This document shows positions 1 through 64,000 of a stretch of DNA of 64,000 nucleotides, piece by piece (within the stretch, counting starts at the first letter, position 1; every line of letters starts with the position of its first letter). Source of the stretch: Candidatus Campbellbacteria bacterium (lineage in GTDB: Bacteria; Patescibacteriota; Minisyncoccia; Phycocordibacterales; EsbW-18). A program made the position numbers and the translations under genes. The notes below the pieces were generated by a model. The model searched no databases and was not told the DNA's origin. It saw only the letters and a list, made by a program, of their open reading frames with translations. The stretch lies in assembly GCA_016699465.1 (NCBI GenBank), contig CP064977.1, positions 333,668 through 397,667 of the forward strand, read 5' to 3'.

Positions 1-535
1 AGCAGTGGTGCAATAATTCATCTCGCGTAACCGTACGACCTTTGTTTCGAAGTAAATATTCCAATACCGCGTACTCTTTTATTGTCAGCGCAATCTTCTT
101 TCCCTTTTGTGTGACAGCTCGTGTCGACGTACTCAGAGCCACATCTTGTGCAGAAAATATTTCACCAACACTCTCCTTAGGTCTTCGGAGAAGCGCTCGA
201 ACGCGTGCAAGGAGCTCCTTCATATCAAACGGCTTCACTACATAATCATCGGCGCCACTATCAAGACCTTCCACACGGTCATCCACCTCTCCTCGGGCCG
301 TCATCATGAGAATAGGTGTGTATATACCATCTTTTCGGAGATCTGCGCACACTGCTATTCCGTTCTTTTTAGGGAGCATGATATCGAGCACGATGAGATC
401 GTACGGCGTCGCGCGCACCGCACGCTCGCCCGCTTCCCCGTCATGTTCACAATCAACAGAATAACTCTCCCTCTCAAGCATCGTGCGAATATGTTGAGCA
501 AGTTTTACATTATCTTCAATAAGCAATACACGCAT
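1..535 (-). CDS. OmpR-family response regulator (receiver + winged-helix), C-terminus cut by window edge
   Basis: Reverse-complement translation from ATG at 535-533 gives MRVLLIEDNVKLAQHIRTMLERESYSVDCEHDGEAGERAVRATPYDLIVLDIMLPKKNGIAVCADLRKDG...ARGEVDDRVEGLDSGADDYVVKPFDMKELLARVRALLRRP..., a typical CheY-like receiver followed by the start of an OmpR wHTH. The ORF is open to position 1 and is absent from the supplied track because it is truncated. Confidence 0.7.
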   Translation of the reverse strand, partial: MRVLLIEDNVKLAQHIRTMLERESYSVDCEHDGEAGERAVRATPYDLIVLDIMLPKKNGIAVCADLRKDGIYTPILMMTARGEVDDRVEGLDSGADDYVVKPFDMKELLARVRALLRRPKESVGEIFSAQDVALSTSTRAVTQKGKKIALTIKEYAVLEYLLRNKGRTVTRDELLHHC

Positions 536-613
536 ATAGACGTATCATACTCCTAGCTATGGAGTGAGCGCTAGTGCGATATTCATCAAACGTTCATAGT
601 AATCATATACACT

Positions 614-1510
614 ATGCACATGACTACAGAATACAACTTTGACAGAAAACTCATGGGAAGCGACTTAGTCGTCGCAATTACAAGTGATTCACAAGAAAAA
701 GCGCAGGCTATTTTCGAGCGCATGAGCACTATTGGGGACGCGTATGAAAAACGCTTTTCACGTTTTCTTAATGAAAGCGAACTATCAAAACTAAACACCG
801 CAAAAACAGCTATCGTGTCTCAAGAATTTCTTGAAGCAACACATATTGCGCAAAAATTATTTACTGAAACCCATGGAGTTTTTAATGCACTCCTACAAGT
901 CAGCACTATTGGCTACACAAAAGATTTCTCTCTCCTCGCGCAGGAAGTACACACGACACAAACAGAAACCTACGATATAGATTTTTCCCACGTACTCATT
1001 GATGACACCCTCTCACGTATTTCGCTCGCACCCACACAAAAACTTGATTTTGGTGGATTCTTAAAAGGACACGTTGCACAAATTATGTCTCGAGAGTGTG
1101 CTGGCGCTACTGGATGCATTGTAAATCTTGGTGGTGACATCTTTACCACAGGAGAAGATGTTGGCGAACGCCCATTCACTTTTAGTGTCTTTAATCCTGT
1201 TACAAACGAACACGTCCTCTCTATGCCTCTACGAGATGCCGCAATCGCAACTAGTGGCACATACAAACGTACGTGGCACACCGACAACGGACACGTGCAC
1301 CATATTCTGGAGACACAGAATAAAAATTCAAAGAGTGATATTATTTCAGCAACTGTCATGAGTACCGAAGGATACCGTGCCGATGCATACGCAACAGCAG
1401 CGCTCGTGCTCGGATCAGACAAAGCAACACAGTTATTAACTCAACAAAAACTTCCGTTTGTTTTTATTACAACAACAGGAGAACTTATCCACAGTTATGG
1501 CCTTGCCTAA
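614..1510 (+). CDS. apbE: ApbE-family FAD:protein FMN transferase (flavin transferase)
   Basis: Contains the motifs LDFGGFLKGH, CIVNLGGDIFTTG and ATSGTYKRTWHTDNGHVHHILE (ApbE DxGGxxKG / NLGGD / SGxYER...HHI pattern). No N-terminal signal peptide is apparent. Confidence 0.8.
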   Translation: MHMTTEYNFDRKLMGSDLVVAITSDSQEKAQAIFERMSTIGDAYEKRFSRFLNESELSKLNTAKTAIVSQEFLEATHIAQKLFTETHGVFNALLQVSTIGYTKDFSLLAQEVHTTQTETYDIDFSHVLIDDTLSRISLAPTQKLDFGGFLKGHVAQIMSRECAGATGCIVNLGGDIFTTGEDVGERPFTFSVFNPVTNEHVLSMPLRDAAIATSGTYKRTWHTDNGHVHHILETQNKNSKSDIISATVMSTEGYRADAYATAALVLGSDKATQLLTQQKLPFVFITTTGELIHSYGLA

Positions 1511-2183
1511 TTCATTCACAAAACTATATCTCGACTTTATTCAGAAATTACAAACACTCACACTGGGTATTTCTATTGCCGTACTACTCACACTACCTAT
1601 TCTATTGAGTTTTTTCCCTAGCCTAGTGCCAAAAACAGCGTGGGGAATGCTATATGCCACTTCTCTCGCGTGCGTCTTCTTTGTCATGGTAATTCGACCA
1701 CTTGCTGATATTTTTTCAAATACACCATGGATACGCGCCCTTGTTATTTTACGCAAAGGTCTCGGGGTCCTCTCTGCGAGTATCATTGTGTCATTTGCGT
1801 TCTCAAAAATTATTCTGACAGGAACAGACTATTTTACCGCAATGTTCACTCCTGCGTACTGGTCGCTCGCCAACTACGGGCTCTTTGCCCACCTTGGTGA
1901 TTGGGCCGCAATTCCACTTCTCATTACCTCAAACAAATTCTCAAAACGTGTTCTCGGTGTATGGTGGAAACGAATTCAAAAACTTGCCTACGTGTACTTT
2001 TACGCTGGGGCACTCTATGAACTTCTCGCACTACAAAGCACCTTTGCATTTGTTGCGCTTATTATAGTAACACTCCTGGTCCTCATTGCGTTTGTAAAAA
2101 ATCAATTCAAAGACAAGCAGCCTACTACTTCAATTCCGCAACCACCACAGCAATCACCACAACCACTAACCCAATCACTATGA
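1497..2183 (+). CDS. Polytopic membrane protein (about 6 TM) that lacks the bis-heme His pairs of ferric-reductase domains; translationally coupled to the downstream FNR-like reductase
   Basis: Hydrophobic helices run through the whole protein and the C-terminus is Q/P-rich. Start chosen at ATG 1497 (MALPNSF), inside the stop region of apbE. The stop TGA overlaps the ATG of the next gene (atga at 2180-2183). Confidence 0.5.
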   Translation: MALPNSFTKLYLDFIQKLQTLTLGISIAVLLTLPILLSFFPSLVPKTAWGMLYATSLACVFFVMVIRPLADIFSNTPWIRALVILRKGLGVLSASIIVSFAFSKIILTGTDYFTAMFTPAYWSLANYGLFAHLGDWAAIPLLITSNKFSKRVLGVWWKRIQKLAYVYFYAGALYELLALQSTFAFVALIIVTLLVLIAFVKNQFKDKQPTTSIPQPPQQSPQPLTQSL

Positions 2184-2884
2184 CCATACAAAAAATGAAA
2201 GCGACGATCACAGGGTGTGCTGATCTCTCAGAGTCCGCACGTGAAATACAACTACACACATCTACACCATTCGCCTTTCAACCAGGGTCGTTTGTAAATG
2301 TATTTTTTTCACTTGATGGTAAAATGATTCGTCGTGCATATTCAATTTCTTCAGATGCCGTCGATGAAAATAATCTCACACTATCCATACGAAAAACCCC
2401 AAATGGCACTGCGGGACGTTTTTTCTGGAAAGATAATCTCGTAGGAACAGAAATAGAGATACAAGGACCACTTGGACTTAATACAGCAGACAAAATGCAT
2501 CACCAACGCGTGTTTTTGTTTGGTTTTGGTATTGGTGTATCGGTTATAAAAGCACTTGCACACCATATTACCAAACGCCCAGATGTGCACGAGGTGGTTA
2601 TCATGACCGGAAACCGTGACAAGCAAGATCTTTTGTATACATCATTTTTTGAAGATCTATCACAACGTTTTCCACATGTCACATACCACTACACCATGTC
2701 ACGTGCACTAGAAACTACACCATTAGAGCATCGTGGATACATTCAAGACCACATTGCACACCTCAATTTTGACAACAGCGATGTCTACATCTGCGGTCAA
2801 GGAGTGGCTTGCACTGCCCTTCTTGAAAAAATCAAAGCAACACATCCAACCGACTGTACCTTTTTTGTTGAAGCATTTCATTAA
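2180..2884 (+). CDS. FNR-like FAD/NAD(P)-binding oxidoreductase domain protein
   Basis: RRAYSISS (RxYS FAD-binding motif), GTEIEIQGPLG and FLFGFGIGVSVIKALAHH (nucleotide-binding Gly-rich segment), in the ferredoxin-NADP reductase-like order. Confidence 0.65.
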   Translation: MTIQKMKATITGCADLSESAREIQLHTSTPFAFQPGSFVNVFFSLDGKMIRRAYSISSDAVDENNLTLSIRKTPNGTAGRFFWKDNLVGTEIEIQGPLGLNTADKMHHQRVFLFGFGIGVSVIKALAHHITKRPDVHEVVIMTGNRDKQDLLYTSFFEDLSQRFPHVTYHYTMSRALETTPLEHRGYIQDHIAHLNFDNSDVYICGQGVACTALLEKIKATHPTDCTFFVEAFH

Positions 2885-3104
2885 CCTTCAAAAGGCGACG
2901 AAACCAAGGTAACCATGTTTTCATCCTAAAACTTTTTTTATGTTTGGGCGCTTTTTGGTCAAGACAGAGTGCTATTTTTTGAACACCTTCTAGACGCAGT
3001 TTCTATTCTGTGTCCGTACGCTTTTTCCACAGATTTTTTGTGCCCATTCATGCCCGCGGACGAGTATAATGCATACACATTTATTATCGTTAATTTTTTA
3101 TCCT

Positions 3105-5435
3105 ATGGCAAAAGCAAAATCAGCTGCGATTACCACCATCATTAAACGAGATGGATCAGAAAAGCCTTTTGATTCAAATAAGATTGCTCTTGCAGTCGAA
3201 AAAGCGATGAAAGCAGCTGGTGAATTCAAGGAGGGGGCTCCTGAATTAATAGCAAAAGCCGTTACCGCAAAAATACTCTCGGAAAAAAAGCGTGATACAA
3301 AATTTATCCCTACCGTTGAAGGAATTCAGGATGCCGTTGAAGCAGAATTGATGATTCACGCATTTGTTGCAACGGCCAAATCATACATTTTGTATCGTGC
3401 AGAACGAACTCGTGTCCGCATTGAACAAGGTGACGTTCCGGAACACGTGCGAGAACTTGCCGCAAAAAGTAAGGAGTACTTCCACAACAATGCACTTGGT
3501 GAATTTGTGTATCTACGAACATACGCACGTTGGATTGAAGCTGAAAACAGGCGCGAAACCTGGATTGAGACAGTTGATAGATACGTATCGTTCATGAAAG
3601 AAAATCTCGGCACCAAACTGACACAAAAAGAATATGCCGAGGTGCGTGAAGCAATACTCAAACAAGAAATCATGCCATCAATGCGACTCATGCAATTTGC
3701 AGGAGAAGCTGCACGTCGATGTAACACTTGTGCATACAACTGCACCTTTACTGCACCAACAAAACTCGAAGATTTTGCAGAAATCATGTACCTCTCCATG
3801 CAAGGATGCGGTGTTGGATTCGCAGTTGAAAGCCAAAACATCGAACAGCTTCCACAAATACAAAAACAAAAAGGAAAGAAACTCCCTGCACACGTTGTCG
3901 CCGACTCAAAAGAAGGATGGTGTGACGCACTTACCTTCGGACTACACACATGGTACGACGGACGCGATGTTGATTTTGACTTCTCTCAAGTTCGCCCAGC
4001 TGGAGCACGTCTGAAAGTGATGGGCGGTAAAGCATCTGGACCAGAACCACTTCGTTCCCTTCTTGCATTTGCTCGAGAAAAAATTCTTAAACGACAAGGA
4101 CGTCGTCTCCGCACCATCGACGCACACGACATCATTTGTAAAATTGGTGAATGTGTTGTATCGGGTGGAGTACGCCGAACAGCCATGATTAGTTTGTCTG
4201 ATCTCGACGATGCTGATTTGCGCGACGCTAAAAAAGGACAATTCTTCCTTACTGACGCATACCGTTCAGTGGCAAACAATTCAGCCGTCTATGAGGCAAA
4301 ACCATCCAACACCGAACTTATGGAGGAATGGGTTGCGCTCATGAAAAGCGGTTCAGGAGAACGTGGAATCTTCAACCGCGGTGCCCTTGCAAACACAATG
4401 CCAAAACGCCGAGTAGCATATTTTGAGAAATTAGGATTCATTACCGACGACGGAGTAACACAAGGACCAATTGGACCAAACCCGTGTGGAGAAATTATTC
4501 TCCAGTCAAAACAATTCTGTAACTTGTCAGAAGTAATTGCTCGCGCTGGAGATACACCTGACGAACTTGTTCGCAAAGCAAAGCTTGCCGCAATTCTCGG
4601 CACCTACCAAGCGTCACTTACCAATTTCAAATACATTTCAAAGGAGTGGACAAAAAATTGTAGAGATGAGGCACTTCTTGGAGTATCGGTAACAGGTCAA
4701 TGGGACTGTGAAGCGGCTCGTGAACCTGCAACGCTTCGCGCAATGCGAGATGCTGCAGTAAAAACAAATGCTGCGTATGCAAAACGCTTTGGTATCAAGC
4801 CATCAATGTCAGTAACCGCAGTTAAACCTTCTGGAACTGTTTCTCAAACGTTTAACTGTTCATCAGGTATTCACCCACGTCACTCAAAATACTACATTCG
4901 CCGTGTACGAATCTCCGCAACCGACTCACTCTTCAAAATGTTGCGCGACCAAGGAGTTCCGTACTACCCAGAAGTTGGTCAGACTATGGAAAATGCAACA
5001 ACATACGTGCTCGAATTTCCTATTGAGTCACCTGAGAGTTCTAAATTCAAGGACGACTTCAGCGCACTCGAACAACTTGAATATTGGAAGAATGTGAAAC
5101 TTAATTACACCGAGCACAACCCATCGGCAACTATTTCTGTTGGAGAAGATGAGTGGATTAGCGTTGTTGATTGGATACAAAAAAACTGGGAGATTATCGG
5201 CGGACTTTCGTTCTTACCACGATTTGATCACGTCTACCAGCTCGCACCATACGAAGAAATAAATAAAAAACGCTACCAAGAACTTGTTGAAGCGTTTCCT
5301 GTTGTCGACTACTCAAAATTGCTTACCTACGAACTCACCGACGGCACAGAACAAAAGAAAGAGCTCGCATGTATTGGTGGTCTCTGTGACATCGATATGC
5401 CAGCACCTGATTCAAAAAAATCAGTTAAAGCATAA
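3105..5435 (+). CDS. nrdJ: Ribonucleotide reductase, adenosylcobalamin-dependent (class II) with N-terminal ATP-cone
   Basis: The N-terminus ITTIIKRDGSEKPFDSNKIALAVEKAM is an ATP-cone. The internal NPCGEI active-site motif is present. There is no glycyl-radical RVCGY motif and no class I C-terminal YY tail. The neighbouring gene is a PduO-type cobalamin adenosyltransferase. Start taken at ATG 3105 (MAKAKS) rather than the upstream in-frame extension. Confidence 0.72.
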   Translation: MAKAKSAAITTIIKRDGSEKPFDSNKIALAVEKAMKAAGEFKEGAPELIAKAVTAKILSEKKRDTKFIPTVEGIQDAVEAELMIHAFVATAKSYILYRAERTRVRIEQGDVPEHVRELAAKSKEYFHNNALGEFVYLRTYARWIEAENRRETWIETVDRYVSFMKENLGTKLTQKEYAEVREAILKQEIMPSMRLMQFAGEAARRCNTCAYNCTFTAPTKLEDFAEIMYLSMQGCGVGFAVESQNIEQLPQIQKQKGKKLPAHVVADSKEGWCDALTFGLHTWYDGRDVDFDFSQVRPAGARLKVMGGKASGPEPLRSLLAFAREKILKRQGRRLRTIDAHDIICKIGECVVSGGVRRTAMISLSDLDDADLRDAKKGQFFLTDAYRSVANNSAVYEAKPSNTELMEEWVALMKSGSGERGIFNRGALANTMPKRRVAYFEKLGFITDDGVTQGPIGPNPCGEIILQSKQFCNLSEVIARAGDTPDELVRKAKLAAILGTYQASLTNFKYISKEWTKNCRDEALLGVSVTGQWDCEAAREPATLRAMRDAAVKTNAAYAKRFGIKPSMSVTAVKPSGTVSQTFNCSSGIHPRHSKYYIRRVRISATDSLFKMLRDQGVPYYPEVGQTMENATTYVLEFPIESPESSKFKDDFSALEQLEYWKNVKLNYTEHNPSATISVGEDEWISVVDWIQKNWEIIGGLSFLPRFDHVYQLAPYEEINKKRYQELVEAFPVVDYSKLLTYELTDGTEQKKELACIGGLCDIDMPAPDSKKSVKA

Positions 5436-5451
5436 GGCAATACACAGCATG

Positions 5452-5482
5452 AAAAAGCCCCTTCAGTACGAAGGGGCTTTTT
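5452..5482. terminator. Bidirectional intrinsic terminator shared by the convergent nrdJ and pduO-like genes
   Basis: aaaaagcccctt-cagtacg-aaggggcttttt is a perfect 12-bp stem with A/T runs on both sides. It overlaps the stop codon of the minus-strand gene. Confidence 0.7.
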
Positions 5483-6005
5483 CATGCACATCTTCATTCC
5501 ATGACGCATATCGTGCAAGTGCGTACAGCACACTGGAAAGACGGTTGAGATACGCGCTTGTGGTATTTGATACCGCTTGTATGTCACGAGCAGAAATAAC
5601 ACGACGTTCCGCTCGACGAGAAACTGCGCGCGCAACATCAAGTAAACCCGAGAGTTCCGTCCCACCCGCGATTAAAAACGTCGTAGGACTCCCTATAATC
5701 GCTTCTATGTCGTTTGATACCTGTTCAAGCCACATCACATGCTCTGGCGTAATTGTTTTATCAACGCCAGCAAGCTCCGCCTGAACAATAAAAAGGTGCT
5801 CTTGTATAGTACGCACAATAGCAGCAATCTGGATGGTTCCCGTTTTTGCGTGGTGAGACGTAGCAAAACAAAGACCTAACAACGAATTAAGCTCATCAAC
5901 TGTTCCAAGCGCCTCAAAAAGAGGACTATCTTTTGCAAGACGATCACGTGTCCCAAATAATCCAGATGTTCCATCGTCCCCTTTTCTCGTAAACAACATA
6001 TACAA
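5463..6005 (-). CDS. ATP:cob(I)alamin adenosyltransferase, PduO-type
   Basis: FTRKGDDGTSGLFGTRDRLAKDSPLFEALGTVDELNSLLG matches the PduO/MMAB N-terminal signature (T(R/K)xGDxGxT...DELN). Confidence 0.8.
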   Translation of the reverse strand: MYMLFTRKGDDGTSGLFGTRDRLAKDSPLFEALGTVDELNSLLGLCFATSHHAKTGTIQIAAIVRTIQEHLFIVQAELAGVDKTITPEHVMWLEQVSNDIEAIIGSPTTFLIAGGTELSGLLDVARAVSRRAERRVISARDIQAVSNTTSAYLNRLSSVLYALARYASWNEDVHEKAPSY

Positions 6006-6023
6006 TGTACTGAGTCGAAAAAT

Positions 6024-6950
6024 TTACATGCGCAAGTATCGACGAACAGCGAGGTAACTTGATACCGCACCAAGCACAATACCCGCAGAAAGTAGTACAA
6101 GAAACATTTCTCCGAAGTTGCTTACGTAATACTCAAATACATTCATTGCACCAAAAAATTCTTTCGTAAACGGGCCAATCCAGTAGGTAAGTGGGTAAAA
6201 AAGAACAAGGACAAGTATGGCAGATACGACGCCGTACATAATACCTTCAACAATAAACGGACCACGAACATACATATTTCCTGCACCAACAAGTCGCATG
6301 ACTGAAATTTCTTCTCGTGCAGTATAAATAGCAAGTCGAATTGTGTTAAATGTGATGATGAGTGAAAGCACGATGAGTACCATACTCAATGCAAATCCGA
6401 GACGTTCTGCTGAATCAATAATGTTCGACAACCTTTCGATAACCGCCTTATTGCTTTTGTAATTAACCTTTTGAACAATAACGTCATTTGCACTTCCAAG
6501 AGCCGCCGGACTTTCTAAAAAAGCCGCAATAGCTTCGTATTGAGATGTTTCCTGTGCTCGAATATTAAATACTGGTCCAAGTGGATTGCTGTCCAACTCT
6601 TGAATAGCGCCGAGAATTGTTTGGTCATCCTTGTGTCGTTCTTGAAAGTTTATAAGTGCTTGTTCACTCGTTGTATAGTCAACACTCTTAACTTCAGGAA
6701 GCGCTTCAAGCGAACTTTTCAATTTGAGAATATCGGCTTCTTGTGTGTCAGGTAAAAAATATACATTCACGTCCACTTTTTCTTTCAGCTGAAGAAGCGA
6801 TGCGTTTAATATTGCTCCGGAAAAAAGAACTGCGCCGAGCGTAAAGAGTGTCACCATCATGATTAACACAGAAGCAAGCGACACAAAACCATTGCGCCAA
6901 AAATTTACAAATCCTGCCTTAAGTATTCTTTTTGTATTTATCCAGAACAT
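6024..6950 (-). CDS. ftsX: Cell-division ABC transporter permease FtsX
   Basis: Four-TM FtsX topology with a large extracytoplasmic loop; sits directly downstream of ftsE. Confidence 0.8.
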   Translation of the reverse strand: MFWINTKRILKAGFVNFWRNGFVSLASVLIMMVTLFTLGAVLFSGAILNASLLQLKEKVDVNVYFLPDTQEADILKLKSSLEALPEVKSVDYTTSEQALINFQERHKDDQTILGAIQELDSNPLGPVFNIRAQETSQYEAIAAFLESPAALGSANDVIVQKVNYKSNKAVIERLSNIIDSAERLGFALSMVLIVLSLIITFNTIRLAIYTAREEISVMRLVGAGNMYVRGPFIVEGIMYGVVSAILVLVLFYPLTYWIGPFTKEFFGAMNVFEYYVSNFGEMFLVLLSAGIVLGAVSSYLAVRRYLRM

Positions 6951-6960
6951 ATTTTAATTG

Positions 6961-7064
6961 TAAATCCTAAATTCGAATATCGAAATCCGAAATGACGATT
7001 GTTTAAATGTTTAAATGTTTGAATTTCTGATTTGTTTCGGATTTTATACTTCGATATTCGGATT
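6961..7064. repeat. Structured intergenic element between ftsE and ftsX: imperfect inverted repeats around a tandem GTTTAAAT repeat
   Basis: cgaatatcgaaatccgaaa (6974-6992) pairs with tttcggatttt...cgatattcg (7035-7060). The loop contains gtttaaatgtttaaatgttt. Confidence 0.4.
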
Positions 7065-7751
7065 TTACAAGACGTATCTTCCCTCTTTATCATCACGCAC
7101 CACACGCCCTTTTTCCATAGTGATCACACGCTTACCCAAGCTATCAATAATCCCCTTGTTGTGTGTCGTCAAAAGAACAGTTGTACCTAAATCATTAATT
7201 TTCTTTAAAATCTGAACAACCTCGTATGAATTGAGCGGATCGAGATTTCCTGTTGGCTCATCGGCAACAAGAACATCTGGTTGATTTACGATGGCTCGAG
7301 CTATAGCAAGACGTTGCTTTTCTCCTCCAGACATCTGATTTGGAAATTTCCATGCCTTATCTATCAATCCAACAAGCTCAAGCGCATAAGGTACGTCACT
7401 TTCAATATCTGCGTCTTCACGTCCTGCGGCTTCCATTGCAAATGCAATATTTTCAAACGCTGTTTTGTATGGAAGAAGACGAAAATCCTGAAAAATCATT
7501 CCGATACGACGTCGTAGCACACTAATATCCCTGCGTGATAATGCGTGAATATTTGTATCTCCCAATGAAACTATTCCCTCTGTAGGATGCTCCTCTGCAA
7601 GAAGTAATTTCAAGAGCGTTGTTTTTCCTGCTCCTGAATGCCCAACAATAGAAACAAATTCGCTTGGCTCTATTGAGAACGTAACACCCTGGAGCGCTTT
7701 GGAATCGTCTGAGTAAATCTTACTAACGTTATCAAATGAAATCATGTGCAT
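7065..7751 (-). CDS. ftsE: Cell-division ATP-binding protein FtsE
   Basis: Walker A GHSGAGKTT, ABC signature LSGGEKQR and Walker B VLVADEPTGNLD. Start set at MHMISFDNVSKIY. Confidence 0.85.
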   Translation of the reverse strand: MHMISFDNVSKIYSDDSKALQGVTFSIEPSEFVSIVGHSGAGKTTLLKLLLAEEHPTEGIVSLGDTNIHALSRRDISVLRRRIGMIFQDFRLLPYKTAFENIAFAMEAAGREDADIESDVPYALELVGLIDKAWKFPNQMSGGEKQRLAIARAIVNQPDVLVADEPTGNLDPLNSYEVVQILKKINDLGTTVLLTTHNKGIIDSLGKRVITMEKGRVVRDDKEGRYVL

Positions 7752-7761
7752 TGTGAATGAA

Positions 7762-8661
7762 TTAAGAAAGTCGAGTGTGTGTTTGTGTCTTCTTCTGAGC
7801 TTCAATAAACTCATCAATATCGCCATCGGCAAGCACGCGTTCCACATCTCGAACCTCTACACCTGTTCGGTGATCTTTGATCATTTTGTAGGGATGCAAT
7901 ACGTACGAACGTATTTGATTTCCCCACTCGGCATCCGTTGTTGCTGAAATCGAAAGTCCACGCGCACGCAACAACTTTTCTTCCTGCTCTTTATGATACA
8001 ACTTTCCACGCAAAATCTCTAGTGCATAAGCACGATTTTGTGCTTGATTACGCTGTGTTGCTACGTGCACTGCAATACCTGTTGGTGTGTGCACAATGCG
8101 CACTGCTGTTTCTCGTTTGTTGACATTTTGTCCACCCGGTCCTCCAGCCCGAGTAAATTGAATATCAAGATCTGTTTCTGGAATTTCTAGTTCATGTTCA
8201 TCTTCAAGACGTGGCAACACCTCAACCATAACAAACGACGTGTGACGTTGTTGTTTTGCATTAAAAGGTGAGATACGGACAAGGCGGTGCACACCTTCTT
8301 CATGCTTAAGTTCACCATATGCCCCTTTTCCCTGCACTTCAAACGTGATATTACGAATACCACCGTGGTCATTTTCGTTTTGGTGCATCACCACATGACC
8401 CCACCCTTTTCGGCCAAGAAACGCTAAATACATTGATGTGAGCATTCGTGCAAAGTCTTCAGCATCAAGACCACCTGCACCAGAAAAAATAGTAACAATG
8501 GCATTTCCGTTGTCGTGTTTTTCTTTTCCTTCAGCTTGAAGTTTAAGATCTTGATACTCTTTCAAAACAGCTTGTGCACTCTCTTTATCGTTCCAAAAAT
8601 CACCCCGTGCCATCATCGCCTCAATTCCCTTAATTTTGTTTTGAATCTCAATTTCATCCAT
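7762..8661 (-). CDS. prfB: Peptide chain release factor 2, encoded without a programmed +1 frameshift
   Basis: SPF tripeptide ([15 protein letters not shown]) and GGQ motif ([19 protein letters not shown]). Start at ATG 8661 (MDEIEIQ). An in-frame TAG lies upstream and there is no CTT-TGA-C shift site. Confidence 0.85.
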
Positions 8662-8734
8662 ACCCGACAAGTATACCAGAAAGCCTAGCACCTTTTCCTA
8701 GAGCCTTTTATTGGGTACTATAGGTGAGCTCCCC

Positions 8735-8810
8735 GCCCGGGTAGCTCAGATGGTAGAGCAACTCCATGGTAAGGAGTAGGTCGCCGGTTCAATTCCGGCC
8801 TCGGGCTCCA
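8735..8810 (+). tRNA. tRNA-Thr (anticodon GGT), CCA encoded
   Basis: Manual cloverleaf: acceptor GCCCGGG/CTCGGGC, D-arm GCTC-AGATGGTA-GAGC, anticodon arm ACTCC-ATGGTAA-GGAGT, T-arm GCCGG-TTCAATT-CCGGC. Confidence 0.8.
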
Positions 8811-8822
8811 GTCACCAAAACC

Positions 8823-8895
8823 GCCGAAGTAGCTCAGTTGGTAGAGCACCGCTTTCGTAAAGCGGGGGTCGCCGGTTCAATCCCGGCCTTCGGCT
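8823..8895 (+). tRNA. tRNA-Thr (anticodon CGT)
   Basis: Acceptor GCCGAAG/CTTCGGC, anticodon arm CCGCT-TTCGTAA-AGCGG, T-arm GCCGG-TTCAATC-CCGGC. Confidence 0.8.
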
Positions 8896-8950
8896 CATTA
8901 AAAACACGCCAGTTGGTGGGGATGGGGTGTATGAATACACTCCATCTTTC

Positions 8951-8987
8951 GTTGTAGAGGGGGTCGGTTCAATCCCGGCCTTCGGCT
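8951..8987 (+). pseudogene. Isolated tRNA 3'-half fragment (T-arm plus acceptor 3' strand), nearly identical to the 3' end of the adjacent tRNA-Thr(CGT)
   Basis: agggggtcggttcaatcccggccttcggctca repeats gggggtcgccggttcaatcccggccttcggctca of the tRNA at 8865-8897. No matching 5' acceptor strand was found in the preceding 60 nt. Confidence 0.5.
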
Positions 8988-9006
8988 CACGTAACAAGTT
9001 CTCTCT

Positions 9007-9642
9007 TTATTGTGTAGATACTGACGCTACTGGTTCCATTTGAACACCTTTTTCAAGTTGTCGATACACATACGTTAATACAAGGAGCGAAAGTGGAATA
9101 GACACGAGAAGACCAACAAAAGCAGCGAGAATTCCAGCGATATTAACTAAAATAAGAATACATAGAAAACCAAACAATTTCCACTTGTATCCCTTTGTCA
9201 ACCGCCAACTTTCTTTCAATGCTGCAACTGGCTGCATATTTTTATCGAGAATAAGAAACGGAACAAACATAAGTCCAATTTGAAGCATAATCCCAGGAAC
9301 AATAAGAAGTACCAACCCAATGAGAACACTTATTGCCGAGAGAATAACCGCCACAATGTAGTGCCATAAAGTCGTTCCCTTTTCGCCAAACAACATTTCA
9401 AAAGAAATACTGCCTCCAGCGTGCGCTGTCATGGCCATACGAATAAACCCAATGTACAACCACCACAACAATACAGCGGTCGCTAAACCGATAATAAAAT
9501 CGAAAAGACCTTTGTCATTACTAATTTTATCTGAAATAAATGACACAGCACCAATAAACGCTGTTGAACCAACAAATATCCAAACATTAGTAGAAAAAAT
9601 CTTCCACGCCGATCCAAATGCTTCCTTAATTGATAGTTTATT
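9007..9642 (-). CDS. Hypothetical multi-pass membrane protein
   Basis: Five to six hydrophobic helices and no recognisable motif. Start chosen at MNKLSIKEAF. Confidence 0.45.
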   Translation of the reverse strand, partial: NKLSIKEAFGSAWKIFSTNVWIFVGSTAFIGAVSFISDKISNDKGLFDFIIGLATAVLLWWLYIGFIRMAMTAHAGGSISFEMLFGEKGTTLWHYIVAVILSAISVLIGLVLLIVPGIMLQIGLMFVPFLILDKNMQPVAALKESWRLTKGYKWKLFGFLCILILVNIAGILAAFVGLLVSIPLSLLVLTYVYRQLEKGVQMEPVASVSTQ

Positions 9643-9929
9643 CATATGTGGCCAAGAACCTATTAACACTAGTATGTCTATAGTATACCGCCACGGTATT
9701 GAAGATTCAATAAATATACTGAAATTGCGGGTCAGGCTTTTTTATTGTAAAGTAGTGGTGTCTGCTGGTGTAATCAGGCCCAAAAGGCCTCTTGCATCGA
9801 CAGCGTTCGAACCACATAGTTAGGCGCCCCCCCATCTTCTCAGCTTCAAAAGAAAAAGAACAAGCTCTTTTTCTTTCTTGCTTCGAAGACTACGCCCCAA
9901 ACTACGTGTCGTCCTCATTTGTCGGTGTA

Positions 9930-10003
9930 GCTCAGGTAGTTAGAGCGAGGGACTCATAAGCCCTAGGTCGCAGGTGCAAGTCCTGCCACCGACACAGTTC
10001 GTT
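9930..10003 (+). tRNA. tRNA with CAT anticodon (Met elongator or Ile2/lysidine type); 1:72 is paired and 11:24 is C:G
   Basis: Acceptor GTCGGTG/CACCGAC, D-arm GCTC...GAGC, anticodon loop CTCATAA, T-arm GCAGG-TGCAAGT-CCTGC. Confidence 0.75.
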
Positions 10004-10193
10004 GATTTTAGGAGTATTTTTGGTATAGTATGACAGTCTGGGGTTGTAAGCAGCAGCTTACGAGTCCAGCATTCAGGGGAACATAAGCGCTCGAGTTTCC
10101 GTCCTCTCGGTATCAAGCAAAAATGAAAACAGGCTTTCCTTTTTGCCCTCACCTCGATGACTACACTCTCGCGTCTGCATACAACCCTCATTT

Positions 10194-10270
10194 GGAGTCG
10201 TAGCTCAACTGGTTAGAGCGCCTCCCTGTCACGGAGGAGGTTGCGGGTTCGAGTCCCGTCGATTCCGCCA
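10194..10270 (+). tRNA. tRNA-Asp (anticodon GTC), CCA encoded
   Basis: Acceptor GGAGTCG/CGATTCC (one G-U pair), anticodon arm CCTCC-CTGTCAC-GGAGG, T-arm GCGGG-TTCGAGT-CCCGT. Confidence 0.8.
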
Positions 10271-10313
10271 AACACAAAACAAGTCACCCTCGGGTGACTT
10301 GTTTTGTGTTTTA
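10271..10313 (+). terminator. Intrinsic terminator after the tRNA cluster
   Basis: acacaaaacaagtcaccc-tcg-ggtgacttgttttgtgt is a perfect 18-bp stem followed by ttt. Confidence 0.7.
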
Positions 10314-10602
10314 TCGAGGAATTGACACGAGTGAACTGCTTCACTCGTGTCGGGACTCGAAAGCCGGAGCACGGCGGTGCGAGGCGGGGCTGCACAAATT
10401 TTCAGCAGAAAATTATGTGTAGCCGAGTCCTGTATCAATAGAACCTGTGACCGAGCCCTTCATAGAATCGACGGGACTCGAAAATACACAACCACACATT
10501 CACGATACACACGGACGTGCGGTATACTAAAGATGTTATTTAAAAAATATTTATTATTAAGTATATATAATTATGTATCCACACACACGATACACGAAAG
10601 GA

Positions 10603-11349
10603 ATGACGACGGGCGTTGTTGTTCTTGGAATGCTCCTCCTCGCAGGGGTTATCACAGTAGCCATTATTCGAGAAAAACTTGTCGCACAAGACTGGCAACA
10701 AGTTACCATCACTGGAACCGGAAAAGTTCCCTACACACCTGATCAGGCAATAATTACTCTAGGTGTTCATGTTGATAACGCAGCGACCGCACAAGCGGCA
10801 CTTACCAAACTATCTGATGTTACTTCAAAAGTAATTCCTGCTCTTACGGCTCTTGGTATTCCTACAGAAGATATTTCAACCCAAGCATACAATCTTCTTC
10901 CTCAATACTATTATCCAGATGGAAAACCAGGAGCAATTAGTGGTTATTCAGCCGATCAGCAACTTAACGTAAAACTTACACTCAAAAATGGAACATCAGA
11001 TGAGCGCGTTGGAAAAGTAATTGAAACAGCAAACGCGCAAGGTGTAAATCAGGTGATGGGCGTTTCATTTACTGCATCAAATGTTCAAGACCTTCAGCAA
11101 CAAGCCCTTCTCAAAGCTATTCAAGATGCAAAAAGTCGCGCACAAACAACTGCTGAAACTGCAGGTGTAACTCTTAAAAAGGTTGTTTCGTGGTGGGAAA
11201 ACCCAATTAATGTACCTGGACTTACGAATCCACAATACTCAGCCATGGGAGGGGGTATGGGCGGAGGAGATGCAGGCGTCACGCCAACAGTTCCTTCAGG
11301 AACCCAGGAAGTTATCGTGCAAGTCAATCTCAACTACTCAATTAAGTAA
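10603..11349 (+). CDS. SIMPL / DUF541 family periplasmic (26-kDa immunogenic protein-like) protein with an N-terminal membrane anchor
   Basis: ITGTGKVPYTPDQAIITLGV...YNLLPQYYYPDGKPGAISGYSADQQLNVKL...AKSRAQTTAETAGVTLKKVV...QEVIVQVNLNYSI matches the SIMPL/BP26 pattern. The weak RBS aaagga precedes ATG 10603. Confidence 0.7.
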   Translation: MTTGVVVLGMLLLAGVITVAIIREKLVAQDWQQVTITGTGKVPYTPDQAIITLGVHVDNAATAQAALTKLSDVTSKVIPALTALGIPTEDISTQAYNLLPQYYYPDGKPGAISGYSADQQLNVKLTLKNGTSDERVGKVIETANAQGVNQVMGVSFTASNVQDLQQQALLKAIQDAKSRAQTTAETAGVTLKKVVSWWENPINVPGLTNPQYSAMGGGMGGGDAGVTPTVPSGTQEVIVQVNLNYSIK

Positions 11350-11362
11350 GAGCACATCGTAC

Positions 11363-11394
11363 AAAAAAGACACCAGAAATGGTGTCTTTTTATT
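11363..11394 (+). terminator. Intrinsic terminator after the SIMPL gene
   Basis: aaaaaagacacc-agaaa-tggtgtctttttatt. Confidence 0.7.
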
Positions 11395-11540
11395 GTTGCG
11401 GGGGTAGGAATTGGTCACGAATCACTAAGTATTTTGCTCGCTACGCTCCCAAAATCCTAAGTGTTCTCGACCCCATCTCGCCAGCACTCAAACAATTGAG
11501 TGCTGGCTCCGACCTGCAATTCCTACGCCATAAAAACGTA
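11395..11540. repeat. About 145-bp element that begins with a copy of the 3'-terminal 19 nt of the neighbouring CAT-tRNA. It is bounded by a 10-bp inverted repeat (gtaggaattg...caattcctac) and has an internal perfect hairpin
   Basis: gttgcgggggtaggaattg at 11395-11413 equals 11589-11607 (the tRNA T-stem plus acceptor, read on the minus strand). gtaggaattg (11404-11413) pairs with caattcctac (11524-11533). The internal hairpin is ccagcactcaaacaattgagtgctgg (11471-11496). Confidence 0.45.
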
Positions 11541-11583
11541 AGAAGTAAAAATAGCTAGGCACAAAGCCTAGCTATTTTTATTC

Positions 11584-11658
11584 TGGTTGCGGGGGTAGGA
11601 ATTGCACCTACGACCTTCAGGTTATGAGCCTGACGAGCTACTACTGCTCTACCCCGCT
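11584..11658 (-). tRNA. tRNA-Met-like (anticodon CAT) with initiator-like traits (A11:U24 and an unpaired A1/A72), CCA encoded
   Basis: Minus-strand read aGCGGGG-TA-GAGC-AGTAGTA-GCTC-G-TCAGG-CTCATAA-CCTGA-AGGTC-GTAGG-TGCAATT-CCTAC-CCCCGCa-A-CCA. Confidence 0.7.
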
Positions 11659-11722
11659 ATGGCGCAGTATACAGAAAAAGAGCCTACAAATCAAGATTTC
11701 TTGTCCTCAGTGAAAAGTAAAA

Positions 11723-12772
11723 CTATTCTTCCATCTGCGGCTTTTCAATTGAAAGTGTTTCAACTCCTCCAGTTTCTCCCGCGATACGTACAACATCTTT
11801 ATCAATTTTTGCGAGTTCTTTGTGGGCAGTGTTGAAATGATTGACGGTCGTACCGAGTGCAGTTCCCAACTTCATCATGAACACATTGTAGTTGCTGATA
11901 TGGCGACCTAATTCGCCCACTCGTTTTTGAATTTCTTTTGCCTGATCTTCAATTTGTAAACTACGAAGTCCTTGTAACACCGTTTGAAGATACGCGAGGA
12001 ACGATGTTGGCGAAACAATAATCACCTTCTTACTAAACGCATAATCAATCAAATCACGCGTTGACGTCTTCACCGCACCAACTTGATTAATAAGTAGATC
12101 GTAGTACACACCTTCTGATGGAATAAACATGAACGCAAACTCCATGGTGTTTTCTGCTGGACGAACATACTTACTCGTTTCATCAATTCGATTTTTGAGA
12201 TCCTGTTTAAATGTTTTTTCGTACTGCTCACGCTCGGCAGGATCTCGTGCTTCAAGAATACGATTGTAGTTTTCCAACGAAAACTTTGCATCAATCGGCA
12301 CAATTTTATCTTTCACAAACACCACCGCATCGACAATTTCACCGTTGCCAAATGCATACTGCATTTGAAACGTTCGTGGTGGCAACACGTTTTGCAACAC
12401 GCTTTCAAGATAGTACTCGCCCAAGATACCTCGTTGTTTTGGGTTCTTCAAAATATCCTGCAAGTTTTGAAGCTGGTCAGCAAACGACACCACCTGCTTA
12501 TTTGTCTCATCAAGCTTCGTGAGGCCTTCCGTTACCTCTCGCACAATTCGCGTTGATTCAGAGAGCTGAGAGCGCATGGAATCGTGCATCGTTTTTGCAC
12601 TTTCCCCGAGCTTTGCATCAACAGTTCGAGACATTTCATTGAGTTGTTGGAGTATCAGCGAAAGCCCTTTATCTTCCCCCGCAGCCCCTTTTGCACGCAT
12701 CGCGAGCCATACCTGCACGGCAACGGCGATAAGCACAACAACGGTGAGAATAAGCACAAGTGTGTCGGTCAT
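11723..12772 (-). CDS. rmuC: DNA recombination protein RmuC
   Basis: N-terminal TM and coiled coil, then a C-terminal RmuC nuclease-like region (FAFMFIPSEGVYYDLL...VIIVSPTSFLAYLQTV). Start set at MTDTLVLIL (12772); the longer track ORF carries a 92-codon upstream extension. Confidence 0.75.
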   Translation of the reverse strand: MTDTLVLILTVVVLIAVAVQVWLAMRAKGAAGEDKGLSLILQQLNEMSRTVDAKLGESAKTMHDSMRSQLSESTRIVREVTEGLTKLDETNKQVVSFADQLQNLQDILKNPKQRGILGEYYLESVLQNVLPPRTFQMQYAFGNGEIVDAVVFVKDKIVPIDAKFSLENYNRILEARDPAEREQYEKTFKQDLKNRIDETSKYVRPAENTMEFAFMFIPSEGVYYDLLINQVGAVKTSTRDLIDYAFSKKVIIVSPTSFLAYLQTVLQGLRSLQIEDQAKEIQKRVGELGRHISNYNVFMMKLGTALGTTVNHFNTAHKELAKIDKDVVRIAGETGGVETLSIEKPQMEE

Positions 12773-12854
12773 ATGTGCATAGTATACCCCATACTGCCCA
12801 TAAAAAGCACCGTGTGGTATCATACAAACCATACTCGATAACGTTATACTATCT

Positions 12855-13307
12855 ATGTCACTACACTCAACCATCAAGGAAAGCATCAAAGATGCCATGC
12901 GTGCGAAAGACACCGTTCGCCTTTCCGTTTTACGCGGACTTACAACGTCTTTTGTTAATGAGCTCATTATACTGAAGGAAAAACCAGATGGAGAACTCAA
13001 TGATGAAGCTGCTTTGGCGGTTATTGCTCGCGAAGCAAAAAAACACAAGGAATCTATTACTCAGTTCGATGCTGCTGGACGCACCGATTTATCAGAGGGT
13101 GAAAAGGCAGAATTGGCCATTATTGAAACATTTCTCCCTGAACAAATGAGTCGTGAAGAAATTGTAGCTGTCGTGCAAAAGAAAAAAGAGGAGCTCAACG
13201 CCGATGCATCACAAAAAGGAGTCTTCATCGGCGCGGTAATGAAAGAACTTAAAGGAAAGGCCGACGGAAAAATTGTACAAGAAGTGGTGAACGAATTGCT
13301 TGGATAA
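12855..13307 (+). CDS. GatB/YqeY domain protein
   Basis: SIKESIKDAMRAKDTVRLSVLRGLTTSF...LSEGEKAELAIIETFLPEQMSREEI...IGAVMKELKGKADGKIVQEVVNELL is a typical YqeY sequence. Confidence 0.75.
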   Translation: MSLHSTIKESIKDAMRAKDTVRLSVLRGLTTSFVNELIILKEKPDGELNDEAALAVIAREAKKHKESITQFDAAGRTDLSEGEKAELAIIETFLPEQMSREEIVAVVQKKKEELNADASQKGVFIGAVMKELKGKADGKIVQEVVNELLG

Positions 13308-13349
13308 TAAAAGTGGAATAGTGGATATAGAAAATAGCATATGACAAAA

Positions 13350-13381
13350 AGCCGCGCGATACTTCGCGCGGCTTTTTGCTT
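13350..13381. terminator. Bidirectional intrinsic terminator
   Basis: aaaagccgcgcga-tactt-cgcgcggcttttt. Confidence 0.7.
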
Positions 13382-13391
13382 GCTACTATTT

Positions 13392-13634
13392 CTAGCACGC
13401 CTCTCCAGTACTTGTGATGCACGTACTCTCAGGAAGATCCCCCTGTGCATCGTATATCGATTTTTGCATAAAGTAATTTACCGTAAAAAGAATACCAAAA
13501 CTCAACAAAAGAACCATAATAAAACCGAATACGAAGTGAAAGAAATTTTGATTGAAGAGGTTTTTCATACACGAAGAATTATACACTATTTTGGCCAGCA
13601 TATAATTTTTCGTTAGTACCGAAGTAAAAATCAT
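13392..13634 (-). CDS. Small hypothetical single-TM protein in its own terminator-bounded unit
   Basis: 80-aa ORF with one hydrophobic helix (FHFVFGFIMVLLLSFGILFTV). It is flanked by terminators at 13350-13381 and 13669-13700. Confidence 0.3.
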   Translation of the reverse strand: MIFTSVLTKNYMLAKIVYNSSCMKNLFNQNFFHFVFGFIMVLLLSFGILFTVNYFMQKSIYDAQGDLPESTCITSTGEAC

Positions 13635-13668
13635 GACGGGTTATGTGCCGAGCGAGTCTCTCCCCAAT

Positions 13669-13700
13669 ACAAAAACCGCCCCACATGGGCGGTTTTTGTA
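13669..13700. terminator. Intrinsic terminator downstream of the 13747-15687 gene
   Basis: caaaaaccgcccc-acat-ggggcggtttttg. Confidence 0.7.
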
Positions 13701-13746
13701 TAACTACTTTCCTAAACTAATCAGAGATTAATCTAAGAAACAATCA

Positions 13747-15687
13747 TTACATTGCGTTCAAGAACAAAGGATCTGTCTTGAATTCGTCAAGGTTGAATGT
13801 GTAGTAGTTTACAAAGTCACCATCAACAACTCCACCAGCTGCTTCAGCTGTTGTAGCATCTGCCCAGTTGATTGAGCGGATTGATACTACTGAAGAACCG
13901 TCTGTTGGTGTTGTGTCTGCTGTCAAGATAACTGTAAGAGTGAAGCGACGTGTCTGTCCATCCTCAATCCAGAAGCTACCTGCTGAGTCCTTAGTCTCTG
14001 TTCCTTGTGCTGAAAGCACCTTTGAAGAAACTACAGGTTGACCAGCTGATGTTGAAGTTGCAAATACAACTCCTTGACCAGCGGCGTCTGCTGCACCTAC
14101 GTAATCGAGAGTAGATGCATCAATGTACATATCGTCGTCAAACGCTGTTACATCGAAGACAATCTTGTATTCACCTTGGTCGTCCTCACCTGCTGCGTCA
14201 GCAGTAAATGTGCGAACAGCTGTTGGGTTTCCTACAAGTTTAACTGCAATTCCTGAGTCGTATACAACGCTTGCTTCTCCAAGTGCTGTACCAGTAAGGT
14301 CGCCAGAAGTGAGAGCTTCACCAGCTTCGTCTTCTGCGTCGATAAGGTCAACTTCTGTTCCTGACATTTCTGCCTTGATTGTGTCTCCTGCGTCAAGAGC
14401 ATCTGCAAGTGAGAGGAAGTTTGCCTTCACAACAAACACAACTTTATCTCCAGCTGGGAGTGTGTAGTTGAGGTCTGTGAAAGTAATTGTCTCTGTTGCA
14501 CCTGAAGTTGTAGGAACGTTTTCTGAACCAATCTCTTCACCATCTGCGTAGAGAGTAACGTCAGAAATCATGTCGTCAACGTTTCCTGCCCCTGTAGCTG
14601 TGAAGAGAACTGGAATTTCGTTGATAAGGATGTCTGAAGTTCCCTTTGCCTCAAGGTTGAAAGAAAGGAGTTCAACATCTGCAGTATCATCTGTTGCGTC
14701 CACGTTGATAACGTGTGCGTCATTGATTGTTGCGTCTCCAAGAGATGCCTTCAACTCAATGTTTGATGCTGATGCAAATGATTCAAACTGAAGTGTACGT
14801 GCAGCTGTGCTTGGATCCTCTGAGATGAGAGAACCTTGTGCGTCCTCAAAGCGAACCTGGTTGATGTCCAATGTCCATGTTCCAGTTGCCTTAAGGCTGC
14901 TAATACCACTCACTTTAACAACAAGCTTTCCGATTTCACCGGCCTTAATAACTGCACCGTTGTCGAGAGAGATTGTCTTTTGGTAGTTGTTGCTCTTTGT
15001 GAATTCAGATGCATCTACACGTCCGTACTCTTCTCCATCAAGCCAAACAGAAACATCACTTGCGTACTTGTCGAAGTTGTTTGTTGCTGATCCCTTGTCG
15101 AAGTTGAGGCGAACTGCTGTAAGTGCGAGGTCAGAACCATCATCTGCTTCAACCTCAAGACCAAGAACGCTTACATCTTCCTCATTCTCACCAACCTTTT
15201 CGTTGTTGAGAGCTGTTGTAAGAGAGTAATCGTTTACTGATCCTGCACCACCCTGGAGTGATGTACTACCACCTGTCGTTGTTCCGCCAGTTGTAGTTGT
15301 TGGTGCGCATGTTGATGCGAACTTTGCACGAGAAACCGCGCCGAAGTATCCAGCTGCTGGCATAACACCGTTAGCTGTTTGCCATGCTGACACTGCTGTC
15401 TTTGTAAGAGGGCCAAAGAAACCTGTTGCTGTTGCTGAGAACATTCCCTTTGAAGCAAGGTAACTCTGGAGTGCTGTTACATCTGCACCTGAAGATCCCA
15501 AAGTGAGATCACGTGTGAATGCGTAACAACCTGTGCTTGCTGCTGAAGAACCACCCTGTAATTGGGAGATCTGTGCAAGAAGCGCTGTAATTTGTGCCTG
15601 TAGTTCCTCTGCTGTTGCTGCTTGTGCGGTTGAACCGACAAACAAAGCTGCGGCAAGAAGACCAACCAAGCTGATTCTTTTAATCAT
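13747..15687 (-). CDS. Secreted/cell-surface protein: signal peptide, putative peptidoglycan-binding domain, then a long acidic Ser/Thr/Asp/Gly-rich beta-rich region
   Basis: MIKRISLVGLLAAALFVGSTAQA is a signal peptide. GSSGADVTALQSYLASKG...FGPLTKTAVSAWQTANG resembles PG_binding_1. The remainder is low-complexity T/S/D/G/V sequence. Confidence 0.55.
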   Translation of the reverse strand: MIKRISLVGLLAAALFVGSTAQAATAEELQAQITALLAQISQLQGGSSAASTGCYAFTRDLTLGSSGADVTALQSYLASKGMFSATATGFFGPLTKTAVSAWQTANGVMPAAGYFGAVSRAKFASTCAPTTTTGGTTTGGSTSLQGGAGSVNDYSLTTALNNEKVGENEEDVSVLGLEVEADDGSDLALTAVRLNFDKGSATNNFDKYASDVSVWLDGEEYGRVDASEFTKSNNYQKTISLDNGAVIKAGEIGKLVVKVSGISSLKATGTWTLDINQVRFEDAQGSLISEDPSTAARTLQFESFASASNIELKASLGDATINDAHVINVDATDDTADVELLSFNLEAKGTSDILINEIPVLFTATGAGNVDDMISDVTLYADGEEIGSENVPTTSGATETITFTDLNYTLPAGDKVVFVVKANFLSLADALDAGDTIKAEMSGTEVDLIDAEDEAGEALTSGDLTGTALGEASVVYDSGIAVKLVGNPTAVRTFTADAAGEDDQGEYKIVFDVTAFDDDMYIDASTLDYVGAADAAGQGVVFATSTSAGQPVVSSKVLSAQGTETKDSAGSFWIEDGQTRRFTLTVILTADTTPTDGSSVVSIRSINWADATTAEAAGGVVDGDFVNYYTFNLDEFKTDPLFLNAM

Positions 15688-16270
15688 ATGTATTCATTTT
15701 CTCTCGTGAGAGAGTAATTGATAAACTACTAATAAATGCTTATAACGTTTAACTAACTCCTCAACTCATATCGCCCCACATGGACGAATGCGCAAAGGGT
15801 AGTTCACAAGAATTAAGAGTCGTCGCACGACTATGTCTTTTCGTATCGTGTGTTCGTTCTGAAAAAATACTCGTTATTCAGGATATGAAATTGTTAAGGA
15901 ACAGTCCTTCTGAAACACAACTCGTTTCTGCAATACACCATTATATGTTCACATGCCTCTAGTATCAAAGAACTTTGTGGATAACACAAAAATTCTTTGT
16001 CCACTTGTGCGATGCGTACTACCACCTAATGGCCCAATCACTATACCACAAAACACCTTTTTTTACCAAGTGTTTTGATGCATAACAGGTCTACTTCGAG
16101 TATACACCAAAATAGGCCTAAGGTTACATGTTTTTGGGGATAATTTGGCGCATACGAAGAATCCTTACCCCGTCATTGCGGTGCAAGGATTCGAAGCATA
16201 CAAAGGGGTCTCACTTCTATAGACGTTGGAGATACTACTCTTGTTACCAAAAAATCGGGTGCTTCTTGTA

Positions 16271-17035
16271 CTATCCTTTGTGGACAAAATACGTTGTCCA
16301 GCGACGCTCTCCTCGCTTATCCAAAAGTCCTTGAGAAACGAGGTCAATGAGATCTCGTTGGATTGTCTTTTCACTGCAGTTTGGGATGTGTTTTGAAATG
16401 TCCTTTATCATCACATTTCCTTTTTCACGCACAACAGAAAGAATCTTATCTTTTCGCTCTCCTGTTCCAGATTCAGTTTTTGTGCGTGTCTTTTTTTCAA
16501 AGACATTTTGTTTTCGGACAACATGATGTGTCTTTTTTGGTGCTTTATTAAGGACATCAACAGAATGTCCTTTATACACGACGGTTTGGAACTGCTGGGA
16601 AATCCCCTCAGAAAAAAGTGTCCCCAATGCAGAGTTTTGAATGTCAGACATTTTTGTGTACGCATTAAAAGATTCCGAAAGTGCCTTAAGTTCACGAATA
16701 AGAATACTGCCATTCATATCAGAAATAATACCCGCCAATACGCCGACTTCTGTTAAAGACATTACTTCACGTACACATTCAATAACGTCGTCGGATGATA
16801 CGCGTGTCTTTGTATCGTGCATGTTTGAGTATGACGATATAAAAGACATCACATCAAGTACTTTTGACCTGAGCCTGTCCCTGAGAGGGTCATGGGTGTC
16901 CATGAGCCCAGTAACAAGATATACAGCAGTTGCTATCTTTTGCGCGTGAGAAGAAAGTTCGTCATGGACACCATGTTCGGATTGGAAGGGAAGTACGCCC
17001 ACTGAAATGTCCTTTTTATTGTCTTTTTGAAACAT
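16271..17035 (-). CDS. Hypothetical transcriptional regulator with a C-terminal winged-helix HTH
   Basis: The C-terminus ILSVVREKGNVMIKDISKHIPNCSEKTIQRDLIDLVSQGLLDKRGERRWTTY has an HTH / DeoR-like pattern. Confidence 0.4.
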   Translation of the reverse strand: MFQKDNKKDISVGVLPFQSEHGVHDELSSHAQKIATAVYLVTGLMDTHDPLRDRLRSKVLDVMSFISSYSNMHDTKTRVSSDDVIECVREVMSLTEVGVLAGIISDMNGSILIRELKALSESFNAYTKMSDIQNSALGTLFSEGISQQFQTVVYKGHSVDVLNKAPKKTHHVVRKQNVFEKKTRTKTESGTGERKDKILSVVREKGNVMIKDISKHIPNCSEKTIQRDLIDLVSQGLLDKRGERRWTTYFVHKG

Positions 17036-17282
17036 ATGTCTTTTATTTCATGACGTAAGAGACATTCACAATACTACTCCTCGGGATGTAAAAGACAAGA
17101 TGTTAATCATAAAGCACGTAACACGAAACATGTAATAAGGTCTGGCAACGATGCGATATCACCTCCTTTTGTTATTGCGTGGTACACGTTGCGTGTTTTG
17201 TGTTCTAAAGAGTTATCCACAGTCCCCTTTTGTGCATCGCACGCACAAACAACACACCAACAACGTGGTACAATTCGCATAT

Positions 17283-19478
17283 ATGGCAAAGAAAAAAAGA
17301 GTCGAAAAAACCGAACCATTCTTTAAACTTGGACTCCAAGAAGAAACAAAATACGCCGTCTTATCAGTTGTTTTTTGCGTTGTGGGTATCTTCCTTTTAT
17401 TAGCAGCTTTTGTACAAGCAGGTATCGTTGGAGAGAAAATATTTTCGTTTTCTTCCACATTACTCGGCGTCGGATATTACCTCCTCCCTACCCTCGCATT
17501 CATTCTTGCGATCGGCTACTTTAAAACTGAGAAGGCAAATTTTGCACTCACTAATGTTGTTGGTTCTCTTCTCTTTATTGCATCGGGACTCGGTATCATT
17601 GAAGTACTTTTTCCTCAAAAAGCCGGGTACTTTGGCATCTGGATTGCACATCCTCTCGTCTACTTATTTGCAACATCTGGAGCAATGGTGGCACTCATCG
17701 CGCTCTTCCTCATTTCTATATTAGTACTTTCAAACACACACCCACTTTCTGTCATTAATGCGTGGCGAGAACGTCGTGCAGAGAAAATGGCCGCACGAAC
17801 CCTTGCACAAGAAGACGTGAACGCGTCTGTTGCTGCGGTTGAAGAAAAGCAGGCACACGAAATGCCTATGGAAACACCTCAAGAAAAAAACGCGAACACT
17901 CCCGAAGAAAAGAAAGACGGAGGACTCTTTTCATTCAAGAAAAAGAAACCGGACGGTGAACCTGAGTTCTCTCCATTATTTGCATCAGTGGCTGGTGACT
18001 ACATTCCTCCCCCACTCTCCATCTTTTCAAAAGATTCCGGAAAACCAGGGGTTGGTGATATCAAAGCAAACGCAAACATCATCAAAAGAACACTCCAAAA
18101 CTTTGGTATTGATGTTGCCATGGACGAAATCTCCATTGGACCGTCCGTTACTCGATACGCAATGAAACCAGCCGAAGGTGTTCGCCTTTCAAAAATTCTT
18201 GGACTTCAAAAGAACCTCGAACTTGCACTTGCTGCACACCCTGTCCGCATCGAAGCGCCAATTCCAGGAAAAGCACTTGTAGGTATTGAAGTGCCGAACT
18301 CCGCAAAGACAACCGTTGGTCTTGGCAACCTTCTATCAACTGAGGAATATACCGCATCCCAGCACCGCCTCCTCATGACACTTGGTCGCGACGTGGATGG
18401 CCAGGCCGTCTTTGCAAACCTCGCAAAAATGCCTCACATGCTTATCGCAGGTACCACAGGATCTGGAAAATCGGTTACTATTCACGCACTCGTCAACTCT
18501 CTCCTCTTCCGCAATGGGCCAAATGCAATGCGATTTGTGATGATTGACCCAAAGCGTGTTGAATTGACCCTCTACAACGGTATTCCGCACCTTCTCACTC
18601 CTGTTATTACCGACCCAAAGAAAGCTATTCTTGGACTTAAGTGGCTCGTAAAAGAAATGGAACGACGCTATAACGTTCTTGAAGAACACAAGGTGCGCGA
18701 TATTTCTTCGTATCACAACTCAATAGTCTCTCCTGCTATCGAAAAATACAAAGGTGCTGATGAAGAACTCGCCATTGATATGCCCGAGACCATGCCGTAC
18801 ATCGTTGTGGTTATTGATGAGCTTGCCGACATTATGAGTACGTACCCACGCGAACTTGAAGCCGGCATTGTCCGTCTTGCTCAAATGTCCCGCGCGGTTG
18901 GTATTCACCTCATCCTTTCAACACAACGACCATCAGTGAACGTTATTACCGGCCTCATCAAAGCAAACATCCCAGCCCGCATTGCCATGCAGGTGTCCTC
19001 ACAAATTGACTCACGAACAATTCTCGACACATCCGGAGCTGAAAAATTACTCGGAGCCGGAGACATGCTCTTTATGTCAGGTGATATGGGTAAGCCACGA
19101 CGTATTCAATCGGCGTTTATTTCTGAAGATGAGGTAAAGAAAGTGAGCGAATTCTTGAAAAAACACGACAATGGCAATGCCGAAACAGAGCTCACTCTCG
19201 ATCTCGATACATCACACTCGTCGGATGGAGGAGGATTTGGTGACGAAGATGAAATAGACGACGACCTCTTTGAGGACGCTCGCGAAACAGTGGTGCACGC
19301 AGGAAAAGCATCAACATCATACCTTCAACGAAAACTCCGCATTGGGTATTCACGTGCCGCACGATTGATGGATGTACTTGAGGAACGAGGTGTCATTGGA
19401 CCAGCCGATGGATCGAAACCGCGTGATGTGCTCGTTGGCAAACCGAGCGAAACGAATGGTAATGATGGTACTGTATAA
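17283..19478 (+). CDS. ftsK: DNA translocase FtsK/SpoIIIE
   Basis: N-terminal TM segments, Walker A GTTGSGKS, DExx VVVIDELADIM and a C-terminal gamma domain (winged helix ASTSYLQRKLRIGYSRAARLMDVLEERGVIGP). Start at ATG 17283 (MAKKKRVEK). Confidence 0.85.
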   Translation: MAKKKRVEKTEPFFKLGLQEETKYAVLSVVFCVVGIFLLLAAFVQAGIVGEKIFSFSSTLLGVGYYLLPTLAFILAIGYFKTEKANFALTNVVGSLLFIASGLGIIEVLFPQKAGYFGIWIAHPLVYLFATSGAMVALIALFLISILVLSNTHPLSVINAWRERRAEKMAARTLAQEDVNASVAAVEEKQAHEMPMETPQEKNANTPEEKKDGGLFSFKKKKPDGEPEFSPLFASVAGDYIPPPLSIFSKDSGKPGVGDIKANANIIKRTLQNFGIDVAMDEISIGPSVTRYAMKPAEGVRLSKILGLQKNLELALAAHPVRIEAPIPGKALVGIEVPNSAKTTVGLGNLLSTEEYTASQHRLLMTLGRDVDGQAVFANLAKMPHMLIAGTTGSGKSVTIHALVNSLLFRNGPNAMRFVMIDPKRVELTLYNGIPHLLTPVITDPKKAILGLKWLVKEMERRYNVLEEHKVRDISSYHNSIVSPAIEKYKGADEELAIDMPETMPYIVVVIDELADIMSTYPRELEAGIVRLAQMSRAVGIHLILSTQRPSVNVITGLIKANIPARIAMQVSSQIDSRTILDTSGAEKLLGAGDMLFMSGDMGKPRRIQSAFISEDEVKKVSEFLKKHDNGNAETELTLDLDTSHSSDGGGFGDEDEIDDDLFEDARETVVHAGKASTSYLQRKLRIGYSRAARLMDVLEERGVIGPADGSKPRDVLVGKPSETNGNDGTV

Positions 19479-19480
19479 TC

Positions 19481-19990
19481 ATGGCCTTTAGACCCTCAAG
19501 TAGGTACGTTTTTATTCTCCTCGCGATTGCGGTTTTTGTGTCGTACGCATACTTTGAAACACGTGGGTACATTCACGGCCCTCAATTGACCATAACAGCT
19601 CCCACCGACGGATTTTCCGTTACCGAAGAAGAACTCACTGTTGAGGGAGACGCAAAAAATATAACCGCTATAACCCTCAATGGCCGAGCAATCTTTGTTG
19701 ACGAAGCGGGTCATTTTAAGGAAAATGTAGTACTCATGCCTGGGTACAATGCACTTACCCTTGCTGTTACCGATCGGTATGAGCGAACAAATGTGCAGTA
19801 CTTGCGAGGAATGTATATGGCGTCTGCGGCTGACAAAAATATTTCAAAAACACCCGTAGCAACTTCCACTAATTCATTGCATGAAGCTTCTACTAAAAAC
19901 ACCGACGAAAACCAAGAGACGGCAACAACAAGCACACCACTAGAGAACGCCAGCTCAACGGCAACACATACACCCGCAACGACACTTTAG
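19481..19990 (+). CDS. Hypothetical membrane-anchored protein with an Ig-like beta domain and a Thr/Ser-rich tail
   Basis: N-terminal TM (VFILLAIAVFVSYAYF) and a T/S-rich C-terminus. Its start follows the ftsK stop by 2 nt. Confidence 0.45.
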   Translation: MAFRPSSRYVFILLAIAVFVSYAYFETRGYIHGPQLTITAPTDGFSVTEEELTVEGDAKNITAITLNGRAIFVDEAGHFKENVVLMPGYNALTLAVTDRYERTNVQYLRGMYMASAADKNISKTPVATSTNSLHEASTKNTDENQETATTSTPLENASSTATHTPATTL

Positions 19991-20038
19991 AAAAATTTTA
20001 TTAATACCGAGTATAGTAGCAACACATAACACACATAT

Positions 20039-21067
20039 ATGGCATTCAATAAAAAAGCAAAAGCACCAAAAGAGTTGAAAAAGACTGTCGGACAAATCGA
20101 AGACGCACTCCGACAAATCAAAACAAAATTTGGCGAGGACGCCATTATGATGTTGGGTGCTCGACCACACGTCGATGTTGAAGCAATTCCAACAGGATCA
20201 CTCTCCTTGGATGCCGCACTCGGTATCGGAGGTATTCCTCGTGGACGTATTATTGAAATTTATGGACCAGAGTCATCTGGAAAAACGACACTCGCGCTAC
20301 ACATCGTTGCTGAAGCACAAAAACTTGGTGGCGTATGTGCGTACGTTGATGCCGAACACGCCATGGATCCAGAGTACTCAAAACGTCTTGGTGTAAAGAT
20401 TGATGAACTTCTTATTTCTCAACCAGATACAGGAGAACAAGCGCTCGAAATCGTCGAATCACTCGTTCGTACAGGAAAAATCGACGTCATTGTCGTGGAT
20501 TCCGTTGCCGCACTCACACCAAAAGATGAAATCGAGGGTGAAATGGGCGCACAACACGTTGGTAAACAGGCACGTCTCATGAGTCAGGCACTTCGCAAAC
20601 TCACAGGTATTGTCGCTAAGAGTAAGACGGTGGTTATCTTTATTAACCAGATTCGTATGAAGATTGGTGTCATGTTTGGGAATCCAGAAACAACTCCAGG
20701 AGGAAATGCTCTCAAATTTTACGCGTCAGTTCGAATGGACGTCCGCCGTATCGCGCAGATTAAAAAGGGAGAAGAAGTTGTCGGAGGCCGTGTTCGTGTC
20801 AAAGTGGTGAAGAACAAAGTTGCGGCACCATTTCGACAGGCAGAGTTTGATCTTGTCTTTCCTAACGGTATTTCCCGCGAAGGTGAGCTCATTGCACTAG
20901 GTGAAAAATACAGCATCATTGAAAAAAGTGGTGCATCCTACAAGTATGGAAGTGTCGCCCTTGGACGCGGATATGATGCGACACGACAATTCCTCATTGA
21001 AAACAAAGATGTTGCTGAAAAACTCACGGCAGAGATTATGGAAAAACTGAATGCTGTGGAGGAGTAG
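20039..21067 (+). CDS. recA: Recombinase RecA
   Basis: [20 protein letters not shown] is the Walker A segment. The L2 loop and the rest of the sequence are classic RecA. Confidence 0.95.
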
Positions 21068-21148
21068 CGCACCTTGCCGTTTTGGCCCATTTTTGTTACC
21101 TTGGAGACGCTCGCCAGCATATTTAGGCGAGCGTTAATCTGAACGCAT

Positions 21149-21709
21149 ATGCTTACATACAGCGAAATTCGCAACGGAAAAGTCATTCTTCTTAACAACG
21201 AGCCATACATTGTGCTTGATTCACACGTGTTTCGTAAACAACAACGAAAACCGGTCAATGCTACTAAGTTACGAAACCTCATCACAGGGAAAGTAACCGA
21301 GTACTCCTTCCACGTATCAGAAAAAGCTGAGGAAGCAGAAATTGAAAACCGACCTCTTGTTTTTATCTACAACAACAAAGGACAATGGTGGTTCCATGCC
21401 GTAGGTAAACCCAGCGAACGTATCACACTCGATGAAGAGTTACTTGGTGACCAGTCGAAGTTTTTGAAAGAAAAAATGGAAATCATTGGGCTCTTTTTTG
21501 ATGATAAACCTATTGGAGTTAAACTTCCTATTAAGGTGCAGTACAAAGTTGTTGAAGCACCTCCAACTATTCGTGGAAATACGTCTCAGGGTGGAAACAA
21601 GCTCGTAAAGCTCGAGACAGGGGCCATGATTAGTGCTCCCCTCTTTGTTGAAATGGGAGACACACTTGAAATCAATACAGAAACCGGCGAATACGTTTCC
21701 CGAGCATAA
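21149..21709 (+). CDS. efp: Translation elongation factor P
   Basis: Length and three-domain pattern match EF-P. The loop that carries the modified Lys34 in E. coli (KPGKG) reads RKQQRKPV here. Confidence 0.85.
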   Translation: MLTYSEIRNGKVILLNNEPYIVLDSHVFRKQQRKPVNATKLRNLITGKVTEYSFHVSEKAEEAEIENRPLVFIYNNKGQWWFHAVGKPSERITLDEELLGDQSKFLKEKMEIIGLFFDDKPIGVKLPIKVQYKVVEAPPTIRGNTSQGGNKLVKLETGAMISAPLFVEMGDTLEINTETGEYVSRA

Positions 21710-21727
21710 TCACTCTTTTCAGCAACT

Positions 21728-21760
21728 AAAAAAACGCCCTAGAGGGCGTTTTTTTGTATT
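21728..21760 (+). terminator. Intrinsic terminator after efp
   Basis: aaaaaaacgcccta-gag-ggcgtttttttgtatt. Confidence 0.7.
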
Positions 21761-21772
21761 GGTTGAGTGAAT

Positions 21773-21976
21773 CTATCCTGCAATGTATGGAAGAAGTCCC
21801 ATAAATCGTGCACGCTTGATTGCAACGGCCAATTCACGCTGGTGGGTACCACACACTCCTGTGTATCGTCGTGTCTTCATGCGTGAGTAGGGATTGAGGA
21901 AACGACGCAACACCTTGATATCTTTATAATCAACGTGTTTGATGTTTTGTTCTTTAAAAAAGCAACTCTTTTTCAT
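21773..21976 (-). CDS. rpsR: 30S ribosomal protein S18
   Basis: KDIKVLRRFLNPYSRMKTRRYTGVCGTHQRELAVAIKRARFMGLLPY. Confidence 0.9.
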   Translation of the reverse strand: MKKSCFFKEQNIKHVDYKDIKVLRRFLNPYSRMKTRRYTGVCGTHQRELAVAIKRARFMGLLPYIAG

Positions 21977-21996
21977 ACGATTTTACAAATAAGTAA

Positions 21997-22467
21997 TTAA
22001 AAAGGAATGTCTTCTGGGTTAATACCTTCTTCTTGTGCGTCTGGATATTGAATGGTGTCTATTGCTGGTGCTGATTGTTCCTGTTGCGGCTTTCCCTTCC
22101 CTGCACCACCTGAGAATGATTGTCCTTCAGATGCGCCACCAGAACGTGGCCCAAACTGTACGTGATCTGCAATAACCTCTGTTCGATATTTCTTTGAACC
22201 GTCTTGTGCATCCCAACTTCGAGTTACCATACGTCCCTCAACAAATGCTGATGATCCCTTGCGAAGGTACTGAGATACTGTTTCTGCTTGTTTACCAAAT
22301 ACAACAACGTTGTGAAAATCTGTTGACTCTTGTTTGTTTCCCTCTTTATCTCTCCACACACGATTTGTTGCAAGACTAAATGTTGTCACCGACGAACCTG
22401 AAGGAAGTGACTTGAGCTCAGGATCGCGAGTGAGGTTGCCATACAAAAGTGCTTTGTTTATATACAT
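21997..22467 (-). CDS. ssb: Single-stranded DNA-binding protein
   Basis: OB-fold N-terminus, Gly/Gln-rich linker and an acidic C-terminal tip EEGINPEDIPF. Confidence 0.9.
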   Translation of the reverse strand: MYINKALLYGNLTRDPELKSLPSGSSVTTFSLATNRVWRDKEGNKQESTDFHNVVVFGKQAETVSQYLRKGSSAFVEGRMVTRSWDAQDGSKKYRTEVIADHVQFGPRSGGASEGQSFSGGAGKGKPQQEQSAPAIDTIQYPDAQEEGINPEDIPF

Positions 22468-22543
22468 AGAAGTTGGGAGTTGGGGGTGAGAAGTTAGTGG
22501 TTAGTTTTGGTTTAGGTTTTGGAAATTTGGTTTTTTGGAAAAC
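22466..22543. repeat. 78-nt completely C-free (plus-strand) intergenic spacer of GTTGGGAG/GGTTAGT motifs; contains gaagttagtggttagtttt
   Basis: No cytosine from 22466 to 22543. The same 19-mer occurs in reverse complement at 27152-27176. Confidence 0.6.
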
Positions 22544-23064
22544 TAAACGACAAGTTTTTCAATCTCAACGTCCATTTGTTCTGTTGTCATCGGAGCAGCA
22601 TCTGGAGCAACCGGAGCAACGTCCTCAACCTTCACATCTTCTTTCTCTTCTGGAGCCTTGTGATCAACATGACCAGCATGTGCCGGGTGTTTAACAACAG
22701 GAGCATCCGCGTATGTCTTTACCAAGAGGTGGCGTAGAATGTGTTCATTTTTACCCATTTCTTCTTTAATGGCGTGCGCGTGATGTGGAAGTGCCTCGAA
22801 TACAAACCAACCAAAGTATGCTGTAGCACACGTGTGGCGAGTTCGTGCAATATCACACACAAGCGGATATGCAAGCGTCATAAGCTGAGGCCATTCTTCA
22901 CTGAGTACTTTGGCATTGTGCGCATCAAGCATAGAACGAAGTGTGTCCATTTCTTTTGCGAGACCATCGTCTCCAACCATAGGAACAACATGAAAACCAA
23001 GCTCATAGAGCCGGCTGTCTGCATCATTGTCTTCCTCGATATGTTTTTGTTTCTCTTCTACCAT
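22543..23064 (-). CDS. rpsF: 30S ribosomal protein S6 with a long His/acidic C-terminal extension
   Basis: RLYELGFHVVPMVGDD...PQLMTLAYP matches the S6 core (YExxFxVxP...LAYP). The gene lies in the conserved rpsF-ssb-rpsR arrangement. Start set at MVEEKQKH. Confidence 0.7.
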   Translation of the reverse strand: MVEEKQKHIEEDNDADSRLYELGFHVVPMVGDDGLAKEMDTLRSMLDAHNAKVLSEEWPQLMTLAYPLVCDIARTRHTCATAYFGWFVFEALPHHAHAIKEEMGKNEHILRHLLVKTYADAPVVKHPAHAGHVDHKAPEEKEDVKVEDVAPVAPDAAPMTTEQMDVEIEKLVV

Positions 23065-23165
23065 AGGCGTCCTAGCGTAGCATATGTTTACCCCCGTCGC
23101 AAGGGGCGATTTAATAATTATTTTATATCCCAAAACGGCTTTTTTCCCTTGTTTCTAGCCCTATA

Positions 23166-23999
23166 TTACACAACATCACCTTCAATACGAAAGGCCCTCA
23201 AAGCATTGGCGGTGAGCATTCGCGCACATGCTTCAATTGACAGACCTTTAAGCTCGGCTATCTTTTCCACAACGTGCCGAACATACGGCGGTTCGTTTCG
23301 TTTTCCTCGAAATGGCGTCGGCGCAGCAAACGGAGCATCTGTTTCTGCCATAATCATGTCCTGTGGAATAAAGCGAATCACTTCGTCGTAATCCCGCGCA
23401 AACGTAATAGGCCCATCAAACGACAATGAAAACCCAAGATTGAGAAACCGACGCGCCACATCAACGGTCCCAGCAAAAAAGTGCACATTACCTTGTATCG
23501 TGCTTCGTGCTTCGTGCTTCATGCTTTCGAGCACGGTGAGAACATCCTCATAGGCATCCATTGATCCTTTTGCAGGGCGTGCATGAATCATAAGCGGAAG
23601 TGCGTGCTCCTGCGCAAGTTCTACATGTTGAATAAAAAGGCGCCTTTGTTCTTCTTTAATATTTGATATCTGATATTTGTCATTGGGATTATTTTCGCCC
23701 AAGCGAAAATAATCCAGCCCCGTCTCCCCTAGTGCAACAACCTTTGAGTGCCGTGCGAGTTCAGGAATCCCACCAAAATCTGCGTGTACACCTTCGTGGG
23801 TAGGGTGAATACCAACAGTCGCAAAAAGATGTTCGTGCTTTTCCGCTAATGCAATTGAATCCTTTGATGTCTGTACATCAGTTCCTACTGTTATCGTACC
23901 AATCTTTTCTTCTTTCATGCGAGCTATCACAGCGTCTCGATCAACGTCAAAATCACTGAAGGTAAGGTGCGAATGAATATCAAAAAGTGAGTACTGCAT
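23166..23999 (-). CDS. tatD: TatD-family metal-dependent deoxyribonuclease
   Basis: FDIHSHL...AIGETGLDYFR...PLMIHAR...ETDAPF are the TatD motifs. Start set at MQYSLFDIHSHL. Confidence 0.85.
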   Translation of the reverse strand: MQYSLFDIHSHLTFSDFDVDRDAVIARMKEEKIGTITVGTDVQTSKDSIALAEKHEHLFATVGIHPTHEGVHADFGGIPELARHSKVVALGETGLDYFRLGENNPNDKYQISNIKEEQRRLFIQHVELAQEHALPLMIHARPAKGSMDAYEDVLTVLESMKHEARSTIQGNVHFFAGTVDVARRFLNLGFSLSFDGPITFARDYDEVIRFIPQDMIMAETDAPFAAPTPFRGKRNEPPYVRHVVEKIAELKGLSIEACARMLTANALRAFRIEGDVV

Positions 24000-24006
24000 G
24001 GGACAC

Positions 24007-25068
24007 TCACACAAGACTATCACTAGAAAAATGACGTTTTGAATCCTGCAATAATTCCATCGCAATAGCAGACAGCGGCACCGCAAGAACCATACCAAGA
24101 AATCCCGCTAATTCTGCCCCAACGACAAGGGCTAGAATAATAATAATCGCAGGAACACCGATAACCTTATTTACCACAAGCGGATAAATGAGATGGTTTT
24201 CAAATTGTTGAATAATGACAAACAAACCAATCACAAGAAACGCGAGAGAAACACTCCCCTGTGTATATGCGACGAGTACAGCAGGAATACTCGAAAGAAT
24301 AGGACCAAAAAGAGGAATGATTTCAAATAGCCCAGAAAGAACTGCGAACAAAAATGCATGACCAATACCTAGAATTGTAAGTCCAAGATAACTCAACACA
24401 CCAACAATGAGCATCAACAACAGCTGGCCTTGCATCCACTGACCTATTTTGCGTTGTGCGCGAACCCACAAATCTAATACATACACTCGATGTCGGTGTG
24501 GTGTTACTAACTGCAAAAAATCAGAAATTCCATTTTCTCGAACAGATAAGTAGAACGACAATACAATCACAAGAATAAATGAGAATACACCACCGAAAAT
24601 AGTACTGAGTGTCTGGAACGCACCTCCTGGAACAGTAATAATCGAGCGTAGAGATGAAAGTACATCGCCTGTGGAAAGTGTACTTGAAATACCCTGAATG
24701 ACCGCTGAAGACTCAGGAGCAGCAAGACGACCTAGAAGAGAATCCGAATCGAGAGAACCCAAATATCCCGGAACTTGAGATAAAAATGCCGACAAATCAC
24801 CCAAAAGTGACGGTAACAAAAAATATACAATTCCAAAAAGCGTCGCTGCAATACAAAGATACATTATGACCACTGCGACCGTTCGCGGAAGACGATACTT
24901 CATGCACCAGCGTGTTGCTGGCTCAATGGCTGATGCAATAACAACCGCAGTAAGAACCACTAGTACTATATCTTTCAAAAGATAGAGTGCATACACAGAA
25001 ACAAGAACGCATACGGCCTTTAACACCGAAAGTGGCTCTATTGAAAAACGTACATTTTGTACTTCCAT
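24007..25068 (-). CDS. AI-2E family transporter (UPF0118/PerM)
   Basis: Eight-TM pattern with a conserved mid-protein loop and C-terminal region typical of AI-2E/TqsA-like proteins. Confidence 0.75.
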   Translation of the reverse strand: MEVQNVRFSIEPLSVLKAVCVLVSVYALYLLKDIVLVVLTAVVIASAIEPATRWCMKYRLPRTVAVVIMYLCIAATLFGIVYFLLPSLLGDLSAFLSQVPGYLGSLDSDSLLGRLAAPESSAVIQGISSTLSTGDVLSSLRSIITVPGGAFQTLSTIFGGVFSFILVIVLSFYLSVRENGISDFLQLVTPHRHRVYVLDLWVRAQRKIGQWMQGQLLLMLIVGVLSYLGLTILGIGHAFLFAVLSGLFEIIPLFGPILSSIPAVLVAYTQGSVSLAFLVIGLFVIIQQFENHLIYPLVVNKVIGVPAIIIILALVVGAELAGFLGMVLAVPLSAIAMELLQDSKRHFSSDSLV

Positions 25069-25184
25069 ATAGACAAAGTATATCCCAAATAACAGAAGTT
25101 GGGAATTGAGAGTTACGAGTTGGGAGTTTACACCCTGAATCCAAACACGTGTAGAGCATGTCCTGCAACCAAACGCGCAACAAC

Positions 25185-27122
25185 CTATTCAACCACACGA
25201 CTCCACGAAGAATCGAACCCTGGGTCTGAGTTTAAGTTGGTATTCAACTCATAGGCAGTATCCCCCACAGTGCCACCAACAGTACTGTCTGTTGCTGACA
25301 ATGTCGCATCTTCCAAAATAACCGGAACTGAACCTATCTGTGTTGCCGATGGAGTAAGTCCAATTTGAAATGCAACGGTTCGAGCTGGCGTACTAAACCC
25401 ACTTCCTGCACGAATTTTTCCTGGACGCCATATAATTTCCCTCGTTGAACTGTCAAAAGAAATACTTTCCGAACTTGGACTTACCACACTCTCCCATGAC
25501 ATGTACGCAGGAAGTACTGCCTTCACCTCTGTGCCCGTTATGTCGTTAACCGAATTCGAAACTGACCACGAAACCGTGTACGTTGTTTTTTGTTCAACTC
25601 GTGGAGGTACCGGACCTGAATTTTCAAGTGGCCCTGTTGTACGAAACGCTTCACTTGTTAGACGAACATCGGATGCAACGCGTACTACCTTTGTACTATC
25701 AGACCTCACCTCTTCTGGAGTAGCACTTTCGGAAACGGCATTTGCTGTAAACGCGAGCACAAGTGAAATTTCTGGGTTTATTCTACCCGAACCAGCCGTA
25801 TCTGTTGGAAGGACATCAAACGAGAATGATACTTTTCCTTGTGATCCGGAATCAATCGTCTTCAATGCAGAGTTGCTGACTTTCGTCCAAGTAAGCGTGT
25901 TTTTTGATGAATTATAAAAACCATCAGTAGACACAACTTTTTTCTCATTAACAGCCTCTCCCTGAAGAGTGACCTCTATCACACCATCAGTCAGTTGTGT
26001 TGGAAGATTATTTTTCCATGTGATATCAACCCGAGCCGTACGTCCTGGGTACAGCGTGACAACATCATTCGAGCTTCCATTGATAACCATACGCGTATCA
26101 ATAAACGAACGCGCAACTTGTATTGCGTGATCCGTTTGTGCAAACACAGCACCAACTTTTGTTGTGTCTCCTTGTGTTGCAATACCTGATGTAAATCTAA
26201 AAATACGGTCTTCTCCATTTTGTCCAGAAAGCGCACCTCGTATATGAATCGTTCGTTTTCCCTTCGGTTCGATACCCCCAAGCGCCCACACCGTATCACT
26301 AAACGTTGGACTTGGATCAGCTGCGGAAAATGCAAAACCAAACGGATAATTCGCAGCAACCACAACATCTTGAAGTGGTATCGCCGAATTTGATGTGATA
26401 TCGAGTGTGAGATCAATATCTTGTCCTGAATTAATTGAACGTGGCGCACTTAAAATAAGCGTAAGCGGACTTGCACCGATACGTACTGCAAAACTACTTT
26501 CTTTTGAGAAAATAGCACTCGAACCCGCGACACGGTACTCCAAACTTACAATAATTGTTTGTGTGCTTCCCTCTTCATTAAATAAAATTGCTTTGGTTGT
26601 TGTGGCGACACTCTTACCTGACGGAATAGTGCCCAATGACGCACGGTATCGAGGTAATTCTTTTGTAACATCATCTGGTGTACGTGTTCCTGTTGGATAT
26701 TCAATTAAAATATCTGCAAGCTGAAGTGCTGATGCGTTTGTATTGTTTACCTCTATCGCCAACGGAAGCACTTCTCCTGCCGTTATAACCACAGGTCCTG
26801 TCACAGTAATTTCTATTTTGTTTGCAGATACAAGGTTTCTGTCTCCACTAAAAAAGAAGGAGGCGGCAAGCAACGACGCACAAAAGAAAATAACAGCTCC
26901 AATAAAAAACCATTTGACCGGTGTGTGGTGACGAGTAATACGTGTCATAGCATGAACTGGCTGATGTGTATGTTCGTGAGAAAAATCCTGGGCAACTTCA
27001 GTATAGCGCTCTTCACGAAATCCGGAACGGTGCAACTGCGTAAGTGAGTCTTCTCCAGGTGTGTTGAGTTTTTTTGCCAATGATTCTATAGGACTGTCGT
27101 TGTCAATAATAGGTTCTTTCAT
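25185..27122 (-). CDS. Large membrane-anchored surface protein with repeated beta-sandwich-like modules
   Basis: About 70-aa cytoplasmic N-terminus, one TM (WFFIGAVIFFCASLLAASFFF), then about 550 aa of T/S/V-rich beta-strand segments. Confidence 0.45.
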   Translation of the reverse strand: MKEPIIDNDSPIESLAKKLNTPGEDSLTQLHRSGFREERYTEVAQDFSHEHTHQPVHAMTRITRHHTPVKWFFIGAVIFFCASLLAASFFFSGDRNLVSANKIEITVTGPVVITAGEVLPLAIEVNNTNASALQLADILIEYPTGTRTPDDVTKELPRYRASLGTIPSGKSVATTTKAILFNEEGSTQTIIVSLEYRVAGSSAIFSKESSFAVRIGASPLTLILSAPRSINSGQDIDLTLDITSNSAIPLQDVVVAANYPFGFAFSAADPSPTFSDTVWALGGIEPKGKRTIHIRGALSGQNGEDRIFRFTSGIATQGDTTKVGAVFAQTDHAIQVARSFIDTRMVINGSSNDVVTLYPGRTARVDITWKNNLPTQLTDGVIEVTLQGEAVNEKKVVSTDGFYNSSKNTLTWTKVSNSALKTIDSGSQGKVSFSFDVLPTDTAGSGRINPEISLVLAFTANAVSESATPEEVRSDSTKVVRVASDVRLTSEAFRTTGPLENSGPVPPRVEQKTTYTVSWSVSNSVNDITGTEVKAVLPAYMSWESVVSPSSESISFDSSTREIIWRPGKIRAGSGFSTPARTVAFQIGLTPSATQIGSVPVILEDATLSATDSTVGGTVGDTAYELNTNLNSDPGFDSSWSRVVE

Positions 27123-27132
27123 GTTCTCTTAG

Positions 27133-27185
27133 TATATCCCAAACCAATACCAAACTAAAACTAACCACTAACTTCCAAAAAACAA
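27133..27185. repeat. G-free (plus-strand) intergenic spacer carrying the reverse complement of the 22490-22516 motif
   Basis: ccaaactaaaactaaccactaacttcc is the reverse complement of ggaagttagtggttagttttagtttgg. A further G-free run of about 80 nt lies at 27259-27338 (caaccacttccaacctcccactcccaactcc). Confidence 0.6.
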
Positions 27186-27307
27186 GGAGCACAGCGACTA
27201 TGTTTTTTGAGAACCCCGCCCTGGCGGGGTGGTGATTTTACACATCTCCCTATCGCTCGCTAATAAAATCAACCACTTCCAACCTCCCACTCCCAACTCC
27301 TATTATT

Positions 27308-28204
27308 TTATATATAATCAAATTCCTTAAATACATTTCGGAAAAGAGACATCACACGCTTTACCTCTCGATGTGTCAGAACAAAATCAGATCCTTGGTG
27401 TGCAATGCGATTACGAATTTTGTGCGCTTCCCACGCATCATCAAGAGTGACAAAATCACTTTTTTCTATCGCTTTAAGCTTTTCACCAAGTGTTTCTCCG
27501 TGGTACCCCATACTCGTTATTAATTCATCAAGAAGAATATCTGCTTCGATGATAGCAACTCGCCAATCAGCTGGATTTTCTGATGCTTCAAGTTTTTCCA
27601 AACGCTCCCATCGTTCATTATGTGAAGAAACGTCTTCCCCACCAAGTTTCTTTTCGAGTGCCCGCATATCATCTTTGTGTTTTTTCATAATCTGACGCCA
27701 TTGTCTCCACGAATACACCGCAAGGAACGCCCCACACAGTGTCACAATGGCAGATACCCACAAAAATACAGAACGCACTTGCCCCACCCATCCCGACAGT
27801 TGTTTTTCTATACTCGTACTATACACCCACCCATCAGGGCTTGATTCAAAATCAACATTAAAAAGTGCATCACTTCCATACAGCACCGGTTCAGAAACGA
27901 TTGTTCCCATAGCACCTTTTTCATGCACACCAAGAATGCGATCACGAAGAGACGAGCCCCACACATCGGTACGTTCAGATGTTATAACACTTGTGTTCAA
28001 TGGCGTATATTGAGTAACTTTTGATGAAAAGGAAAACAAAGCATTTCGCACCACTACCTCTGGTTTAAACTTTCCACCATCAGCAAACTTGCTTTGAAGT
28101 ATGTTAATGGCAACCACAACACAAAAAAGCATGACAAAAATTCCAATGAGTGTTTCAGTTGGATTTTTTGGTGGTGGAGCTGGTTTTTTTCCTTTGTCTG
28201 CCAT
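27308..28204 (-). CDS. Hypothetical two-TM membrane protein with an extracytoplasmic domain and a helical cytoplasmic C-terminus
   Basis: TM1 IGIFVMLFCVVVAINIL and TM2 VFLWVSAIVTLCGAFLAVY. No known motif. Confidence 0.4.
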   Translation of the reverse strand: MADKGKKPAPPPKNPTETLIGIFVMLFCVVVAINILQSKFADGGKFKPEVVVRNALFSFSSKVTQYTPLNTSVITSERTDVWGSSLRDRILGVHEKGAMGTIVSEPVLYGSDALFNVDFESSPDGWVYSTSIEKQLSGWVGQVRSVFLWVSAIVTLCGAFLAVYSWRQWRQIMKKHKDDMRALEKKLGGEDVSSHNERWERLEKLEASENPADWRVAIIEADILLDELITSMGYHGETLGEKLKAIEKSDFVTLDDAWEAHKIRNRIAHQGSDFVLTHREVKRVMSLFRNVFKEFDYI

Positions 28205-28274
28205 AAATAATAGAGTTTGGAAGTTGAGAGTTAGAGGTTAGTGATTAGAAATAGAATGTAGTGTGTAGAGTGTA
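28203..28274. repeat. 72-nt C-free (plus-strand) intergenic spacer of the same purine/T motif family
   Basis: aataatagagtttggaagttgagagttagaggttagtgattagaaatagaatgtagtgtgtagagtgtagaaatt contains no C. Confidence 0.55.
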
Positions 28275-28278
28275 GAAA

Positions 28279-29715
28279 TTATTCCTCGCCTAAGAATTTC
28301 TTTCCAACCGCAAACAATCGGTCCTCCTCCATGTGCGGTGCAATCAACTGAACCCCGAGAGGTAGTTGTACACCATCTTCCTCAACCGTACCCGAAGGAA
28401 TCGACATTGCTGGCATACCTGTGTGATTTGATGAAACAGTAAAAATATCTTCGAGATACATCGCCACGGGATCATTCACCTTACTTCCGAGTTTAAATGC
28501 AGGACCTGCGGTCGTTGGTGTAATGATAACATCACAGTGTGTAAATGCATTCTTAAAGTCTTGCGTGATACCTCGTCGTACTGCATTCGCCTTGTTGTAG
28601 TAGGCGTCGTAATATCCCGACGACAACACATACGTCCCAATCATAATGCGACGGCGCGGCTCAGAACCAAATCCCGCGCCTCGTGTTTTAAAATAGTCAG
28701 CAATCAAATCAGCGCCCTCTGTATGAAGCCCATATTTCACGCCATCAAAACGAGCTAAGTTTGAAGATGCTTCTGCAGGCAAAATAACGTAATACGTTGG
28801 TACGGAGTACTTTACTAGAGGAAGTTCAATATCAACAAGTTCATAGCCAAGTTCTGCAAGTTTTTTCAGTGCGGCATCAAAATTCTTTTGAACATCATTA
28901 CGAAGTGTGTATTCTTCAAGAAATTTCCTTGGAACCCCTATCTTCTTTGAGCTTTGAGCTTTGGGCTTTGGGCTTTGGGTATAATCATTTTCATCCACTG
29001 TCGTGCTATCCATAGCGTCCTTTCCTGCAATTGTCTTAAACACCGATTCAACATCAGTAACTGTTTTTCCAAATGGGCCAATCACATCCAATGACGAACC
29101 GAGAGCAATCAATCCGTGACGCGACACACTTCCGTATGTTGGCTTTAAACCAACGAGACCGCAAAGTGCAGCCGGCTGACGAATGGAACCACCTGTATCT
29201 GAGCCCAGGGACGCAAGTGCCATGCCCGAAAGAACAGATGCGGCCGAACCGCCCGATGAACCTCCAGGAACACGTGATGTATCAAGTGGATTTTTTGTCG
29301 CCCCGTATGCCGATTGTTCGGTTGAGCTCCCCATGGCAAACTCATCCATGTTCGCACGACCTACAATCACCGCTCCCACTTCTTTAAGTTTAACAACAAC
29401 CGTTGCATCGTATGGTGCAACGTACCCTTCAAGAATTTTTGAACCCGCAGTTGCTGTGTGACCCGTGTAGAGCATGTTGTCTTTAAGGACAATGGGAATT
29501 CCTGTGAGAAGTGTGCTCTTCCCTTCAGCGATCATCGCATCTGCGCGCACGGCCATGTCACGCGCATCTGCAAACACTTCAAGGAGCGCGTGAATCTCAC
29601 CATCTTTTGTTTTGATATTTTCAAGACACGCATCCAAAAGTTCCACCGCAGTGAATTCTTTTGCGTCGAGTTTCTTTCGTGCATCTGCAATAGAAAGTGT
29701 GGTGACGTCAATCAT
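28279..29715 (-). CDS. gatA: Glutamyl-tRNA(Gln) amidotransferase subunit A
   Basis: Amidase signature GGSSGGSAASV. Overlaps gatC by 4 nt. Contains a short low-complexity insert (SPKPKAQSSKK) encoded by the gagcttt/gggcttt tandem repeat at 28921-28985. Confidence 0.9.
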   Translation of the reverse strand: MIDVTTLSIADARKKLDAKEFTAVELLDACLENIKTKDGEIHALLEVFADARDMAVRADAMIAEGKSTLLTGIPIVLKDNMLYTGHTATAGSKILEGYVAPYDATVVVKLKEVGAVIVGRANMDEFAMGSSTEQSAYGATKNPLDTSRVPGGSSGGSAASVLSGMALASLGSDTGGSIRQPAALCGLVGLKPTYGSVSRHGLIALGSSLDVIGPFGKTVTDVESVFKTIAGKDAMDSTTVDENDYTQSPKPKAQSSKKIGVPRKFLEEYTLRNDVQKNFDAALKKLAELGYELVDIELPLVKYSVPTYYVILPAEASSNLARFDGVKYGLHTEGADLIADYFKTRGAGFGSEPRRRIMIGTYVLSSGYYDAYYNKANAVRRGITQDFKNAFTHCDVIITPTTAGPAFKLGSKVNDPVAMYLEDIFTVSSNHTGMPAMSIPSGTVEEDGVQLPLGVQLIAPHMEEDRLFAVGKKFLGEE

Positions 29716-29999
29716 AGAATGTTTTTTACCTTCACAAAGTTTCCTTCGCGCGCAGGTGCATTATGTAAAAGCGCCTCAGTGTACTCTCCGCCCTCGTGTG
29801 GATGCGCATCCTCTCTGAGTATGTTGTGTGGTATTCCCACAGTCGCATGATCATCTAAGTTTACGTCCGCTGTTTTAAGCTCATCCACGAAGGCAATGAT
29901 ATTATCCATATCCTTTACCAACGCATCCTTCTCGGATTCGGGGAGCTCAATACGAGCCAATTGCGCGAGTTTTTCAATGTCTTCTTTAGAAATAGTCAT
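29712..29999 (-). CDS. gatC: Glutamyl-tRNA(Gln) amidotransferase subunit C
   Basis: 95 aa; ISKEDIEKLAQLARIEL...FVDEL is the GatC pattern; directly upstream of gatA. Confidence 0.8.
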   Translation of the reverse strand: MTISKEDIEKLAQLARIELPESEKDALVKDMDNIIAFVDELKTADVNLDDHATVGIPHNILREDAHPHEGGEYTEALLHNAPAREGNFVKVKNIL

Positions 30000-30011
30000 A
30001 AAATCAGTATA

Positions 30012-32063
<2,052 letters not shown>

Positions 32064-32096
32064 CTACATGGAGGTCGAACGTCCCCAAAATCATCC

Positions 32097-33410
32097 CTAG
32101 TATGTCGCCTTAAGAGCTCGTTCAAGTCGTCGAGTACTACTCATAGAGCATGTATTATACCCGCGAGAAATAATTTCTGTCGATGAAATAGTTTCGGAGG
32201 CCGCTTGTTTTGTTACCGTTACGAGCGCACACGTATCATCACTAAACGTCATATCAAATGTTGTTTGAGAATAGTTTGGATTATTTTCATCCGTAACAAC
32301 ATCCCATCCTTTATTTTGTCCTTTCTCGTCAGTATTCCATCCCGTATTCGGATCATTTATCACCTGTTCAGAACAACTCAACTGAATCCCTGCAGTACCT
32401 TCCTTGTTATCAACATACTGTGGAACTGGTGGAACAAATTCATTGTGTGGCGAACCTTCATGTAATTTTTCAATTTCAGCAACAGAGAGCACTCGGTTAT
32501 ATATACGAACATCATCGAGCATACCATCCAAAAACACATCATCCCCCTCTTCAGGAAACGGTTTTCCTAACGTAAGAGGTTGTGTACCATTCAGTCCAGA
32601 AAACAAACTTGCAGCTTTTTTCGCATCAAATACTTCCCCATCTATATACCCATCAAGCTCACTTCCACCATACGTAATCACAACATGATGCCATGCACCC
32701 GTTCCCAATGCCCCTGTCACAGTCGTCCCACCATTTTGATCTCCAGCAGAAAATGTCCCCGTTGAATCAATAGTCCATCCATGTCCGCTCGTGTCTTCGC
32801 CAATAAGTAAAATCCATTCCTTCGGAGGAACTTTTGATTCACCTGAAGGTAGGTTGTTGATATACACCCAAGCACTTACCGTATGTGAAGTCTCTTCGCC
32901 GTCAGAGAACGATAGTCCTCTTACATGCCCAACGTTCATGTAATCACCTGAACCGTTAAACGCGAGTGCATTTCCAATATATCCATCTGCTCGAGTTTGA
33001 CCACCAATAACAGTACCTTGATTTCCTTGCCCACTACTATCAATCGCCTTATCAAAATTTGTATCCCCTTCTTCAAATCGCCAGTACCCTGCCAACCCAC
33101 TGGCAAGTGAATCACCATAAAACCCGAAAGCGGGGGTGCCGCTATTTCCATGTATGTAATCCCAATACAGTGCACACTCAAGTGCCGAGTCCGCCGCATA
33201 AAATGCTCCTTCTGATTCACGTACACCTGCAGTCAAAATAAATTCCTTGTACGTAATATTAAAAATTGCCAATCCAACGGAAAGGAGAAGTGACGAAATA
33301 AGCATGGCGTAGAAGAGAGTGAACCCGCCAGTATGGGAAAAATCAAAAGTCAAAAGCTCAAAGCTCAAAAAAGATTTTTTGGATTTTGGATTTTGGATTT
33401 CTGGTTTCAT
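32097..33410 (-). CDS. Large minor pilin-like protein with a LamG (Laminin_G_3 / concanavalin-like lectin) domain; the prepilin-like N-terminus lacks Glu5
   Basis: ...HTGG|FTLFYAMLISSLLLSVGLAIF is a hydrophobic N-terminus. GYWRFEEGDTNFDKAIDSSGQGNQGTVIGGQTRADGYIGNALAFNGSGDYMNVG is the LamG_3 signature. It is the last gene of the pseudopilin operon. Confidence 0.55.
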   Translation of the reverse strand: MKPEIQNPKSKKSFLSFELLTFDFSHTGGFTLFYAMLISSLLLSVGLAIFNITYKEFILTAGVRESEGAFYAADSALECALYWDYIHGNSGTPAFGFYGDSLASGLAGYWRFEEGDTNFDKAIDSSGQGNQGTVIGGQTRADGYIGNALAFNGSGDYMNVGHVRGLSFSDGEETSHTVSAWVYINNLPSGESKVPPKEWILLIGEDTSGHGWTIDSTGTFSAGDQNGGTTVTGALGTGAWHHVVITYGGSELDGYIDGEVFDAKKAASLFSGLNGTQPLTLGKPFPEEGDDVFLDGMLDDVRIYNRVLSVAEIEKLHEGSPHNEFVPPVPQYVDNKEGTAGIQLSCSEQVINDPNTGWNTDEKGQNKGWDVVTDENNPNYSQTTFDMTFSDDTCALVTVTKQAASETISSTEIISRGYNTCSMSSTRRLERALKATY

Positions 33411-33449
33411 GTTTTTTGGATTTTATGCTTTGGATTTTGAGTTTTTGTA

Positions 33450-34028
33450 CTATTGCCAATTAAACAATTTCTCATGCAACACATACGTTCTGTGTACCAA
33501 CACATCATCCCATGTAATCGTAACAGTAATTGACGCTTCTGTGTCGGGGGTTGTTTCAGTTATGGTAACGCTACGCTTAAATTTTGTATCCGCCCATCCA
33601 CTTTTATCATTCCCCGAATACCCGTACGTACCAGTGCTCTCTTTAAATTGTAAAAATGAACACGCACCTTTAGTACTACACGATATAACCGTATCATTTG
33701 GAATATCAACAGCGCACGAGGAGCCGTCCATACAATCTTCAAGCCCCTTGAGCCAATCAACAGTGTTATTAATTGCATTCGTATCACGCCTGTATCTCAC
33801 AAATTCAACAACCTCTTGCCCAAGATAGTTTGCAATCACTTGATCACGCGCCAAGCGAGCAGTACGGAGACCTTGTGATGCCAATGAAAGCGGTGCCACC
33901 ACTGACACAACAAGCACTGCAATGGCCACGACGGTTTCGATGAAGGTAAACCCGGCAGACATGTAGTGTGTAGCACGTAGCATGTAGCGTGATGATTTGT
34001 ATGGTGTTGTATTTGCTGTGTGTTCCAT
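33450..34028 (-). CDS. Prepilin-type N-terminal cleavage/methylation domain protein (minor pilin / pseudopilin)
   Basis: YMSAG|FTFIETVVAIAVLVV has G at -1 and E at +5. Confidence 0.65.
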   Translation of the reverse strand: MEHTANTTPYKSSRYMLRATHYMSAGFTFIETVVAIAVLVVSVVAPLSLASQGLRTARLARDQVIANYLGQEVVEFVRYRRDTNAINNTVDWLKGLEDCMDGSSCAVDIPNDTVISCSTKGACSFLQFKESTGTYGYSGNDKSGWADTKFKRSVTITETTPDTEASITVTITWDDVLVHRTYVLHEKLFNWQ

Positions 34029-34087
34029 GGTGTATGTATACTACTTGTTACATGTTTTACGTTACGCATTACATGTTCTGCCCTCTC

Positions 34088-34684
34088 CTACTCTACTCTC
34101 TCCAAAAATCTTTGCGTAATGAGTGTTTCTAAATCAAACGCCACTTTTGTTCGCTCCGTCTTTCCTGCCGTTCCTCGAATAATCACCAGTACACGTGGCT
34201 GCTCGGAGGCCCCATCACCAACAAGGTAAAACATAAACGTATCAATATCCACATCAGGTGCAGTTACCGGAAGAAACCCACTTCCATCACCCACATCTCT
34301 TTCAATGGATCCTTTTTCCGAACCTCTTGGTTGTGAAAATGCATACGTCACCTGTCTGCCGTCCCTGTCCATAAAAGAAAATTCGGTGGAGCCGTCAGGA
34401 CATGTTTTTGCACTTCCGCACCCATAGTCAGTTCCCACACGAATGGCGCGCGTCATAGAATCTAGTGCAAAATTAAGATTGTTCATCACTGTTTTTGTAG
34501 CTTGTGCTTTTCTATTTGCGTCAAGCATAGTCACCACAGATGTTGATGCAACAATCATAACCACGGAAAAAATGAATACCGCAACAATCATTTCAACGAG
34601 CGTGAACCCAGCGGACATGTAACGTATAGCATGTAACGTGTAGCAAGGTGGTTTGTGTGCTCTTGTGTTTATTGTATTTTTCAT
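34088..34684 (-). CDS. Prepilin-type N-terminal cleavage/methylation domain protein (minor pilin / pseudopilin)
   Basis: YMSAG|FTLVEMIVAVFIF. Confidence 0.65.
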   Translation of the reverse strand: MKNTINTRAHKPPCYTLHAIRYMSAGFTLVEMIVAVFIFSVVMIVASTSVVTMLDANRKAQATKTVMNNLNFALDSMTRAIRVGTDYGCGSAKTCPDGSTEFSFMDRDGRQVTYAFSQPRGSEKGSIERDVGDGSGFLPVTAPDVDIDTFMFYLVGDGASEQPRVLVIIRGTAGKTERTKVAFDLETLITQRFLERVE

Positions 34685-34736
34685 GATTCGTGTTTTGCGC
34701 TACATGCTTTCTGTTACATGCTTCGCGTTTCCTCTT

Positions 34737-35408
34737 CTACTGCACCACGTCTATTCCTCCCGACTCCGCCGCTTGGAGTTGCGTTACTGAAATTTGTCCT
34801 GTTGAGCGCACGACTATAAACCGACTGCCCCCACGTGGCGCAACCAACTCAATTCCAACGGCGCCCATCGCACTTCCGCCTTTTTCATCTGCATTAATAA
34901 TTGCATCAGGATTTGGACGCTTAAATATAATTGTTGCATTCTCTATCCTACTTACATCACACGCATCAAGACTCGATACGTCGGTACAAATACGAGCAAC
35001 GGTAAATCCGCGTCCCAGTGTAAATGTTTCAAGAGTTTCTTCGTCTGGAGTATAGCGATAATCTGTCGATGCCTTATCCTGAAAAAGTGTGTAGGTTGTC
35101 ATATCAGGTTCAAAATACACACCGTATGGAAAATCGAACTCATTGCCCTGTCCAAGTACGTTAATACCATAGTTTTGTGCCTGCCTCACAGAGAGTGCAA
35201 CATCGTACGCAACATCTGCTAAAAGCACTTCGTTGTCAAATTGACCATTGCGCACCAACACAACCGTTGAGATAAGCGCAATAATGCTCACCGTAACAAT
35301 AAGCTCAACGAGAGTGAACCCGGCACGGCAGATACTGGATATTGGATACTGGATATTGGAAGTTTTTTGTGTTTTTTTTGTGTACATTTTTCTAATTTCT
35401 AGATACAA
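34737..35408 (-). CDS. Prepilin-type N-terminal cleavage/methylation domain protein (minor pilin / pseudopilin)
   Basis: CRAG|FTLVELIVTVSII. The N-terminal coding region carries a gatactggatattg tandem repeat. Confidence 0.65.
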   Translation of the reverse strand: MYLEIRKMYTKKTQKTSNIQYPISSICRAGFTLVELIVTVSIIALISTVVLVRNGQFDNEVLLADVAYDVALSVRQAQNYGINVLGQGNEFDFPYGVYFEPDMTTYTLFQDKASTDYRYTPDEETLETFTLGRGFTVARICTDVSSLDACDVSRIENATIIFKRPNPDAIINADEKGGSAMGAVGIELVAPRGGSRFIVVRSTGQISVTQLQAAESGGIDVVQ

Positions 35409-35440
35409 GTCTCTGGTCTCCAGTATCTAGTCTCTACTAT

Positions 35441-36256
35441 CTACCCCAACAAAATCGCTATCAAATTAATCTGCCAGAAAAAGACGAGTGCAAAACCAAG
35501 AATAAGAAACGGTGCAAATGGAACTTCGCTCTTCATTGTAAAGCGTTCATGCGCGTCAGACAATGCACGAGCATGCGAATGTCGTAGATGCTCAGCACAT
35601 ACAAGTGCGATACTCACTACGGCACCAATCCAAAACGCAAAAAAGACTGCAGAAATACCTCCTGTTATTCCAAGAATCCAACCAATACCTAAAGAAAGTT
35701 TTGCATCACCAAATCCCATCCATCGTCCTCCTGAAACGAACCACAAAAATGCAAACGGAAATGCAATCAATGGACCAGCAAGCATGTCCATGAGTGTTGG
35801 CAGTTCAAGTGTGGGAATCCAGGTACTCGTTACAAAAAGTGCACCAAACGAAAGAGCGATGAACGCATATACAAACGCATTGGGAATTATTTTGTGGTGT
35901 ATGTCATACACAAGAATAACCACAAGAAGTGACCAGATGACAAACGAGGTGACAAGACCAACAATGTTTTCTACTCCAAACGTTGCGTACGACAGCACAA
36001 ACAGCACTGCGGTCAAAAGTTCAACAAGCGGATACTGCCATGAGATTTTTGAGCCACAGGTACGGCACTTCCCTTTTTGTATCAGAAAGCTGACAAGAGG
36101 AAGCAATTCAAACCACTGCAACTGCTCTCCACACTGTGCGCACCCCGAACGACCCGCAACAGTACGTCCTGTGTTGTGGCGGAGAATGACCACGTTGAGA
36201 AAACTTCCAACGATTGCACCGAGACAAAAAATAAAGAAGAACGAAAGAAATTCCAT
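35441..36256 (-). CDS. pilD: Prepilin peptidase (A24 family, PilD/ComC-like)
   Basis: N-terminal CxxC...CxxC zinc motif (CAQCGEQL...CRTCGSKI), a polytopic membrane core and catalytic Asp-containing segments (MGFGDAKL). Confidence 0.85.
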   Translation of the reverse strand: MEFLSFFFIFCLGAIVGSFLNVVILRHNTGRTVAGRSGCAQCGEQLQWFELLPLVSFLIQKGKCRTCGSKISWQYPLVELLTAVLFVLSYATFGVENIVGLVTSFVIWSLLVVILVYDIHHKIIPNAFVYAFIALSFGALFVTSTWIPTLELPTLMDMLAGPLIAFPFAFLWFVSGGRWMGFGDAKLSLGIGWILGITGGISAVFFAFWIGAVVSIALVCAEHLRHSHARALSDAHERFTMKSEVPFAPFLILGFALVFFWQINLIAILLG

Positions 36257-36374
36257 CCCGTTAGAGATAGGAAACGCGACGCGTTTCCGTAGTTATCACA
36301 CGTTTGTGCGCATGCGGATAAAAACTTTTTTGGGAAGATATGTTCATATTCATAACTGATACATCTCTAACGGG
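36257..36374. promoter_or_regulatory. Paired-palindrome element A immediately 5' of the pilD start
   Basis: A perfect 12-bp inverted repeat (cccgttagagat / atctctaacggg) spaced 94 bp flanks a perfect 9+1+9 palindrome GGAAACGCG-A-CGCGTTTCC. The proximal arm abuts the pilD start codon. A second copy lies at 38467-38584. Confidence 0.5.
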
Positions 36375-36429
36375 ACTCGTACGAATAGTATAGCATTTTA
36401 AATAAGAGGTCGGACCTCGAAACATAACA

Positions 36430-36465
36430 AAAACCCGCTTCAAGCGGGTTTTTGTTTGCAATAGA
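36430..36465 (-). terminator. Intrinsic terminator after pilA
   Basis: In the minus sense, aaaaacccgcttgaagcgggtttttgtt is a stem (aaacccgc/gcgggttt) followed by a T-run. Confidence 0.7.
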
Positions 36466-36478
36466 GTTTCGAGAGAGA

Positions 36479-36934
36479 TTACGGCTTGAGGTCGTACACT
36501 CCAGCGGCTGTTCCGTTGAAATCTGCATCACTGCCAGAACATGCCGTCCCTGCGGTTGCATTTGAATCACTGTTAAGTGCTGTATGAGTTGTTTGTTCAA
36601 GAAGCACTCCAACGTGATAAGAGTTACATGCTGTACCAGTTGTAGCAAGTCCTGCGTATTGGTATCCAGCAGGTGATCCAGCAGGAGCAACTGGCCATGA
36701 AGGCATGTATGTGGTTACCAATGAAGACGTGGCTGCCGGATATAGACCAGCGTGTGAATCTGCATAGAGTTCAAGTGCCAACTGAATCTGTTTAATATCT
36801 GAGATACGCTTTGCATCACGTGCCTTTTCACGTGCACTATTAAGAGATGCCAAAACAACTGATGAGAGGATGCCGATGATTGCAATCACGACAAGCAACT
36901 CGATGAGGGTAAAACCTCGTGTGAATTTCTTCAT
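36479..36934 (-). CDS. pilA: Major type IV pilin
   Basis: MKKFTRG|[16 protein letters not shown] is a canonical class III signal with a 7-aa leader, G-1, F+1 and E+5. The 151-aa protein has Cys residues near the C-terminus. Confidence 0.8.
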
Positions 36935-37027
36935 ATTTTTTGCGAGTTAATAAATAAACGCTTGGTTAATAAAGCTCTTTTATTATAGGCTTTATTTTGG
37001 AAAGCTGAAACCCGACTGTGGATAACC

Positions 37028-37086
37028 GTAAAGTAATGAAGATTGGTGGTTGGGAGTGAGGGGTTGGTGATTAGAGTTGGTTTAGA
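37028..37086. repeat. 59-nt C-free (plus-strand) intergenic spacer of the same motif family
   Basis: gtaaagtaatgaagattggtggttgggagtgaggggttggtgattagagttggtttagaaagagg. Confidence 0.5.
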
Positions 37087-37160
37087 AAGAGGTCCGACCT
37101 CCAAGAAGGATGTCGGACCTCTAAAACACCGGATTTCTGCTTAGAAGAAATCCGGTGTTG
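37081..37160 (-). terminator. Two tandem strong hairpins downstream of pilC
   Basis: agaggtccgacctcc-aagaa-ggatgtcggacctct has a 15-bp stem with 1 mismatch. caccggatttct-gcttag-aagaaatccggtg has a 12-bp stem, followed by a T-run in the minus sense. Confidence 0.6.
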
Positions 37161-37186
37161 GATATATTTGATATTGAATTCCCCTC

Positions 37187-38392
37187 CTACATTCCCGCTG
37201 AAATATTGTAAATAGGGATAAGAACTGACGCCAAAAGCGTACCAACTCCAAGTCCCAAAAGCACAATCATGGCTGGTTCGATGAGATCCACAAGTGTATC
37301 AACGGCATTCTTTACCTCTCGTTCATAGAAGTGTGCCAACGTCTTGAGAATGCCCGCCAACTCCCCCGTCTCCTCACCAATACGAATCATTTGTGTCATG
37401 ATGTTTGGAATAAGCTCACTTCCTGACATTGCATCCGCAACGCTCGAACCACCTCGTACACTTTCAACCGCTTCCTTCAACAAATTTTCATACAATGAGT
37501 TACCTACAACCACCGAACTAATCTCAAGTCCCCTGAGCATGGGAATACCCGATGAGAGCATTGTGTTCATGTTGTCAGCAATACGCGAAAGGTAGAGTTT
37601 ACGATACAACGTACCAATATACGGCACAGAAATCTTTACTCTTGAAAGTGCAATATCTCCTGCTGGCGTATTCATGTATCTCCACAACCATACGCCACCA
37701 AGTGCAAGGAGAATGACAAAAAAGATACCGTAATTCACCATAAACGAACTAATTCCAATAACCACCTTTGTGTATGCTGGTATTGCTTGTCCACTATCCT
37801 CAAGAATAGTTGAGAGTTTTGGAATAACCGTCGTAAACATGAGCGCCATAACGACGAGGAAGACCGAGATAACAAACGCAGGGTAAATGAGCGCATTTCG
37901 AGCCTTGGACGTTACTTCATACATACGATCAAGATAATCCGCGAGATACAAAAATGTTTGATCTAACTTTCCCGACTCCTCACCCGCACGAACCATGTTC
38001 ACGTAAAAAAGCGAAAAGATTTTTGGATGTTTTTCAAGTGCTTTTGAAATAGCACTTCCTCCCTGTAAATCATTTGATACTTCAAGGAGTGCGTACCGAA
38101 GTGCAGGCTTCTCTGTTTCTTCGGCAAGCAACCGAAACACACGAAGTGCAGACACTTGTGCTTCAAAAAGTGTTGCTACCTGTCGAGACAAAATAACGAG
38201 GTCTTTGTTGGAAACTCCTCCTCCAAAGGTAAATGATTTTCCGAGCGCGCCCTCTTCTTTAACCGCTTTAATTGACGAAATAACCAATCCACGCTGTTGC
38301 AACGACCGAATCGCAATATCATCATTGATAGCGTCTATTGTTCCACTTTTTTCGTTTCCGTCTGTATCTAATGCTTTGTAAGAAAAAATCAT
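37187..38392 (-). CDS. pilC: Type IV pilus assembly platform protein PilC (GspF family)
   Basis: Duplicated GspF domains, three TM segments and 401 aa. Confidence 0.85.
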   Translation of the reverse strand: MIFSYKALDTDGNEKSGTIDAINDDIAIRSLQQRGLVISSIKAVKEEGALGKSFTFGGGVSNKDLVILSRQVATLFEAQVSALRVFRLLAEETEKPALRYALLEVSNDLQGGSAISKALEKHPKIFSLFYVNMVRAGEESGKLDQTFLYLADYLDRMYEVTSKARNALIYPAFVISVFLVVMALMFTTVIPKLSTILEDSGQAIPAYTKVVIGISSFMVNYGIFFVILLALGGVWLWRYMNTPAGDIALSRVKISVPYIGTLYRKLYLSRIADNMNTMLSSGIPMLRGLEISSVVVGNSLYENLLKEAVESVRGGSSVADAMSGSELIPNIMTQMIRIGEETGELAGILKTLAHFYEREVKNAVDTLVDLIEPAMIVLLGLGVGTLLASVLIPIYNISAGM

Positions 38393-38397
38393 AAAAA

Positions 38398-38466
38398 TTA
38401 TCCACCAATTTTAAGAAGTGCCAGTAGTATCACAACACCAATGCCAATGTACAAAATTACTTTCAT
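38398..38466 (-). CDS. Candidate 22-codon hydrophobic micro-ORF (MKVILYIGIGVVILLALLKIGG) that ends 5 nt before the pilC start
   Basis: Its ATG is abutted by the inverted-repeat arm of element B, in the same way that the pilD ATG is abutted by the arm of element A. The stop codon is TAA. Confidence 0.3.
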   Translation of the reverse strand: MKVILYIGIGVVILLALLKIGG

Positions 38467-38584
38467 CCCGTTAGAAACAGGAAACGTTTTTCGTTTCCGT
38501 AGTATTAGAAAGTTTTGTTAACATTTTGATCATCGTAAGCATAATACCATTATAGTTCGTCTTAACTGAGTCATTTCTAACGGG
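38467..38584. promoter_or_regulatory. Paired-palindrome element B between pilT and the micro-ORF/pilC
   Basis: A perfect 11-bp inverted repeat (cccgttagaaa / tttctaacggg) spaced 96 bp flanks the palindrome GGAAACG-TTTTT-CGTTTCC. The ends are conserved with element A and the centre has diverged. Confidence 0.5.
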
Positions 38585-38591
38585 ATTCATA

Positions 38592-39665
38592 CTAAATGAG
38601 TCTCTCGAGCACTGCAGGATTAAGCGAATGAATGCGTGCCGTCTCAACAGTAATATCCCCTCGACGCACCAACTCTGCAAGCGAACGATTCATGTCTATC
38701 ATGCCGTATTCAGAACCTGTTTCAATCACGGTATCTATTTCATGTGTTCGTGCTTCACGAATAAGATTTGCTGTTGCCTTTGTGTTAATGAGTAACTCGT
38801 ACGCAGGAACCAATCCACCCGATACTCGTTGTACAAGACGTTGCGAGAAAATACCAATAAGAGAACCTGCGAGTTGTAGACGTACCTGACCTTGCTGTTC
38901 TGGAGGAAACGAGTCAATAATACGATCAATGGTTTGTGAAGCACTATTGGTGTGTAACGTCGAAAGCACCAGGTGTCCTGTCTCCGCTGCGGTAACCGCC
39001 GTTGCAATTGTTTCTTGTCCACGCATCTCACCCACCATGGCAACATCCACGTCCTGACGAAACATTTGTTTGAGTGCAATGTGAAAATCCTCCGTATCGA
39101 TATGAATCTCACGTTGATTAATCATGGACTTCTTTGGCTCAAAAATGTATTCGATAGGATCTTCAATCGTCACAATGTGGTCAGCACGTTCAGAGTTAAT
39201 AACATCAATCATTGCGGCAAGTGTAGTTGATTTTCCGTGCCCCACAGGTCCCACCACAAGAAAGAATCCTTGCTCGCGACGAGCAAAATCGGCAAGTATT
39301 GTTGGTAGAGCAAGTTCTTCAATAGTACGAATCTTTTTGGGAATAAAACGCAATACAATATCAATACCACCACGAGAAAACGAGCAGTTGCCACGAAAAC
39401 GAGCCGCCCCATCTCTAAAACTGTACGAAAAATCAATTTCTTTATTGCGCAAAAAAATCTCTTTATTTTCTGGCGTCAACAACGTCTCCATAAGACCGCG
39501 AACATCTTCCAACTGCAATACCTCTTTTTTTACCAACGGAATGAGCGTTCCAGACACACGAATAGTTGGATGATACCCTGTGGATAGGTGCAAATCTGAT
39601 GCACCCTCTTTCACGGTGATATCAAGTAAATCAAAAAGTTCTTGTGTGTATTCTTTTGATGACAT
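38592..39665 (-). CDS. pilT: Type IV pilus retraction ATPase PilT
   Basis: Walker A GPVGHGKSTT, Asp box, Walker B and His box, about 357 aa. It lacks the N-terminal domains of PilB. Confidence 0.85.
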   Translation of the reverse strand: MSSKEYTQELFDLLDITVKEGASDLHLSTGYHPTIRVSGTLIPLVKKEVLQLEDVRGLMETLLTPENKEIFLRNKEIDFSYSFRDGAARFRGNCSFSRGGIDIVLRFIPKKIRTIEELALPTILADFARREQGFFLVVGPVGHGKSTTLAAMIDVINSERADHIVTIEDPIEYIFEPKKSMINQREIHIDTEDFHIALKQMFRQDVDVAMVGEMRGQETIATAVTAAETGHLVLSTLHTNSASQTIDRIIDSFPPEQQGQVRLQLAGSLIGIFSQRLVQRVSGGLVPAYELLINTKATANLIREARTHEIDTVIETGSEYGMIDMNRSLAELVRRGDITVETARIHSLNPAVLERLI

Positions 39666-39674
39666 AGATGTGTA

Positions 39675-41474
39675 TTATTGTACCATGGGAGTATCTTGTT
39701 CTGGTGCATTTTCGTCAACAAACGAATCGTCCGCAGTATCATACAAACCTCCTAGTGTATTAACTTCTTCAAATGGTACCTCCCCACGCATACTTTTCAT
39801 GAGCGCATCTTCACGCATAGTAATCATACCGTGTGCACGAGCAGCGGCAAACAATTTTGGTTCAACGGGATCCGTCAAAATAATGTGCTCGAGTTCTTTG
39901 GTCATTTCAGCAACTTCAAAAACAGCAACACGCCCACGCGTTCCGTTTGGACAATCATCCGTTGATTGCAATCCATAAAATTCACTCGACGGCGGTATTT
40001 CTGAACGATACTCTTTTGGCAAATCAGCGAACTGTTTTTCAAACATTGATTTCAGGCCACCATCAATTGGCATTTTCTTTCCTGAGTCAGGACACAATTT
40101 ACGCACAAGACGTTGTGCCATTGTTAAGATGAGCGTTGGGCCAATAAGAAACGGATCAACACCCATATCGATAAGACGTGGAATAGCACCCATGGCATTG
40201 TTGGTGTGGATAGTTGAAAACACAAGGTGACCGGTGAGCGCCGCCTGCACTGCAAGTTGCGCTGTTTCTTTATCTCGAATTTCTCCCACCATGATGATGT
40301 CTGGATCTTGTCGAAGTGTTGTGCGAAGTCCTGACGCAAACGTGTATCCAATTTCTGGACGCACCTGCGATTGGTTCATTCCTGAAATACTGTATTCAAC
40401 TGGGTCTTCAAGAGAAAGAACGTTTTGTGTTTCTCGGTCAACTTCTTGCAACATCGAATAGAGCGTCGTTGATTTTCCTGAACCTGTTGGACCAGAAATA
40501 AGAATGAGTCCGTACGGTCGCGTAATCGCATTGCGAATTATTTTGAGATTACGCTCTGAAAAACCAATCTGCGAGAGGGGCAACACGCCTTTTTCTGAAT
40601 CGAGAATACGCAACACCACCTTTTCTCCATAGTACGCAGGAAATGTTGAGACACGGAAATCTATTTTACGACCTGCAATGCGTGCCGAAAATCGATTGTC
40701 TTGTGGCTTGCGCTTTTCATCAAGCTTCATGTTACAGAGAATTTTGATACGCGCGACGATTGCTTGATGTACCGAAAGCGGTAGTGTGAGGTTTGTCGAG
40801 AGCGCACCATCAACTCGAAAACGAACTTTTACACTTTCCGCGGTTGGCTCAATGTGAATATCTGACGCATCTCCTTCAATGGCATGCTTGAGAATCGTCG
40901 CCACAATTTTTGTTACAGGAGCATCTTCAACAAGTTGTGTTTCGCCGGTATCTTTATCTCGCTTGCCTGCTTCTTGTAATTTACGAGACAGCTCCTCCTC
41001 TTCTTCACTAAGCTCTGTCTCCAAATCAGTGAGTGCCTTGGTCACCTCCCCCGTCAATCCTTGATAATTTTTGAGAATATTTTCAAAATCAGTTTGCGAT
41101 ATCAAAAAAAGTTTATAGGGCATCGATATCTTTGTCGCAATAAATTGTAACGCATCACGCGCCTCAACGTTATCAGGATCAACAATACCAACTTCAAGTG
41201 CCCCATCTACAATAGCAAGTGGCGCAATTTGATAATGCTGAGCTGACTCCTCAGGAATATACCGCAGCGTTTCGAATGAAATTGGTGCTGTAATTGCTTT
41301 TGTAGGAAGACCAAAATACACACCCTTTGCCTGAAGAATTTCTTCTGACAGTACGCCATGGGCACGCGCAATATCCTCAACACTTTTTCCTGTTGTTTGT
41401 GCCTCTTTTTCAAAAGCACCTACAGACGATTCGTCAATAACACCTTTTTGTGCAAGTTCATTTAAAAAAGACAT
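39675..41474 (-). CDS. pilB: Type IV pilus assembly ATPase PilB (GspE family)
   Basis: N-terminal GspII-like domains, Walker A GPTGSGKSTT and the tetracysteine motif (CPDSGKK...CPNGTRG), 599 aa. Confidence 0.9.
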   Translation of the reverse strand: MSFLNELAQKGVIDESSVGAFEKEAQTTGKSVEDIARAHGVLSEEILQAKGVYFGLPTKAITAPISFETLRYIPEESAQHYQIAPLAIVDGALEVGIVDPDNVEARDALQFIATKISMPYKLFLISQTDFENILKNYQGLTGEVTKALTDLETELSEEEEELSRKLQEAGKRDKDTGETQLVEDAPVTKIVATILKHAIEGDASDIHIEPTAESVKVRFRVDGALSTNLTLPLSVHQAIVARIKILCNMKLDEKRKPQDNRFSARIAGRKIDFRVSTFPAYYGEKVVLRILDSEKGVLPLSQIGFSERNLKIIRNAITRPYGLILISGPTGSGKSTTLYSMLQEVDRETQNVLSLEDPVEYSISGMNQSQVRPEIGYTFASGLRTTLRQDPDIIMVGEIRDKETAQLAVQAALTGHLVFSTIHTNNAMGAIPRLIDMGVDPFLIGPTLILTMAQRLVRKLCPDSGKKMPIDGGLKSMFEKQFADLPKEYRSEIPPSSEFYGLQSTDDCPNGTRGRVAVFEVAEMTKELEHIILTDPVEPKLFAAARAHGMITMREDALMKSMRGEVPFEEVNTLGGLYDTADDSFVDENAPEQDTPMVQ

Positions 41475-41500
41475 AGTTGTTCGATGAATAGACCTCAGTA

Positions 41501-41854
41501 TTACAGACCTGTTTTCGCCACACTCGACGTTCCTTGTTGTGTATTCGCCGACACACCATCAGAACCAATAGGAGCAAAAGGATTTGGTCGCTGTCGCGGT
41601 TCAGGTGCAAGGTTAACTGAAAAATCTGTCAGCGAAAGAAAGAGTTGATCCGTAAAAAATGCACCATTGAGTTTAATCGCATTGAGCTGTGAAAGTAAAG
41701 CAAGGAGTTCACTATCTTGACCAGACAGAGCCGCTGCTGCTGTCGTTGTTGCTGAAAGAGGAGCTTCCGCCTTTGGTTTAAATACCATATACACAACAAA
41801 CAAGACGAGAATACCGAGAACAATACCAATGATTTTTTTATATTTTTCAAACAT
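41501..41854 (-). CDS. Small single-TM pilus-locus protein (PilP-like?)
   Basis: N-terminal TM IIGIVLGILVLFVVYMVF; located between pilO and pilB. Confidence 0.35.
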   Translation of the reverse strand: MFEKYKKIIGIVLGILVLFVVYMVFKPKAEAPLSATTTAAAALSGQDSELLALLSQLNAIKLNGAFFTDQLFLSLTDFSVNLAPEPRQRPNPFAPIGSDGVSANTQQGTSSVAKTGL

Positions 41855-41860
41855 GTGTGT

Positions 41861-42409
41861 TTAACGAAGCCAATATGTTTTGGCACGAATTGAATACGTT
41901 GCTATTCCGGTAATAGGATTCGTTTCTCCAAGTGTCACCGAATCCACATCAATCAACCGCAAACTATTTTCAAGCTCCCCGAGGAATGACTTGAATCGTT
42001 CATACGTTGTTGACACATTGAATGAAACCGAAATAGTACCGTACGCACTTTCTTGTGGACCTATTCCTGTTTTTTTAGTTCCCGCATCTGTAGCACCATC
42101 AACTGCTATATTGAGAACCGTAAGGCCATGTCTACGCGCAATGGCATTTATATCAATAATGAGACGAACGGTATCAATGGTGTCTGGAATGAGTGTATCC
42201 AAACGGCGTAACTCATCTTGTGAAAATGAGTTATATGTATCTTTGAGTGAATCCCGTAACGTTGCAAGACTTGCCGCTTTTGCCAATGCGTCATCGTACT
42301 GTGCAATTTCTGTGCGAACACTTTTTGTTGCAACATATCTACCGTTGGTAAAACCAAAAAAGATACCAAGGGAAAGAAGTATGAAAATGATGCTTGAAAT
42401 AAAACGCAT
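41861..42409 (-). CDS. pilO: PilO-like type IV pilus inner-membrane alignment protein
   Basis: Single N-terminal TM, a coiled coil and a C-terminal alpha/beta domain; lies between pilN and pilB. Start set at MRFISSIIF. Confidence 0.5.
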   Translation of the reverse strand: MRFISSIIFILLSLGIFFGFTNGRYVATKSVRTEIAQYDDALAKAASLATLRDSLKDTYNSFSQDELRRLDTLIPDTIDTVRLIIDINAIARRHGLTVLNIAVDGATDAGTKKTGIGPQESAYGTISVSFNVSTTYERFKSFLGELENSLRLIDVDSVTLGETNPITGIATYSIRAKTYWLR

Positions 42410-42419
42410 AATTTGTATA

Positions 42420-43118
42420 TTACCCACCAATGACTGTTTCTGCTCCCTGCGACGTTGTTGTTGCACTCGATGACGCGGCTGTTGTAACTGCAACTGGAGC
42501 AGGTTCGGTTACTGGTATTGAAACCTGCGCTGCGCCAGCACCTCGCTCTTTTCGATCAACAAAAGAAACAACGGACGGATTCACGATGGCAGAAACTGCA
42601 AAATTAACATTACCTCGATCGTTTAATTGAAAATTAGAGAACACAGATTCACTCAACGAACTACTTTTTCCAAACTCATCTGACTGCAGCGCAACTGATG
42701 AAAATGATTGCCCTTCCCCCTGAAGCTTAATTGCTATTCCTTCGGGAGTTTGTATGTATGAGAGATTTGTAAAGCGAACCGTTTTAAGTGTTAACTCTTG
42801 GAGTAATTCAAAAATACCAGAGACCGATACGTGGTCCTGTAACAATGTCTGTGCCACGGTCAATTTTCGATCTAGACGCGCCATGTCACGAATAAGTTCT
42901 GGGGCAAACGAATCACGTTGTTTTTGTAAGCTTTCTTTTCTACCCACCAATGCACTCGCAAGATATTTTTCATATAACAAAACACCACCAATAGAGAGTA
43001 GCGAAAGTACAAGCATGACACCACTAATCACCATAAGTATTCCTGAACCAGAAACACTGCTACTTTTTTGCTCAATTACCTTTTTGGGAATGAATGATGT
43101 TTGAAATTGTTCTGCCAT
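42420..43118 (-). CDS. pilN: PilN-like type IV pilus inner-membrane protein
   Basis: Short cytoplasmic N-terminus, a TM (ILMVISGVMLVLSLLSIGGVLL) and a periplasmic coiled-coil/ferredoxin-like part; directly downstream of pilM. Start set at MAEQFQ. Confidence 0.5.
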   Translation of the reverse strand: MAEQFQTSFIPKKVIEQKSSSVSGSGILMVISGVMLVLSLLSIGGVLLYEKYLASALVGRKESLQKQRDSFAPELIRDMARLDRKLTVAQTLLQDHVSVSGIFELLQELTLKTVRFTNLSYIQTPEGIAIKLQGEGQSFSSVALQSDEFGKSSSLSESVFSNFQLNDRGNVNFAVSAIVNPSVVSFVDRKERGAGAAQVSIPVTEPAPVAVTTAASSSATTTSQGAETVIGG

Positions 43119-43192
43119 AATATAGTAGAGGTTGTGAGTTAGGAGCGAGAGATTGGTGATTGGTTTGAGAGATTTGGAAGATATAAACACAC
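43119..43192. repeat. Near C-free (plus-strand) intergenic spacer of the same motif family, between pilM and pilN
   Basis: atatagtagaggttgtgagttaggagcgagagattggtgattggtttgagagatttggaag has a single C. Confidence 0.45.
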
Positions 43193-43339
43193 TACAGATA
43201 TAGTATAAACTACGAAGCCCTCATGCACGACTATCACTGTGTATAAACCATACTTGTACCTACTCCAGCTCCTCGACTCGGAAATAAAAATAAATACACT
43301 TTTATTTCTCTTCCCTTTCGTCACGAGCAACGTTCATAC

Positions 43340-44467
43340 CTATCCCTGCTCTTCAAGTCGTCGTAATGCAACACCAACAGCAACATCAAACTCAGGACCC
43401 ACTTTACGTAACACCTCCTCGAGAAATGCTGGCGACTCAACTTTTCTAAACGGATTTGAAACAGAAATATCTGCCTGAAAAATATCCCGCGCACGTTCGT
43501 TCATCCCAGGAATGACCACCCCTCCACCAGTCAAAATAACCCTACCAATATTGCGTGCATGTTTACGCTGGTATGACAACATAATGTGCTGTGCTTCCGC
43601 GAAAATCGAATCAACAACAATGGACACGATCTGACCAACGTCAGCATTTGGACCCTCCTTAATCACCCCATATGTGCGCTTCATTTCATCTGCTTTCTTT
43701 TCATCGATACCAAGCCCTTTTGTGAGAGCAAGTGTTATTTCTTGAGAACCTCGACTAATCACGTGAGATTCACGAAGCACTTTTCTATCTACAATATAAA
43801 TTTTGGTTGTTGCTGCACCTAATCCAAGAATCATTGTTGGTGCCAACTCTTCTTCAAGAGCGGCACGAATGGTACTGAACACTTCAATTTCAAAAAAGCT
43901 TGCGTTCAAATTCGCCTTCTGCACAACAGTGTTATATTTTTCAATCGTTTCTTTGTGAATAGCAACTGCCAATATTTCAACTTTCTTTATTTTTGTATCA
44001 TCGACAGGCTGCTCTGTTCTATCTTGTGCTTCAACTTTTGGAACAATGCGCCAATCAATCATCACTTCGTTGATACTTACAGGAACATACTTGCGCAATT
44101 CAATAGGAACCATCTCGTGCAATCGCGCTTCGCCGACATCAGGCATTTCAATCACGTTAATTAAACTTGCAGATAGTGGAATAGCCACGCCGCATAAATT
44201 AGTGCTTACTTTTGATTCTTTCATCAAATCCGCAACCGCTTCACCAAGTTTTTCGGCTGAAAGATTTGTCGCCTTCCCCGAATCAACTCCAGCGTACGGA
44301 CCAAGCGCCAACTCACCGTACGTTTCAAGAACAGCACGGCCATGCTTTCGTCCAAGTTGGACGACTTTTATTGTTGATGAGCTCACATCAAGCCCAATGA
44401 CACTTCCCCCTTTTGGTTTAAAGAGGTCGCCTGTAATGTTTTTGAGTATATCTGAAAAAGGGGACAT
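43340..44467 (-). CDS. pilM: Type IV pilus assembly protein PilM (actin-like ATPase)
   Basis: 375-aa actin/FtsA-like fold pattern (VIGLDVSSSTIKVVQL...ILGLGAATTKIYIV...). First gene of the cluster. Confidence 0.8.
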   Translation of the reverse strand: MSPFSDILKNITGDLFKPKGGSVIGLDVSSSTIKVVQLGRKHGRAVLETYGELALGPYAGVDSGKATNLSAEKLGEAVADLMKESKVSTNLCGVAIPLSASLINVIEMPDVGEARLHEMVPIELRKYVPVSINEVMIDWRIVPKVEAQDRTEQPVDDTKIKKVEILAVAIHKETIEKYNTVVQKANLNASFFEIEVFSTIRAALEEELAPTMILGLGAATTKIYIVDRKVLRESHVISRGSQEITLALTKGLGIDEKKADEMKRTYGVIKEGPNADVGQIVSIVVDSIFAEAQHIMLSYQRKHARNIGRVILTGGGVVIPGMNERARDIFQADISVSNPFRKVESPAFLEEVLRKVGPEFDVAVGVALRRLEEQG

Positions 44468-44508
44468 TTTATCCGTTCGTTATGTTTGTAGTATAGCATT
44501 TCCCTCGC

Positions 44509-45192
44509 ATGAAAAACACCGTAATACCTCTTTTACGACGCTGTATACATGCATGTTTGGGCATTATCTTCTCTCGTGACGCATTTTCGAGACGTCTTGC
44601 CGAGGAGGCCACCCCTGAAACAATTACATCGTATGCGCGTCTCTACACTAACGGAGACCCACCAAACCTTCCCCATAGCCACATTCTCTACGCGTACCGT
44701 GATCCATTCGTACGAAGTGCACTTCATGCAGCAAAATACAGAAATCGGACAGATCTCTGTGTTCTTTTTGGTGAACTGTTGTGGTACACGTTTGGAGAAG
44801 AACTTTCAACTGAAAGTTTACTCAACGGAACCCCGTGGCTCGTTATTCCTATCCCACTTTCAAAACGACATCGTCGAGTGCGCGGATACAATCAAACAGA
44901 ACACATTGCAGAAGGCTTTTTAAAATATGCCGACGTGCGCGCGTTTGTCTTTTCACCACATTCCCTTCTCATGACACCATCGCACACACACCAAACGCAC
45001 ACGCTCCGAAAAATAGAACGACTCAAAAATAGTATTGGCTCATTCACCGTATCCGACAATGCGGCCATTCAAGGAAAAACAATCATTCTTATTGATGACG
45101 TCATCACCACCGGTGCGACACTCCGCGAAGCCTCGCGAGTACTATACGCAGCAGGTGCGCGACTCATTCACTATCTTGCTGTCGCACACTAG
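44509..45192 (+). CDS. comFC: ComF-family protein (ComFC-like phosphoribosyltransferase domain)
   Basis: The C-terminal PRTase motif TIILIDDVITTGATLREAS is present. The gene is divergent from pilM. Confidence 0.65.
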   Translation: MKNTVIPLLRRCIHACLGIIFSRDAFSRRLAEEATPETITSYARLYTNGDPPNLPHSHILYAYRDPFVRSALHAAKYRNRTDLCVLFGELLWYTFGEELSTESLLNGTPWLVIPIPLSKRHRRVRGYNQTEHIAEGFLKYADVRAFVFSPHSLLMTPSHTHQTHTLRKIERLKNSIGSFTVSDNAAIQGKTIILIDDVITTGATLREASRVLYAAGARLIHYLAVAH

Positions 45193-45632
45193 TGCCAAAG
45201 CATGAGAATAACACCAGACACAACGAGTGCGAGTAACACGTATCCAACGTTGATGAAGTAATATGCCCATGTTTTTCGCTCCCAAAGTTTCATTCCCAAC
45301 ATACACGGTGCAACAAATCCAATCCACATCCAGAACGCTGTTGTTATACCATCCATAACCCCATATGCCCCCATGTAAAACAACACACGTGCCAAAACGC
45401 CTGCCATCAAAACAAGCCCGACAAAATATATCAACATTGTTTGTGCCATCATTTTTTTATCAGTTGCCATTTGTTGATGGTACTCATCCGGAAGTCCGCT
45501 GAGTGCCCGCCACTGACGACCAAAAAGAAAATTACTGTACCATGCCCACGCAAGAAAAAGAGACACACCTCCTGCTAGAAAAACTGCTAGAAAATTTATA
45601 TACATATACAAGCAATTAATTGCTAATATCAA
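45189..45632 (-). CDS. Hypothetical 4-TM membrane protein
   Basis: Hydrophobic throughout; no motif recognised. Confidence 0.35.
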   Translation of the reverse strand: MILAINCLYMYINFLAVFLAGGVSLFLAWAWYSNFLFGRQWRALSGLPDEYHQQMATDKKMMAQTMLIYFVGLVLMAGVLARVLFYMGAYGVMDGITTAFWMWIGFVAPCMLGMKLWERKTWAYYFINVGYVLLALVVSGVILMLWH

Positions 45633-45697
45633 ATGTCAAAAAATATATTTAATACTCTTTGCTGACCTTACTATCAGTATAGCAAATGCACTATCTA

Positions 45698-45732
45698 CAT
45701 AAACAGGTGTCCTGCATGCAGGACACCTGTTT
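45698..45732. terminator. Perfect palindromic intrinsic terminator
   Basis: aaacaggtgtcctgca-tgcaggacacctgttt. Confidence 0.65.
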
Positions 45733-45756
45733 ACTCACGTAAAAATGTAAAGCCAC

Positions 45757-46410
45757 CTACTGCTGACAAAATGTTGCTTCACACTGAATTTTGTCCTCCC
45801 CCGTAAGTGCAGAACACGAACCACACATAGAACTTGGTGCGCCAAAACTTTTTCCTAGATCAGATAAATCTACGAATGTAACATCTGATGGAGGTGTGAA
45901 AACACCATCATCACCAGACCAACGATCACATTTCATTTGAAGATTCTTTCCAAAATCAACTTGTGACGCTTGTCCTGTTGGAATATTTTCTGATGGTGCT
46001 GGTGCATCCTTCACAACAGCCATTTTTAATCCCTGTCGTGTACCATCATCAGACCACATGTACTGAAATTCGCCATCAATAAGCATATTTGACTGCACTT
46101 TCTTACCGCCCATCATTGACGCATTTTCCATGTACATCTTTTTTCCGTCGTAATACACCGTACTTGTTTGTTCAAAACCCTCACTCGCCATTGAGTACTG
46201 ACATTTCGCTGGTGTTCCGCGAGACATCAAATCACTAAGTGACGAAATACCATCTAAACCACCGAGAGGTCCACCAAGAGGCGACCTTCCTCGAGAAAAC
46301 ATAAATCCCCCAACCAGAAGCACTACGATACCAATTCCAATAATAAGACCTTTCTTTCCTCCTTTCGAAGAACTTCCAGAAACTTGCGTATTTGTTGTAT
46401 TTTCTTCCAT
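45757..46410 (-). CDS. Hypothetical membrane-anchored secreted protein (Cys-containing C-terminal domain)
   Basis: N-terminal TM LIIGIGIVVLLVGGFMF and a C-terminal region with 8 Cys. Confidence 0.4.
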   Translation of the reverse strand: MEENTTNTQVSGSSSKGGKKGLIIGIGIVVLLVGGFMFSRGRSPLGGPLGGLDGISSLSDLMSRGTPAKCQYSMASEGFEQTSTVYYDGKKMYMENASMMGGKKVQSNMLIDGEFQYMWSDDGTRQGLKMAVVKDAPAPSENIPTGQASQVDFGKNLQMKCDRWSGDDGVFTPPSDVTFVDLSDLGKSFGAPSSMCGSCSALTGEDKIQCEATFCQQ

Positions 46411-46532
46411 ACGATTTTACAAAATCGCGTCGCACAATTGTTGATTGTACGAAATCATGTCACGTACCGCCAATTGAGGTGTGACACAACGCGCGACGTA
46501 ATTTATCTAATAATTATTTTGTAATGTCTTCT

Positions 46533-46796
46533 TTATTCTTTATTCTTTTTTCTTCCAAAAAATCTCTGGTATGTCGGCGATGTCTGAGACCATTCGTGTA
46601 GTTTCTTTTGCAACAACAAACGGATACCAAGAATCTCAAGCCCAATAACAATCGCCCACAAACCCGGCACCAATGGTATCAAATGTAGGACAAAACCGAA
46701 AACAATAAGTGAAACCCCAGCCACTATTCTTAGTGTGGATGTTTTTCTAATTTTTTCAAATAGTTCGTACATGACAGAATGCACTCTGTATACCAC
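46533..46796 (-). CDS. Small two-TM membrane protein
   Basis: LIVFGFVLHLIPLVPGLWAIVIGLEILGI. Confidence 0.3.
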   Translation of the reverse strand: MVYRVHSVMYELFEKIRKTSTLRIVAGVSLIVFGFVLHLIPLVPGLWAIVIGLEILGIRLLLQKKLHEWSQTSPTYQRFFGRKKNKE

Positions 46797-46814
46797 ACAC
46801 CCAGACTTTTTATA

Positions 46815-47264
46815 TTACTTATGCAACAATTCCTCAATCTTTTTTGATCTGACATTTATTTCGTGAATTTCATCCTGCGTCTCATAGTTCTCTGCCAAAT
46901 CGTCTTGTATCTCCTCTTCGGTCTTTTCGACTATCTTTTTTTCTTTCTTCAATCCAGAAATAATAATTTCGTTACCAATAAAACTTGTAACAAATAATCC
47001 CACCATAAGAAGCAAGACCGTCCCGATGGCTATCGACAATGGACCATCCCACCATGGCAATTGCGATATACTTGTACTTGAAACACTGGCGCCAGTTACA
47101 AAAAAGAATTCCATGAAGGTATCCATCGTATGCCACACACCTCGCCAAAAAATAACAATTCCCGTTCCACCTATAAAAGCATACACAATTGGATAATGAC
47201 TCAGTTTGACACGCACTGTATCTTCAAGTTTGTCCCCAAGGGAATATAATTTTTTAAATAACAT
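46815..47264 (-). CDS. Hypothetical membrane protein with an acidic C-terminal tail
   Basis: Two to three TM helices and a charged C-terminus; it is the last host-like gene before the compositional shift. Start set at MLFKKLYSL. Confidence 0.35.
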   Translation of the reverse strand: MLFKKLYSLGDKLEDTVRVKLSHYPIVYAFIGGTGIVIFWRGVWHTMDTFMEFFFVTGASVSSTSISQLPWWDGPLSIAIGTVLLLMVGLFVTSFIGNEIIISGLKKEKKIVEKTEEEIQDDLAENYETQDEIHEINVRSKKIEELLHK

Positions 47265-47589
47265 ACGGATAGTATAGCAAAAAAGAACGCCCATACGAGT
47301 GGGTGTCTTTTTATTGGGTGAACGTGATTCGGCCAAGCGCTCACTCGTCGCCGTCGCTCCTCGCTCCGCTCAGCCCTGTTCGCACGACACGTTCTACTGA
47401 ACGCGTATCCGTGCCCACTTTCGAATCCCTCCCTCTCTTGCAAAAAGCAAAGTCGCGCAATACATACGTATTGCGCTCCTTGTTTTGCGGTGACGATGTC
47501 CCGAAGTTAGAACCTATTAGGTCGCTTCATTACACTCGTGTTGATAAAATTGTACGTGATTTAAGGCGAATTTACAAGGAAAATCCGGC

Positions 47590-47844
47590 CTATTTTGACG
47601 TTCCGGCTTTCGCAGGGCAGGTGGGCGAGCGCTGGCCGCAGCTTCCTCGGGCATCCTCGATTAATCTCTGTTCTTTGAGGTATCGGGTTACCGAATACCA
47701 CCCGGCATTGATCACCGGGATCAATAATGCCCAACGGGGGTCATTCTCGGCATAGGCTATCAGTATCGGCAGGATTGCTGATACTGCGGAGTAAAAGAAC
47801 ACGATCGCAAGGTGCTTCAGGGCTTCTTTTTGTGGTGTTGTCAT
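47590..47844 (-). CDS. Holin-like small two-TM protein (last gene of the lysis cassette)
   Basis: 84 aa with two hydrophobic helices (LAIVFFYSAVSAILPILIAY and WALLIPVINAGWYSV) and a charged C-terminus; adjacent to the endolysin. Confidence 0.4.
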   Translation of the reverse strand: MTTPQKEALKHLAIVFFYSAVSAILPILIAYAENDPRWALLIPVINAGWYSVTRYLKEQRLIEDARGSCGQRSPTCPAKAGTSK

Positions 47845-47849
47845 AGTGG

Positions 47850-48416
47850 TTAAAATGCTCGCTTAATAATTTCCAATCCTTCCTCGATTTTCCTCACACC
47901 ATCCTCGATAGAGGGATTGGCTGTCTGTTGGCCGGCAAGGGCTACCAGTTCGTCGAGAATCTGTTTGTTGCTCGCCGGACAGTTTGGTTTCTTTGAGAAG
48001 ATCTCAAAGTGGCCAACGATGTGATTCCGGTCGATTGGAATCTGCCATCGCTGGCAAATTTCTCGGATCAAGGTTGCACTTGATTGCTTCATAGAGTCAG
48101 TCCATACATCGTTTGGCTTACCCTCGTGTTCGATCCCGATCGTATAAAGGTTCGGGTTCACATTCGGTTTTATAAGCTTCCAGAGAGGTGCATCGACACG
48201 ACCGGCGTGCCAGGCGGAATCGTTTTCTTGCACATACTGGTGGACTTCGCCGCCTCTCCCAATCCCGTAATGTGCGCTTACTTGAGATGAAGTGTTTGCA
48301 AACCATGAATCGGTGCCAATGAGCGTGCCGTCCATGATGTGAATGACAACGCCCTCTGGCCGGTAACCTTTGCGACCAGACCAGAAGTTCGGGGATTTCT
48401 TTTGAATGATGTTCAT
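47850..48416 (-). CDS. N-acetylmuramoyl-L-alanine amidase (Amidase_2/PGRP fold) endolysin
   Basis: GVVIHIMDGTL...HYGIGRGGEVHQYVQENDSAWHAG...IGIEHEG...NHIVGHFEIFSKKPNCP shows the Zn-binding His/His/Cys pattern of T7-lysozyme/PGRP amidases. Confidence 0.8.
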   Translation of the reverse strand: MNIIQKKSPNFWSGRKGYRPEGVVIHIMDGTLIGTDSWFANTSSQVSAHYGIGRGGEVHQYVQENDSAWHAGRVDAPLWKLIKPNVNPNLYTIGIEHEGKPNDVWTDSMKQSSATLIREICQRWQIPIDRNHIVGHFEIFSKKPNCPASNKQILDELVALAGQQTANPSIEDGVRKIEEGLEIIKRAF

Positions 48417-48420
48417 AGAT

Positions 48421-48648
48421 TTATTTGTTAATGGTTAGTAGTAAATTGATGATGGCTGTGATCAGACCTCCCACCGATGCGGTGGCAACAATCCAGAAAA
48501 ATCGTTTGACCCAATCGACGTCCGTACCGACCTTTGTTAGTTCGGTCTGTATGTGTGGAAGATGATTGTCTTTGATTTCGTTGACGGAATTTTCCAGTCG
48601 ATTCAAGCGTTCATCCTGTATTTGGTTTTGGTAGTTATCTTTGTCCAT
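48421..48648 (-). CDS. Small coiled-coil protein with a C-terminal TM (holin/spanin-like candidate)
   Basis: MDKDNYQNQIQDERLNRLENSVNEIKDNHLPHIQTELTKVGTDVDWVKRFFWIVATASVGGLITAIINLLLTINK. The track ORF extends to 48792. Confidence 0.35.
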   Translation of the reverse strand: MDKDNYQNQIQDERLNRLENSVNEIKDNHLPHIQTELTKVGTDVDWVKRFFWIVATASVGGLITAIINLLLTINK

Positions 48649-48652
48649 ATTG

Positions 48653-51460
48653 TTATTTCGGTACGTACACCGAGTCGAACCTGTTGATGAGACCTCTGCT
48701 TTCCAGCGTTTCCTCGAGGCGATCTTGAATTTCACGATCTCGCCAGAATTTCTCTTTTTCCATATCGACTGATCTCGCTTTCGCACCGACAATTCCGTAT
48801 AGGAATTTCACAGCACCGGCAGTCTTATCATCGGTAAGCTTGCCGGCCGTGGTGTAGAAGCGTCCAAGAGCGGTGTTTAGGAAGTGGAGTTTATAAGCAT
48901 TGGCTCGGTAGCTCACAATGCCGTTCTTATTCGTATGCTCGGTTACTTCAAGCCAATCACGCAATCCGGGGACTGAATTCACGAACGGATACACTCTGCT
49001 GTTCTCGATGATCGGCTCTCCCATGAAGAGATTCTGTCCGGTGGCGGCTTCGATCGGATATTTAAGAAGCGGAGACAGTTCGCCAACGAAACTAGCCAAG
49101 GTTCTTTGCGGACTTCCTTTATAAAGTCGATTGATATCCTCAACCGGAAGACCGAGACCGTAGAGATATTGAGAGAATCCCTCTTTTTCGCCAAGTCGGA
49201 CCGGCAATCCTTCTCGCATGTACGGTGGCAAGTATTGGAATTCCTCTTTCGCTTTTTCTTTATCAACTTGTAGGTTATCTACGAGCTTGCCGATAGCACT
49301 GTACTTACCGGGCTGTTTTGTCATTTGCTCGAGCTGAAGCGGAATGTTGCCACGAGTCCATCGATAGAACGGCATGAGTCGCTTCATTATGTTTTGTTCG
49401 AATTTCGCAAGACCCTCCGGTGCATAGTCGAAGTGAAATTGGAACACTGCTTTGGCGGCATCTTCCGGTGCGTCACCCTTTATCAAGCGATCTATAAAAA
49501 GCGGTAGACGCAGACGGTTTTCAGTGATCTCCATCGCACCTTTTGGTAGATCCATCAATTTTCCGACAGCACCTTTACCGACATCTTTTTCGACCTCACG
49601 CATCACATCCAAGTAACCGGGCTGGCCAACGACTCCCAGCTTTTCGGTCATCTCTTTTATTTGTTGGTAGGTGTACTTAGTGCCTAGTTTTGTTGTGATT
49701 GATCCATTGAGACCTCGGGCGATTTGATCTCCTTGCAGATATCTCGCAGGGTTTTTAACCCCTGCTATCCAGTTATTGAAAATTCCACCGATCGAGTTCC
49801 TGACATGGAATGCTGGAAACCATCCGGTAACCGATCCTTTCCAGAAATTTAGTGTCTTGTCGTACAGCTTAAGGAACCCTTTGGTCGCTTCATCATTCGT
49901 AAGCACCTTATAAGTTTCCTCAACATGCTTAACGATCTGCTCAGGCAACAGCACTCCTTTTAATTGAGGCACGGTGCTCTCTACATACCGGATACCATTT
50001 TCAAAAATCGGTTTGACCGTTTCTTTGGTCATCATCTTTCCGGTGACAGGATTCCTTATTTCCTTAGTGACGACTTCACCTTGCTTGCCGAATTGTTTTC
50101 CAGCATCAGTTAAAAAGTCGTAGGTATTTACGGCTCTGATATGTTCGGCTTTGCGAGCACCGAATGCCTTAAATGCATCTTGCTCAAACAATCTCACGCC
50201 GTGAGTTCTACGGAAGTATTTATTGATATTGTCGATCGTGTCGTCGAGGGTTCGAGACTTTGCGAATGGCGTACTTACTCGCATCTTTCCAGCCAGTTCA
50301 TCGGCGACATCGCTATTCTTTTGTAAAAAGTCACGGCCTTCCGGTGTTAGGTAGTGACGTAGGTAATCCGGTAGCTCGGTGTGGAGTAATCCTTTTTCTT
50401 TTTCAACATTTGCAAATCGTTTGTGTTCATCTTGGATGTGACTGATGATGTTATCGATCGTGCTGTTTCCTTTGGCGGCGACTTGCTCGACTCCGTCCGT
50501 TGCTTTTGCAGGAAGCTCTCCCATCCCCTCAATCAGTCGGCCGACTCTCGTACCGGCATCTTTACCAAGTTCTTTTCTTGCGGTCTTGCCGAGCTCAATT
50601 GCTTCGTCAGCGGCCTTACCGACTTCGGACCGGGTCGCTTTGGTGAATTGAGAAAATTTGTCGACATATTCCTCTCCAATACGTCCCGGCAAGTCTTTGA
50701 TGCTTTTAAATGGCACGAATGCTTTACCGGCGAGGTCTTTTGCGCTCTCATACAGCTTGCCAACGACTGGCGTTTTTTCTACTAGCTTGTCTGCAACTTT
50801 GAATGGTGCTGTGACGGCTGATCGTGGAAGCACCTGTTTGCCAGCGAATTTCAGACCGCCTTTAGCAAGATACTTTTCGCCACCCTCTGCGAGTACCTTT
50901 TCGGCCAGAGCTTTTCGGGCGGCTGTTTCGCCGACTTCCTGTATCGACTTCTTGAGGAGTGACGTTCCGGATTTACTGAGCACGACCGTCCCAGCTTTGG
51001 TTGCAAGCTTCGCACCGGCCCCGTAGCCAAATGTGATATAGGTTGTCGGATCGAGCAGGACATCGGCAATAAAACCGCCGACTTTACTCTTGATACCAAG
51101 TGCTTCAGACGGATTGATGCGTTCTTGAATTCCGGCCTTGATTCCTTTTCCGCTTATGAGACCTCCGACAGCGTATCCGCCGGTATTGAGTACGTGGAGA
51201 ATTTTCTGTAGGGTCGATTCTTTTGGTTGAGTGGAGGAGACATCGAGATTATTTTGCAGTGCAAAGTCTCGCAACCCTTCGACAGTAGTCACGTTTGGTT
51301 TACCGGCCGGCTTCTCGACTTCGGTCGTTACATACTTTCCCTCGGCATTCTTTTGGTACTGCACGACGTTACCGGGTGCAGACTTTGGGAGTGGAGGAGA
51401 GACCGGCGCAGAACCGGTGTTTATGTATTTTCCAGTTTTCGGGTCTTTGATGTAGGCCAT
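48653..51460 (-). CDS. Large (935-aa) Lys/Ala/Gly-rich helical virion protein of unknown function (internal/ejection or tape-measure-like candidate)
   Basis: The N-terminal third is a low-complexity K/A/G/E-rich helical sequence (LAKGGLKFAGKQV...GKAADEAIELGKTARKELGKDAG). No enzymatic motif was recognised. It is the last structural gene before the lysis cassette. Confidence 0.4.
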   Translation of the reverse strand: MAYIKDPKTGKYINTGSAPVSPPLPKSAPGNVVQYQKNAEGKYVTTEVEKPAGKPNVTTVEGLRDFALQNNLDVSSTQPKESTLQKILHVLNTGGYAVGGLISGKGIKAGIQERINPSEALGIKSKVGGFIADVLLDPTTYITFGYGAGAKLATKAGTVVLSKSGTSLLKKSIQEVGETAARKALAEKVLAEGGEKYLAKGGLKFAGKQVLPRSAVTAPFKVADKLVEKTPVVGKLYESAKDLAGKAFVPFKSIKDLPGRIGEEYVDKFSQFTKATRSEVGKAADEAIELGKTARKELGKDAGTRVGRLIEGMGELPAKATDGVEQVAAKGNSTIDNIISHIQDEHKRFANVEKEKGLLHTELPDYLRHYLTPEGRDFLQKNSDVADELAGKMRVSTPFAKSRTLDDTIDNINKYFRRTHGVRLFEQDAFKAFGARKAEHIRAVNTYDFLTDAGKQFGKQGEVVTKEIRNPVTGKMMTKETVKPIFENGIRYVESTVPQLKGVLLPEQIVKHVEETYKVLTNDEATKGFLKLYDKTLNFWKGSVTGWFPAFHVRNSIGGIFNNWIAGVKNPARYLQGDQIARGLNGSITTKLGTKYTYQQIKEMTEKLGVVGQPGYLDVMREVEKDVGKGAVGKLMDLPKGAMEITENRLRLPLFIDRLIKGDAPEDAAKAVFQFHFDYAPEGLAKFEQNIMKRLMPFYRWTRGNIPLQLEQMTKQPGKYSAIGKLVDNLQVDKEKAKEEFQYLPPYMREGLPVRLGEKEGFSQYLYGLGLPVEDINRLYKGSPQRTLASFVGELSPLLKYPIEAATGQNLFMGEPIIENSRVYPFVNSVPGLRDWLEVTEHTNKNGIVSYRANAYKLHFLNTALGRFYTTAGKLTDDKTAGAVKFLYGIVGAKARSVDMEKEKFWRDREIQDRLEETLESRGLINRFDSVYVPK

Positions 51461-51466
51461 AGCTTT

Positions 51467-52804
51467 TTAATTTCCGATACCGAAGAGACCCTTCAAGAAG
51501 CTCTTACCGGTGTTGTATCCGGACTTCGCAAGGTTCGGTATCTGTTGAGTGAATACGTCTTTGACCCCAGCACCGAAGTCTTGAGCGGTTATCTTTGGCT
51601 GACCCGATTTCAATGCTTGAGCGGCGGCCGCATCCGCTTGCTGTTGGGCGTTTGCTTCAGCAACGATCTGATCTCGTTTCTGAAGTACTTGAGCACGGAT
51701 GTTTTGAGGCACGTTGCTTGCAGTGAAGTTAGGGTTGTTTAGAAGTTCGAGTGCGTATGCTTCTACGTCACTCGATGAACCGCCTCCGTCTGATCCGCTA
51801 CCAGACTTTGCACCGACTACTTTCGTACCGGCGATATCATGTACCGTTCCGGCCGGTGTACTGTTTGCGAGGTTTGCGAGTTGAATTGCTCGATCAATTA
51901 CGTCTTGGGCATCTTTCTTTTCCTCCGCTTTTCCATACTTGGAAGCTTCGACAATATTTGCGACATCTTTTTCTGAAGCACCGAATACTTGCTTCAAGAG
52001 ATCGCCAAGAACGCTGTATTGGTCTTTTTGGAATCCGAGTGTTTTTTCTGCAACAGTGAGTGGCAGTGTTGAATCCTCGTATTGCATGCCGGCCGCATCT
52101 TTCGCAGATGAATCTGCTACGCCGAGTTTGTCGGCCAGTCGGTTACGCTCGTTGAGAAGTTTCCGGTACTCGTCTATGAGCGGTTGTTTCTCTGAAGCGA
52201 CCAATCTTTGTGTTTGACTCTCGGTCACAAGGCCACCGCCTTGTACCATTCGGTTTCGGATGTCCTTCTCTGAGTCATCAATAGCAAGTTCCATCGATGC
52301 CAGACGATCATCTAAGCTCAAGAGATTTTTCTGCATCACATCAATACCTCGCTTCGCTTTTTCCTGCTCGTAGATGTCTGATTTTTTCGGCAGATTCTTG
52401 AGTGTATCGAGGTAGGCAGTCTGGTTGTCCTGCATGCTTTTGAGGGCAGAATCGAGACCGAGTTCAGATCGGTATTTTGTGAGCAAACTGGTCGAAGAAG
52501 GCACTTCAGCTCCGTATAGGGTGCTTTTGGCTGGCACGCCGCTCGTCCCAGGGCTCGAAATTTGGTCAATACGCTGGTTTACGGTCGAAGAAGGTGTCAC
52601 AGGTGCAGGTTTGGGTGAAGGGTTCGCCCCCGGGGCAACAACGGGTGAAGCCGGTGCTCCGGGCAAGCTCAAGCTCGCACCTGCGTATATCAGGTTCGGA
52701 TTCTTGATACTTGGATTCGCTTTCAGCAGGGCGTCGACCGTCGTCCCTTGCTGTTTGGCGATTCCCGAAAGGGTCTGACCTTTTTGTATTGTTATTGTTG
52801 CCAT
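51467..52804 (-). CDS. LysM-domain protein with a Pro-rich linker and a long coiled-coil region
   Basis: The N-terminus TITIQKGQTLSGIAKQQGTTVDALLKANPSIKNPNLIYAGASLSLPG is a LysM domain. Confidence 0.6.
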   Translation of the reverse strand: MATITIQKGQTLSGIAKQQGTTVDALLKANPSIKNPNLIYAGASLSLPGAPASPVVAPGANPSPKPAPVTPSSTVNQRIDQISSPGTSGVPAKSTLYGAEVPSSTSLLTKYRSELGLDSALKSMQDNQTAYLDTLKNLPKKSDIYEQEKAKRGIDVMQKNLLSLDDRLASMELAIDDSEKDIRNRMVQGGGLVTESQTQRLVASEKQPLIDEYRKLLNERNRLADKLGVADSSAKDAAGMQYEDSTLPLTVAEKTLGFQKDQYSVLGDLLKQVFGASEKDVANIVEASKYGKAEEKKDAQDVIDRAIQLANLANSTPAGTVHDIAGTKVVGAKSGSGSDGGGSSSDVEAYALELLNNPNFTASNVPQNIRAQVLQKRDQIVAEANAQQQADAAAAQALKSGQPKITAQDFGAGVKDVFTQQIPNLAKSGYNTGKSFLKGLFGIGN

Positions 52805-52810
52805 ATGTTT

Positions 52811-53023
52811 TTAAGTAAGGGGTGCGTACCTCCACGCTCCGTTAAAAAATACGTAGAACCGACGTGTCGCTCCGTTCTCGTACAGTGCAAAGCTGATCTG
52901 ATACTTTGGCGGATCAGTCGGCACACTGTTCAAGATCGGAATGTCCCGCAGAATTGAGAGTAGATACCCAAGCGACGGATCAAGTTTGTTTTGCTGGTTT
53001 GGATTGTTGTCGTGTGGGTTCAT
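52811..53023 (-). CDS. Small hypothetical phage protein
   Basis: 70 aa; overlaps the next gene by 4 nt. Confidence 0.3.
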   Translation of the reverse strand: MNPHDNNPNQQNKLDPSLGYLLSILRDIPILNSVPTDPPKYQISFALYENGATRRFYVFFNGAWRYAPLT

Positions 53024-53274
53024 AGTGGTTGCTCTCCGATTTCTGGTTCGACTACAGGTTCCTCTTTAGGAGGGACCGGCAGTTTGTCGAATTCGGAGAT
53101 GATCTCGCTTATCTCTGCAAGCGATCTTTGTCTGAGATCGACCTCTTGTTCAAGTTCCTCTTTTTGTTGGCGGAGGACATCCATGTTGAGAATCGTGACC
53201 GACTCAGTGTTGTCCTTTTTTCTCGCAGTCTTTTCATCGATTCTTTCGATTGTGAATTTTGATGTAGGTTCCAT
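53020..53274 (-). CDS. Small acidic coiled-coil phage protein
   Basis: 84 aa, E/K-rich. Confidence 0.3.
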   Translation of the reverse strand: MEPTSKFTIERIDEKTARKKDNTESVTILNMDVLRQQKEELEQEVDLRQRSLAEISEIISEFDKLPVPPKEEPVVEPEIGEQPL

Positions 53275-53285
53275 AGTGATGTTGA

Positions 53286-55088
53286 TTACTTAATAGTTCG
53301 ATCCGGTATGTAGATCGTGGACATGTCTCGGAGTCCCATGTCCCACTCTCCGATGAATCCGGATGGAGACCAGATTTCGACCTTGATCTGAATCTTTTTC
53401 GCTCGTGCGTTGAATCGCACAAGCTTGTTTACCGCACCTTTATTTTCGTTGCCTTTGATTACTCCGGCTTTCTTGAATGGCGTAACGAGAAGGTACGAAG
53501 TGTTGTTGTATTCGTTTCCGTTCTCGGAGTTGTAGAGCGTTTCGTCTACGTAGACTCGGTTGAGTGCGGTATCGATGCTTGCCACGTGTCTGATTTGTCC
53601 GGCACCGCTTCCTGCTACGACCGTCACTTCATCGCCGACTTCGAAGTTTCCGATGCCGAACGAGACCGTGAAGTAGGTGCTCGTGCCTCCGGAAGCGAAT
53701 GCAGTGTACTTTTGATATTTCTCGGTCGTGTTGTATTTCACGACAAATCTAGCAAAGGATGTGTCGATGAGAGGTTTCCAGAAGTTCAATACTTCTTGAA
53801 TGAATCGCTTACGTCGGTACGGCTCATCATCGAATATCGGGCTAACGACAGTCGCATTCCAGTTGTATGGTCGATACGATCCGGTATCGTGATTCACATC
53901 GAGCAGATACCGATCGCTTCCGCCACCCTTGTCCCAGCCGACAAAGAATTGATCACTGTTTGGCGTAAGCTGGATGCTTCCGACCTGAACCACGCCGGTA
54001 CCGCTGATATTCGTGGTGCCTCCATGCGAGAGTGTGTTTCGGAAGTAGAGAGCATTGGTTATAGGGTTGTATACCCAGATACCTCCGGCGTAGTAGCGTT
54101 TTTCCATATTGAAGCCATGTGCTTTGACGCCGATCAGGATCACGCCGTTATGTACTTTCACTGCGTTCTGGTTGATCTGGAACGAAATGTCGCCGGCTTC
54201 GATGTCCGGGAAGCGATTAAGTTTTACGAGTCCGGACCCGTCGAAGTAGTTGATCCATCCATCACCAGTGATGAGATATAGGCGGTTCTTGTCTACGACA
54301 CCGGCCGGACACGAGACGTTCGGAATACGAAGCACACGATTGTATGTTCCAGAGATTCCGTCCCAGAAAAAGAGAGCAGAACCATTTGTTGTCAGGTCAT
54401 GTGCGCCGATCACGAGCCAGTCAGTAAGCACTGCAAACCATCGGATATCGAAATTTTGCGGAAGTGTGATTTTGGGAGGATTCGGGTTGCCGTGCCACGT
54501 TAGGTTTACGGTGTCCCATGCACAGAGCATATTGTTGAATCCTGCAAGCACATACTTTAGGAATTTTGTGAGCGGTACGTTGCCTTGTGAGAACAGCACA
54601 CCGCTTCCGAGTGATTGCCATGCATCGTTCCATGAATTGGAGGAGGCATCGTAACGTCCGAGAGAGTTTCCTATCGTGAAGTAGAGATATCCTTGTTCCG
54701 TTCCGATGACCGGCGTGTTAAAGACGCTGTCACCCATAAGCGAATAGGCTCTGCCTCCCGGAAAGTAATAGCTATGCACATGCACCCAGTTCGGATATTC
54801 ATATCTGAAGAATTTTGCCGTGTTGCCCCAGCCCTGGGTTATCATCCAGTTGTACATTTGTGTACCACCCATGTTCTTGCCGAAGAGTGCTCCGTCAATC
54901 GGCATCGAGTTGACCTCTGCGTTGATGTTCACGTCTAGGTTCTTAAACAGTTTGTGGGACACACGCAGGTACGGAGGTGTTTTTTCAAGATCAAGATTCT
55001 GCGACCACCAAAAAGTACCCTCGGCATTTAGATTTCCGAGTCCCTTCTCGAATCTTGATGTTTTCCAAACTTTTTTAGGTAGTGCCAT
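53286..55088 (-). CDS. 600-aa Trp/Gly/Asn-rich beta-rich virion (tail?) protein
   Basis: No motif recognised. Its composition resembles tail tubular or distal-tail proteins. Confidence 0.35.
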   Translation of the reverse strand: MALPKKVWKTSRFEKGLGNLNAEGTFWWSQNLDLEKTPPYLRVSHKLFKNLDVNINAEVNSMPIDGALFGKNMGGTQMYNWMITQGWGNTAKFFRYEYPNWVHVHSYYFPGGRAYSLMGDSVFNTPVIGTEQGYLYFTIGNSLGRYDASSNSWNDAWQSLGSGVLFSQGNVPLTKFLKYVLAGFNNMLCAWDTVNLTWHGNPNPPKITLPQNFDIRWFAVLTDWLVIGAHDLTTNGSALFFWDGISGTYNRVLRIPNVSCPAGVVDKNRLYLITGDGWINYFDGSGLVKLNRFPDIEAGDISFQINQNAVKVHNGVILIGVKAHGFNMEKRYYAGGIWVYNPITNALYFRNTLSHGGTTNISGTGVVQVGSIQLTPNSDQFFVGWDKGGGSDRYLLDVNHDTGSYRPYNWNATVVSPIFDDEPYRRKRFIQEVLNFWKPLIDTSFARFVVKYNTTEKYQKYTAFASGGTSTYFTVSFGIGNFEVGDEVTVVAGSGAGQIRHVASIDTALNRVYVDETLYNSENGNEYNNTSYLLVTPFKKAGVIKGNENKGAVNKLVRFNARAKKIQIKVEIWSPSGFIGEWDMGLRDMSTIYIPDRTIK

Positions 55089-55093
55089 AGGTT

Positions 55094-55726
55094 TTATACG
55101 AGACTGCTTCTCGGAATTGAGGCCTGATCATCTGCGGCCGCCATGCGTGCAAGTTCTTGATCACGCCATTTGCCGACCATGATCCGTTCGAAGTTGCTTT
55201 CAGCTTGGCGTTCGAGTTCCGTGTCGCCCTGCTGGTTGTAGTACATCTTTTTGCCCCACTCGACGTACGCTTGGTGATAGAGTTTTTCGACTTCCGGTTC
55301 GTCGCTGTCTGATGCGAAGTCATCCGATATGCGGACAAAGACGAGCATCATTGCATCGCCGTCTGCGGTTGGAGTTGTTACCGGATAGAAGTAACCGCCG
55401 AGCGTGTACACAATGTGATCGTTGTATCGGTCTCTTGCTCGGTAATCGACGAGCGTGAACGGACGCTTGTCGTCGCCGATCTTTAATTCCACGAATGCCC
55501 GGTAGTTTTCAGGGACCGGGTATTTCGGTTGATTTGCAACGGTCGTGTACGGCTGTTCGGTCTTGAGATAGTCCCAGTAGTCAAACGTCTGGTTTTTATC
55601 CTCAGGCGGCCGCCAGCTTTGCACCTTTTCATCGGCACGCTGTACCCACGAGTTTGCAAGTGTGTCATCGATCGTCTGATCGTCGACCTCGTTCTTTATT
55701 GCTTTTCGGATGTCGCCTCTGTTCAT
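55094..55726 (-). CDS. Hypothetical virion protein (210 aa)
   Basis: Located between the tail-fibre genes and the 600-aa protein. Confidence 0.3.
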   Translation of the reverse strand: MNRGDIRKAIKNEVDDQTIDDTLANSWVQRADEKVQSWRPPEDKNQTFDYWDYLKTEQPYTTVANQPKYPVPENYRAFVELKIGDDKRPFTLVDYRARDRYNDHIVYTLGGYFYPVTTPTADGDAMMLVFVRISDDFASDSDEPEVEKLYHQAYVEWGKKMYYNQQGDTELERQAESNFERIMVGKWRDQELARMAAADDQASIPRSSLV

Positions 55727-55732
55727 AAGCGT

Positions 55733-56047
55733 TTAGATGTCATCACGGATGATGATTGATAATTGTTTGAACCCGGTCTGAATTTTTGCATCAGGGAACG
55801 TCACCTCGACCTCACCGAGATACGTTCCGACCGTGTTCGTGTCGGAGGCCGTCCAGTTGTATCGGCATTTTCCTTTAGTTGCGTCAGTGATAACGCATGC
55901 CACGCCGTTAATCTTTACCGATCCAGTGGAGGAGTCCTTCATGTAGAACTTCACCGTGCATCCGGTTAAATCCACCGGCGCACCGTCTTGTGTCAGACTG
56001 AATTCCAGTGGAGGACGGGTGTCATTTTGTACGATTTTGATGCTCAT
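55733..56047 (-). CDS. Small all-beta (Ig-like) phage structural protein
   Basis: IVQNDTRPPLEFSLTQDGAPVDLTGCTVKFYMK resembles the N-terminal Ig-like domains of phage baseplate/receptor-binding proteins. Confidence 0.3.
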   Translation of the reverse strand: MSIKIVQNDTRPPLEFSLTQDGAPVDLTGCTVKFYMKDSSTGSVKINGVACVITDATKGKCRYNWTASDTNTVGTYLGEVEVTFPDAKIQTGFKQLSIIIRDDI

Positions 56048-57345
56048 AGGTTTATGTCTTGATTATTGCCCGGAAGAGTCACATCGGCCTTGGCGTTTTG
56101 AAGCTGTTGATCTTGTCGGGCAGTCTTGACCTCAATACTGCTTTTAGATGTTGTAAGACCGAACGTTTCTCTGGCCGAGAGCATCAGCACCGATACTTTC
56201 GCCGACAGGAATTCGATTGCGATCTTTAGTCCGGGAGGAATTTTCAGGATGTCCCACACGTACTTCCACGTCCTCGATACCAATCCTCGAATGTCGAGGA
56301 GGTATGTCCATGCTTTTCCGATTCCGAGCAGGATATCGAGTCGATACGTCCAGACTTTTGCAATGTGGCTTAGGATGTCGAATGCGTAAGTGATCGACTT
56401 TGAGACAAAGCTCGTGATATCCCATAGGTAGCTGGTTACTCTTGATGCGAGTGTCCGGACGTCCCATCTGTAAGTCAGCACTGTTGCTATAAGTCCTCTG
56501 ATATCGAACAGGTATGTCGATACTCTGGTCGCAAGACTTCTCATGTCGAGGAGGTACGTCATCTGCTTTACTGCACTCATCAGCACATTGAACACATACT
56601 CAGTGCTTTTGCTTACTGTGCCGGCCATGTCGAAGAGGTACTGCACGGCCTTGGTCGCAAGGTTTCGGATATCGATCACGTATGTCCACGTCTTACTGAT
56701 TAGGTTTCGGATATCTAGTAGGTACGCAGTCGACTTTTCGGCGAGATTTCTCAGGTCGAGTCGGTACGTCATGATCTTTGCGACCACGTCACCAATGTCG
56801 ATCAAGTAGGATGTGAGCTTTGTCGCAAGGTTTCTTATATCTAGCCGGTAGATTGTTTCTCTGGTGGCCGACAGGAACGAATCAAACACATAAGTTATCG
56901 TCTGGCCGATCGTGATCAGGATGTCACTCAGATACGTCGTGCTTTTAGTCGCCAGATTTCTCACATCGAGCTTGTACGTCATTGTCATGATCGCACCTCC
57001 GATAATGTCGATCAGATATGTGATTTGCTTTGCGATGAGTTGCAGTCCGTCCCAGAGGTATGTGGATGTCTTGTCGATCAGGCTTCGCATGTCGAAGACA
57101 TACGTCAGGGCTTTTTCAGCAAGAGCGTACACGTCCATGAGATACGTTTCTATTTTCCCAGCGAGATTTCGGATATCGGTCAGGTACGTTCGCACAGCTT
57201 CCACCGTTATCATCTGGTCGAAGACATACGTGATTGGTTTTGCTACCAATCCGAACGCATCGAGCACATAGTTCATCACCTTACTCACGACTGAAGAGCC
57301 GGTGTCATTGAGTCTTGCACTGTTGAATTGGTAGGAGTTGAACAT
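56044..57345 (-). CDS. Fibrous repeat protein: about 26 tandem copies of a 14-residue motif T-Y-[LV]-x-D-[IML]-R-x-L-A-x-K-x-x (likely a tail-fibre shaft)
   Basis: Read directly from the translation: TYLLDIRNLATKAV, TYRLDLRNLAEKST, TYVIDIRNLATKAV, TYLLDMRSLATRVS, TYLFDIRGLIATVL and further copies. The hydrophobic residues at repeat positions 2/6/9/13 give a 4-3-4-3 heptad spacing. The DNA shows a diverged 42-bp periodicity. Confidence 0.6.
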   Translation of the reverse strand: MFNSYQFNSARLNDTGSSVVSKVMNYVLDAFGLVAKPITYVFDQMITVEAVRTYLTDIRNLAGKIETYLMDVYALAEKALTYVFDMRSLIDKTSTYLWDGLQLIAKQITYLIDIIGGAIMTMTYKLDVRNLATKSTTYLSDILITIGQTITYVFDSFLSATRETIYRLDIRNLATKLTSYLIDIGDVVAKIMTYRLDLRNLAEKSTAYLLDIRNLISKTWTYVIDIRNLATKAVQYLFDMAGTVSKSTEYVFNVLMSAVKQMTYLLDMRSLATRVSTYLFDIRGLIATVLTYRWDVRTLASRVTSYLWDITSFVSKSITYAFDILSHIAKVWTYRLDILLGIGKAWTYLLDIRGLVSRTWKYVWDILKIPPGLKIAIEFLSAKVSVLMLSARETFGLTTSKSSIEVKTARQDQQLQNAKADVTLPGNNQDINL

Positions 57346-57351
57346 AAGTGT

Positions 57352-58905
57352 TTATCCAGTTGATGGGATGTTTGTGCCTCTCACTGAGTTGGTTCCTTGC
57401 AGTCCGATCTGTCCGGTTACGCCATCCTTGCAGACATTTGCGATTGCCAGATTGAAGTCATCGCTCGTACTCTGTTCACGGATGTGATAGGCGGCCTTAT
57501 TCGCTTGGGTCGCTTGGCAGTTATTCGAGGAGATAACGTTATAGGTTGAGTAAACCGATCCGTTGTTGGAGAGATAGATACTGTGTGACGTGTTGTTGGT
57601 GCTTCTGGAAGCATTGTCGATGGCGTTTCCGGTGACGGTGTTGTAGGAAGAGCCGTACAGGTAGATTCCGTGACCTCCGCATCCGAAGATGTGATTGCCA
57701 GTTACCACGTTATTGATCGTGGTACCGCTTCCGTGATAGAGAGCGATGCCTTGGCTCGTCGCCCATGCGATCGTATTTCCGGAGATGACGTTGTACTTGG
57801 TTATGTTTGAGCTGTTTCCGATAATCATTCCCCAGCTATCGCCGTAGAGATGATTGCCTGTCACAGCATTTCTTTGACCTCCGACTATGTACACTCCGTA
57901 GTTTGTGCTGGTGAAGATGGCATTGCCGGAGATAGCTTCTCGCCAAGCGTTGCTTAGATAGAAACCGTAGCCGTTGCTTCGGCTAACATTGCCGGTCATC
58001 GTGTTGTAGTTGCATCCGCTGTCATACACGCCATAACCGTTTGAAGTCAGAACATTTCCAGTGATCGTGTTGTGCTGTGAGCTGGTGAAGAGTCCTATTC
58101 CGGTTCCGGTGTTGTCGTGGATGAAGCAATTTCTGATGATGCTTTCCTCGGTGCCGATAACTTTCAGGCAGTCGAGGCGAGCACCGGTGAGCCAGCAGTT
58201 CTCAATGAGGATTCGTTTGTGTTTGTTTGAGCTCGTACCCCAGAGTACAAGTGGACTGGAATTTCCGGAAGTTTGATTTGCTTGATTGCCGTCGATTTTC
58301 AAGTTTCGAATGACGATATTTGAGTACGGTGTTGTACCTCCATCTCCCACACGCAAGATGTCGCCGAGGTTGCTGGCATTGGCCGCTTTTATAAGTGTCG
58401 CCGCCCCTTCACCCTCAAACACGACATTGTCTTTGAGAATTTCGACAAGACCGGTTAGTGTGTACGTTCCTTTTTTCAAACGAACGATACCGCCACCGGC
58501 TGGCAAGTTGCTAATCGCTTCATTTATCTCCGTTTGATCATCTGTTCCATCGCAGTTGTAATCTCCTGAATCGTCCGTTGCGACTATGATCTCGGTTCGG
58601 GTTTGGAAGTCGTCAAAGAGCTTGGCTGTTACCAAGAGTTCTATTCGGCTGTTTTGCGCCCATGCTTGGGCGGTTGTGTTTTCTTTGGCTCGTTCGATTG
58701 TGAACGCATCTGTCGATTTGGCAGTTACTTTCACAATTTCTCCCACGCTTGGGTCGCTCGTGTAGAGCGTGGCGTGGAATGGAGCCGCCGGAAACTTTGC
58801 ACCGTCGCCGGTCTGCACGTTCACGGTTGTCGCACCCGATGTCAGAGGGTTATCCGTGATTGTGCTCTTGGCGTTATTCTTTTTTGTTAAGAATGTTTTA
58901 GCCAT
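57352..58905 (-). CDS. Tailspike/tail-fibre protein with a right-handed parallel beta-helix (pectate-lyase-like) repeat region
   Basis: Tandem NxxxG[NT]xxxG rungs such as NTITGNVLTSNGYGVY, NTMTGNVSRSNGYGFY, NAVTGNHLYGDSWGMI, NVISGNTIAWATSQGI and NVVTGNHIFGCGGHGIY. Confidence 0.65.
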   Translation of the reverse strand: MAKTFLTKKNNAKSTITDNPLTSGATTVNVQTGDGAKFPAAPFHATLYTSDPSVGEIVKVTAKSTDAFTIERAKENTTAQAWAQNSRIELLVTAKLFDDFQTRTEIIVATDDSGDYNCDGTDDQTEINEAISNLPAGGGIVRLKKGTYTLTGLVEILKDNVVFEGEGAATLIKAANASNLGDILRVGDGGTTPYSNIVIRNLKIDGNQANQTSGNSSPLVLWGTSSNKHKRILIENCWLTGARLDCLKVIGTEESIIRNCFIHDNTGTGIGLFTSSQHNTITGNVLTSNGYGVYDSGCNYNTMTGNVSRSNGYGFYLSNAWREAISGNAIFTSTNYGVYIVGGQRNAVTGNHLYGDSWGMIIGNSSNITKYNVISGNTIAWATSQGIALYHGSGTTINNVVTGNHIFGCGGHGIYLYGSSYNTVTGNAIDNASRSTNNTSHSIYLSNNGSVYSTYNVISSNNCQATQANKAAYHIREQSTSDDFNLAIANVCKDGVTGQIGLQGTNSVRGTNIPSTG

Positions 58906-58923
58906 AGCTCATCGATCTTTCGT

Positions 58924-59703
58924 TTACGCCGCCGTGTCACCCTCGGACTTCACTTGGGTTGAATTGGCGGTTACTGCACCGGCTCCAGCTGGCCACGTTA
59001 GGCGATACCAGAGTCCGAAGTTTCCAGCGGACGCAATGTCACCGTGTTCCATGCCGGCCACCTTGCTTGCCATGTTTCCTCCCTCGGCATCTATCGGAGA
59101 TCCGCCGGAGTAAACTCTGCCGTACCAGATAAAGCTGATCTTTTTGTTTATTCCGATGGTTCCTCGGGTAGTGCCTCCCGATCCTTGCCGGATCGTCACA
59201 AGGCGTGATCCAGAGAGCGATGCCACATACGCACCGTAGAGTTTGGAGAACGTCAGAGCACCCACGACTTCGGTGGTGCCGTTCAGTGTCAGGTTTTCCG
59301 TCTGTCTGTTTCCGGATGCATCCTCTCCGACAACCGTCACTTGTCTGGTGTCAGCACCGTCGGAAACAACGGCCACGACAGCGTTTGCGGAAAATGCCGA
59401 CATGTTTCCTTGAGCACCGTCATCATCATCGGCATGATCGATTCCGAATCCGAACGAGAGGGCGGCGTTGGTCGGCTGTGACTGTAGCCACGTCACGACG
59501 TTCTGCCACGAAAGCGATCCGTGTGTGTTCTTGCGGAAGGCTTTTCGGTATTCAGTGCCTCCGGCCGCCGCTTCGTCACCGGTTATATCGGTGAAGAGAT
59601 TGTTGTCGACGTTGTCCACGACTTCTACTGCCGTGATTTCACCGCCGTCTGAGTCAACACTGTTTGACTCATATTCTTTTAAGTCTGCTGATACGATTGC
59701 CAT
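58924..59703 (-). CDS. Hypothetical Gly/Ala/Asp-rich phage structural protein
   Basis: Located between the capsid module and the tailspike. Confidence 0.3.
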   Translation of the reverse strand: MAIVSADLKEYESNSVDSDGGEITAVEVVDNVDNNLFTDITGDEAAAGGTEYRKAFRKNTHGSLSWQNVVTWLQSQPTNAALSFGFGIDHADDDDGAQGNMSAFSANAVVAVVSDGADTRQVTVVGEDASGNRQTENLTLNGTTEVVGALTFSKLYGAYVASLSGSRLVTIRQGSGGTTRGTIGINKKISFIWYGRVYSGGSPIDAEGGNMASKVAGMEHGDIASAGNFGLWYRLTWPAGAGAVTANSTQVKSEGDTAA

Positions 59704-59738
59704 AAGATTGGTGTGTTATTAGCGACCTCATGTTCGGT

Positions 59739-60137
59739 CTATTTGCCTTGCAGAAGTTCGATCAGACGGTCTTTTGTTTCGGACCCGTCCAGTTCGACAT
59801 TTTTTTCACCAGCCAAGGTTTGTAATTCCTTTTTGGTGAGCTTCTGCAGTTCGCCGTCGACCGTCGGCGGATCAATCGGCGATGATTCCTCGGAGACTTT
59901 CCAGAAATCGATGCCGTAAGTTGGGAGACCTTCTAACTTGGAAACGTGTTCCTCGTTTGAGGTCTCGAATTGTCCGTCCGCGAATTGTGCGTACTCGCCC
60001 GGGGTGTCTCCGACCTTGAGGCCTCCCTCGAATATCGGCTGGGCGGGCTTGAGTACGATTCGCAGACTTTTGATGTGTGAATTGAATTTAGCCATAAGTA
60101 AGTTTGGGTGATTAATGTTTGTAATTTCGGCCTCCAC
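59739..60137 (-). CDS. Small head-associated protein with a C-terminal Rho-N/SAP-like helix-hairpin motif
   Basis: LTKKELQTLAGEKNVELDGSETKDRLIELL resembles the Rho_N-type motif that is common at the C-termini of phage capsid-associated proteins. Confidence 0.35.
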   Translation of the reverse strand: MEAEITNINHPNLLMAKFNSHIKSLRIVLKPAQPIFEGGLKVGDTPGEYAQFADGQFETSNEEHVSKLEGLPTYGIDFWKVSEESSPIDPPTVDGELQKLTKKELQTLAGEKNVELDGSETKDRLIELLQGK

Positions 60138-60199
60138 CCTTACTCCTGGCCTCCACGTGAGTGAAAGCCAGCGAGTAAGAGCAGAGACGCTTATTCGAT

Positions 60200-61423
60200 T
60201 TAGGCGACGCCCTTGAGCAATGCGTTCTTTTCGAAGTTGACTCTCTGCAAACCGGCTTCGGTCTTATACTGATCGACTTCCTCGTCAGCATCGTTGTCCT
60301 GAATGTTGGTTTCGAGCATGGTGTCTCGACCATTCAGTGGGCAATGCTTGAGCGTGGAGAGATCGACCACTACACCGATACCGGCGTACTGGTTGTCGAA
60401 CATCGGGTGACGGACAATGTTCAGCGTTCCGAATGACGACTGGAACTTACGGATTTCGACTCCGAAGGTCTTATCGCTCGGTACGATGTACATCTTGGAA
60501 GTTGCAAAGCTTTCCAAGTATCCGAGCACGGTGTTACCGCAGAAGAAATACTTCTCGGCTGATCCGTACTTGAACGCATAATTCTGGAGGAACGATCGGA
60601 ATTCAGCTTCGGTTAGAGCTGAAGCCGCCTCGTCCTGGACGTTGCCGGCGGCTGTGATCGCTTCCAAGATTCCTCCGGAGAGGCGAAGCGGTTTGCCGTC
60701 GGGACCGGTCACTTCTTTCTTTTCACCGAACCAGTACGCACGCTCGATTTTCTTTGCTTGTTCAATACCATGCTTTGCACGCAGGTACTTCAAGTCCGCA
60801 CCGGGGTTACCGGACGGATAGAGCTTCGAGGCGTTCTCAGTTGCAGTGACGCCGAATTTGGTCTTGAAGATTTGGGTGAAGTTAGTGACCTTCACGAGTT
60901 TAGTCGTGTTGGAATCGCCAGACTTCGATCCTTCCTCAAAGGCCGGACCGATGACCAACAGCCAATCGTTATCTAAGATAGCGGCGGCCGCTGTTGCACC
61001 GGCTCCACGAGCTACTGTGAGGGTATTCGTGGAGTAATTGACTGAAGTGACTCGCATGATTTCACCAGTACGGGTGTTTTTCACCAGATCGTACTTTGTG
61101 AAGATCGATGCTCCTGGGCTGTCTACGACCAACGCCGTGTCACCGGATGCGTATCCGGCACCGTTGTTGATTCGAGCCCAGACTCCGGAATACTGATCCT
61201 CATATTCAGTGAATTCCGGGTTGTACACGACTCTCTTTTGAAGAGCCATGCCCTTGAACTTGCCACCGCCGTCACCGATCTTTCCGATTTGGGTCAAGAA
61301 AGCTGTGAGCGGCGATTCTCCGGGTTCAAGCAGGAAGATTTTGTCGTCGACATCGGGAATACGCTGTGACTGTTCGATAGTCAACGTATCTCTCGTGCCG
61401 ATGATGTGTGCAGGTTCTGCCAT
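60200..61423 (-). CDS. Putative major capsid protein
   Basis: 407 aa, directly downstream of the acidic scaffold-like gene in the portal-scaffold-capsid order. The fold was not verified. Confidence 0.5.
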   Translation of the reverse strand: MAEPAHIIGTRDTLTIEQSQRIPDVDDKIFLLEPGESPLTAFLTQIGKIGDGGGKFKGMALQKRVVYNPEFTEYEDQYSGVWARINNGAGYASGDTALVVDSPGASIFTKYDLVKNTRTGEIMRVTSVNYSTNTLTVARGAGATAAAAILDNDWLLVIGPAFEEGSKSGDSNTTKLVKVTNFTQIFKTKFGVTATENASKLYPSGNPGADLKYLRAKHGIEQAKKIERAYWFGEKKEVTGPDGKPLRLSGGILEAITAAGNVQDEAASALTEAEFRSFLQNYAFKYGSAEKYFFCGNTVLGYLESFATSKMYIVPSDKTFGVEIRKFQSSFGTLNIVRHPMFDNQYAGIGVVVDLSTLKHCPLNGRDTMLETNIQDNDADEEVDQYKTEAGLQRVNFEKNALLKGVA

Positions 61424-61479
61424 AGGTTGTGGTTGTTACTGCCGGCAACCGCTCACGAGACCTCAAAATCTTATAAGCG

Positions 61480-62322
61480 TTACCGGACTTTATTTGGGTT
61501 AATACTTTCACCGACAAGATCATCGAATGGATTCTCTTGGTCGGTTTTGCCTTTGGCGGCCGGTTGGCCACCGCCGACTCCTGATGCATTCTCTCGTTCG
61601 AGGTTTTTGACTTCCTCTTTCTTGAGAGCTTCGTCAGCCGCTTTCTTTGTCTGCGAATCCTTGGTTACGGAATCGTAGGCCAGTTGAAGCGTTCGGGCAT
61701 TGAACGGAAGCTTTTCTTTCTCGATCAAGTCGAGAATCTGGTGACCGATCTCAGGAGTTCTGAAGTCCTCGTGATCCTCGATCCACTTGTCGATCTCGGC
61801 CTTGGTCTTTGCTTTCGTTTCCCGTTCCTCGAGCTTCTTATCGAGGAGAGTGTCTATGTCCGGTTGATCCTCTGGCTCTGCATCGCTGGCTTTCATAGCT
61901 TCGGCAATACTTGCTTTCAGCTGTTCGGCTAGTTGCGGATTCTTGACCAGTGCCTTATCGAGTACTGAGAGAAACTGTTGGTTTTTCTCGCTTGCGGTTT
62001 TGAGATCGTTGATCTCTTTGCCTTGATCGATAATCTTGGTCTGAGCTTCGTCATACGAGCGTTTAGCATCATCCTCGCTCTTGAACTTGCCCCAGAAGGT
62101 CTTGTCGCCCTCGGGCTTTTTGTCTTTGTCCTCGGGACTTTCGCCTTTATCGGCTGGCGTACCGCCGGATTGATCCTCGGGTTTCGAGGCGTCCGGTTTC
62201 TTGTCAGGTTGTTCCTCTTTCGAGGTGCCCGACGGGATTGAATTGACCGGTTGTTCCTTGCCGACTGCATCGTCAAATGACGGTGTATTCGGTTCGGCGC
62301 CGGATTCGTTTGGTTTTTCCAT
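61480..62322 (-). CDS. Putative scaffolding protein (acidic, coiled coil)
   Basis: Highly charged D/E/K-rich sequence between the portal-like and capsid-like genes. Confidence 0.45.
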   Translation of the reverse strand: MEKPNESGAEPNTPSFDDAVGKEQPVNSIPSGTSKEEQPDKKPDASKPEDQSGGTPADKGESPEDKDKKPEGDKTFWGKFKSEDDAKRSYDEAQTKIIDQGKEINDLKTASEKNQQFLSVLDKALVKNPQLAEQLKASIAEAMKASDAEPEDQPDIDTLLDKKLEERETKAKTKAEIDKWIEDHEDFRTPEIGHQILDLIEKEKLPFNARTLQLAYDSVTKDSQTKKAADEALKKEEVKNLERENASGVGGGQPAAKGKTDQENPFDDLVGESINPNKVR

Positions 62323-62516
62323 AGGCGTGTTTATTGCAGATTGATCCTTGGTTTCCGATCACGGTCGGAACGTCGGCGTCTGCTGTTAATAAAACCGAGC
62401 CCCTTTTCGGGAGGCTCGGTTGGTCTCTCAAGATGTAGGAAATCGCCAGAAATCCCATCTTAAGAGGCCAGCTGAACCCCTCAAAAAGTTTGGCGATTTC
62501 CTTTGGTTGTTTGGTT

Positions 62517-62756
62517 TTATGTTGGTGCTTTCATATGTTCATCGTGAATAGCTTTGATCTGCAGGAGAATGATTCCGAGTCCTTCGGCTCGACCTTGATA
62601 AAACCGAATCTCGTCTGCAGTCAGTTGTTTGTTGAGTAGCCACGTCTTTGTGGTATCAAGTTCGTTCGCAATAAGCTCGGACAACGCTTCAAAATACTTG
62701 GTTTCGTACAAGTTGCTGATCGTCGCTTCTATGTCTTTGTGAAGTGTTTTGGTCAT
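62517..62756 (-). CDS. Small helical phage protein
   Basis: 79 aa. Confidence 0.3.
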   Translation of the reverse strand: MTKTLHKDIEATISNLYETKYFEALSELIANELDTTKTWLLNKQLTADEIRFYQGRAEGLGIILLQIKAIHDEHMKAPT

Positions 62757-62761
62757 ATGTG

Positions 62762-64000
62762 TTATTGCCTCATTGCGTTACCGAGAACCGCACCCATTTC
62801 GTTACCGGGGAGTCCTTGCTCTGGCACTACGTCGGGTGGTGTGTCGATCGCAGGTGCATCACCGGCCGGCATTCCGGTATCAGTTGGATTCATTGGGTCA
62901 ACCGGAGGCGTGACCGGCTGTTGTTTTATTTCGCTAATGTAGTTGTCTGGTTCCCAGCCATAATCCTCAAAGAGCTTCATTAGGATTTTGAATTTCTTGA
63001 CGGAGTATGTCGTACCGGTTTCCGCATCCACGATCTGGTCTACGTCTTTGATCAGTCCCCAGAGTTCCAAGTCTTTTGACTTCTTAAGTTCAGAGGAAGA
63101 AGCAAGAGCCGATGTTGATTCGAGTGATATCTCATATTCATCGTCAAAGAGTCCTTCAATGTTTTCCACTTCAGGGGTTATAAGTCCGTGTCGGATCATG
63201 ATTGCTACGGCTTTGTCCGGAACAACGCTTTTGGTCGTCCAGAATTGTTTGACCATGCAGATCCAGTGTTCAAAGTGCATGATGTACGAACCTCGAAGCA
63301 TAATCAGGAAGAGCTTCACGCCCTCTAGTGTTGCCTCACGCATAAACGAGGCGACTGTTGCTGTTTCTCTTGAGTCCTTGCCGGCCGTCGTTGTGTATTC
63401 GTCTACACCTACGGCGATTCGCATTGCTTCTTTGATGTGATTCGGCTCGATAAATGCAGAGGAGTTCACGTCGCCAAACTTCAGCTCTTTGACTGAGTTC
63501 GGATCATTCGTCCATAGGATTCCAAGCGGTCTTACAGTGATGCTTGATTGCTTGTATCCGGGGAGAGCTACTGGTGCCGCCGCAATCATGCTGTGTATTT
63601 TCATCGTGATTGCATCCACTCTCTGGTTGGTCACAGAATTCAGGAGTTCTTGCAAATGGTCTACGAGCTTCGGGATACCGAGCCAGTAAAATGAGAATGG
63701 TCGGGGGAAGAAGCCAGTTCGTGAGTAGGGCTTTTGCTGGTGGTCGTATGGGTTATCACCGTCCTTGATCTCTATCGGTGTGCCGTCCATCGGCAGGAAC
63801 ACGCAGATATGGTCGTCAGTCCATCGCTCTACGACTTCGAAGAGCTTATCGTCTGTCGTTGGCATTTGGACCGGGTTGTTTGGGTTGCCTTGGATCGGAG
63901 AGGACGCTTTGGTTGTCTCTCGGAGATTCTTTCGTAGTTCTAGGAGGACTTCTTTTCTCACGTAGGCATAGTCGGTAGTGTCACCGCCGGACTTTGTTAC
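62762..64000 (-). CDS. Putative portal protein, N-terminus beyond the window edge
   Basis: The frame is open to position 64000 (the first codon of the track ORF is GTG). The C-terminus is a Pro/Asp-rich flexible tail, and the gene sits upstream of the scaffold/capsid genes. Confidence 0.4.
   Translation of the reverse strand, partial: VTKSGGDTTDYAYVRKEVLLELRKNLRETTKASSPIQGNPNNPVQMPTTDDKLFEVVERWTDDHICVFLPMDGTPIEIKDGDNPYDHQQKPYSRTGFFPRPFSFYWLGIPKLVDHLQELLNSVTNQRVDAITMKIHSMIAAAPVALPGYKQSSITVRPLGILWTNDPNSVKELKFGDVNSSAFIEPNHIKEAMRIAVGVDEYTTTAGKDSRETATVASFMREATLEGVKLFLIMLRGSYIMHFEHWICMVKQFWTTKSVVPDKAVAIMIRHGLITPEVENIEGLFDDEYEISLESTSALASSSELKKSKDLELWGLIKDVDQIVDAETGTTYSVKKFKILMKLFEDYGWEPDNYISEIKQQPVTPPVDPMNPTDTGMPAGDAPAIDTPPDVVPEQGLPGNEMGAVLGNAMRQ

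Follow-up and report, generated by a model that had tools for sequence, protein, structure and literature searches.

A probable MITE-like element inserted at start codons, with two copies in the type IV pilus gene cluster of a Candidatus Campbellbacteria bacterium

Introduction

The Correia elements (NEMIS) are MITEs of Neisseria, approximately 100–155 bp in length, with terminal inverted repeats; they are present in many copies near gene starts and are co-transcribed with the downstream genes. In the RNA, their inverted repeats form a hairpin with an effect on expression. These elements have 26-bp repeats, duplicate a TA dinucleotide, carry promoter and IHF sites and give transcripts whose hairpin is cleaved by RNase III, and they show no tie to start codons. 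The Rickettsia palindromic elements (RPE) are small selfish palindromic repeats of compact, reduced genomes, in which they spare essential genes; they enter coding sequences without breaking the reading frame and become part of the translated protein. In the Bacillus cereus group, bcr1 is a mobile repeat of approximately 155 bp with a duplicated 5-bp target (TTTAT) and a stable predicted RNA fold, for which we know of no transposase. Finally, REPIN/RAYT and the palindromic elements derived from IS200/IS605 are short non-autonomous hairpin repeats that are mobilised in trans; they have hairpins at both ends and are devoid of terminal inverted repeats and target duplication.

Here we describe an element found as two copies, A and B, in the type IV pilus gene cluster of a 64-kb window (the whole stretch of DNA that was analysed, 64,000 nucleotides). 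Its relatives occur in many Patescibacteria (CPR) lineages and in Omnitrophota. A search of the published literature returned no description of such an element, and the family is apparently an undescribed small mobile repeat. Compared with Correia elements, it has shorter repeats (12–13 bp), a different duplication (ATGRA), zero spacing to the ORF and a near-fixed orientation; the resemblance between the two is functional only. Unlike the RPE, the CPR element stays outside the ORF, at the first codon, and the copies that happen to be in frame all carry stop codons (15/15). In the case of bcr1, the target and the sequence are different, the distribution is limited to one species group and there is no association with start codons, whereas the CPR family spans CPR classes and Omnitrophota. 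In contrast to REPIN and the IS200/IS605 derivatives, the family has both terminal inverted repeats and a duplication, and its main subfamily carries a hairpin at one end only.

Results

Inspection of the sequence revealed all the features that the earlier note had described for copies A and B, i.e. paired elements of approximately 118 bp, each with terminal inverted repeats and an inner palindrome, at the positions claimed (Table 1). In both copies the proximal arm directly adjoins an ATG (of pilD and of a 22-codon ORF, respectively), and no spacer is present. The palindrome of copy A is in fact of the 9+1+9 type (GGAAACGCG-A-CGCGTTTCC), and the arms of copy B are perfect over 11 bp (CCCGTTAGAAA/TTTCTAACGGG), with a U-G wobble as pair 12 on the mRNA-sense (minus) strand. 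The two copies, including their flanks, are approximately 76% identical, and the interior is much less conserved than the ends.

Table 1. Position of the elements, their parts and the neighbouring genes in the window.
Feature	Position	Strand	Remarks
Element copy A, 118 bp	36257..36374	-	between pilD promoter and pilD start codon; covariance-model match 86 bits
Copy A distal arm (5′ in mRNA sense), CCCGTTAGAGAT	36363..36374	-	perfect 12-bp complement of 36257–36268
Copy A proximal arm, ATCTCTAACGGG	36257..36268	-	last base is position -1 of the pilD ATG
Copy A subterminal hairpin (P3), GGAAACGCG-U-CGCGUUUCC	36270..36288	-	from palindrome and fold
Copy A left hexamer, ACGAGT	36375..36380	-	decayed start-codon duplication; family consensus ATGRAT
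Element copy B, 118 bp	38467..38584	-	between pilT stop codon and small-ORF start; covariance-model match 81 bits
Copy B distal arm, CCCGUUAGAAAU	38573..38584	-	from sequence and arm search
Copy B proximal arm, GUUUCUAACGGG	38467..38478	-	last base is position -1 of the micro-ORF ATG
Copy B subterminal hairpin (P3), GGAAACG-AAAAA-CGUUUCC	38480..38498	-	from palindrome and fold; stem also intact in the L001 orthologous copy
Copy B left hexamer, ATGAAT	38585..38590	-	left duplicated start codon; right copy is the micro-ORF start ATGAAA
Upstream ORF made by copy B insertion, 39 codons (MNPVRNDS...VSCF)	38471..38590	-	from duplicated ATG to a TAA of the proximal arm that lies 4 nt ahead of the real ATG
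pilD, prepilin peptidase	35441..36256	-	Pfam A24_N_bact, Peptidase_A24; start codon abuts copy A
pilD promoter, -10-like box TATACT	36387..36392	-	outside copy A; in relatives 6–8 nt ahead of the pilD ATG, as in leaderless genes
pilC (T2SSF), context gene	37187..38392	-	Pfam; 100% identity to a Candidatus Campbellbacteria protein
pilT-like ATPase (T2SSE), context gene	38592..39665	-	stop codon 1 nt before the duplicated ATG
Micro-ORF, 22 codons	38398..38466	-	ends 5 nt before pilC; truncated ortholog of a conserved 43–47-aa small membrane protein

The arm motif CCCGTTAGA occurs exactly four times in the 64 kb, once in each of the four arms, with approximately 0.5 exact matches expected from length alone. 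The palindrome GGAAACG-N(1-7)-CGTTTCC is present twice in the window (36270–36288 and 38480–38498) and was absent from 100 shuffles. The sense strand of each copy folds far better than shuffled sequences (z of -5.8 for A and -3.7 for B). With filters off, a covariance model of 77 family members identified only A and B in the 64-kb window, both of them in the pilus cluster, a count that covers the window only.

The start of pilD (ATGGAATT) is also used in relatives that do not have the element. The micro-ORF of 22 codons, which stops 5 nt ahead of pilC, is present as the earlier note had described it, but its proposed role as a leader peptide was not borne out, since relatives without the element still encode a conserved small membrane protein of 43–47 aa between pilT and pilC. 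The micro-ORF is a truncated ortholog of this conserved gene; it is a target of the insertion and lies outside the element itself.

The pattern search in related genomes that had been proposed as a check was carried out as one scan of 185,579 species-representative genomes. This gave 96 matches in 93 stretches; 84 of the matches have recognisable arms (perfect over 12 bp in 68 cases) and are scattered over many lineages, with several copies per genome and at least 7 pattern-matching copies in one Liptonbacteria MAG. Lengths peak at 118 nt, with 75 of the 84 copies between 114 and 123 nt. The ends are terminal inverted repeats of 12–13 bp, (T)CCCGTTAGAGAT, usually accompanied by one subterminal hairpin at the gene-proximal arm. 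The arms co-vary between subfamilies (AGAGAT/ATCTCT, AGAGGT/ACCTCT, AGAAGC/GCTTCT, AATAAT/ATTATT). The top of the hairpin also co-varies and its loop is free to vary in length and sequence, which argues for folding of one strand and against an operator in duplex DNA. A stretch of 34 nt (hairpin plus proximal arm) is identical across phyla, an invariance that is partly by construction, because this stretch largely overlaps the scan pattern. Interior identity reaches 93% within one genome (median 62%), and its median between genomes is 51%. Apart from non-conserved upstream ORFs of 6–43 codons the copies contain no ORFs, and there is no coding capacity for a transposase. Rfam 15 gave no match to the element: the window and 12 further loci were scanned at the gathering threshold, and positions 36100–38800 with E-values of up to 10.

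The gene-proximal side of the family is strongly associated with start codons. An ATG directly follows the hairpin-side arm in 65 of the 84 copies, and in 63 of these it opens, with zero spacing, an ORF of at least 50 aa; read in the flipped sense, none of the 84 copies opens an ORF of this size at an abutting ATG. As a background, 14 of the 83 non-genic ATGRR sites of the window are start codons. The ORFs that begin at the abutting ATG (n = 69) were assigned to 102 Pfam families with no shared functional theme, and the downstream genes include topA, prfA/B, polA, ftsW, ftsZ, rplD, rplB, trmD and Mur ligase genes. None of the 84 copies in the genome set is flipped, and one scan of all JGI metagenome contigs revealed four flipped copies.

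Most copies are flanked as ATGRA-T[element]ATGRA. In the 61 copies that have a left ATG, position 4 of the duplication (left/right) is A/A in 50, G/G in 10 and T/C in one, and position 5 is A/A in 52, G/G in 5 and mixed in 4, i.e. it matches in 57 of 61. The length of the duplication varies from 4 to 6 nt across the family, and where copies lie in tandem, precisely one hexamer of 6 nt stands between them. Read from these flanking sequences, insertion at start codons is shown to duplicate the ATG together with the next two bases, giving the order native context-ATGRA-T[element]ATGRA-gene. Because the start codon is duplicated, the downstream ORF keeps an intact ATG right after the arm.

Comparison of orthologous loci revealed presence/absence polymorphism for both copies. 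Copy A is absent at the pilD site in all five relatives compared (L001, L003, L102, L103 and L104). Copy B is shared with L001 and L102, and the pilT/pilC site lacks it in L003, L103 and L104, of which L103 has a clean empty site (TAAT|ATGAAG). In the orthologous copy of L001, one arm is decaying.

The host genome has no Shine-Dalgarno (SD) sequences, and many of its genes are of the leaderless type, with a -10 box 6–8 nt before the ATG; a box at this distance precedes the left ATG in approximately one third of family copies. The frame opened by the left ATG never closes before the arm is read, which gives a minimum of 6 codons (MNPVRD...). In 17 of 57 copies it stays open to the TAA of the arm or to an overlapping ATGA, as compared with 1 of 114 for the other frames and with 4.5–6 expected from shuffled interiors, although these statistics are inflated because copies within subfamilies are not independent. 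In copy A the left ATG has been lost (it is now ACG), and the frame from this ACG, read by eye, is open to the TAA of the proximal arm. The peptides encoded by the upstream ORFs are conserved only in the parts specified by the arm and the hairpin; a small-protein gene within the element was rejected, as these peptides are otherwise not conserved. Mismatches within the arms, scored on the sense strand, comprise four G-U and seven A-C pairs. Since there is no preference for G-U over A-C, nothing shows selection on the arm helix at the RNA level.

Discussion

Taken together, the small size, terminal inverted repeats, target duplication, dispersed copies and presence/absence polymorphism are those of a MITE, and copies A and B most probably represent two independent insertions of a non-autonomous MITE-like element rather than a pilus-specific control module. 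The dispersal, the presence/absence pattern and the co-varying duplication thus support the miniature inverted-repeat mobile element that the earlier note had offered as its alternative. Several observations count against this interpretation: the variable length of the duplication (4–6 nt) is unusual for a transposase; the ends are symmetric, yet the orientation is nearly fixed; and among approximately 100 loci, no autonomous partner or transposase with the same ends was detected, the long-range arm pairs found there being neighbouring small elements. In the ISfinder table, members of the IS1380 family have ends beginning with CC and produce duplications of 4–5 bp; this family is only a lead to a possible parent of the CPR element, and no IS1380-like transposase flanked by element ends was found in the approximately 100 loci. 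A phage origin was rejected, as viral contigs gave no matches to the family.

We tentatively propose, as one possible reading of the sequences, a selfish element that homes to start codons and brings its own translational relay, in which an upstream ORF would unzip the terminal helix and pass the ribosome to the rebuilt start codon. According to this proposal, A and B would both become part of the mRNA, where the arms are predicted to form a 12-bp helix. Two further pairs, formed by the final two nucleotides of the left hexamer and the A and U of the real AUG, could lengthen the helix to 14 bp, and initiation at this codon would then be blocked. The duplicated AUG would keep the setting in which initiation took place before the insertion, either a leaderless 5′ end of the mRNA or the stop codon of the preceding gene; on the relay reading, the start codon being duplicated, the original initiation signal would therefore now drive the short upstream ORF. 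Ribosomes starting at the duplicated AUG would translate this ORF (at least 6 codons) through the 5′ arm and so melt the helix. Translation would end inside the element, in many copies at a UAA that precedes the real AUG by 4 nt or at a UGA that overlaps it, and a stop this close might permit initiation or re-initiation at the real AUG. Several observations count against the relay step: 40 of the 57 upstream ORFs end far upstream of the real AUG, the left ATG of copy A has become ACG, the arm mismatches show no G-U preference, an arm of the L001 copy is decaying, and the ORF statistics are inflated. Such a relay could let the element sit before essential genes in a genome without Shine-Dalgarno sequences, and the element could in this way colonise even essential genes of the SD-less, leaderless-rich CPR and Omnitrophota. 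In a further step, the helix may have been put to use in the control of translation across the genome.

The strict zero-nucleotide spacing to the AUG and the near-fixed orientation might also be expected of a domesticated cis-regulatory RNA leader, e.g. a helix that covers the start codon, responds to a protein or a ligand and serves a large and diverse regulon. Such a leader would accord with the copies before essential genes, with the strong sense-strand fold and with the 34 nt identical across phyla (in part a product of the scan pattern), and the enrichment at true starts exceeds that predicted from purging of genic insertions alone. We nevertheless consider it unlikely, since close relatives differ in the presence or absence of the element and the L001 copy is decaying, the downstream genes have no common function, the helix has no wobble bias, flipped copies occur before genes and no Rfam family was matched.

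RNA processing or self-cleavage, in which a cut exactly at the 3′ end of the element regenerates a leaderless mRNA starting with the real AUG, is less probable still and may be regarded as very doubtful. No ribozyme family was matched at E-values up to 10, the interiors are not conserved and so provide no candidate catalytic core, flipped copies are found before apparently functional genes, and we know of no nuclease that cuts bluntly at the base of a helix. In its favour are the apparent use of leaderless or SD-less initiation by the host lineage and the zero-nucleotide spacing between arm and AUG, as needed for a 5′-terminal AUG.

The earlier note favoured a shared operator/promoter specific for the pilus genes, with co-regulation of the pilD and pilC units and possibly the micro-ORF as a leader peptide; on this reading a regulator would bind the paired palindromes. 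Both window copies do belong to the pilus cluster and border directly on start codons, and in other genomes one T2SSF gene and one T2SSE gene are also preceded by a copy. The same element, however, is found before genes of 102 unrelated Pfam families in dozens of other genomes and is missing from orthologous pilus loci with the same gene order; the micro-ORF is an independent conserved gene, and a consensus promoter scan detected no gene-facing promoter inside A or B. The right arm as a -10 box was rejected, as it co-varies with the left arm. The earlier note had itself stated that many copies at unrelated loci would favour a mobile repeat over a pilus operator, and such copies are what the related genomes contain; co-regulation of the two pilus units by this module therefore appears highly improbable. 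The ends are indeed better conserved than the interior, as the earlier note stated, but this constraint resembles that on transposon ends, not that on an operator.

An invertible promoter switch (a fimS-like inverton) for phase variation of the pilus genes can practically be dismissed: perfect inverted repeats do surround a segment of approximately 95 bp upstream of pilus genes and a few flipped copies occur in metagenomes, but 0 of 84 genome copies are flipped, there is no promoter inside, the element also precedes housekeeping genes, and no recombinase gene is present within approximately 9 kb in the annotated ortholog L001 or among the 10 scanned window ORFs (in or directly beside the pilus cluster).

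If confirmed, the insertion of a MITE-like element at start codons would represent a new route by which selfish DNA persists in streamlined genomes, i.e. by settling on start codons, even those of genes for ribosomal proteins, cell division and replication, and rebuilding them. It would also offer a natural experiment, replicated many times, on translation start in CPR bacteria, which apparently work without Shine-Dalgarno sequences. The near-identical ends in CPR and Omnitrophota would then point to gene flow between the two groups or to a mobilising enzyme common to both. For annotation, the family would be a likely source of error in CPR MAGs (spurious ORFs of 30–40 codons, wrong starts and apparent conserved regulatory motifs), and in the window analysed here a tempting but wrong model of type IV pilus regulation would be removed.

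Several other candidate functions were considered for the two copies. The hairpin of copy B was weakly flagged as an intrinsic terminator, a function that was rejected, as the family sits inside operons of essential genes. The core sites of integron attC run 5′-RYYYAAC ... GTTRRRY-3′ and bound mobile gene cassettes; an attC was rejected, as in the element their order is reversed (GTTAGA ... TCTAAC) on either strand, and as the genes that lie between A and B belong to the core pilus genes and are syntenic in relatives without elements. The exon ends in U and the element in G, as in group I-like splicing, but such splicing was rejected because the element is too small and has no conserved core, and because left flanks of 5 or 7 nt would break the frame.

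Type IV pilus cluster and elements A and B

The window is part of a Candidatus Campbellbacteria (Patescibacteria/CPR) genome, and its PilC shows 100% identity to an NCBI protein assigned to that group. The type IV pilus cluster identified by Pfam on the minus strand holds both copies (A and B) of an approximately 118-bp element with terminal inverted repeats (arms). All the features described in the earlier note were found in the window: (i) CCCGTTAGA occurs four times in the 64 kb, as the four arms of A and B, (ii) the GGAAACG...CGTTTCC palindrome beside the proximal (gene-side) arm, referred to here as the hairpin, is present twice (0 in shuffles), and (iii) an ATG follows the hairpin-side arm at zero spacing in both copies. 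Conservation between A and B is much higher at the ends than in the interior, and neither is a recent copy of the other. Sense-strand folding of both was far better than that of shuffles (z of −5.8 and −3.7).

Positions of features in the window and of the small hydrophobic protein gene in relatives (contigs L003, L102, L103 and L104)
Feature	Position	Strand	Remarks
pilB	39675–41474	minus	Pfam
pilT	38592–39665	minus	Pfam
Element B	38467–38584	minus	between pilT and 22-codon ORF
22-codon ORF (micro-ORF)	38398–38466	minus	between element B and pilC; counterpart of small hydrophobic protein gene
pilC	37187–38392	minus	Pfam
Pilin gene	36479–36934	minus	upstream of terminator, element A and pilD
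Terminator		minus	between pilin gene and element A
Element A	36257–36374	minus	between terminator and pilD
pilD	35441–36256	minus	Pfam
GAGGTC(C/G)GACCTC	36406–36418		between terminator and promoter before pilD
GAGGTC(C/G)GACCTC	37089–37101, 37109–37121		before pilin gene
Related palindrome	near 32055–32085
~35-nt repeat	22468–22502, 25094–25128, 28212–28246, 37038–37072, 43127–43161		G/T-rich on plus strand, C/A-rich on sense strand
433-aa ORF	56044–57345	minus
Diverged repeats (families D1, D2, D4)	56279–57186		within 433-aa ORF; 42-nt (14-codon) period
tRNA gene cluster	8735–10267
Additional tRNA 3′ end (D7)	8965–8989		25 nt, identical to 8873–8897
Small hydrophobic protein gene	L003 3204–3338; L102 3848–3991; L103 3865–3996; L104 3857–3997

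Orthologous loci in related genomes

Relatives were located via PilC similarity, and the contigs carrying their pilus loci were then fetched. Element B is present and A absent in L001 (95% PilC identity); in L102 (80%) an element occupies the B site and the A site is empty; both are absent from L003 (90%), L103 (78%) and L104 (77%). These loci show insertion instead of a conserved control region. The orthologous copy in L001 has a decayed arm, and its interior is approximately 75% identical, compared to 92–95% for the flanking coding sequence.

In relatives without A, pilD uses the same ATG, preceded at 6–8 nt by a TATACT/TATAAT box, a leaderless-type arrangement. In those without B, the small ORF comes directly after pilT, and the empty site of L103 reads TAAT-ATGAAG. 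The element-free region of L003 (3191–3215; ATGAAGACTGTATGAAA) contains two ATGAA copies 6 nt apart, compared to the single clean copy in L103, and this doubling may be the excision footprint of an earlier element.

The micro-ORF had been considered a possible leader peptide. Campbellbacteria relatives, among them those without B, encode, between pilT and pilC, a conserved hydrophobic 43–47-aa protein (MKTLLYIGIGLVVLL...LPYLxIL...), which is cut to 22 aa in both the window and L001; the predicted micro-ORF product is a truncated ortholog of this protein. Since relatives lacking the element carry the same gene at full length, it is an independent small gene and not an element-made leader peptide. 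The protein is possibly a small, as yet uncharacterised, component of the pilus.

Distribution of the element family

A scan of species-representative genomes with a single pattern (hairpin plus proximal arm end) gave 96 matches in 93 stretches. The opposite arm was recognisable in 84 of the 96 (perfect arms in 68 of these 84; modal element length 118 nt). Four matches in unrelated phyla have no arms and are due to chance. The hosts are many CPR lineages (Paceibacteria, Liptonbacteria, Yonathbacteria, Woykebacteria and Saccharibacteria-labelled MAGs) as well as several Omnitrophota MAGs, and most host genomes contain several copies. An arms-only search within the scanned loci revealed extra copies with other hairpins (GGAAAUG/CAUUUCC, GGAACCU/AGGUUCC, GGGAGCC/GGCUCCC) or with an extended arm helix replacing the hairpin, which is therefore conserved in structure but not invariant.

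The ORFs opened by the abutting ATG (n = 69) are spread over 102 Pfam families; the downstream genes include those for topoisomerase I, release factors, DNA polymerase I, FtsW, FtsZ, the ribosomal proteins L2 and L4, TrmD and Mur ligases. The earlier note had preferred a pilus operator/promoter module and had itself named copies at unrelated loci as evidence against it; such copies are what the scan detected, and the pilus location of A and B looks incidental.

Omnitrophota and a few CPR genomes carry longer inverted repeats, GTTYAC-CCCGTTAGAG...CTCTAACGGG-GTRAAC (loci L013, L018, L023, L059, L072 and others). These copies do not abut the ATG; they lie 5–20 nt upstream of a Shine-Dalgarno-led ATG, and the family thus adapts to the differing initiation signals of its hosts.

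Target site and signs of mobility

In 65 of the 84 copies an ATG directly follows the hairpin-side arm, and 63 of those 65 ATGs begin ORFs of 50 aa or more. Since 63 of 84 copies lie at true starts, compared to only 14 of the 83 non-genic ATGRR sites in the window, purging of intragenic insertions is alone insufficient to explain the enrichment. The element is tolerated before essential and highly expressed genes. No gene abuts the opposite arm in the genome set (84 copies), and four flipped copies turned up when the flipped junction was sought across metagenomes (e.g. before a typA-like GTPase gene); there is thus a strong, though not complete, bias in orientation.

The start codon is duplicated on both flanks: ATGAAT[element]ATGAAA, ATGGAT[...]ATGGAx, ATGAGT[...]ATGAGx. 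Among the 61 copies with a left (distal) ATG, the two sides agree at position 4 in 60 (single exception T/C) and at position 5 in 57; the left sixth base is nearly always T, independently of that of the gene. The duplication can be read either as 5 bp plus an element-borne T, or as 4 bp with 13-bp inverted repeats (T...A). Exactly one such hexamer separates tandem elements. Interiors are up to 93% identical among copies in one genome, with a median of 51% (background) between genomes; the arms and hairpin hardly vary between genomes, partly by construction, since a match had to contain this hairpin and the proximal arm end. The duplication, the dispersed copies and the presence/absence at orthologous sites support the alternative offered in the earlier note, a miniature inverted-repeat mobile element (MITE).

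Five of six MITE features were found, a parent transposase being the missing one; no autonomous partner was identified in the family loci examined, and no copy in the viral contigs searched. The element works like a MITE. The functionally closest known system is the Correia elements of Neisseria (co-transcribed inverted-repeat hairpins near gene starts), and the closest in evolutionary strategy is the Rickettsia palindromic elements, selfish repeats surviving in compact genomes without destroying genes; the family is unlike either of them in its target, its duplication and where it sits. Compared with the defining features of operators, invertons, attC sites and IS200/IS605-type elements, it belongs to none of these classes. 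The elements gave no Rfam family match and no description was found in the literature. The family appears to be an undescribed MITE variant that homes to start codons and rebuilds them, and it deserves follow-up.

Proposed ribosome relay

No Shine-Dalgarno motif was found upstream of genes (57 predicted gene starts, whole window). In many window genes the ATG is preceded at 6–8 nt by a TATAAT-like −10 box, suggestive of leaderless mRNAs, and in others by a short A-rich sequence (e.g. TAAACAC). In about one third of the family copies, such a box lies 6–8 nt before the left ATG.

In the transcript, the arms would pair as a 12-bp helix, lengthened to 14 bp by two further pairs between the final two hexamer bases on the left and the first two bases (A and U) of the real AUG (that following the proximal arm), and the native initiation context would pass to the duplicated AUG. 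The upstream ORF starting there always covers the 5′ arm in full (at least 6 codons, MNPVRD), so a ribosome reading it would have to melt the helix. The left-ATG frame is open to the proximal-arm UAA, 4 nt upstream of the real AUG, or to a UGA overlapping that AUG in 17 of 57 copies (expected from interior shuffles: 4.5–6), and the other two frames likewise in 1 of 114. Copies in frame with the gene contain stop codons in 15 of 15 cases. Copy B has a fully open upstream ORF of 39 codons; in copy A the same frame is open and the left ATG is lost (ACG). We therefore propose that insertion is probably followed by a ribosome relay or termination-reinitiation. Weighing against the relay are the early stop in most upstream ORFs, the absence of wobble bias among the sense-strand arm mismatches examined, the arm decay in L001, and the lack of independence among the subfamily copies behind these counts.

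Other features of the window

As a possible operator or insulator common to the pilus units, the palindrome GAGGTC(C/G)GACCTC (chance expectation 0.74 matches) is a stronger candidate than the 118-bp element; relatives have different palindromes at the same pilD and pilin positions. The ~35-nt repeat immediately precedes several ATGs, that of the pilin gene among them (e.g. AACCACTAACTTCTCACCCCCAACTCCCAACTTCT-ATG), and may serve these genes as a common 5′ leader or translation enhancer. The 433-aa ORF contains diverged repeats, and the additional tRNA 3′ end in the tRNA gene cluster may have been left behind by an integration at a tRNA gene.

Follow-up and report, generated by a model that had tools for sequence, protein, structure and literature searches.

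Late-gene arm of a probable temperate podovirus-type prophage at a tRNA-Ser attachment site in a Patescibacteria genome

The window analysed here, a 64,000-nt stretch of Candidatus Campbellbacteria contig CP064977.1, consists of a cellular part followed by a block of phage genes (Table 1). All long ORFs between 47590 and 64000 lie on the minus strand and overlap or stand a few bases apart, and 19 of 19 ORFs in this 16.5-kb block are intact and tightly packed. Along the minus strand they encode a portal, a scaffold-like protein, an SU10-type capsid, a beta-helix spike, a repeat fibre, an adaptor, a nozzle, candidate ejection proteins and a lysis cassette of three genes. The GC content is 0.494 in the phage block (47488-64000) versus 0.433 in the cellular part (1-47339), with GC3 at 0.55 versus 0.35. 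A first-pass annotation made from the sequence alone had described this region as a co-directional, nearly overlapping phage structural and lysis module, higher in GC than the upstream part and either running on past 64000 or a remnant. Its description holds: the ORF layout, the strong capsid family match and the portal fold confirm the module, and sister contigs, which carry a terminase just past the window, show that the element continues. Its claim that CpG-containing codons become more frequent is correct for CCG and CGG (and also for ACG) but not for TCG, which is unchanged, while GCG, CGC and CGT fall. The boundary, previously placed near 47300, lies at 47487-47490.

Table 1. Features of the phage block and its junction with host DNA (positions within the window).
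Feature	Position	Strand	Evidence or remark
Portal, C-terminal ~410 of 631 residues	62762..64000	-	SU10_portal and PHROG portal matches, weak; gene truncated by window edge
79-aa protein, function not assigned	62517..62756	-	Exactly conserved in at least 23 contigs
Scaffold-like acidic protein	61480..62322	-	Between portal and capsid genes; pI 4.7, 23% D+E
Major capsid protein	60200..61423	-	Pfam SU10_MCP, E 1.4e-40, 140 bits (cut-off 24)
Small protein downstream of capsid gene	59739..60137	-	118 aa with the start codon (ATG) of L001-L006; C-terminal helix-extension-helix-like motif
259-aa acidic protein, role not assigned	58924..59703	-	pI 4.5; N-terminus resembles uncharacterised phage families (phrog_13135, 2.2e-10)
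Right-handed beta-helix tailspike	57352..58905	-	Pfam Beta_helix 4.7e-26, NosD 2.6e-20
433-aa repeat protein, candidate fibre	56044..57345	-	~25 tandem 14-residue repeats, xKxxTYxxDxRxLx
104-aa protein, candidate fibre/spike attachment module	55733..56047	-	BppU_N-like domain, Pfam BppU_N 9.3e-13
Head-to-tail adaptor	55094..55726	-	Pfam SU10_adaptor, 2.1e-14, 54.8 bits (cut-off 27)
Candidate tail hub/nozzle, beta-propeller	53286..55088	-	AF2 model, pLDDT 79, pTM 0.84
Two small ORFs (70 and 84 aa), function not assigned	52811..53274	-	Stop/start overlap with adjoining genes
445-aa LysM protein, candidate peptidoglycan-binding virion/ejection protein	51467..52804	-	N-terminal LysM, Pfam 2.9e-12
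935-aa basic protein, candidate internal virion/ejection protein	48653..51460	-	pI 9.4; inferred from position only
75-aa protein, candidate holin/lysis accessory	48421..48648	-	Coiled N-terminal part; one C-terminal TM helix, residues 49-73
Endolysin, N-acetylmuramoyl-L-alanine amidase	47850..48416	-	Pfam Amidase_2, E 4.7e-27
Holin-like small membrane protein	47590..47844	-	Directly after endolysin gene
Private 32-nt substitution	47614..47645		Replaces ~55 nt found in all sister copies
Detached 3′ segment of large serine recombinase gene	47489..47614	+	42 conserved codons, GDDVPKLEPIRSLHYTRVDKIVRDLRRIYKENPAYFDVPAFA
P arm of attachment site	47487..47514		GGTTCTAACTTCGGGACATCGTCACCGC in phage orientation; kept in >100 metagenome contigs
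attR crossover core	47487..47490		GCGG on + strand, CCGC in phage orientation; common to phage end and tRNA-Ser 3′ end
Host DNA directly downstream of tRNA-Ser attB (B′ side of attR)	47340..47486		Identical to L039

Among the head genes, the capsid match confirms the earlier capsid-like assignment, and the protein also matches the capsid protein of phage VP1 in the PDB (9in6, 2.4e-25), with <30% identity to any cultured-phage relative. It shares 95% protein identity but 85% DNA identity with an IMG/VR relative, which indicates purifying selection. The portal fold, likewise predicted earlier, was recovered by modelling a full-length homologue (P0093, 96% identical to the window portal): the best 50 PDB matches of this moderate-confidence model (pLDDT 58) are all phage portals, with E down to 7e-13, and include those of SU10, VP1, N4, Pan3 and PaP3. 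The scaffold-like protein is as acidic as had been described and had no match in family searches including PHROG, and the weak PHROG matches of the small protein downstream of the capsid gene are limited to its C-terminal 40 residues. Part of the block had been labelled simply as small proteins; small genes are indeed present, but one of them encodes the head-to-tail adaptor.

Profile matches to Beta_helix and NosD support the tailspike, and the 14-residue periodicity reported for the putative fibre is real, with autocorrelation peaks at 14, 28, 42 and 56 residues; Pfam and PHROG searches returned no match for this protein. Over its full length the 600-aa model matches P22 gp10, Sf6 gp8 and the Pan3 tail complex best in the PDB, and T7 gp12 ranks 46th; this suggests a candidate P22 gp10-like nozzle, although the beta-propeller fold is also common outside phages. 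Sequence similarity to P22 gp10, Sf6 gp8 and T7 gp12 was not detectable, and identity in the structural alignments is ~10%. In T7 the nozzle gene directly follows the adaptor gene, as it does here. Family searches gave no matches for the two small ORFs that come next, and the PHROG matches of the LysM protein are confined to its LysM part. The 935-aa protein, which is K-rich as claimed (10% K), had no family match and no PDB match; T7-like podoviruses encode internal core proteins at the corresponding position. The podovirus-like architecture suggested earlier is thus supported by the SU10-type adaptor, the nozzle-like beta-propeller, the podovirus-type portal matches and the lack of any recognisable tape measure, tube or sheath among the genes of the block.

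The lysis genes follow in the order anticipated (TM protein, Amidase_2 endolysin, holin-like protein), with TM segments in the small lysis proteins. Sister contigs also have the first of these as a 75-aa gene, and an identical endolysin occurs in 9 other contigs. The holin-like protein has a hydrophobic segment at residues 9-33 plus another hydrophobic stretch, and was without match in Pfam and PHROG searches. This three-gene cassette fits lysis of a host that lacks an outer membrane. Alignment with L008, L009, L011, L007, L203, L129, L215 and L014 revealed the private substitution, which lengthens the holin-like ORF from the 69 aa of sister copies to 84 aa, changes the C-terminal end of that protein and deprives the integrase segment of its stop codon; it could reflect early decay or an assembly error.

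The host is confirmed as an ultra-small, Shine-Dalgarno-poor member of the Patescibacteria (CPR, Parcubacteria/Minisyncoccia-type), in keeping with the reduced, Shine-Dalgarno-less bacterium with a competence pilus that had been proposed. Its part of the window carries a type IV pilus operon (pilM/O/B/T/C, pilin, prepilin peptidase) together with LigA, GatA, FtsK, RNR and tRNAs. Patescibacteria MAGs account for the best PilB relatives and for every portal homologue with a named source, some of them on contigs of 0.9-1.5 Mb. Further, phage and host genes have a common SD-poor, A/C-rich start context.

The first-pass annotation had found no tRNA att site, yet an attR is present in the window and the corresponding attB is in sister contig L039. 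This contig is 99.9% identical to window positions 45704-47493, with the tRNA-Ser 3′ end replacing the phage start; it is the empty site, and such near-identity implies that the phage integrated or excised recently in this population. With a slash marking the junction, the window reads ...CGTCACCGC/AAAACAAGG and L039 reads ...CTCTCCGC/AAAACAAGG. In L039 the host segment 47340-47486 directly follows the tRNA-Ser 3′ end; the segment, in which part of the tRNA 3′ end recurs in inverted orientation (~47420-47476), had no match in Rfam and is absent from L038, a 98.4% identical contig whose similarity ends at 47339. The phage end falls on the same base in >100 metagenome contigs with many differing flanks (at least 4 in the first contigs examined, then dozens); most of these flanks open with CA or A, which fits a position just past a tRNA 3′ end. 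The P arm and the P′ arm, which adjoins the integrase in relatives, form an imperfect inverted repeat. At the other end, attL in six contigs with three different host tRNA sequences always reads ...CTCCGCCA/GATGTCC.A.TT.GAACC. All six attL are tRNA-Ser(CGA), whereas the 28 nt of tRNA present in L039 are identical to the 3′ terminus of a tRNA-Ser(GCT) in L038; the window's own attB may be of either isoacceptor.

The integrase, repressor, terminase and attL lie outside the window and are known from sister copies and relatives only. The same element occurs at 96-99% nucleotide identity in >20 independent assemblies, where the large terminase gene comes immediately past the window edge, with a small ORF that is possibly the small terminase and ParB-like and Dam proteins. 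Variable accessory genes (Fic, RadC, methylases, a PHP-SMC-like ATPase and a nuclease) are also present, and further along come a Cro/CI-type switch and then a large serine recombinase abutting a tRNA-Ser gene. An IMG/VR relative, 80-85% identical, has the full layout from tRNA-Ser, integrase (Resolvase+Recombinase+Zn_ribbon_recom) and HTH+Peptidase_S24 repressor to the lysis genes, and its similarity to the window stops at 47487. From these sequences the whole element would measure about 38 kb.

The conserved right end of the phage (~140 nt, 47489-47614 on the plus strand) is in frame with the integrase across the reconstructed attP, and when excision of the relative is simulated, the integrase becomes an in-frame ORF of 554 aa that terminates in the GDDVPKLEPIRSLHYTRVDKIVRDLRRIYKENPAYFDVPAFA peptide. 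Among 77 distinct right-end peptides the length and stop position are conserved. Divergence by codon position is 0.20/0.16/0.34, with an N/S count ratio of 0.68, and the third-position excess indicates purifying selection on the segment, which has no conserved start codon. The window copy lacks the final four codons and stop seen elsewhere, so its frame continues without interruption to 47755. Contig and protein searches yielded no integrase in its un-integrated (attP) form; those attP-like junctions that do occur are of tandem or remnant type and carry no integrase. The first-pass annotation had overlooked the detached integrase segment, along with the precise junction and the identification of the adaptor and the nozzle.

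Given the in-frame continuity and purifying selection, we infer that the integrase reading frame crosses attP and that integration swaps the C-terminus of the integrase. A serine recombinase would cross a short core at the extreme 3′ end of tRNA-Ser (CCGC, or CCGCCA in hosts encoding CCA) with the same core in attP, there bordered by imperfect inverted-repeat arms, which would leave the tRNA intact at attL and attR in the window. In the excised circle the integrase would end in the conserved 46-residue tail from the phage right end. In the prophage, residues read from the antisense tRNA would replace this tail, and the last ~46 codons of the gene would be left at the window's junction. Such a swap may help set the direction or level of recombination.

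Three other accounts of the locus deserve weighing. That it is a defective or decaying prophage, with structural and lysis genes persisting after excision or particle formation was lost through a missing integrase end or the 47614-47645 lesion, we consider unlikely. The window shows nothing to the left of the portal, the private replacement affects the 3′ segment of the integrase as well as the holin-like protein, and metagenomes often contain junctions of remnant or tandem type from this element family; against this stand the intact, tightly packed ORFs, the sister copies with a terminase side in many samples and the recent integration or excision implied by the empty site.

Far less probable is a chimera in which assembly wrongly fused a free phage contig with part of a Patescibacteria chromosome around 47.3-47.5 kb. 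Composition does change abruptly there, and no second assembly was found with exactly the window's flank plus the phage. However, the phage end joins host DNA at the same base in dozens of independent assemblies, the host side continues as in L039 downstream of tRNA-Ser, and phage and host genes share their start context. Misassembly, named by the first-pass annotation as one thing that would undo a prophage reading, is excluded on sequence logic, since the 4-bp core common to the phage arm and the tRNA-Ser 3′ end marks the exact position of the break. The joining of one phage end to several flanks might also recall a randomly inserting Mu-like transposable phage, but this has almost no probability: there is no DDE transposase, a large serine recombinase adjoins tRNA-Ser in every case, the flank starts are those expected after a tRNA, attB is identified, and the conserved tRNA-Ser target refutes random insertion.

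Taken as a whole, 47,487-64,000 is very probably the right-hand, late-gene part of a ~38-kb temperate podovirus-type prophage integrated at tRNA-Ser, its integrase frame apparently running across attP. The closest head and neck likeness is to SU10 (Kuravirus) and podoviruses with an SU10-type head and neck (Vibrio phage VP1, Pseudomonas 119X/PaP2): SU10-based Pfam families recognise the capsid and the adaptor, the capsid also matches the solved structure from VP1, and the order portal, scaffold, capsid ... adaptor, nozzle is shared. SU10 itself infects E. coli lytically and has a far larger genome. The window phage differs from that group in its spike and fibre genes, which lie between those for the capsid and the adaptor, in its temperate lifestyle (relatives carry an integrase and a CI-like repressor) and in its Patescibacteria host. 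In lifestyle and host it resembles tailed temperate prophages of ~40 kb integrated in ultra-small groundwater bacteria, as described in surveys whose passages on the subject put Paceibacteria prophages at 43.7 kb on average (PMC12455944) and most predicted Patescibacteriota phages as temperate (PMC12911398); those passages report predictions by automated tools and give no attachment-site or integrase mechanism.

The integration module resembles large serine integrases such as those of phiC31, Bxb1, A118 and SPbeta in the domains of the relative's integrase, the inverted-repeat arms of attP, the very short core and the ends without a long direct repeat. Those integrate inside protein-coding genes, whereas the target here is the 3′ end of tRNA-Ser and an ORF appears to cross attP; tRNA genes have been stated not to be among known targets of serine-family integrases (PMC4383910; PMC8092301, PMC5704250). 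An attP inside the integrase gene is known from Mx8 IntP/IntX, the archaeal SSV-type 'suicidal' integrases and Riemerella RAP44-like phages, and in mycobacteriophage integration-dependent immunity a crossover inside coding sequence alters the integrase or repressor gene (PMC4383910, PMC7253208, PMC12169736, PMC8092301). Our element is like these in that integration would alter the integrase gene itself, and like the RAP44-like phages in targeting a tRNA-Ser 3′ end. However, those systems use tyrosine recombinases and the relatives of the window phage a large serine recombinase, and here only the last ~46 codons would be exchanged, with catalytic and DNA-binding domains intact. The element thus appears to be of an ordinary type except for a serine integrase gene that spans its own attachment site; the phage itself is of a known kind, and the novelty, if any, may lie in its integration module.

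The stretch from 47590 to 64000 differs from the rest of the window in both base composition and gene layout. In 2-kb windows the GC content is 0.40-0.47 up to 47 kb and 0.47-0.52 beyond (0.433 for the cellular part versus 0.494 for the phage part, with gene GC3 of 0.35 versus 0.55), and all long ORFs of the phage block lie on the minus strand, separated by a few bases or overlapping. These data bear out the compositional break and the co-directional ORF block described in the first-pass annotation. The break is indeed sharp, but we place it at 47487-47490 and not at 47300, and of the reported rise in CpG-containing codons only part holds, as CCG, ACG and CGG go up while TCG does not rise and GCG, CGC and CGT go down. 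Positions 1-47339 are cellular DNA with a type IV pilus operon (PilM, PilO, PilB, PilT, PilC, a pilin and a prepilin peptidase), a ComF-like phosphoribosyltransferase, LigA, GatA, FtsK, a class II ribonucleotide reductase and five tRNAs, and the closest PilB sequences belong to MAGs labelled Saccharibacteria, Taylorbacteria, Paceibacterota and Kaiserbacteria. Homologs of the portal and integrase whose source is named all come from Patescibacteria MAGs, some of them on contigs of 0.9-1.5 Mb. Of 31 host genes, only 6 have so much as a 4-base Shine-Dalgarno core upstream, as do 2 of 15 phage genes, and an A/C-rich stretch before the start codon is common to both sets. Given this shared start context and the scarcity of Shine-Dalgarno cores, the phage genes follow the unusual initiation style of the host despite their differing base composition. 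We also observed ...AACAC(T)/AACCT often just before the ATG of host and phage genes alike (22 nt upstream of starts; window 1-47339 and 47590-62756).

In other contigs, the right end of the phage always reads ...GGTTCTAACTTCGGGACATCG(T/C)CACCGC and is then followed by differing sequences. The host flank itself was found in a contig that lacks the phage (L039), which is 99.9% identical to window positions 45704-47493 and reads CCGAGGGTTCGAATCCCTCCCTCTCCGC at the phage position; this is the 3' end of a tRNA-Ser, and the same AAAACAAGGAGCG... as in the window comes next. L039 is the unoccupied site. At the other end of a related element, a 55.9-kb IMG/VR contig hereafter called the relative, an intact tRNA-Ser runs into ...CTCCGCCA|GATGTCCAAGTTAGAACC, an imperfect inverted repeat of the right arm, and this attL is shared by another 5 contigs, whose host tRNA-Ser(CGA) sequences are of three kinds. 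The reconstructed attP is GGTTCTAACTTcgGGACATCg(c/t)CACCGCCAGATGTCCAAGTTAGAACC, with inverted half-sites around a short core, and shares only CCGC(CA) with attB. From the attL, the empty site in L039 and the inverted arms we therefore infer that attP consists of inverted arms around CCGC(CA), that attB is the extreme 3' end of a tRNA-Ser, that the tRNA stays intact at attL, and that the junction in the window is attR, with its core at 47487-47490. At least 120 matches to the 20-nt right arm were found in metagenome contigs, many from groundwater, and among the matches listed dozens of flanks differ, mostly beginning with CA or A.

The first-pass annotation had named a chimeric join as the case against a prophage. 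The sequence argues firmly against this: the break falls on the phage core and at a host tRNA end, which is not the product expected of a chimeric assembly. Random insertion of the Mu type was considered on account of the same end standing on four different flanks, and is ruled out by the tRNA-Ser attB, the serine recombinase and the conserved attL. The defined attR, the matching empty site and the serine recombinase that regularly stands against tRNA-Ser in relatives instead show the block to be a prophage, with the recombinase as the predicted integrase acting on attP and attB. The annotation had also seen no integrase, terminase or att site; the attR does lie in the window, while terminase and integrase are indeed outside it.

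The surroundings of the tRNA genes hold further features. The tRNA fragment in L039 spans 28 nt and is the same as the end of a tRNA-Ser(GCT) in L038, a related contig 98.4% identical to the window, and the attL junctions are at tRNA-Ser(CGA). A common motif …ACTAAGTATCGGAGT.A.CC… occurs after the tRNA-Ser(GCT) of contig L040 (2183-2215) and in the attR flanks of contigs L142, L201 and L026; the motif is either a conserved tRNA-downstream element or a sign that more than one tRNA-Ser isoacceptor serves the integrase. About 70 nt past the tRNA-Ser attB, an inverted partial copy of the tRNA 3' end (GAGAGGGAGGGATTCGAA) lies at window positions 47420-47476 (L039 60-110), and the layout after the tRNA-Ser(GCT) in L038 (5553-5640) is similar. 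An Rfam search of the junction region gave no match. These copies may have a structural role or be left over from earlier recombination. For the tRNA-Ser and DnaJ segment, an inversion between its L038 and L039 arrangements was considered, but the likeness of the tRNA-downstream regions, over only ~100 nt, does not establish it. In contig L007 (5290-6800), the right end is followed by an attP-like junction, a 1.3-kb mini-element (HTH_5 regulator and FMN reductase) and a second right arm; these units form a tandem array at a single tRNA site.

Look-ups of exact window proteins showed that more than 20 independent assemblies carry this element, at 96-99% nucleotide identity. In these sister contigs the gene immediately upstream of the portal encodes a protein of 535-549 aa, which resembles the nuclease domain of T4 gp17 (E 7.8e-9) and is the predicted large terminase, adjoining the portal just outside the window. 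It is followed by a 140-aa ORF, ParB_N and a Dam-type methylase, and then by divergent Fic, RadC and a 929-aa PHP/SMC-like ATPase. The relative, 80-85% identical to the window, holds a whole element, ~37.9 kb from tRNA to right end, and its similarity to the window stops at 47487. It runs from tRNA-Ser(CGA) through a large serine recombinase, an HTH + Peptidase_S24 repressor, HTH proteins, a small tyrosine recombinase, a PD-(D/E)XK nuclease, a PHP/SMC-like ATPase, two methylases, RadC, Fic and a zeta-toxin-like kinase to the terminase-to-lysis block. The integrase and repressor also adjoin tRNA-Ser in the 5 further contigs. Of the two earlier possibilities, continuation past 64000 or a remnant, the first is thus borne out by the terminase side in sister copies and by the integrase and repressor in the relative. 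The 273-aa tyrosine recombinase of the relative was weighed as the integrase, but it adjoins neither end and is more likely accessory. Capsids of window and relative are 95% identical as protein and only 85% as DNA, a gap to be expected if the gene is under purifying selection.

The accessory region, from RadC/Fic to the terminase side and also beyond RadC, varies between otherwise near-identical phages (contigs L001-L005, L016 and L024). The point of Fic/Dam divergence holds a zeta-toxin-like kinase, a sigma-70 r4-like ORF or a 157-aa ORF, and two methylases and two unknown genes of the IMG/VR relative are absent from L003. Immediately outside the attR of the relative (L026 11000-20564) we find a SMODS-like nucleotidyltransferase with a Cap15 receptor domain protein, a CBASS-like pair. 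A type I restriction R subunit and another large serine recombinase are also there, and this right flank looks like a defence island at the same tRNA hotspot.

Features of the phage block and the integrase of the relative, with the matches on which their assignment is based
Feature	Position	Strand	Basis
Putative detached integrase 3' segment	47489-47614	+	conserved right-end reading frame
Endolysin	47850-48416	-	Amidase_2
LysM protein	51467-52804	-	LysM at N-terminus (445 aa)
Head-to-tail adaptor	55094-55726	-	SU10_adaptor, 54.8 bits vs cut-off 27
BppU_N protein	55733-56047	-	profile match
Beta_helix/NosD spike	57352-58905	-	profile match
Major capsid protein	60200-61423	-	SU10_MCP, E 1.4e-40, 140.1 bits vs cut-off 24.1
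Portal, truncated ORF	62762-64000	-	weak SU10_portal signal
Integrase of the relative (contig L025)	13844-15460		Resolvase 2.1e-30, Recombinase 2.3e-12, Zn_ribbon_recom 1.3e-11

The profile and structure checks proposed for the capsid-like and portal-like proteins were run, and a capsid family and a portal fold were found. Among solved structures, the capsid matches the capsid protein of phage VP1 (PDB 9in6, 2.4e-25), and its identity to any cultured phage is <30%. SU10_portal gave 17.7 bits for the window fragment and 22.1 bits for the full-length protein against a cut-off of 30, and the PHROG portal profile gave an E-value of 1.5e-4; many portal homologs carry precomputed PF23899 or PF16510 matches. 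From more than 100 clusters of portal homologs we modelled the full-length P0093, a protein with 96% identity to the fragment in the window. Model quality was moderate (pLDDT 58), and the best 50 Foldseek matches in the PDB were all phage portals (probability 1.00, E down to 6.9e-13), nearly all from podoviruses (Pan3, N4, DEV, VP1, SU10, PaP3, P22 and T7), indicating that the portal fold is present as modelled. Sequence-only PDB searches gave nothing useful for the portal (as single sequence or profile), the 600-aa protein, the 935-aa protein or the adaptor.

The 600-aa protein comes next after the adaptor and gave a good model (pLDDT 79, pTM 0.84). The fold is a beta-propeller; over its full length it matches P22 gp10, the Pan3 tail complex and Sf6 gp8 best, while T7 gp12 ranks lower. 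Because of these matches we call it a putative nozzle or tail hub, beta-propellers being common, generic folds; KOW/L24-like matches of its profile were weak and were disregarded. The scaffold-like protein is acidic and the 935-aa protein basic. No tape measure, tail tube or sheath family was matched among the ORFs between capsid and lysis genes, where the 445-aa and 935-aa proteins are without assignment. The order of portal, scaffold, capsid, (spike, fibre), adaptor, nozzle, large proteins and lysis genes fits a short-tailed phage, and this order, with the adaptor followed by the nozzle, supports the podovirus-like architecture proposed earlier. We also observed a 433-aa protein (56044-57345) with ~25 tandem 14-residue repeats (xKxxTYxxDxRxLx) and no family match, possibly a fibre with an undescribed repeat fold.

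The amidase is flanked by 75-aa and 84-aa proteins, each with TM segments, and there are no spanins. Such a cassette would suit a monoderm host, and position and topology make the small membrane proteins candidate holins. At 47614-47645 the window copy has a private 32-nt stretch in place of ~55 nt kept in all sister copies. This substitution lengthens the holin-like ORF from 69 to 84 aa with an altered C-terminus and removes the stop of the integrase 3' segment; it could be early decay or an assembly error.

Overall, the first-pass reading of a phage structural and lysis module in a Shine-Dalgarno-poor host is upheld. The element is real and integrated, and very probably belongs to a temperate CPR-bacterium podovirus that is, or until recently was, complete. 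By analogy with the protein families involved, the recombinase would cross over at a dinucleotide within CCGC, a CI-like repressor with an S24 peptidase domain would keep lysogeny, and the late genes would form a short-tailed virion, with the amidase and small membrane proteins lysing a cell that has no outer membrane. Patescibacteria prophages have already been reported from metagenomes, including Paceibacteria elements of ~44 kb (PMC12455944), and predicted phages of Patescibacteriota are mostly classed as temperate (PMC12911398). As a prophage the element is moderately interesting; the arrangement of its integrase is the part worth pursuing.

Conservation of the final ~140 nt of the element extends to elements that have nothing else in common with this phage, and the pattern is that of coding sequence on the opposite strand. 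When we simulated excision by joining the right and left ends of the relative, an uninterrupted integrase ORF of 554 aa resulted that ends ...TWTSGGGDVPKLEPIRGLHYSRVDKIVRDLRRIYKDNPASFDVPAFAVKVY; the integrated gene ends instead in residues read from the antisense tRNA. In the excised circle, ...CGTCACCGC would be joined to CAGATGTCC..., and the integrase would read across attP as GGACATCTGGCGG(T/C)GA(C/T)GATGTCCCGAAG. Among 77 distinct right-end peptides, 35 have exactly 46 residues and ~20 have 54-58, a second conserved type. Mean pairwise divergence in this segment is 0.20, 0.16 and 0.34 at codon positions 1, 2 and 3, and single-step codon differences number 3212 nonsynonymous versus 4745 synonymous; the segment is under purifying selection. 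An independent small gene here, for instance an excision factor, was considered and rejected: the ORF begins exactly at the crossover and has no conserved start codon at any position, so it cannot be a separate gene. Rather, we infer from these sequence patterns that attP lies inside the integrase gene and that the conserved stretch in the window is its detached 3' segment. The un-integrated form was sought by its DVPKLEP tail, which occurs in none of 92 representative homologs and none of ~140 listed cluster members, so that every database homolog has the integrated form, and a scan of the viral collection with the right arm for a free or circular form returned only the known relative. The attP-like junctions among the metagenome matches are tandem or remnant, with no integrase behind them.

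Many distant homologs (P0040-P0078), only 25-40% identical to this recombinase, also end in tRNA-like translations (…GFEP…, …RDSNP…, …GIEPT…), which suggests a much broader clade of serine recombinases with predicted ORFs running into tRNA genes. In contigs L121 and L123 (1-11650 in each), the same module of integrase, S24 repressor, Cro-like and HTH_36 proteins adjoins tRNA-Ser(CGA), and no phage structural genes were found in the ~10 kb fetched beside the integrase. Their cargo is copper resistance (CsoR-like, P-type ATPase, multicopper oxidase) or metal transport with Fe-S genes, and these elements could be cargo islands or perhaps phage satellites. Our judgement is evenly balanced on the joint proposal that a serine recombinase targets the tRNA-Ser 3' end, that its ORF spans attP with a 46-58-residue tail swapped, and that the same module also mobilises copper/metal-resistance islands and tandem arrays in Patescibacteria.

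This arrangement goes beyond what is described for the enzyme family. tRNA genes are not known as targets of serine-family integrases (PMC4383910), which are described as integrating within genes (PMC8092301, PMC5704250), and integrase genes that contain attP are described for tyrosine recombinases only (PMC4383910, PMC7253208, PMC12169736). We found no counter-example, a serine integrase with a tRNA target or an attP-spanning ORF, in open-access text. As in the Mx8 and SSV-type integrases, the frame here runs on across attP and integration alters the protein, the attP form being reconstructed in our case; those enzymes are tyrosine recombinases, whereas the enzyme here is a serine recombinase. 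Given this chemistry, the likeness is confined to the attP-spanning frame and does not imply membership of that type. Exchange of the C-terminus at integration may modulate the activity or direction of the integrase, by analogy to Mx8 IntP/IntX and the SSV type (PMC4383910, PMC7253208).

If true, the joint proposal would mean that the sequence itself encodes a switch, by which the integrase takes one form in the free and another in the integrated state. Phage-host links in Patescibacteria are mostly statistical and, to our knowledge, no Patescibacteria phage has been cultured; the exact junctions described above link a phage lineage to its hosts, with an attachment site resolved to the base. 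The virion plan of the lineage is readable, with an SU10-type head and neck, a P22-like putative nozzle and lysis genes that fit a host lacking an outer membrane, making it a concrete and widespread model lineage for CPR phage biology. We know of almost no genetic tools for Patescibacteria at present, and the recombinase with its att pair could in principle become one. Serine integrases are widely used in genome engineering, where the control of directionality is the central problem. If the C-terminus of this integrase does change upon integration, a control principle known only from tyrosine recombinases would extend to serine integrases.

What the first reader, a model, noticed from the sequence alone, without database searches (positions are those of the whole stretch)
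56044..57345. Tail-fibre-like protein made almost entirely of ~26 tandem 14-residue repeats (TYxxDxRxLAxKxx)
The translation shows an uninterrupted array of near-identical 14-aa units, for example TYLLDIRNLATKAV, TYVIDIRNLATKAV, TYRLDLRNLAEKST and TYLLDMRSLATRVS. Conserved hydrophobic positions 2, 6, 9 and 13 fit a two-heptad (4-3-4-3) coiled-coil register. This predicts a shaft about 360 residues long, roughly 50 nm. The repeats are conserved at protein level but diverged at DNA level, with an imperfect 42-bp periodicity. I do not recognise this motif as a described family. It sits next to the beta-helix tailspike, which is consistent with a fibre or receptor-binding shaft. Such regular repeats could also allow length variation by recombination.
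Basis: seen in the sequence. Interest (0 to 1): 0.7.

Follow-up and report, generated by a model that had tools for sequence, protein, structure and literature searches.

The report
Phage fibre with 14-residue beta repeats
This gene in a prophage of tiny uncultured (CPR) bacteria encodes a rod-like virus-surface protein built from 25 copies of a 14-residue unit. The unit belongs to a large, unnamed phage repeat family, and structure prediction gives a stacked beta-sheet rod, not the coiled coil first proposed.

Summary
ORF 56044-57345 (minus strand, 433 aa) carries 25 uninterrupted 14-aa units (not ~26), with Tyr invariant and Asp in 24 of 25. The repeat is invisible at DNA level.

The unit belongs to a large family with no Pfam, NCBIfam or PDB match. 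At least 254 clusters at 50% identity carry it, in arrays of about 10-200 units. KVP40 neck protein gp15 has one at its C-terminus. A phrog_13135-family gene lay nearby in all six loci examined and in KVP40.

The gene sits in an SU10-like podovirus module, between the tailspike gene and a BppU_N-like/adaptor gene pair. This module occurs inside large contigs of CPR/Patescibacteria genomes.

Orthologs share a conserved C-terminal end and differ by whole units (20-29). Some replace the shaft with an 18-aa repeat or add N-terminal Kelch domains.

Best reading: an accessory virion fibre with a beta-solenoid shaft, anchored by its C-terminus. Oligomeric state, rung size and attachment site remain open.

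The parts
56044..57345 (-). Gene for the 433-aa repeat protein (the putative fibre shaft protein)
   Evidence: ORF. More than 40 intact positional orthologs.
57274..57345 (-). N-terminal 24 residues (MFNSYQFNSARLNDTGSS...), a conserved short head that stands where homologs carry globular domains
   Evidence: Entropy is 0.58 here against 0.85 in the array over 21 orthologs. The same N-terminus is kept on a 710-aa ortholog with a different shaft. An alternative N-terminus, MALAPVLNQAQTRW, occurs in other orthologs.
56224..57273 (-). Array of 25 x 14-aa units (residues 25-374), predicted to stack as beta-solenoid rungs
56044..56223 (-). C-terminal ~60 residues plus stop (…KIAIEFLSAKVSVLMLSARETFGL…QDINL), the conserved putative anchor. 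Conservation begins at about residue 368, inside unit 25.
   Evidence: This is the lowest-entropy part of the protein (0.46). It is shared by all positional orthologs whatever their shaft type or length, from 363 to over 1889 aa.
58924..59703 (-). 259-aa phrog_13135-family protein, the conserved partner of 14-mer repeat proteins
   Evidence: phrog_13135 at 2.2e-10. Homologs lie beside 14-mer proteins in L001, L006, L007, L008 and L009 and directly after KVP40 gp15.
57352..58905 (-). 517-aa tailspike: tail-fibre N-terminal domain plus right-handed beta-helix
   Evidence: Pfam Beta_helix and NosD. phrog_8469 tail fiber. The N-terminus matches the PDB 8jov chain 'putative tail fiber' at 3.4e-10.
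55733..56047 (-). 104-aa BppU_N-like (Ig-like) protein. Its start codon overlaps the stop of the repeat gene (ATGA).
   Evidence: Pfam BppU_N at 9.3e-13. Present directly downstream of the shaft gene in the orthologous loci where both genes could be read. Overlap seen in sequence.
55094..55726 (-). 210-aa SU10-type adaptor protein
   Evidence: Pfam SU10_adaptor at 2.1e-14.
60200..61423 (-). SU10-type major capsid protein (context)
   Evidence: Pfam SU10_MCP at 1.4e-40.

Best explanation
The ORF encodes an accessory fibre (rod) of an SU10-like short-tailed prophage of CPR/Patescibacteria bacteria.

Shown:
- The 25 fourteen-residue units belong to a very large, unnamed phage repeat family. Its consensus is [Y/W/F]-[D/N]-[I/V]-R-x-L-[V/A]-x-K-x-x-T-h-x.
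- AlphaFold2 folds the array as a continuous beta structure, and its closest solved folds are parallel beta-helices.
- Orthologs differ by whole units.
- All positional orthologs share the C-terminal ~60 residues. Their shaft (14-aa or 18-aa repeat) and their N-terminus (24 residues, or large domains including Kelch propellers) vary.

Inferred:
- Each unit is one rung, or half a rung, of a beta-solenoid. The invariant Tyr and the [L/F/W]/Ile/Leu positions would form stacked hydrophobic ladders, and the D/N position a polar ladder at a turn.
- The conserved C-terminus docks the rod on a conserved virion part encoded next to it: the BppU_N-like 104-aa protein, or the adaptor/neck region.
- The N-terminal end points outward, and the number of units sets how far it reaches. 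In this phage the rod carries no distal globular domain, so the rod surface or its short N-terminal head would itself make contact with the host envelope.
- The phrog_13135 protein encoded nearby is a functional partner, either a docking piece or a tip/assembly factor.
For: - Periodicity and motif.
- Composition.
- Gly/Pro-bearing homologous units.
- Family size and architecture: 254 representatives at E<=1e-3. Of 150 proteins examined (149 listed representatives plus P0001), 135 have an N-terminal region of 80 aa or more before the first periodic stretch, and most have little after the last one.
- Virion context: SU10-type capsid, portal and adaptor, and a tailspike.
- Conserved C-terminus with variable shaft and N-terminus.
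- Neck-region placement of relatives: P0002 sits just before the tail-tape-measure region. P0001 sits before a tail-tube gene. KVP40 gp15 carries about 15 units at its C-terminus.
- Partner gene found in 6 of 6 loci plus KVP40.
Against: - Confidence of both models is moderate (mean pLDDT 58.6 and 60.8), and they are monomer predictions only.
- No coordinates were available, so residues per rung and handedness are unknown.
- Foldseek against PDB and BFVD found nothing significant.
- Conservation among orthologs has its strongest harmonic at period 3.5 (positions 2, 5, 9, 12). This is what a helix would give, although a 7+7 pseudo-symmetry of the unit explains it equally well.
- No experiment shows that the protein is in virions, and the attachment site is not determined.
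- In KVP40 gp15 the array is C-terminal to the virion domain, the opposite polarity to that proposed here.
Confidence: 0.6

Rival explanations
1. The array is a beta-structured but intertwined trimeric shaft (triple beta-helix or triple beta-spiral, as in many phage and adenovirus fibres), not a single-chain solenoid. The function as a virion fibre is unchanged.
For: Most phage fibres are trimers (general knowledge). A 14-residue unit with six or seven hydrophobic positions is a lot to bury in a narrow single-chain rung. Only monomer predictions could be run, and their confidence is moderate. The adenovirus shaft uses a 15-residue unit (own knowledge).
Confidence: 0.22
2. One reading: a long alpha-helical coiled-coil shaft with a two-heptad (4-3-4-3) register, about 50 nm long.
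For: 14 equals 2 x 7. Positions 2, 6 and 9 are mostly hydrophobic (25, 22 and 17 of 25 units). Conservation among orthologs peaks at period 3.5. The first AlphaFold2 model drew helices for residues 19-113, at pLDDT 35-54. There are weak Pfam similarities to helical families (Mer2, Spectrin_3, far below threshold).
Against: With an in-register alignment the same residues are predicted as strand. The confident part is all-beta and matches beta-helices. Glu is 1.7% and beta-branched plus aromatic residues 41%. Position 13 is hydrophobic in 12 of 25 units and is the most variable position. Position 8 is N/G/S-rich. Family members have Gly or Pro at fixed positions of the unit.
Confidence: 0.06
3. 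The protein is not an external fibre but an internal or assembly component, such as an ejection protein, a length ruler or a scaffold whose repeat number measures something inside the particle.
For: The repeat number is the same (25) in most orthologs down to 54% identity, which could mean a measured length. The gene lies among head and neck genes, not at the end of the tail module.
Against: Other orthologs have 20, 21, 26 or 29 units, or a different 18-aa repeat of 475-710 aa, or N-terminal Kelch propellers in proteins over 1,800 aa, all on the same C-terminal end. That degree of variability is typical of externally exposed host-interaction proteins, not of internal rulers. In this family the globular domains sit at the free end.
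Confidence: 0.08

Closest known systems
Single-chain parallel beta-helices and beta-solenoids (SufB/SufD core, pectate-lyase-type tailspikes, autotransporter passengers, pentapeptide-repeat proteins, curli CsgA)
   Different: The period is 14 residues, not 5 (20 per coil), 18, or about 22-25. There is no sequence match to any of their Pfam families and no catalytic or binding cleft. The unit is much richer in bulky hydrophobic residues.
Adenovirus / reovirus triple beta-spiral fibre shaft
   Same: A short repeat (15 residues) makes a viral fibre shaft, with a turn position rich in Gly/Pro. Here position 8 is N/G/S, and the BUCT551 variant has Pro-Gly.
phi29 head fibre gp8.5 and SU10 gp10
   Same: A BppU_N/Ig-like module is encoded right next to the capsid-adaptor genes, as SU10 gp10 is (PMC9509320). 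phi29 joins such a base to a repetitive fibre.
   Different: Here the Ig-like module is a separate 104-aa gene downstream of the fibre gene. The fibre part is predicted beta, not the helix-turn-helix supercoil of phi29 (own knowledge). Capsid binding is untested.
KVP40-type gp15 (tail sheath stabiliser / completion protein) C-terminal extension
   Same: It carries about 15 units of the same 14-aa family (xVDWNxRxxVxSxx) and is followed by a phrog_13135 gene. This is the only well-known cultured phage group found with both parts.
   Different: The array is fused C-terminally to a neck protein instead of being a free-standing protein with its own C-terminal anchor. The extension is not mentioned in the record's annotation.
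T4 Hoc-type outward-pointing decoration proteins
   Same: The polarity is the same: the C-terminal part binds the particle and the N-terminal modules point outward (own knowledge). Length is modular.
   Different: Hoc is made of Ig-like domains on the capsid. Here the modules are 14-aa rungs and the attachment site is unknown.

Membership tests
Alpha-helical coiled-coil fibre shaft | Continuous heptad pattern with hydrophobic a/d positions | tested here: not met
   Positions 2, 6 and 9 are hydrophobic in 25, 22 and 17 of 25 units, but position 13 in only 12 of 25, and it is the most variable position among orthologs. Positions 3, 4 and 10 are also hydrophobic (20, 23 and 24 of 25), which does not fit a narrow stripe.
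Alpha-helical coiled-coil fibre shaft | Helix-favouring composition and predicted helix | tested here: not met
   Glu 1.7% and T/I/V/Y/F/W 41%. All-beta AlphaFold2 models. Gly/Pro at fixed unit positions in homologs.
Beta-solenoid / parallel beta-helix | Fixed-length tandem units without internal indels, with changes only by whole units | tested here: met
   25 units at exact 14-aa spacing. All ortholog indels are multiples of 14 aa.
Beta-solenoid / parallel beta-helix | Stacked-rung beta fold | tested here: inconclusive
Triple beta-spiral / triple beta-helix trimeric fibre | Obligate intertwined trimer | not testable with these tools
   Only monomer prediction is offered.
Pentapeptide-repeat proteins | Tandem 5-residue A(D/N)LXX units, 4 per coil | tested here: not met
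Any curated protein family (Pfam-A, NCBIfam, PHROGs) or solved structure | Significant profile or sequence match | tested here: not met
   Pfam best hit 0.012, below cut-off. NCBIfam none. PHROG best hit 1.7e-4 to an unknown-function family. PDB none at E<=10. Family members also give none.
The 14-aa repeat family defined here ([YWF]-[DN]-[IV]-R-x-L-[VA]-x-K-x-x-T-h-x) | Significant sequence similarity over many units, in the same register | tested here: met
   phmmer E-values down to 4.7e-45, with 85 representatives at E<=1e-10. The register is aligned in A5: window L/F/W4-D5-I6-R7 falls on family Y-D/N-I-R.
The 14-aa repeat family defined here | Neighbouring phrog_13135-family gene | tested here: met
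   The window 259-aa protein matches phrog_13135 at 2.2e-10. Such a gene was found in all five other loci examined and in KVP40.
SU10-like (Kuravirus-type) podovirus virion module | SU10-type capsid, portal and adaptor proteins in one cluster | tested here: met
   SU10_MCP 1.4e-40 and SU10_adaptor 2.1e-14. SU10_portal is weak at 1.2e-3. Capsid identity to any cultured phage is below 30%, so this is a distant relative, not a Kuravirus.
phi29-type head fibre | BppU_N-like base fused N-terminally to the fibre, bound to the capsid | tested here: not met
   The BppU_N domain is a separate downstream 104-aa gene. Capsid binding is not testable here.

The most novel reading that the evidence does not exclude
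The 14-residue array and the phrog_13135 protein together form a previously undescribed, widely distributed two-gene virion appendage module. It would be a thin beta-solenoid rod of adjustable length that plugs into the neck/adaptor region by either end. It is found from CPR-bacterial prophages to KVP40-like myoviruses, with an interchangeable 18-residue shaft type. In that case the array would be a new structural class of phage fibre shaft: a single-chain, 14-residue-per-rung solenoid.
Probability: 0.35. Interest if true: 0.65.

Novelty: new variant of a known kind. Interest (0 to 1): 0.52.

Why it matters
Repetitive fibre shafts are a known kind of phage part, but this 14-residue unit has no family name, no solved structure and no annotation. 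Yet it occurs in hundreds of protein clusters, some with about 200 units. It also occurs in a long-known phage group, where it is hidden inside 'gp15'.

A defined profile would allow annotation of many 'hypothetical' phage proteins.

The ortholog series has the same anchor with 20-29 units, with an alternative 18-aa shaft, or with added Kelch domains. This is a natural experiment on how phages tune the reach and specificity of an appendage.

The carriers here are prophages inside genomes of CPR/Patescibacteria, whose phage-host contacts I believe to be little studied (own knowledge). A rigid rod whose length changes in 14-residue steps could also serve as a building block for protein design.

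Tried and rejected
- Tandem Repeats Finder on the DNA found nothing.
- Pfam, PHROGs and NCBIfam scans of the protein and of nine family members gave no usable family.
- tblastn of the protein against 50,697 phage records gave no match.
- The first word-indexed homolog search gave one hit. A profile search with alignment A2 gave none, probably because candidate selection failed on repeats.
- phmmer against PDB found nothing. Foldseek against PDB and BFVD found nothing significant.
- Bacillus phage phiNIT1 orf378, annotated 'minor head protein' (probably the type of protein behind phrog_19577, which matched two family members), matched a family member at 5e-4. Its sequence is a Ser/Thr/Asp/Lys heptad-like coiled coil with no aromatic-D/N motif. 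I rejected it as a periodicity artefact.
- I read the ~170-185-aa C-terminal tails of P0002, P0014 and P0009 as possibly neck-protein-like. Pfam gave nothing, so this stays a guess.
- A search for a super-repeat gave best lags of 4 or 5 units in 29 of 60 arrays. There was no consistent value and none in the window protein, so it is inconclusive.
- No non-repeat domain of family members resembles any other protein of the window.
- A profile of the phrog_13135 family against PDB found nothing.
- Literature searches for a 14-residue phage repeat and for PDB 8JOV returned nothing relevant.

Full report
**1. The observation**

The ORF at 56044-57345 is on the minus strand and encodes 433 aa. The motif Y-x-x-[D/N] occurs at residues 26, 40, … 362. 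That is 25 times at an exact spacing of 14 with no indel. Residue identity at lags 14, 28, 42 and 56 is 0.27-0.31, against about 0.05 elsewhere. The lag-14 value lies 16.5 SD above shuffles.

The consensus unit is TYLLDIRNLAAKVT. Tyr2 is invariant, Asp5 is present in 24/25 units, and Thr1, Lys12 and Leu9 are common. Position 8 is N/G/S-rich.

Units are 35% identical on average as protein and 47% as DNA. Tandem Repeats Finder sees nothing. So the array is old and held by selection on the protein.

No other ORF of the window has such periodicity.

**2. Context**

On the minus strand the gene order is:
- portal (weak SU10_portal match);
- a 280-aa protein;
- SU10-type major capsid protein (1.4e-40);
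- a 132-aa protein;
- a 259-aa phrog_13135 protein;
- a 517-aa beta-helix protein;
- the repeat protein;
- a 104-aa BppU_N-like protein whose start overlaps the repeat gene's stop;
- an SU10-type adaptor (2.1e-14);
- a 600-aa protein, a 445-aa LysM protein and a 935-aa protein.

The N-terminus of the 517-aa protein matches the tail fibre chain of PDB 8jov. In phage SU10 the adaptor carries the long fibres and the nozzle the short ones. An Ig-like gp10 of unknown location is encoded between capsid and adaptor (PMC9509320).

The capsid protein is under 30% identical to that of any cultured phage. The same module lies inside large contigs of CPR/Patescibacteria genome bins, up to 1.52 Mb, including a 743-kb record titled 'chromosome: 1'. 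This suggests a prophage.

**3. Fold**

*Model 1.* This was the whole protein with 34 full-length family members as alignment. It gave mean pLDDT 58.6. Residues 160-330 scored 73-86 and were unbroken strand. The helices drawn for residues 19-113 had pLDDT 35-54. They lay where the alignment paired the array with other proteins' unrelated N-terminal domains.

*Model 2.* This covered residues 1-220 with 33 family segments aligned in register. It gave strand from residue 21 to 213, no helix, and pLDDT 60-68.

*Independent sequence arguments.*
- The array is 41% T/I/V/Y/F/W and 1.7% Glu.
- Position 8 is turn-like.
- The family position equivalent to Asp5 is D or N throughout. That is typical of polar ladders at solenoid turns (own knowledge).
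- Homologous units elsewhere carry fixed Gly or Pro, such as ITGRYDI, xVGDxL and APYGLRPGVIADLT.

*Against.* Confidence is moderate and the predictions are monomer only. Conservation among 21 orthologs peaks at period 3.5, on positions 2, 5, 9 and 12. I attribute this to a 7+7 pseudo-symmetry of the unit (TYLLDIR / NLATKAV). A helix advocate could still cite it.

I could not obtain coordinates. Whether a rung is 14 or 28 residues, and hence whether the rod is about 12 or 6 nm long, is open.

**4. The family**

An exhaustive phmmer search of 1.84 billion representatives found 254 proteins at E<=1e-3 and 85 at E<=1e-10, ranging from 72 to 7,009 aa. Nearly all have 14-periodic arrays of about 10-60 units, and one has about 200.

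The shared unit is [Y/W/F]-[D/N]-[I/V]-R-x-L-[V/A]-x-K-[T/S/D]-x-T-h-x. The window unit fits it with [L/F/W]4 on the aromatic position and Tyr2 on the last hydrophobic position.

Architecture of the 150 proteins examined (149 listed representatives plus P0001):
- 135 have an N-terminal region of 80 aa or more before the first periodic stretch. 75 of these N-terminal regions form one similarity cluster.
- Most have only a short stretch after the last periodic region.
- 48 have a C-terminal tail of 80 aa or more, commonly about 170-185 aa.

None of this is in Pfam, NCBIfam or PDB.

The window protein is unusual in having only 24 residues before the array.

**5. Relatives in cultured phages**

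Aeromonas phage BUCT551 gp47 is a 1,438-aa tail-tip protein that ends in about 22 Pro/Gly-bearing 14-aa units.

KVP40-type gp15 is 451 aa. T4 gp15 is about 270 aa (own knowledge). KVP40 gp15 carries about 15 units, xVDWNxRxxVxSxx, after its gp15 domain.

**6. A conserved partner**

A phrog_13135-family gene lies within three genes of the 14-mer gene in the window and in all five other loci I could read. These are L001, L006, L007, L008 and L009, which come from unrelated phage types. In KVP40 such a gene directly follows gp15. Its profile has no relative in PDB.

P0002 sits a few genes before the tape-measure gene, and P0001 a few genes before a tail tube gene. So the recurrent neighbourhood is the head-neck junction, not the distal tail.

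**7. Orthologs**

I scanned metagenome and genome collections with the adaptor protein. I then read the gene two positions upstream.

All positional orthologs end in the same ~60 residues (…IKVAIEFLSAKVSVL.LSAKE…K.DINL). This is the most conserved part of the protein, with entropy 0.46 against 0.85 in the array.

The 14-mer shafts found are:
- 363 aa (20 units);
- 378 aa (21 units);
- 432 or 433 aa (25 units, by far the commonest);
- 447 or 448 aa (26 units);
- 489 aa (29 units).

Every indel is a whole number of units, and they fall at several different sites.

Other lineages put a different 18-aa repeat (h-x-E-x-h-x-h-x-D-x-h-x-K…) on the same C-terminus, in proteins of 475, 604 and 710 aa. 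Giant versions of 1,038 to over 1,889 aa also use the 18-aa repeat. One of them has N-terminal Kelch propellers.

The pattern is a conserved C-terminus with an interchangeable shaft and a variable N-terminus. That is the signature of an externally exposed appendage anchored by its C-terminus. Its polarity is opposite to that of classical tail fibres.

**8. Mechanism proposed**

Inference is marked in the Best explanation section. In short:
- The array is a rigid beta-solenoid rod.
- The C-terminal ~60 residues dock it on a conserved neighbour-encoded part. This would be the BppU_N-like protein or the adaptor/neck region.
- Unit number sets the reach.
- The free N-terminal end, bare here and carrying binding domains in relatives, meets the host surface.
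- The phrog_13135 protein is a partner of unknown role.

Rivals are an intertwined trimeric beta shaft (0.22), an internal ruler or ejection protein (0.08) and the coiled coil (0.06).

**9. Verdict**

The fibre idea, the novelty of the motif and the length variation are supported. The coiled coil and the 50-nm length are not.

This is a new variant of a known kind: a repetitive phage fibre shaft. Its wider interest comes from the size of the unnamed family, the conserved partner gene and the CPR host.

Noticed in passing
window 48653-63961 (structural module); loci L088-L106: The SU10-like virion module occurs inside large contigs of CPR/Patescibacteria genome bins (Saccharibacteria, Parcubacteria, Gottesmanbacteria, Magasanikiibacteriota, Nomurabacteria, Paceibacterota). 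One is a 743-kb record titled 'chromosome: 1' and another a 1.52-Mb contig. It therefore looks like a widespread prophage of CPR bacteria. A few bins are labelled Gammaproteobacteria, and I did not check those labels.
   Followed up: partly
window 58924-59703 (-); L010 7001-7549 (KVP40.0353): The phrog_13135 family has no known function and starts MAIVxADLKxY. It accompanies 14-mer repeat proteins in every locus examined, and in KVP40 it sits between gp15 and the small terminase gene. The window copy has a ~120-aa insertion relative to the 170-aa forms. Other relatives have a different ~80-aa insertion near the N-terminus (alignment A6).
   Followed up: partly
L010 5594-6946 (KVP40 gene 15): KVP40-type gp15, annotated only as tail sheath stabiliser/completion protein, is 451 aa. 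About 15 fourteen-residue units follow the gp15 domain. The record's annotation does not mention this extension.
   Followed up: partly
L013/L069 3553-5685; L054 4256-5683; L080, L085, L075: Positional orthologs carry a second, different shaft repeat of 18 residues (h-x-E-x-h-x-h-x-D-x-h-x-K…) on the same C-terminal anchor, in proteins up to over 1,889 aa. I did not search for this repeat as a family or predict its fold.
   Followed up: no
window 8735-11658: Five tRNA genes (Thr-GGT, Thr-CGT, Met x2, Asp-GTC) cluster here. I did not determine whether they belong to the host or to the prophage.
   Followed up: no
window ~48000: Base composition shifts here. G+C is 0.40-0.45 with near-zero AT skew to the left of about 48 kb, and 0.47-0.51 with strongly negative AT skew in the structural module to the right.
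   Followed up: no
window 59739-60137 (-): The C-terminal ~40 residues of the 132-aa protein between the capsid gene and phrog_13135 match several PHROGs. Some of these have no assigned function; others are annotated endonuclease VII or Arc-like repressor. The segment looks like a short helix-extension-helix DNA-binding tail. Its role next to the capsid gene is unknown.
   Followed up: no
family proteins P0140, P0081, P0089, P0032, P0116, P0044: Many arrays show a higher-order period of 4 or 5 units; for example 'DMSG' units recur every 4th unit. This may reflect block duplication or a structural supertwist. There is no consistent value across the family.
   Followed up: partly
window residues 109-122 and 137-164 of the repeat protein (units 7, 9, 10): Some units are individually conserved among all orthologs and depart from the consensus (TYLIDIIGGAIMTM; TYLSDILITIGQTI-TYVFDSFLSATRET). 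The rod is therefore not uniform, and these units could be kinks or docking sites.
   Followed up: no
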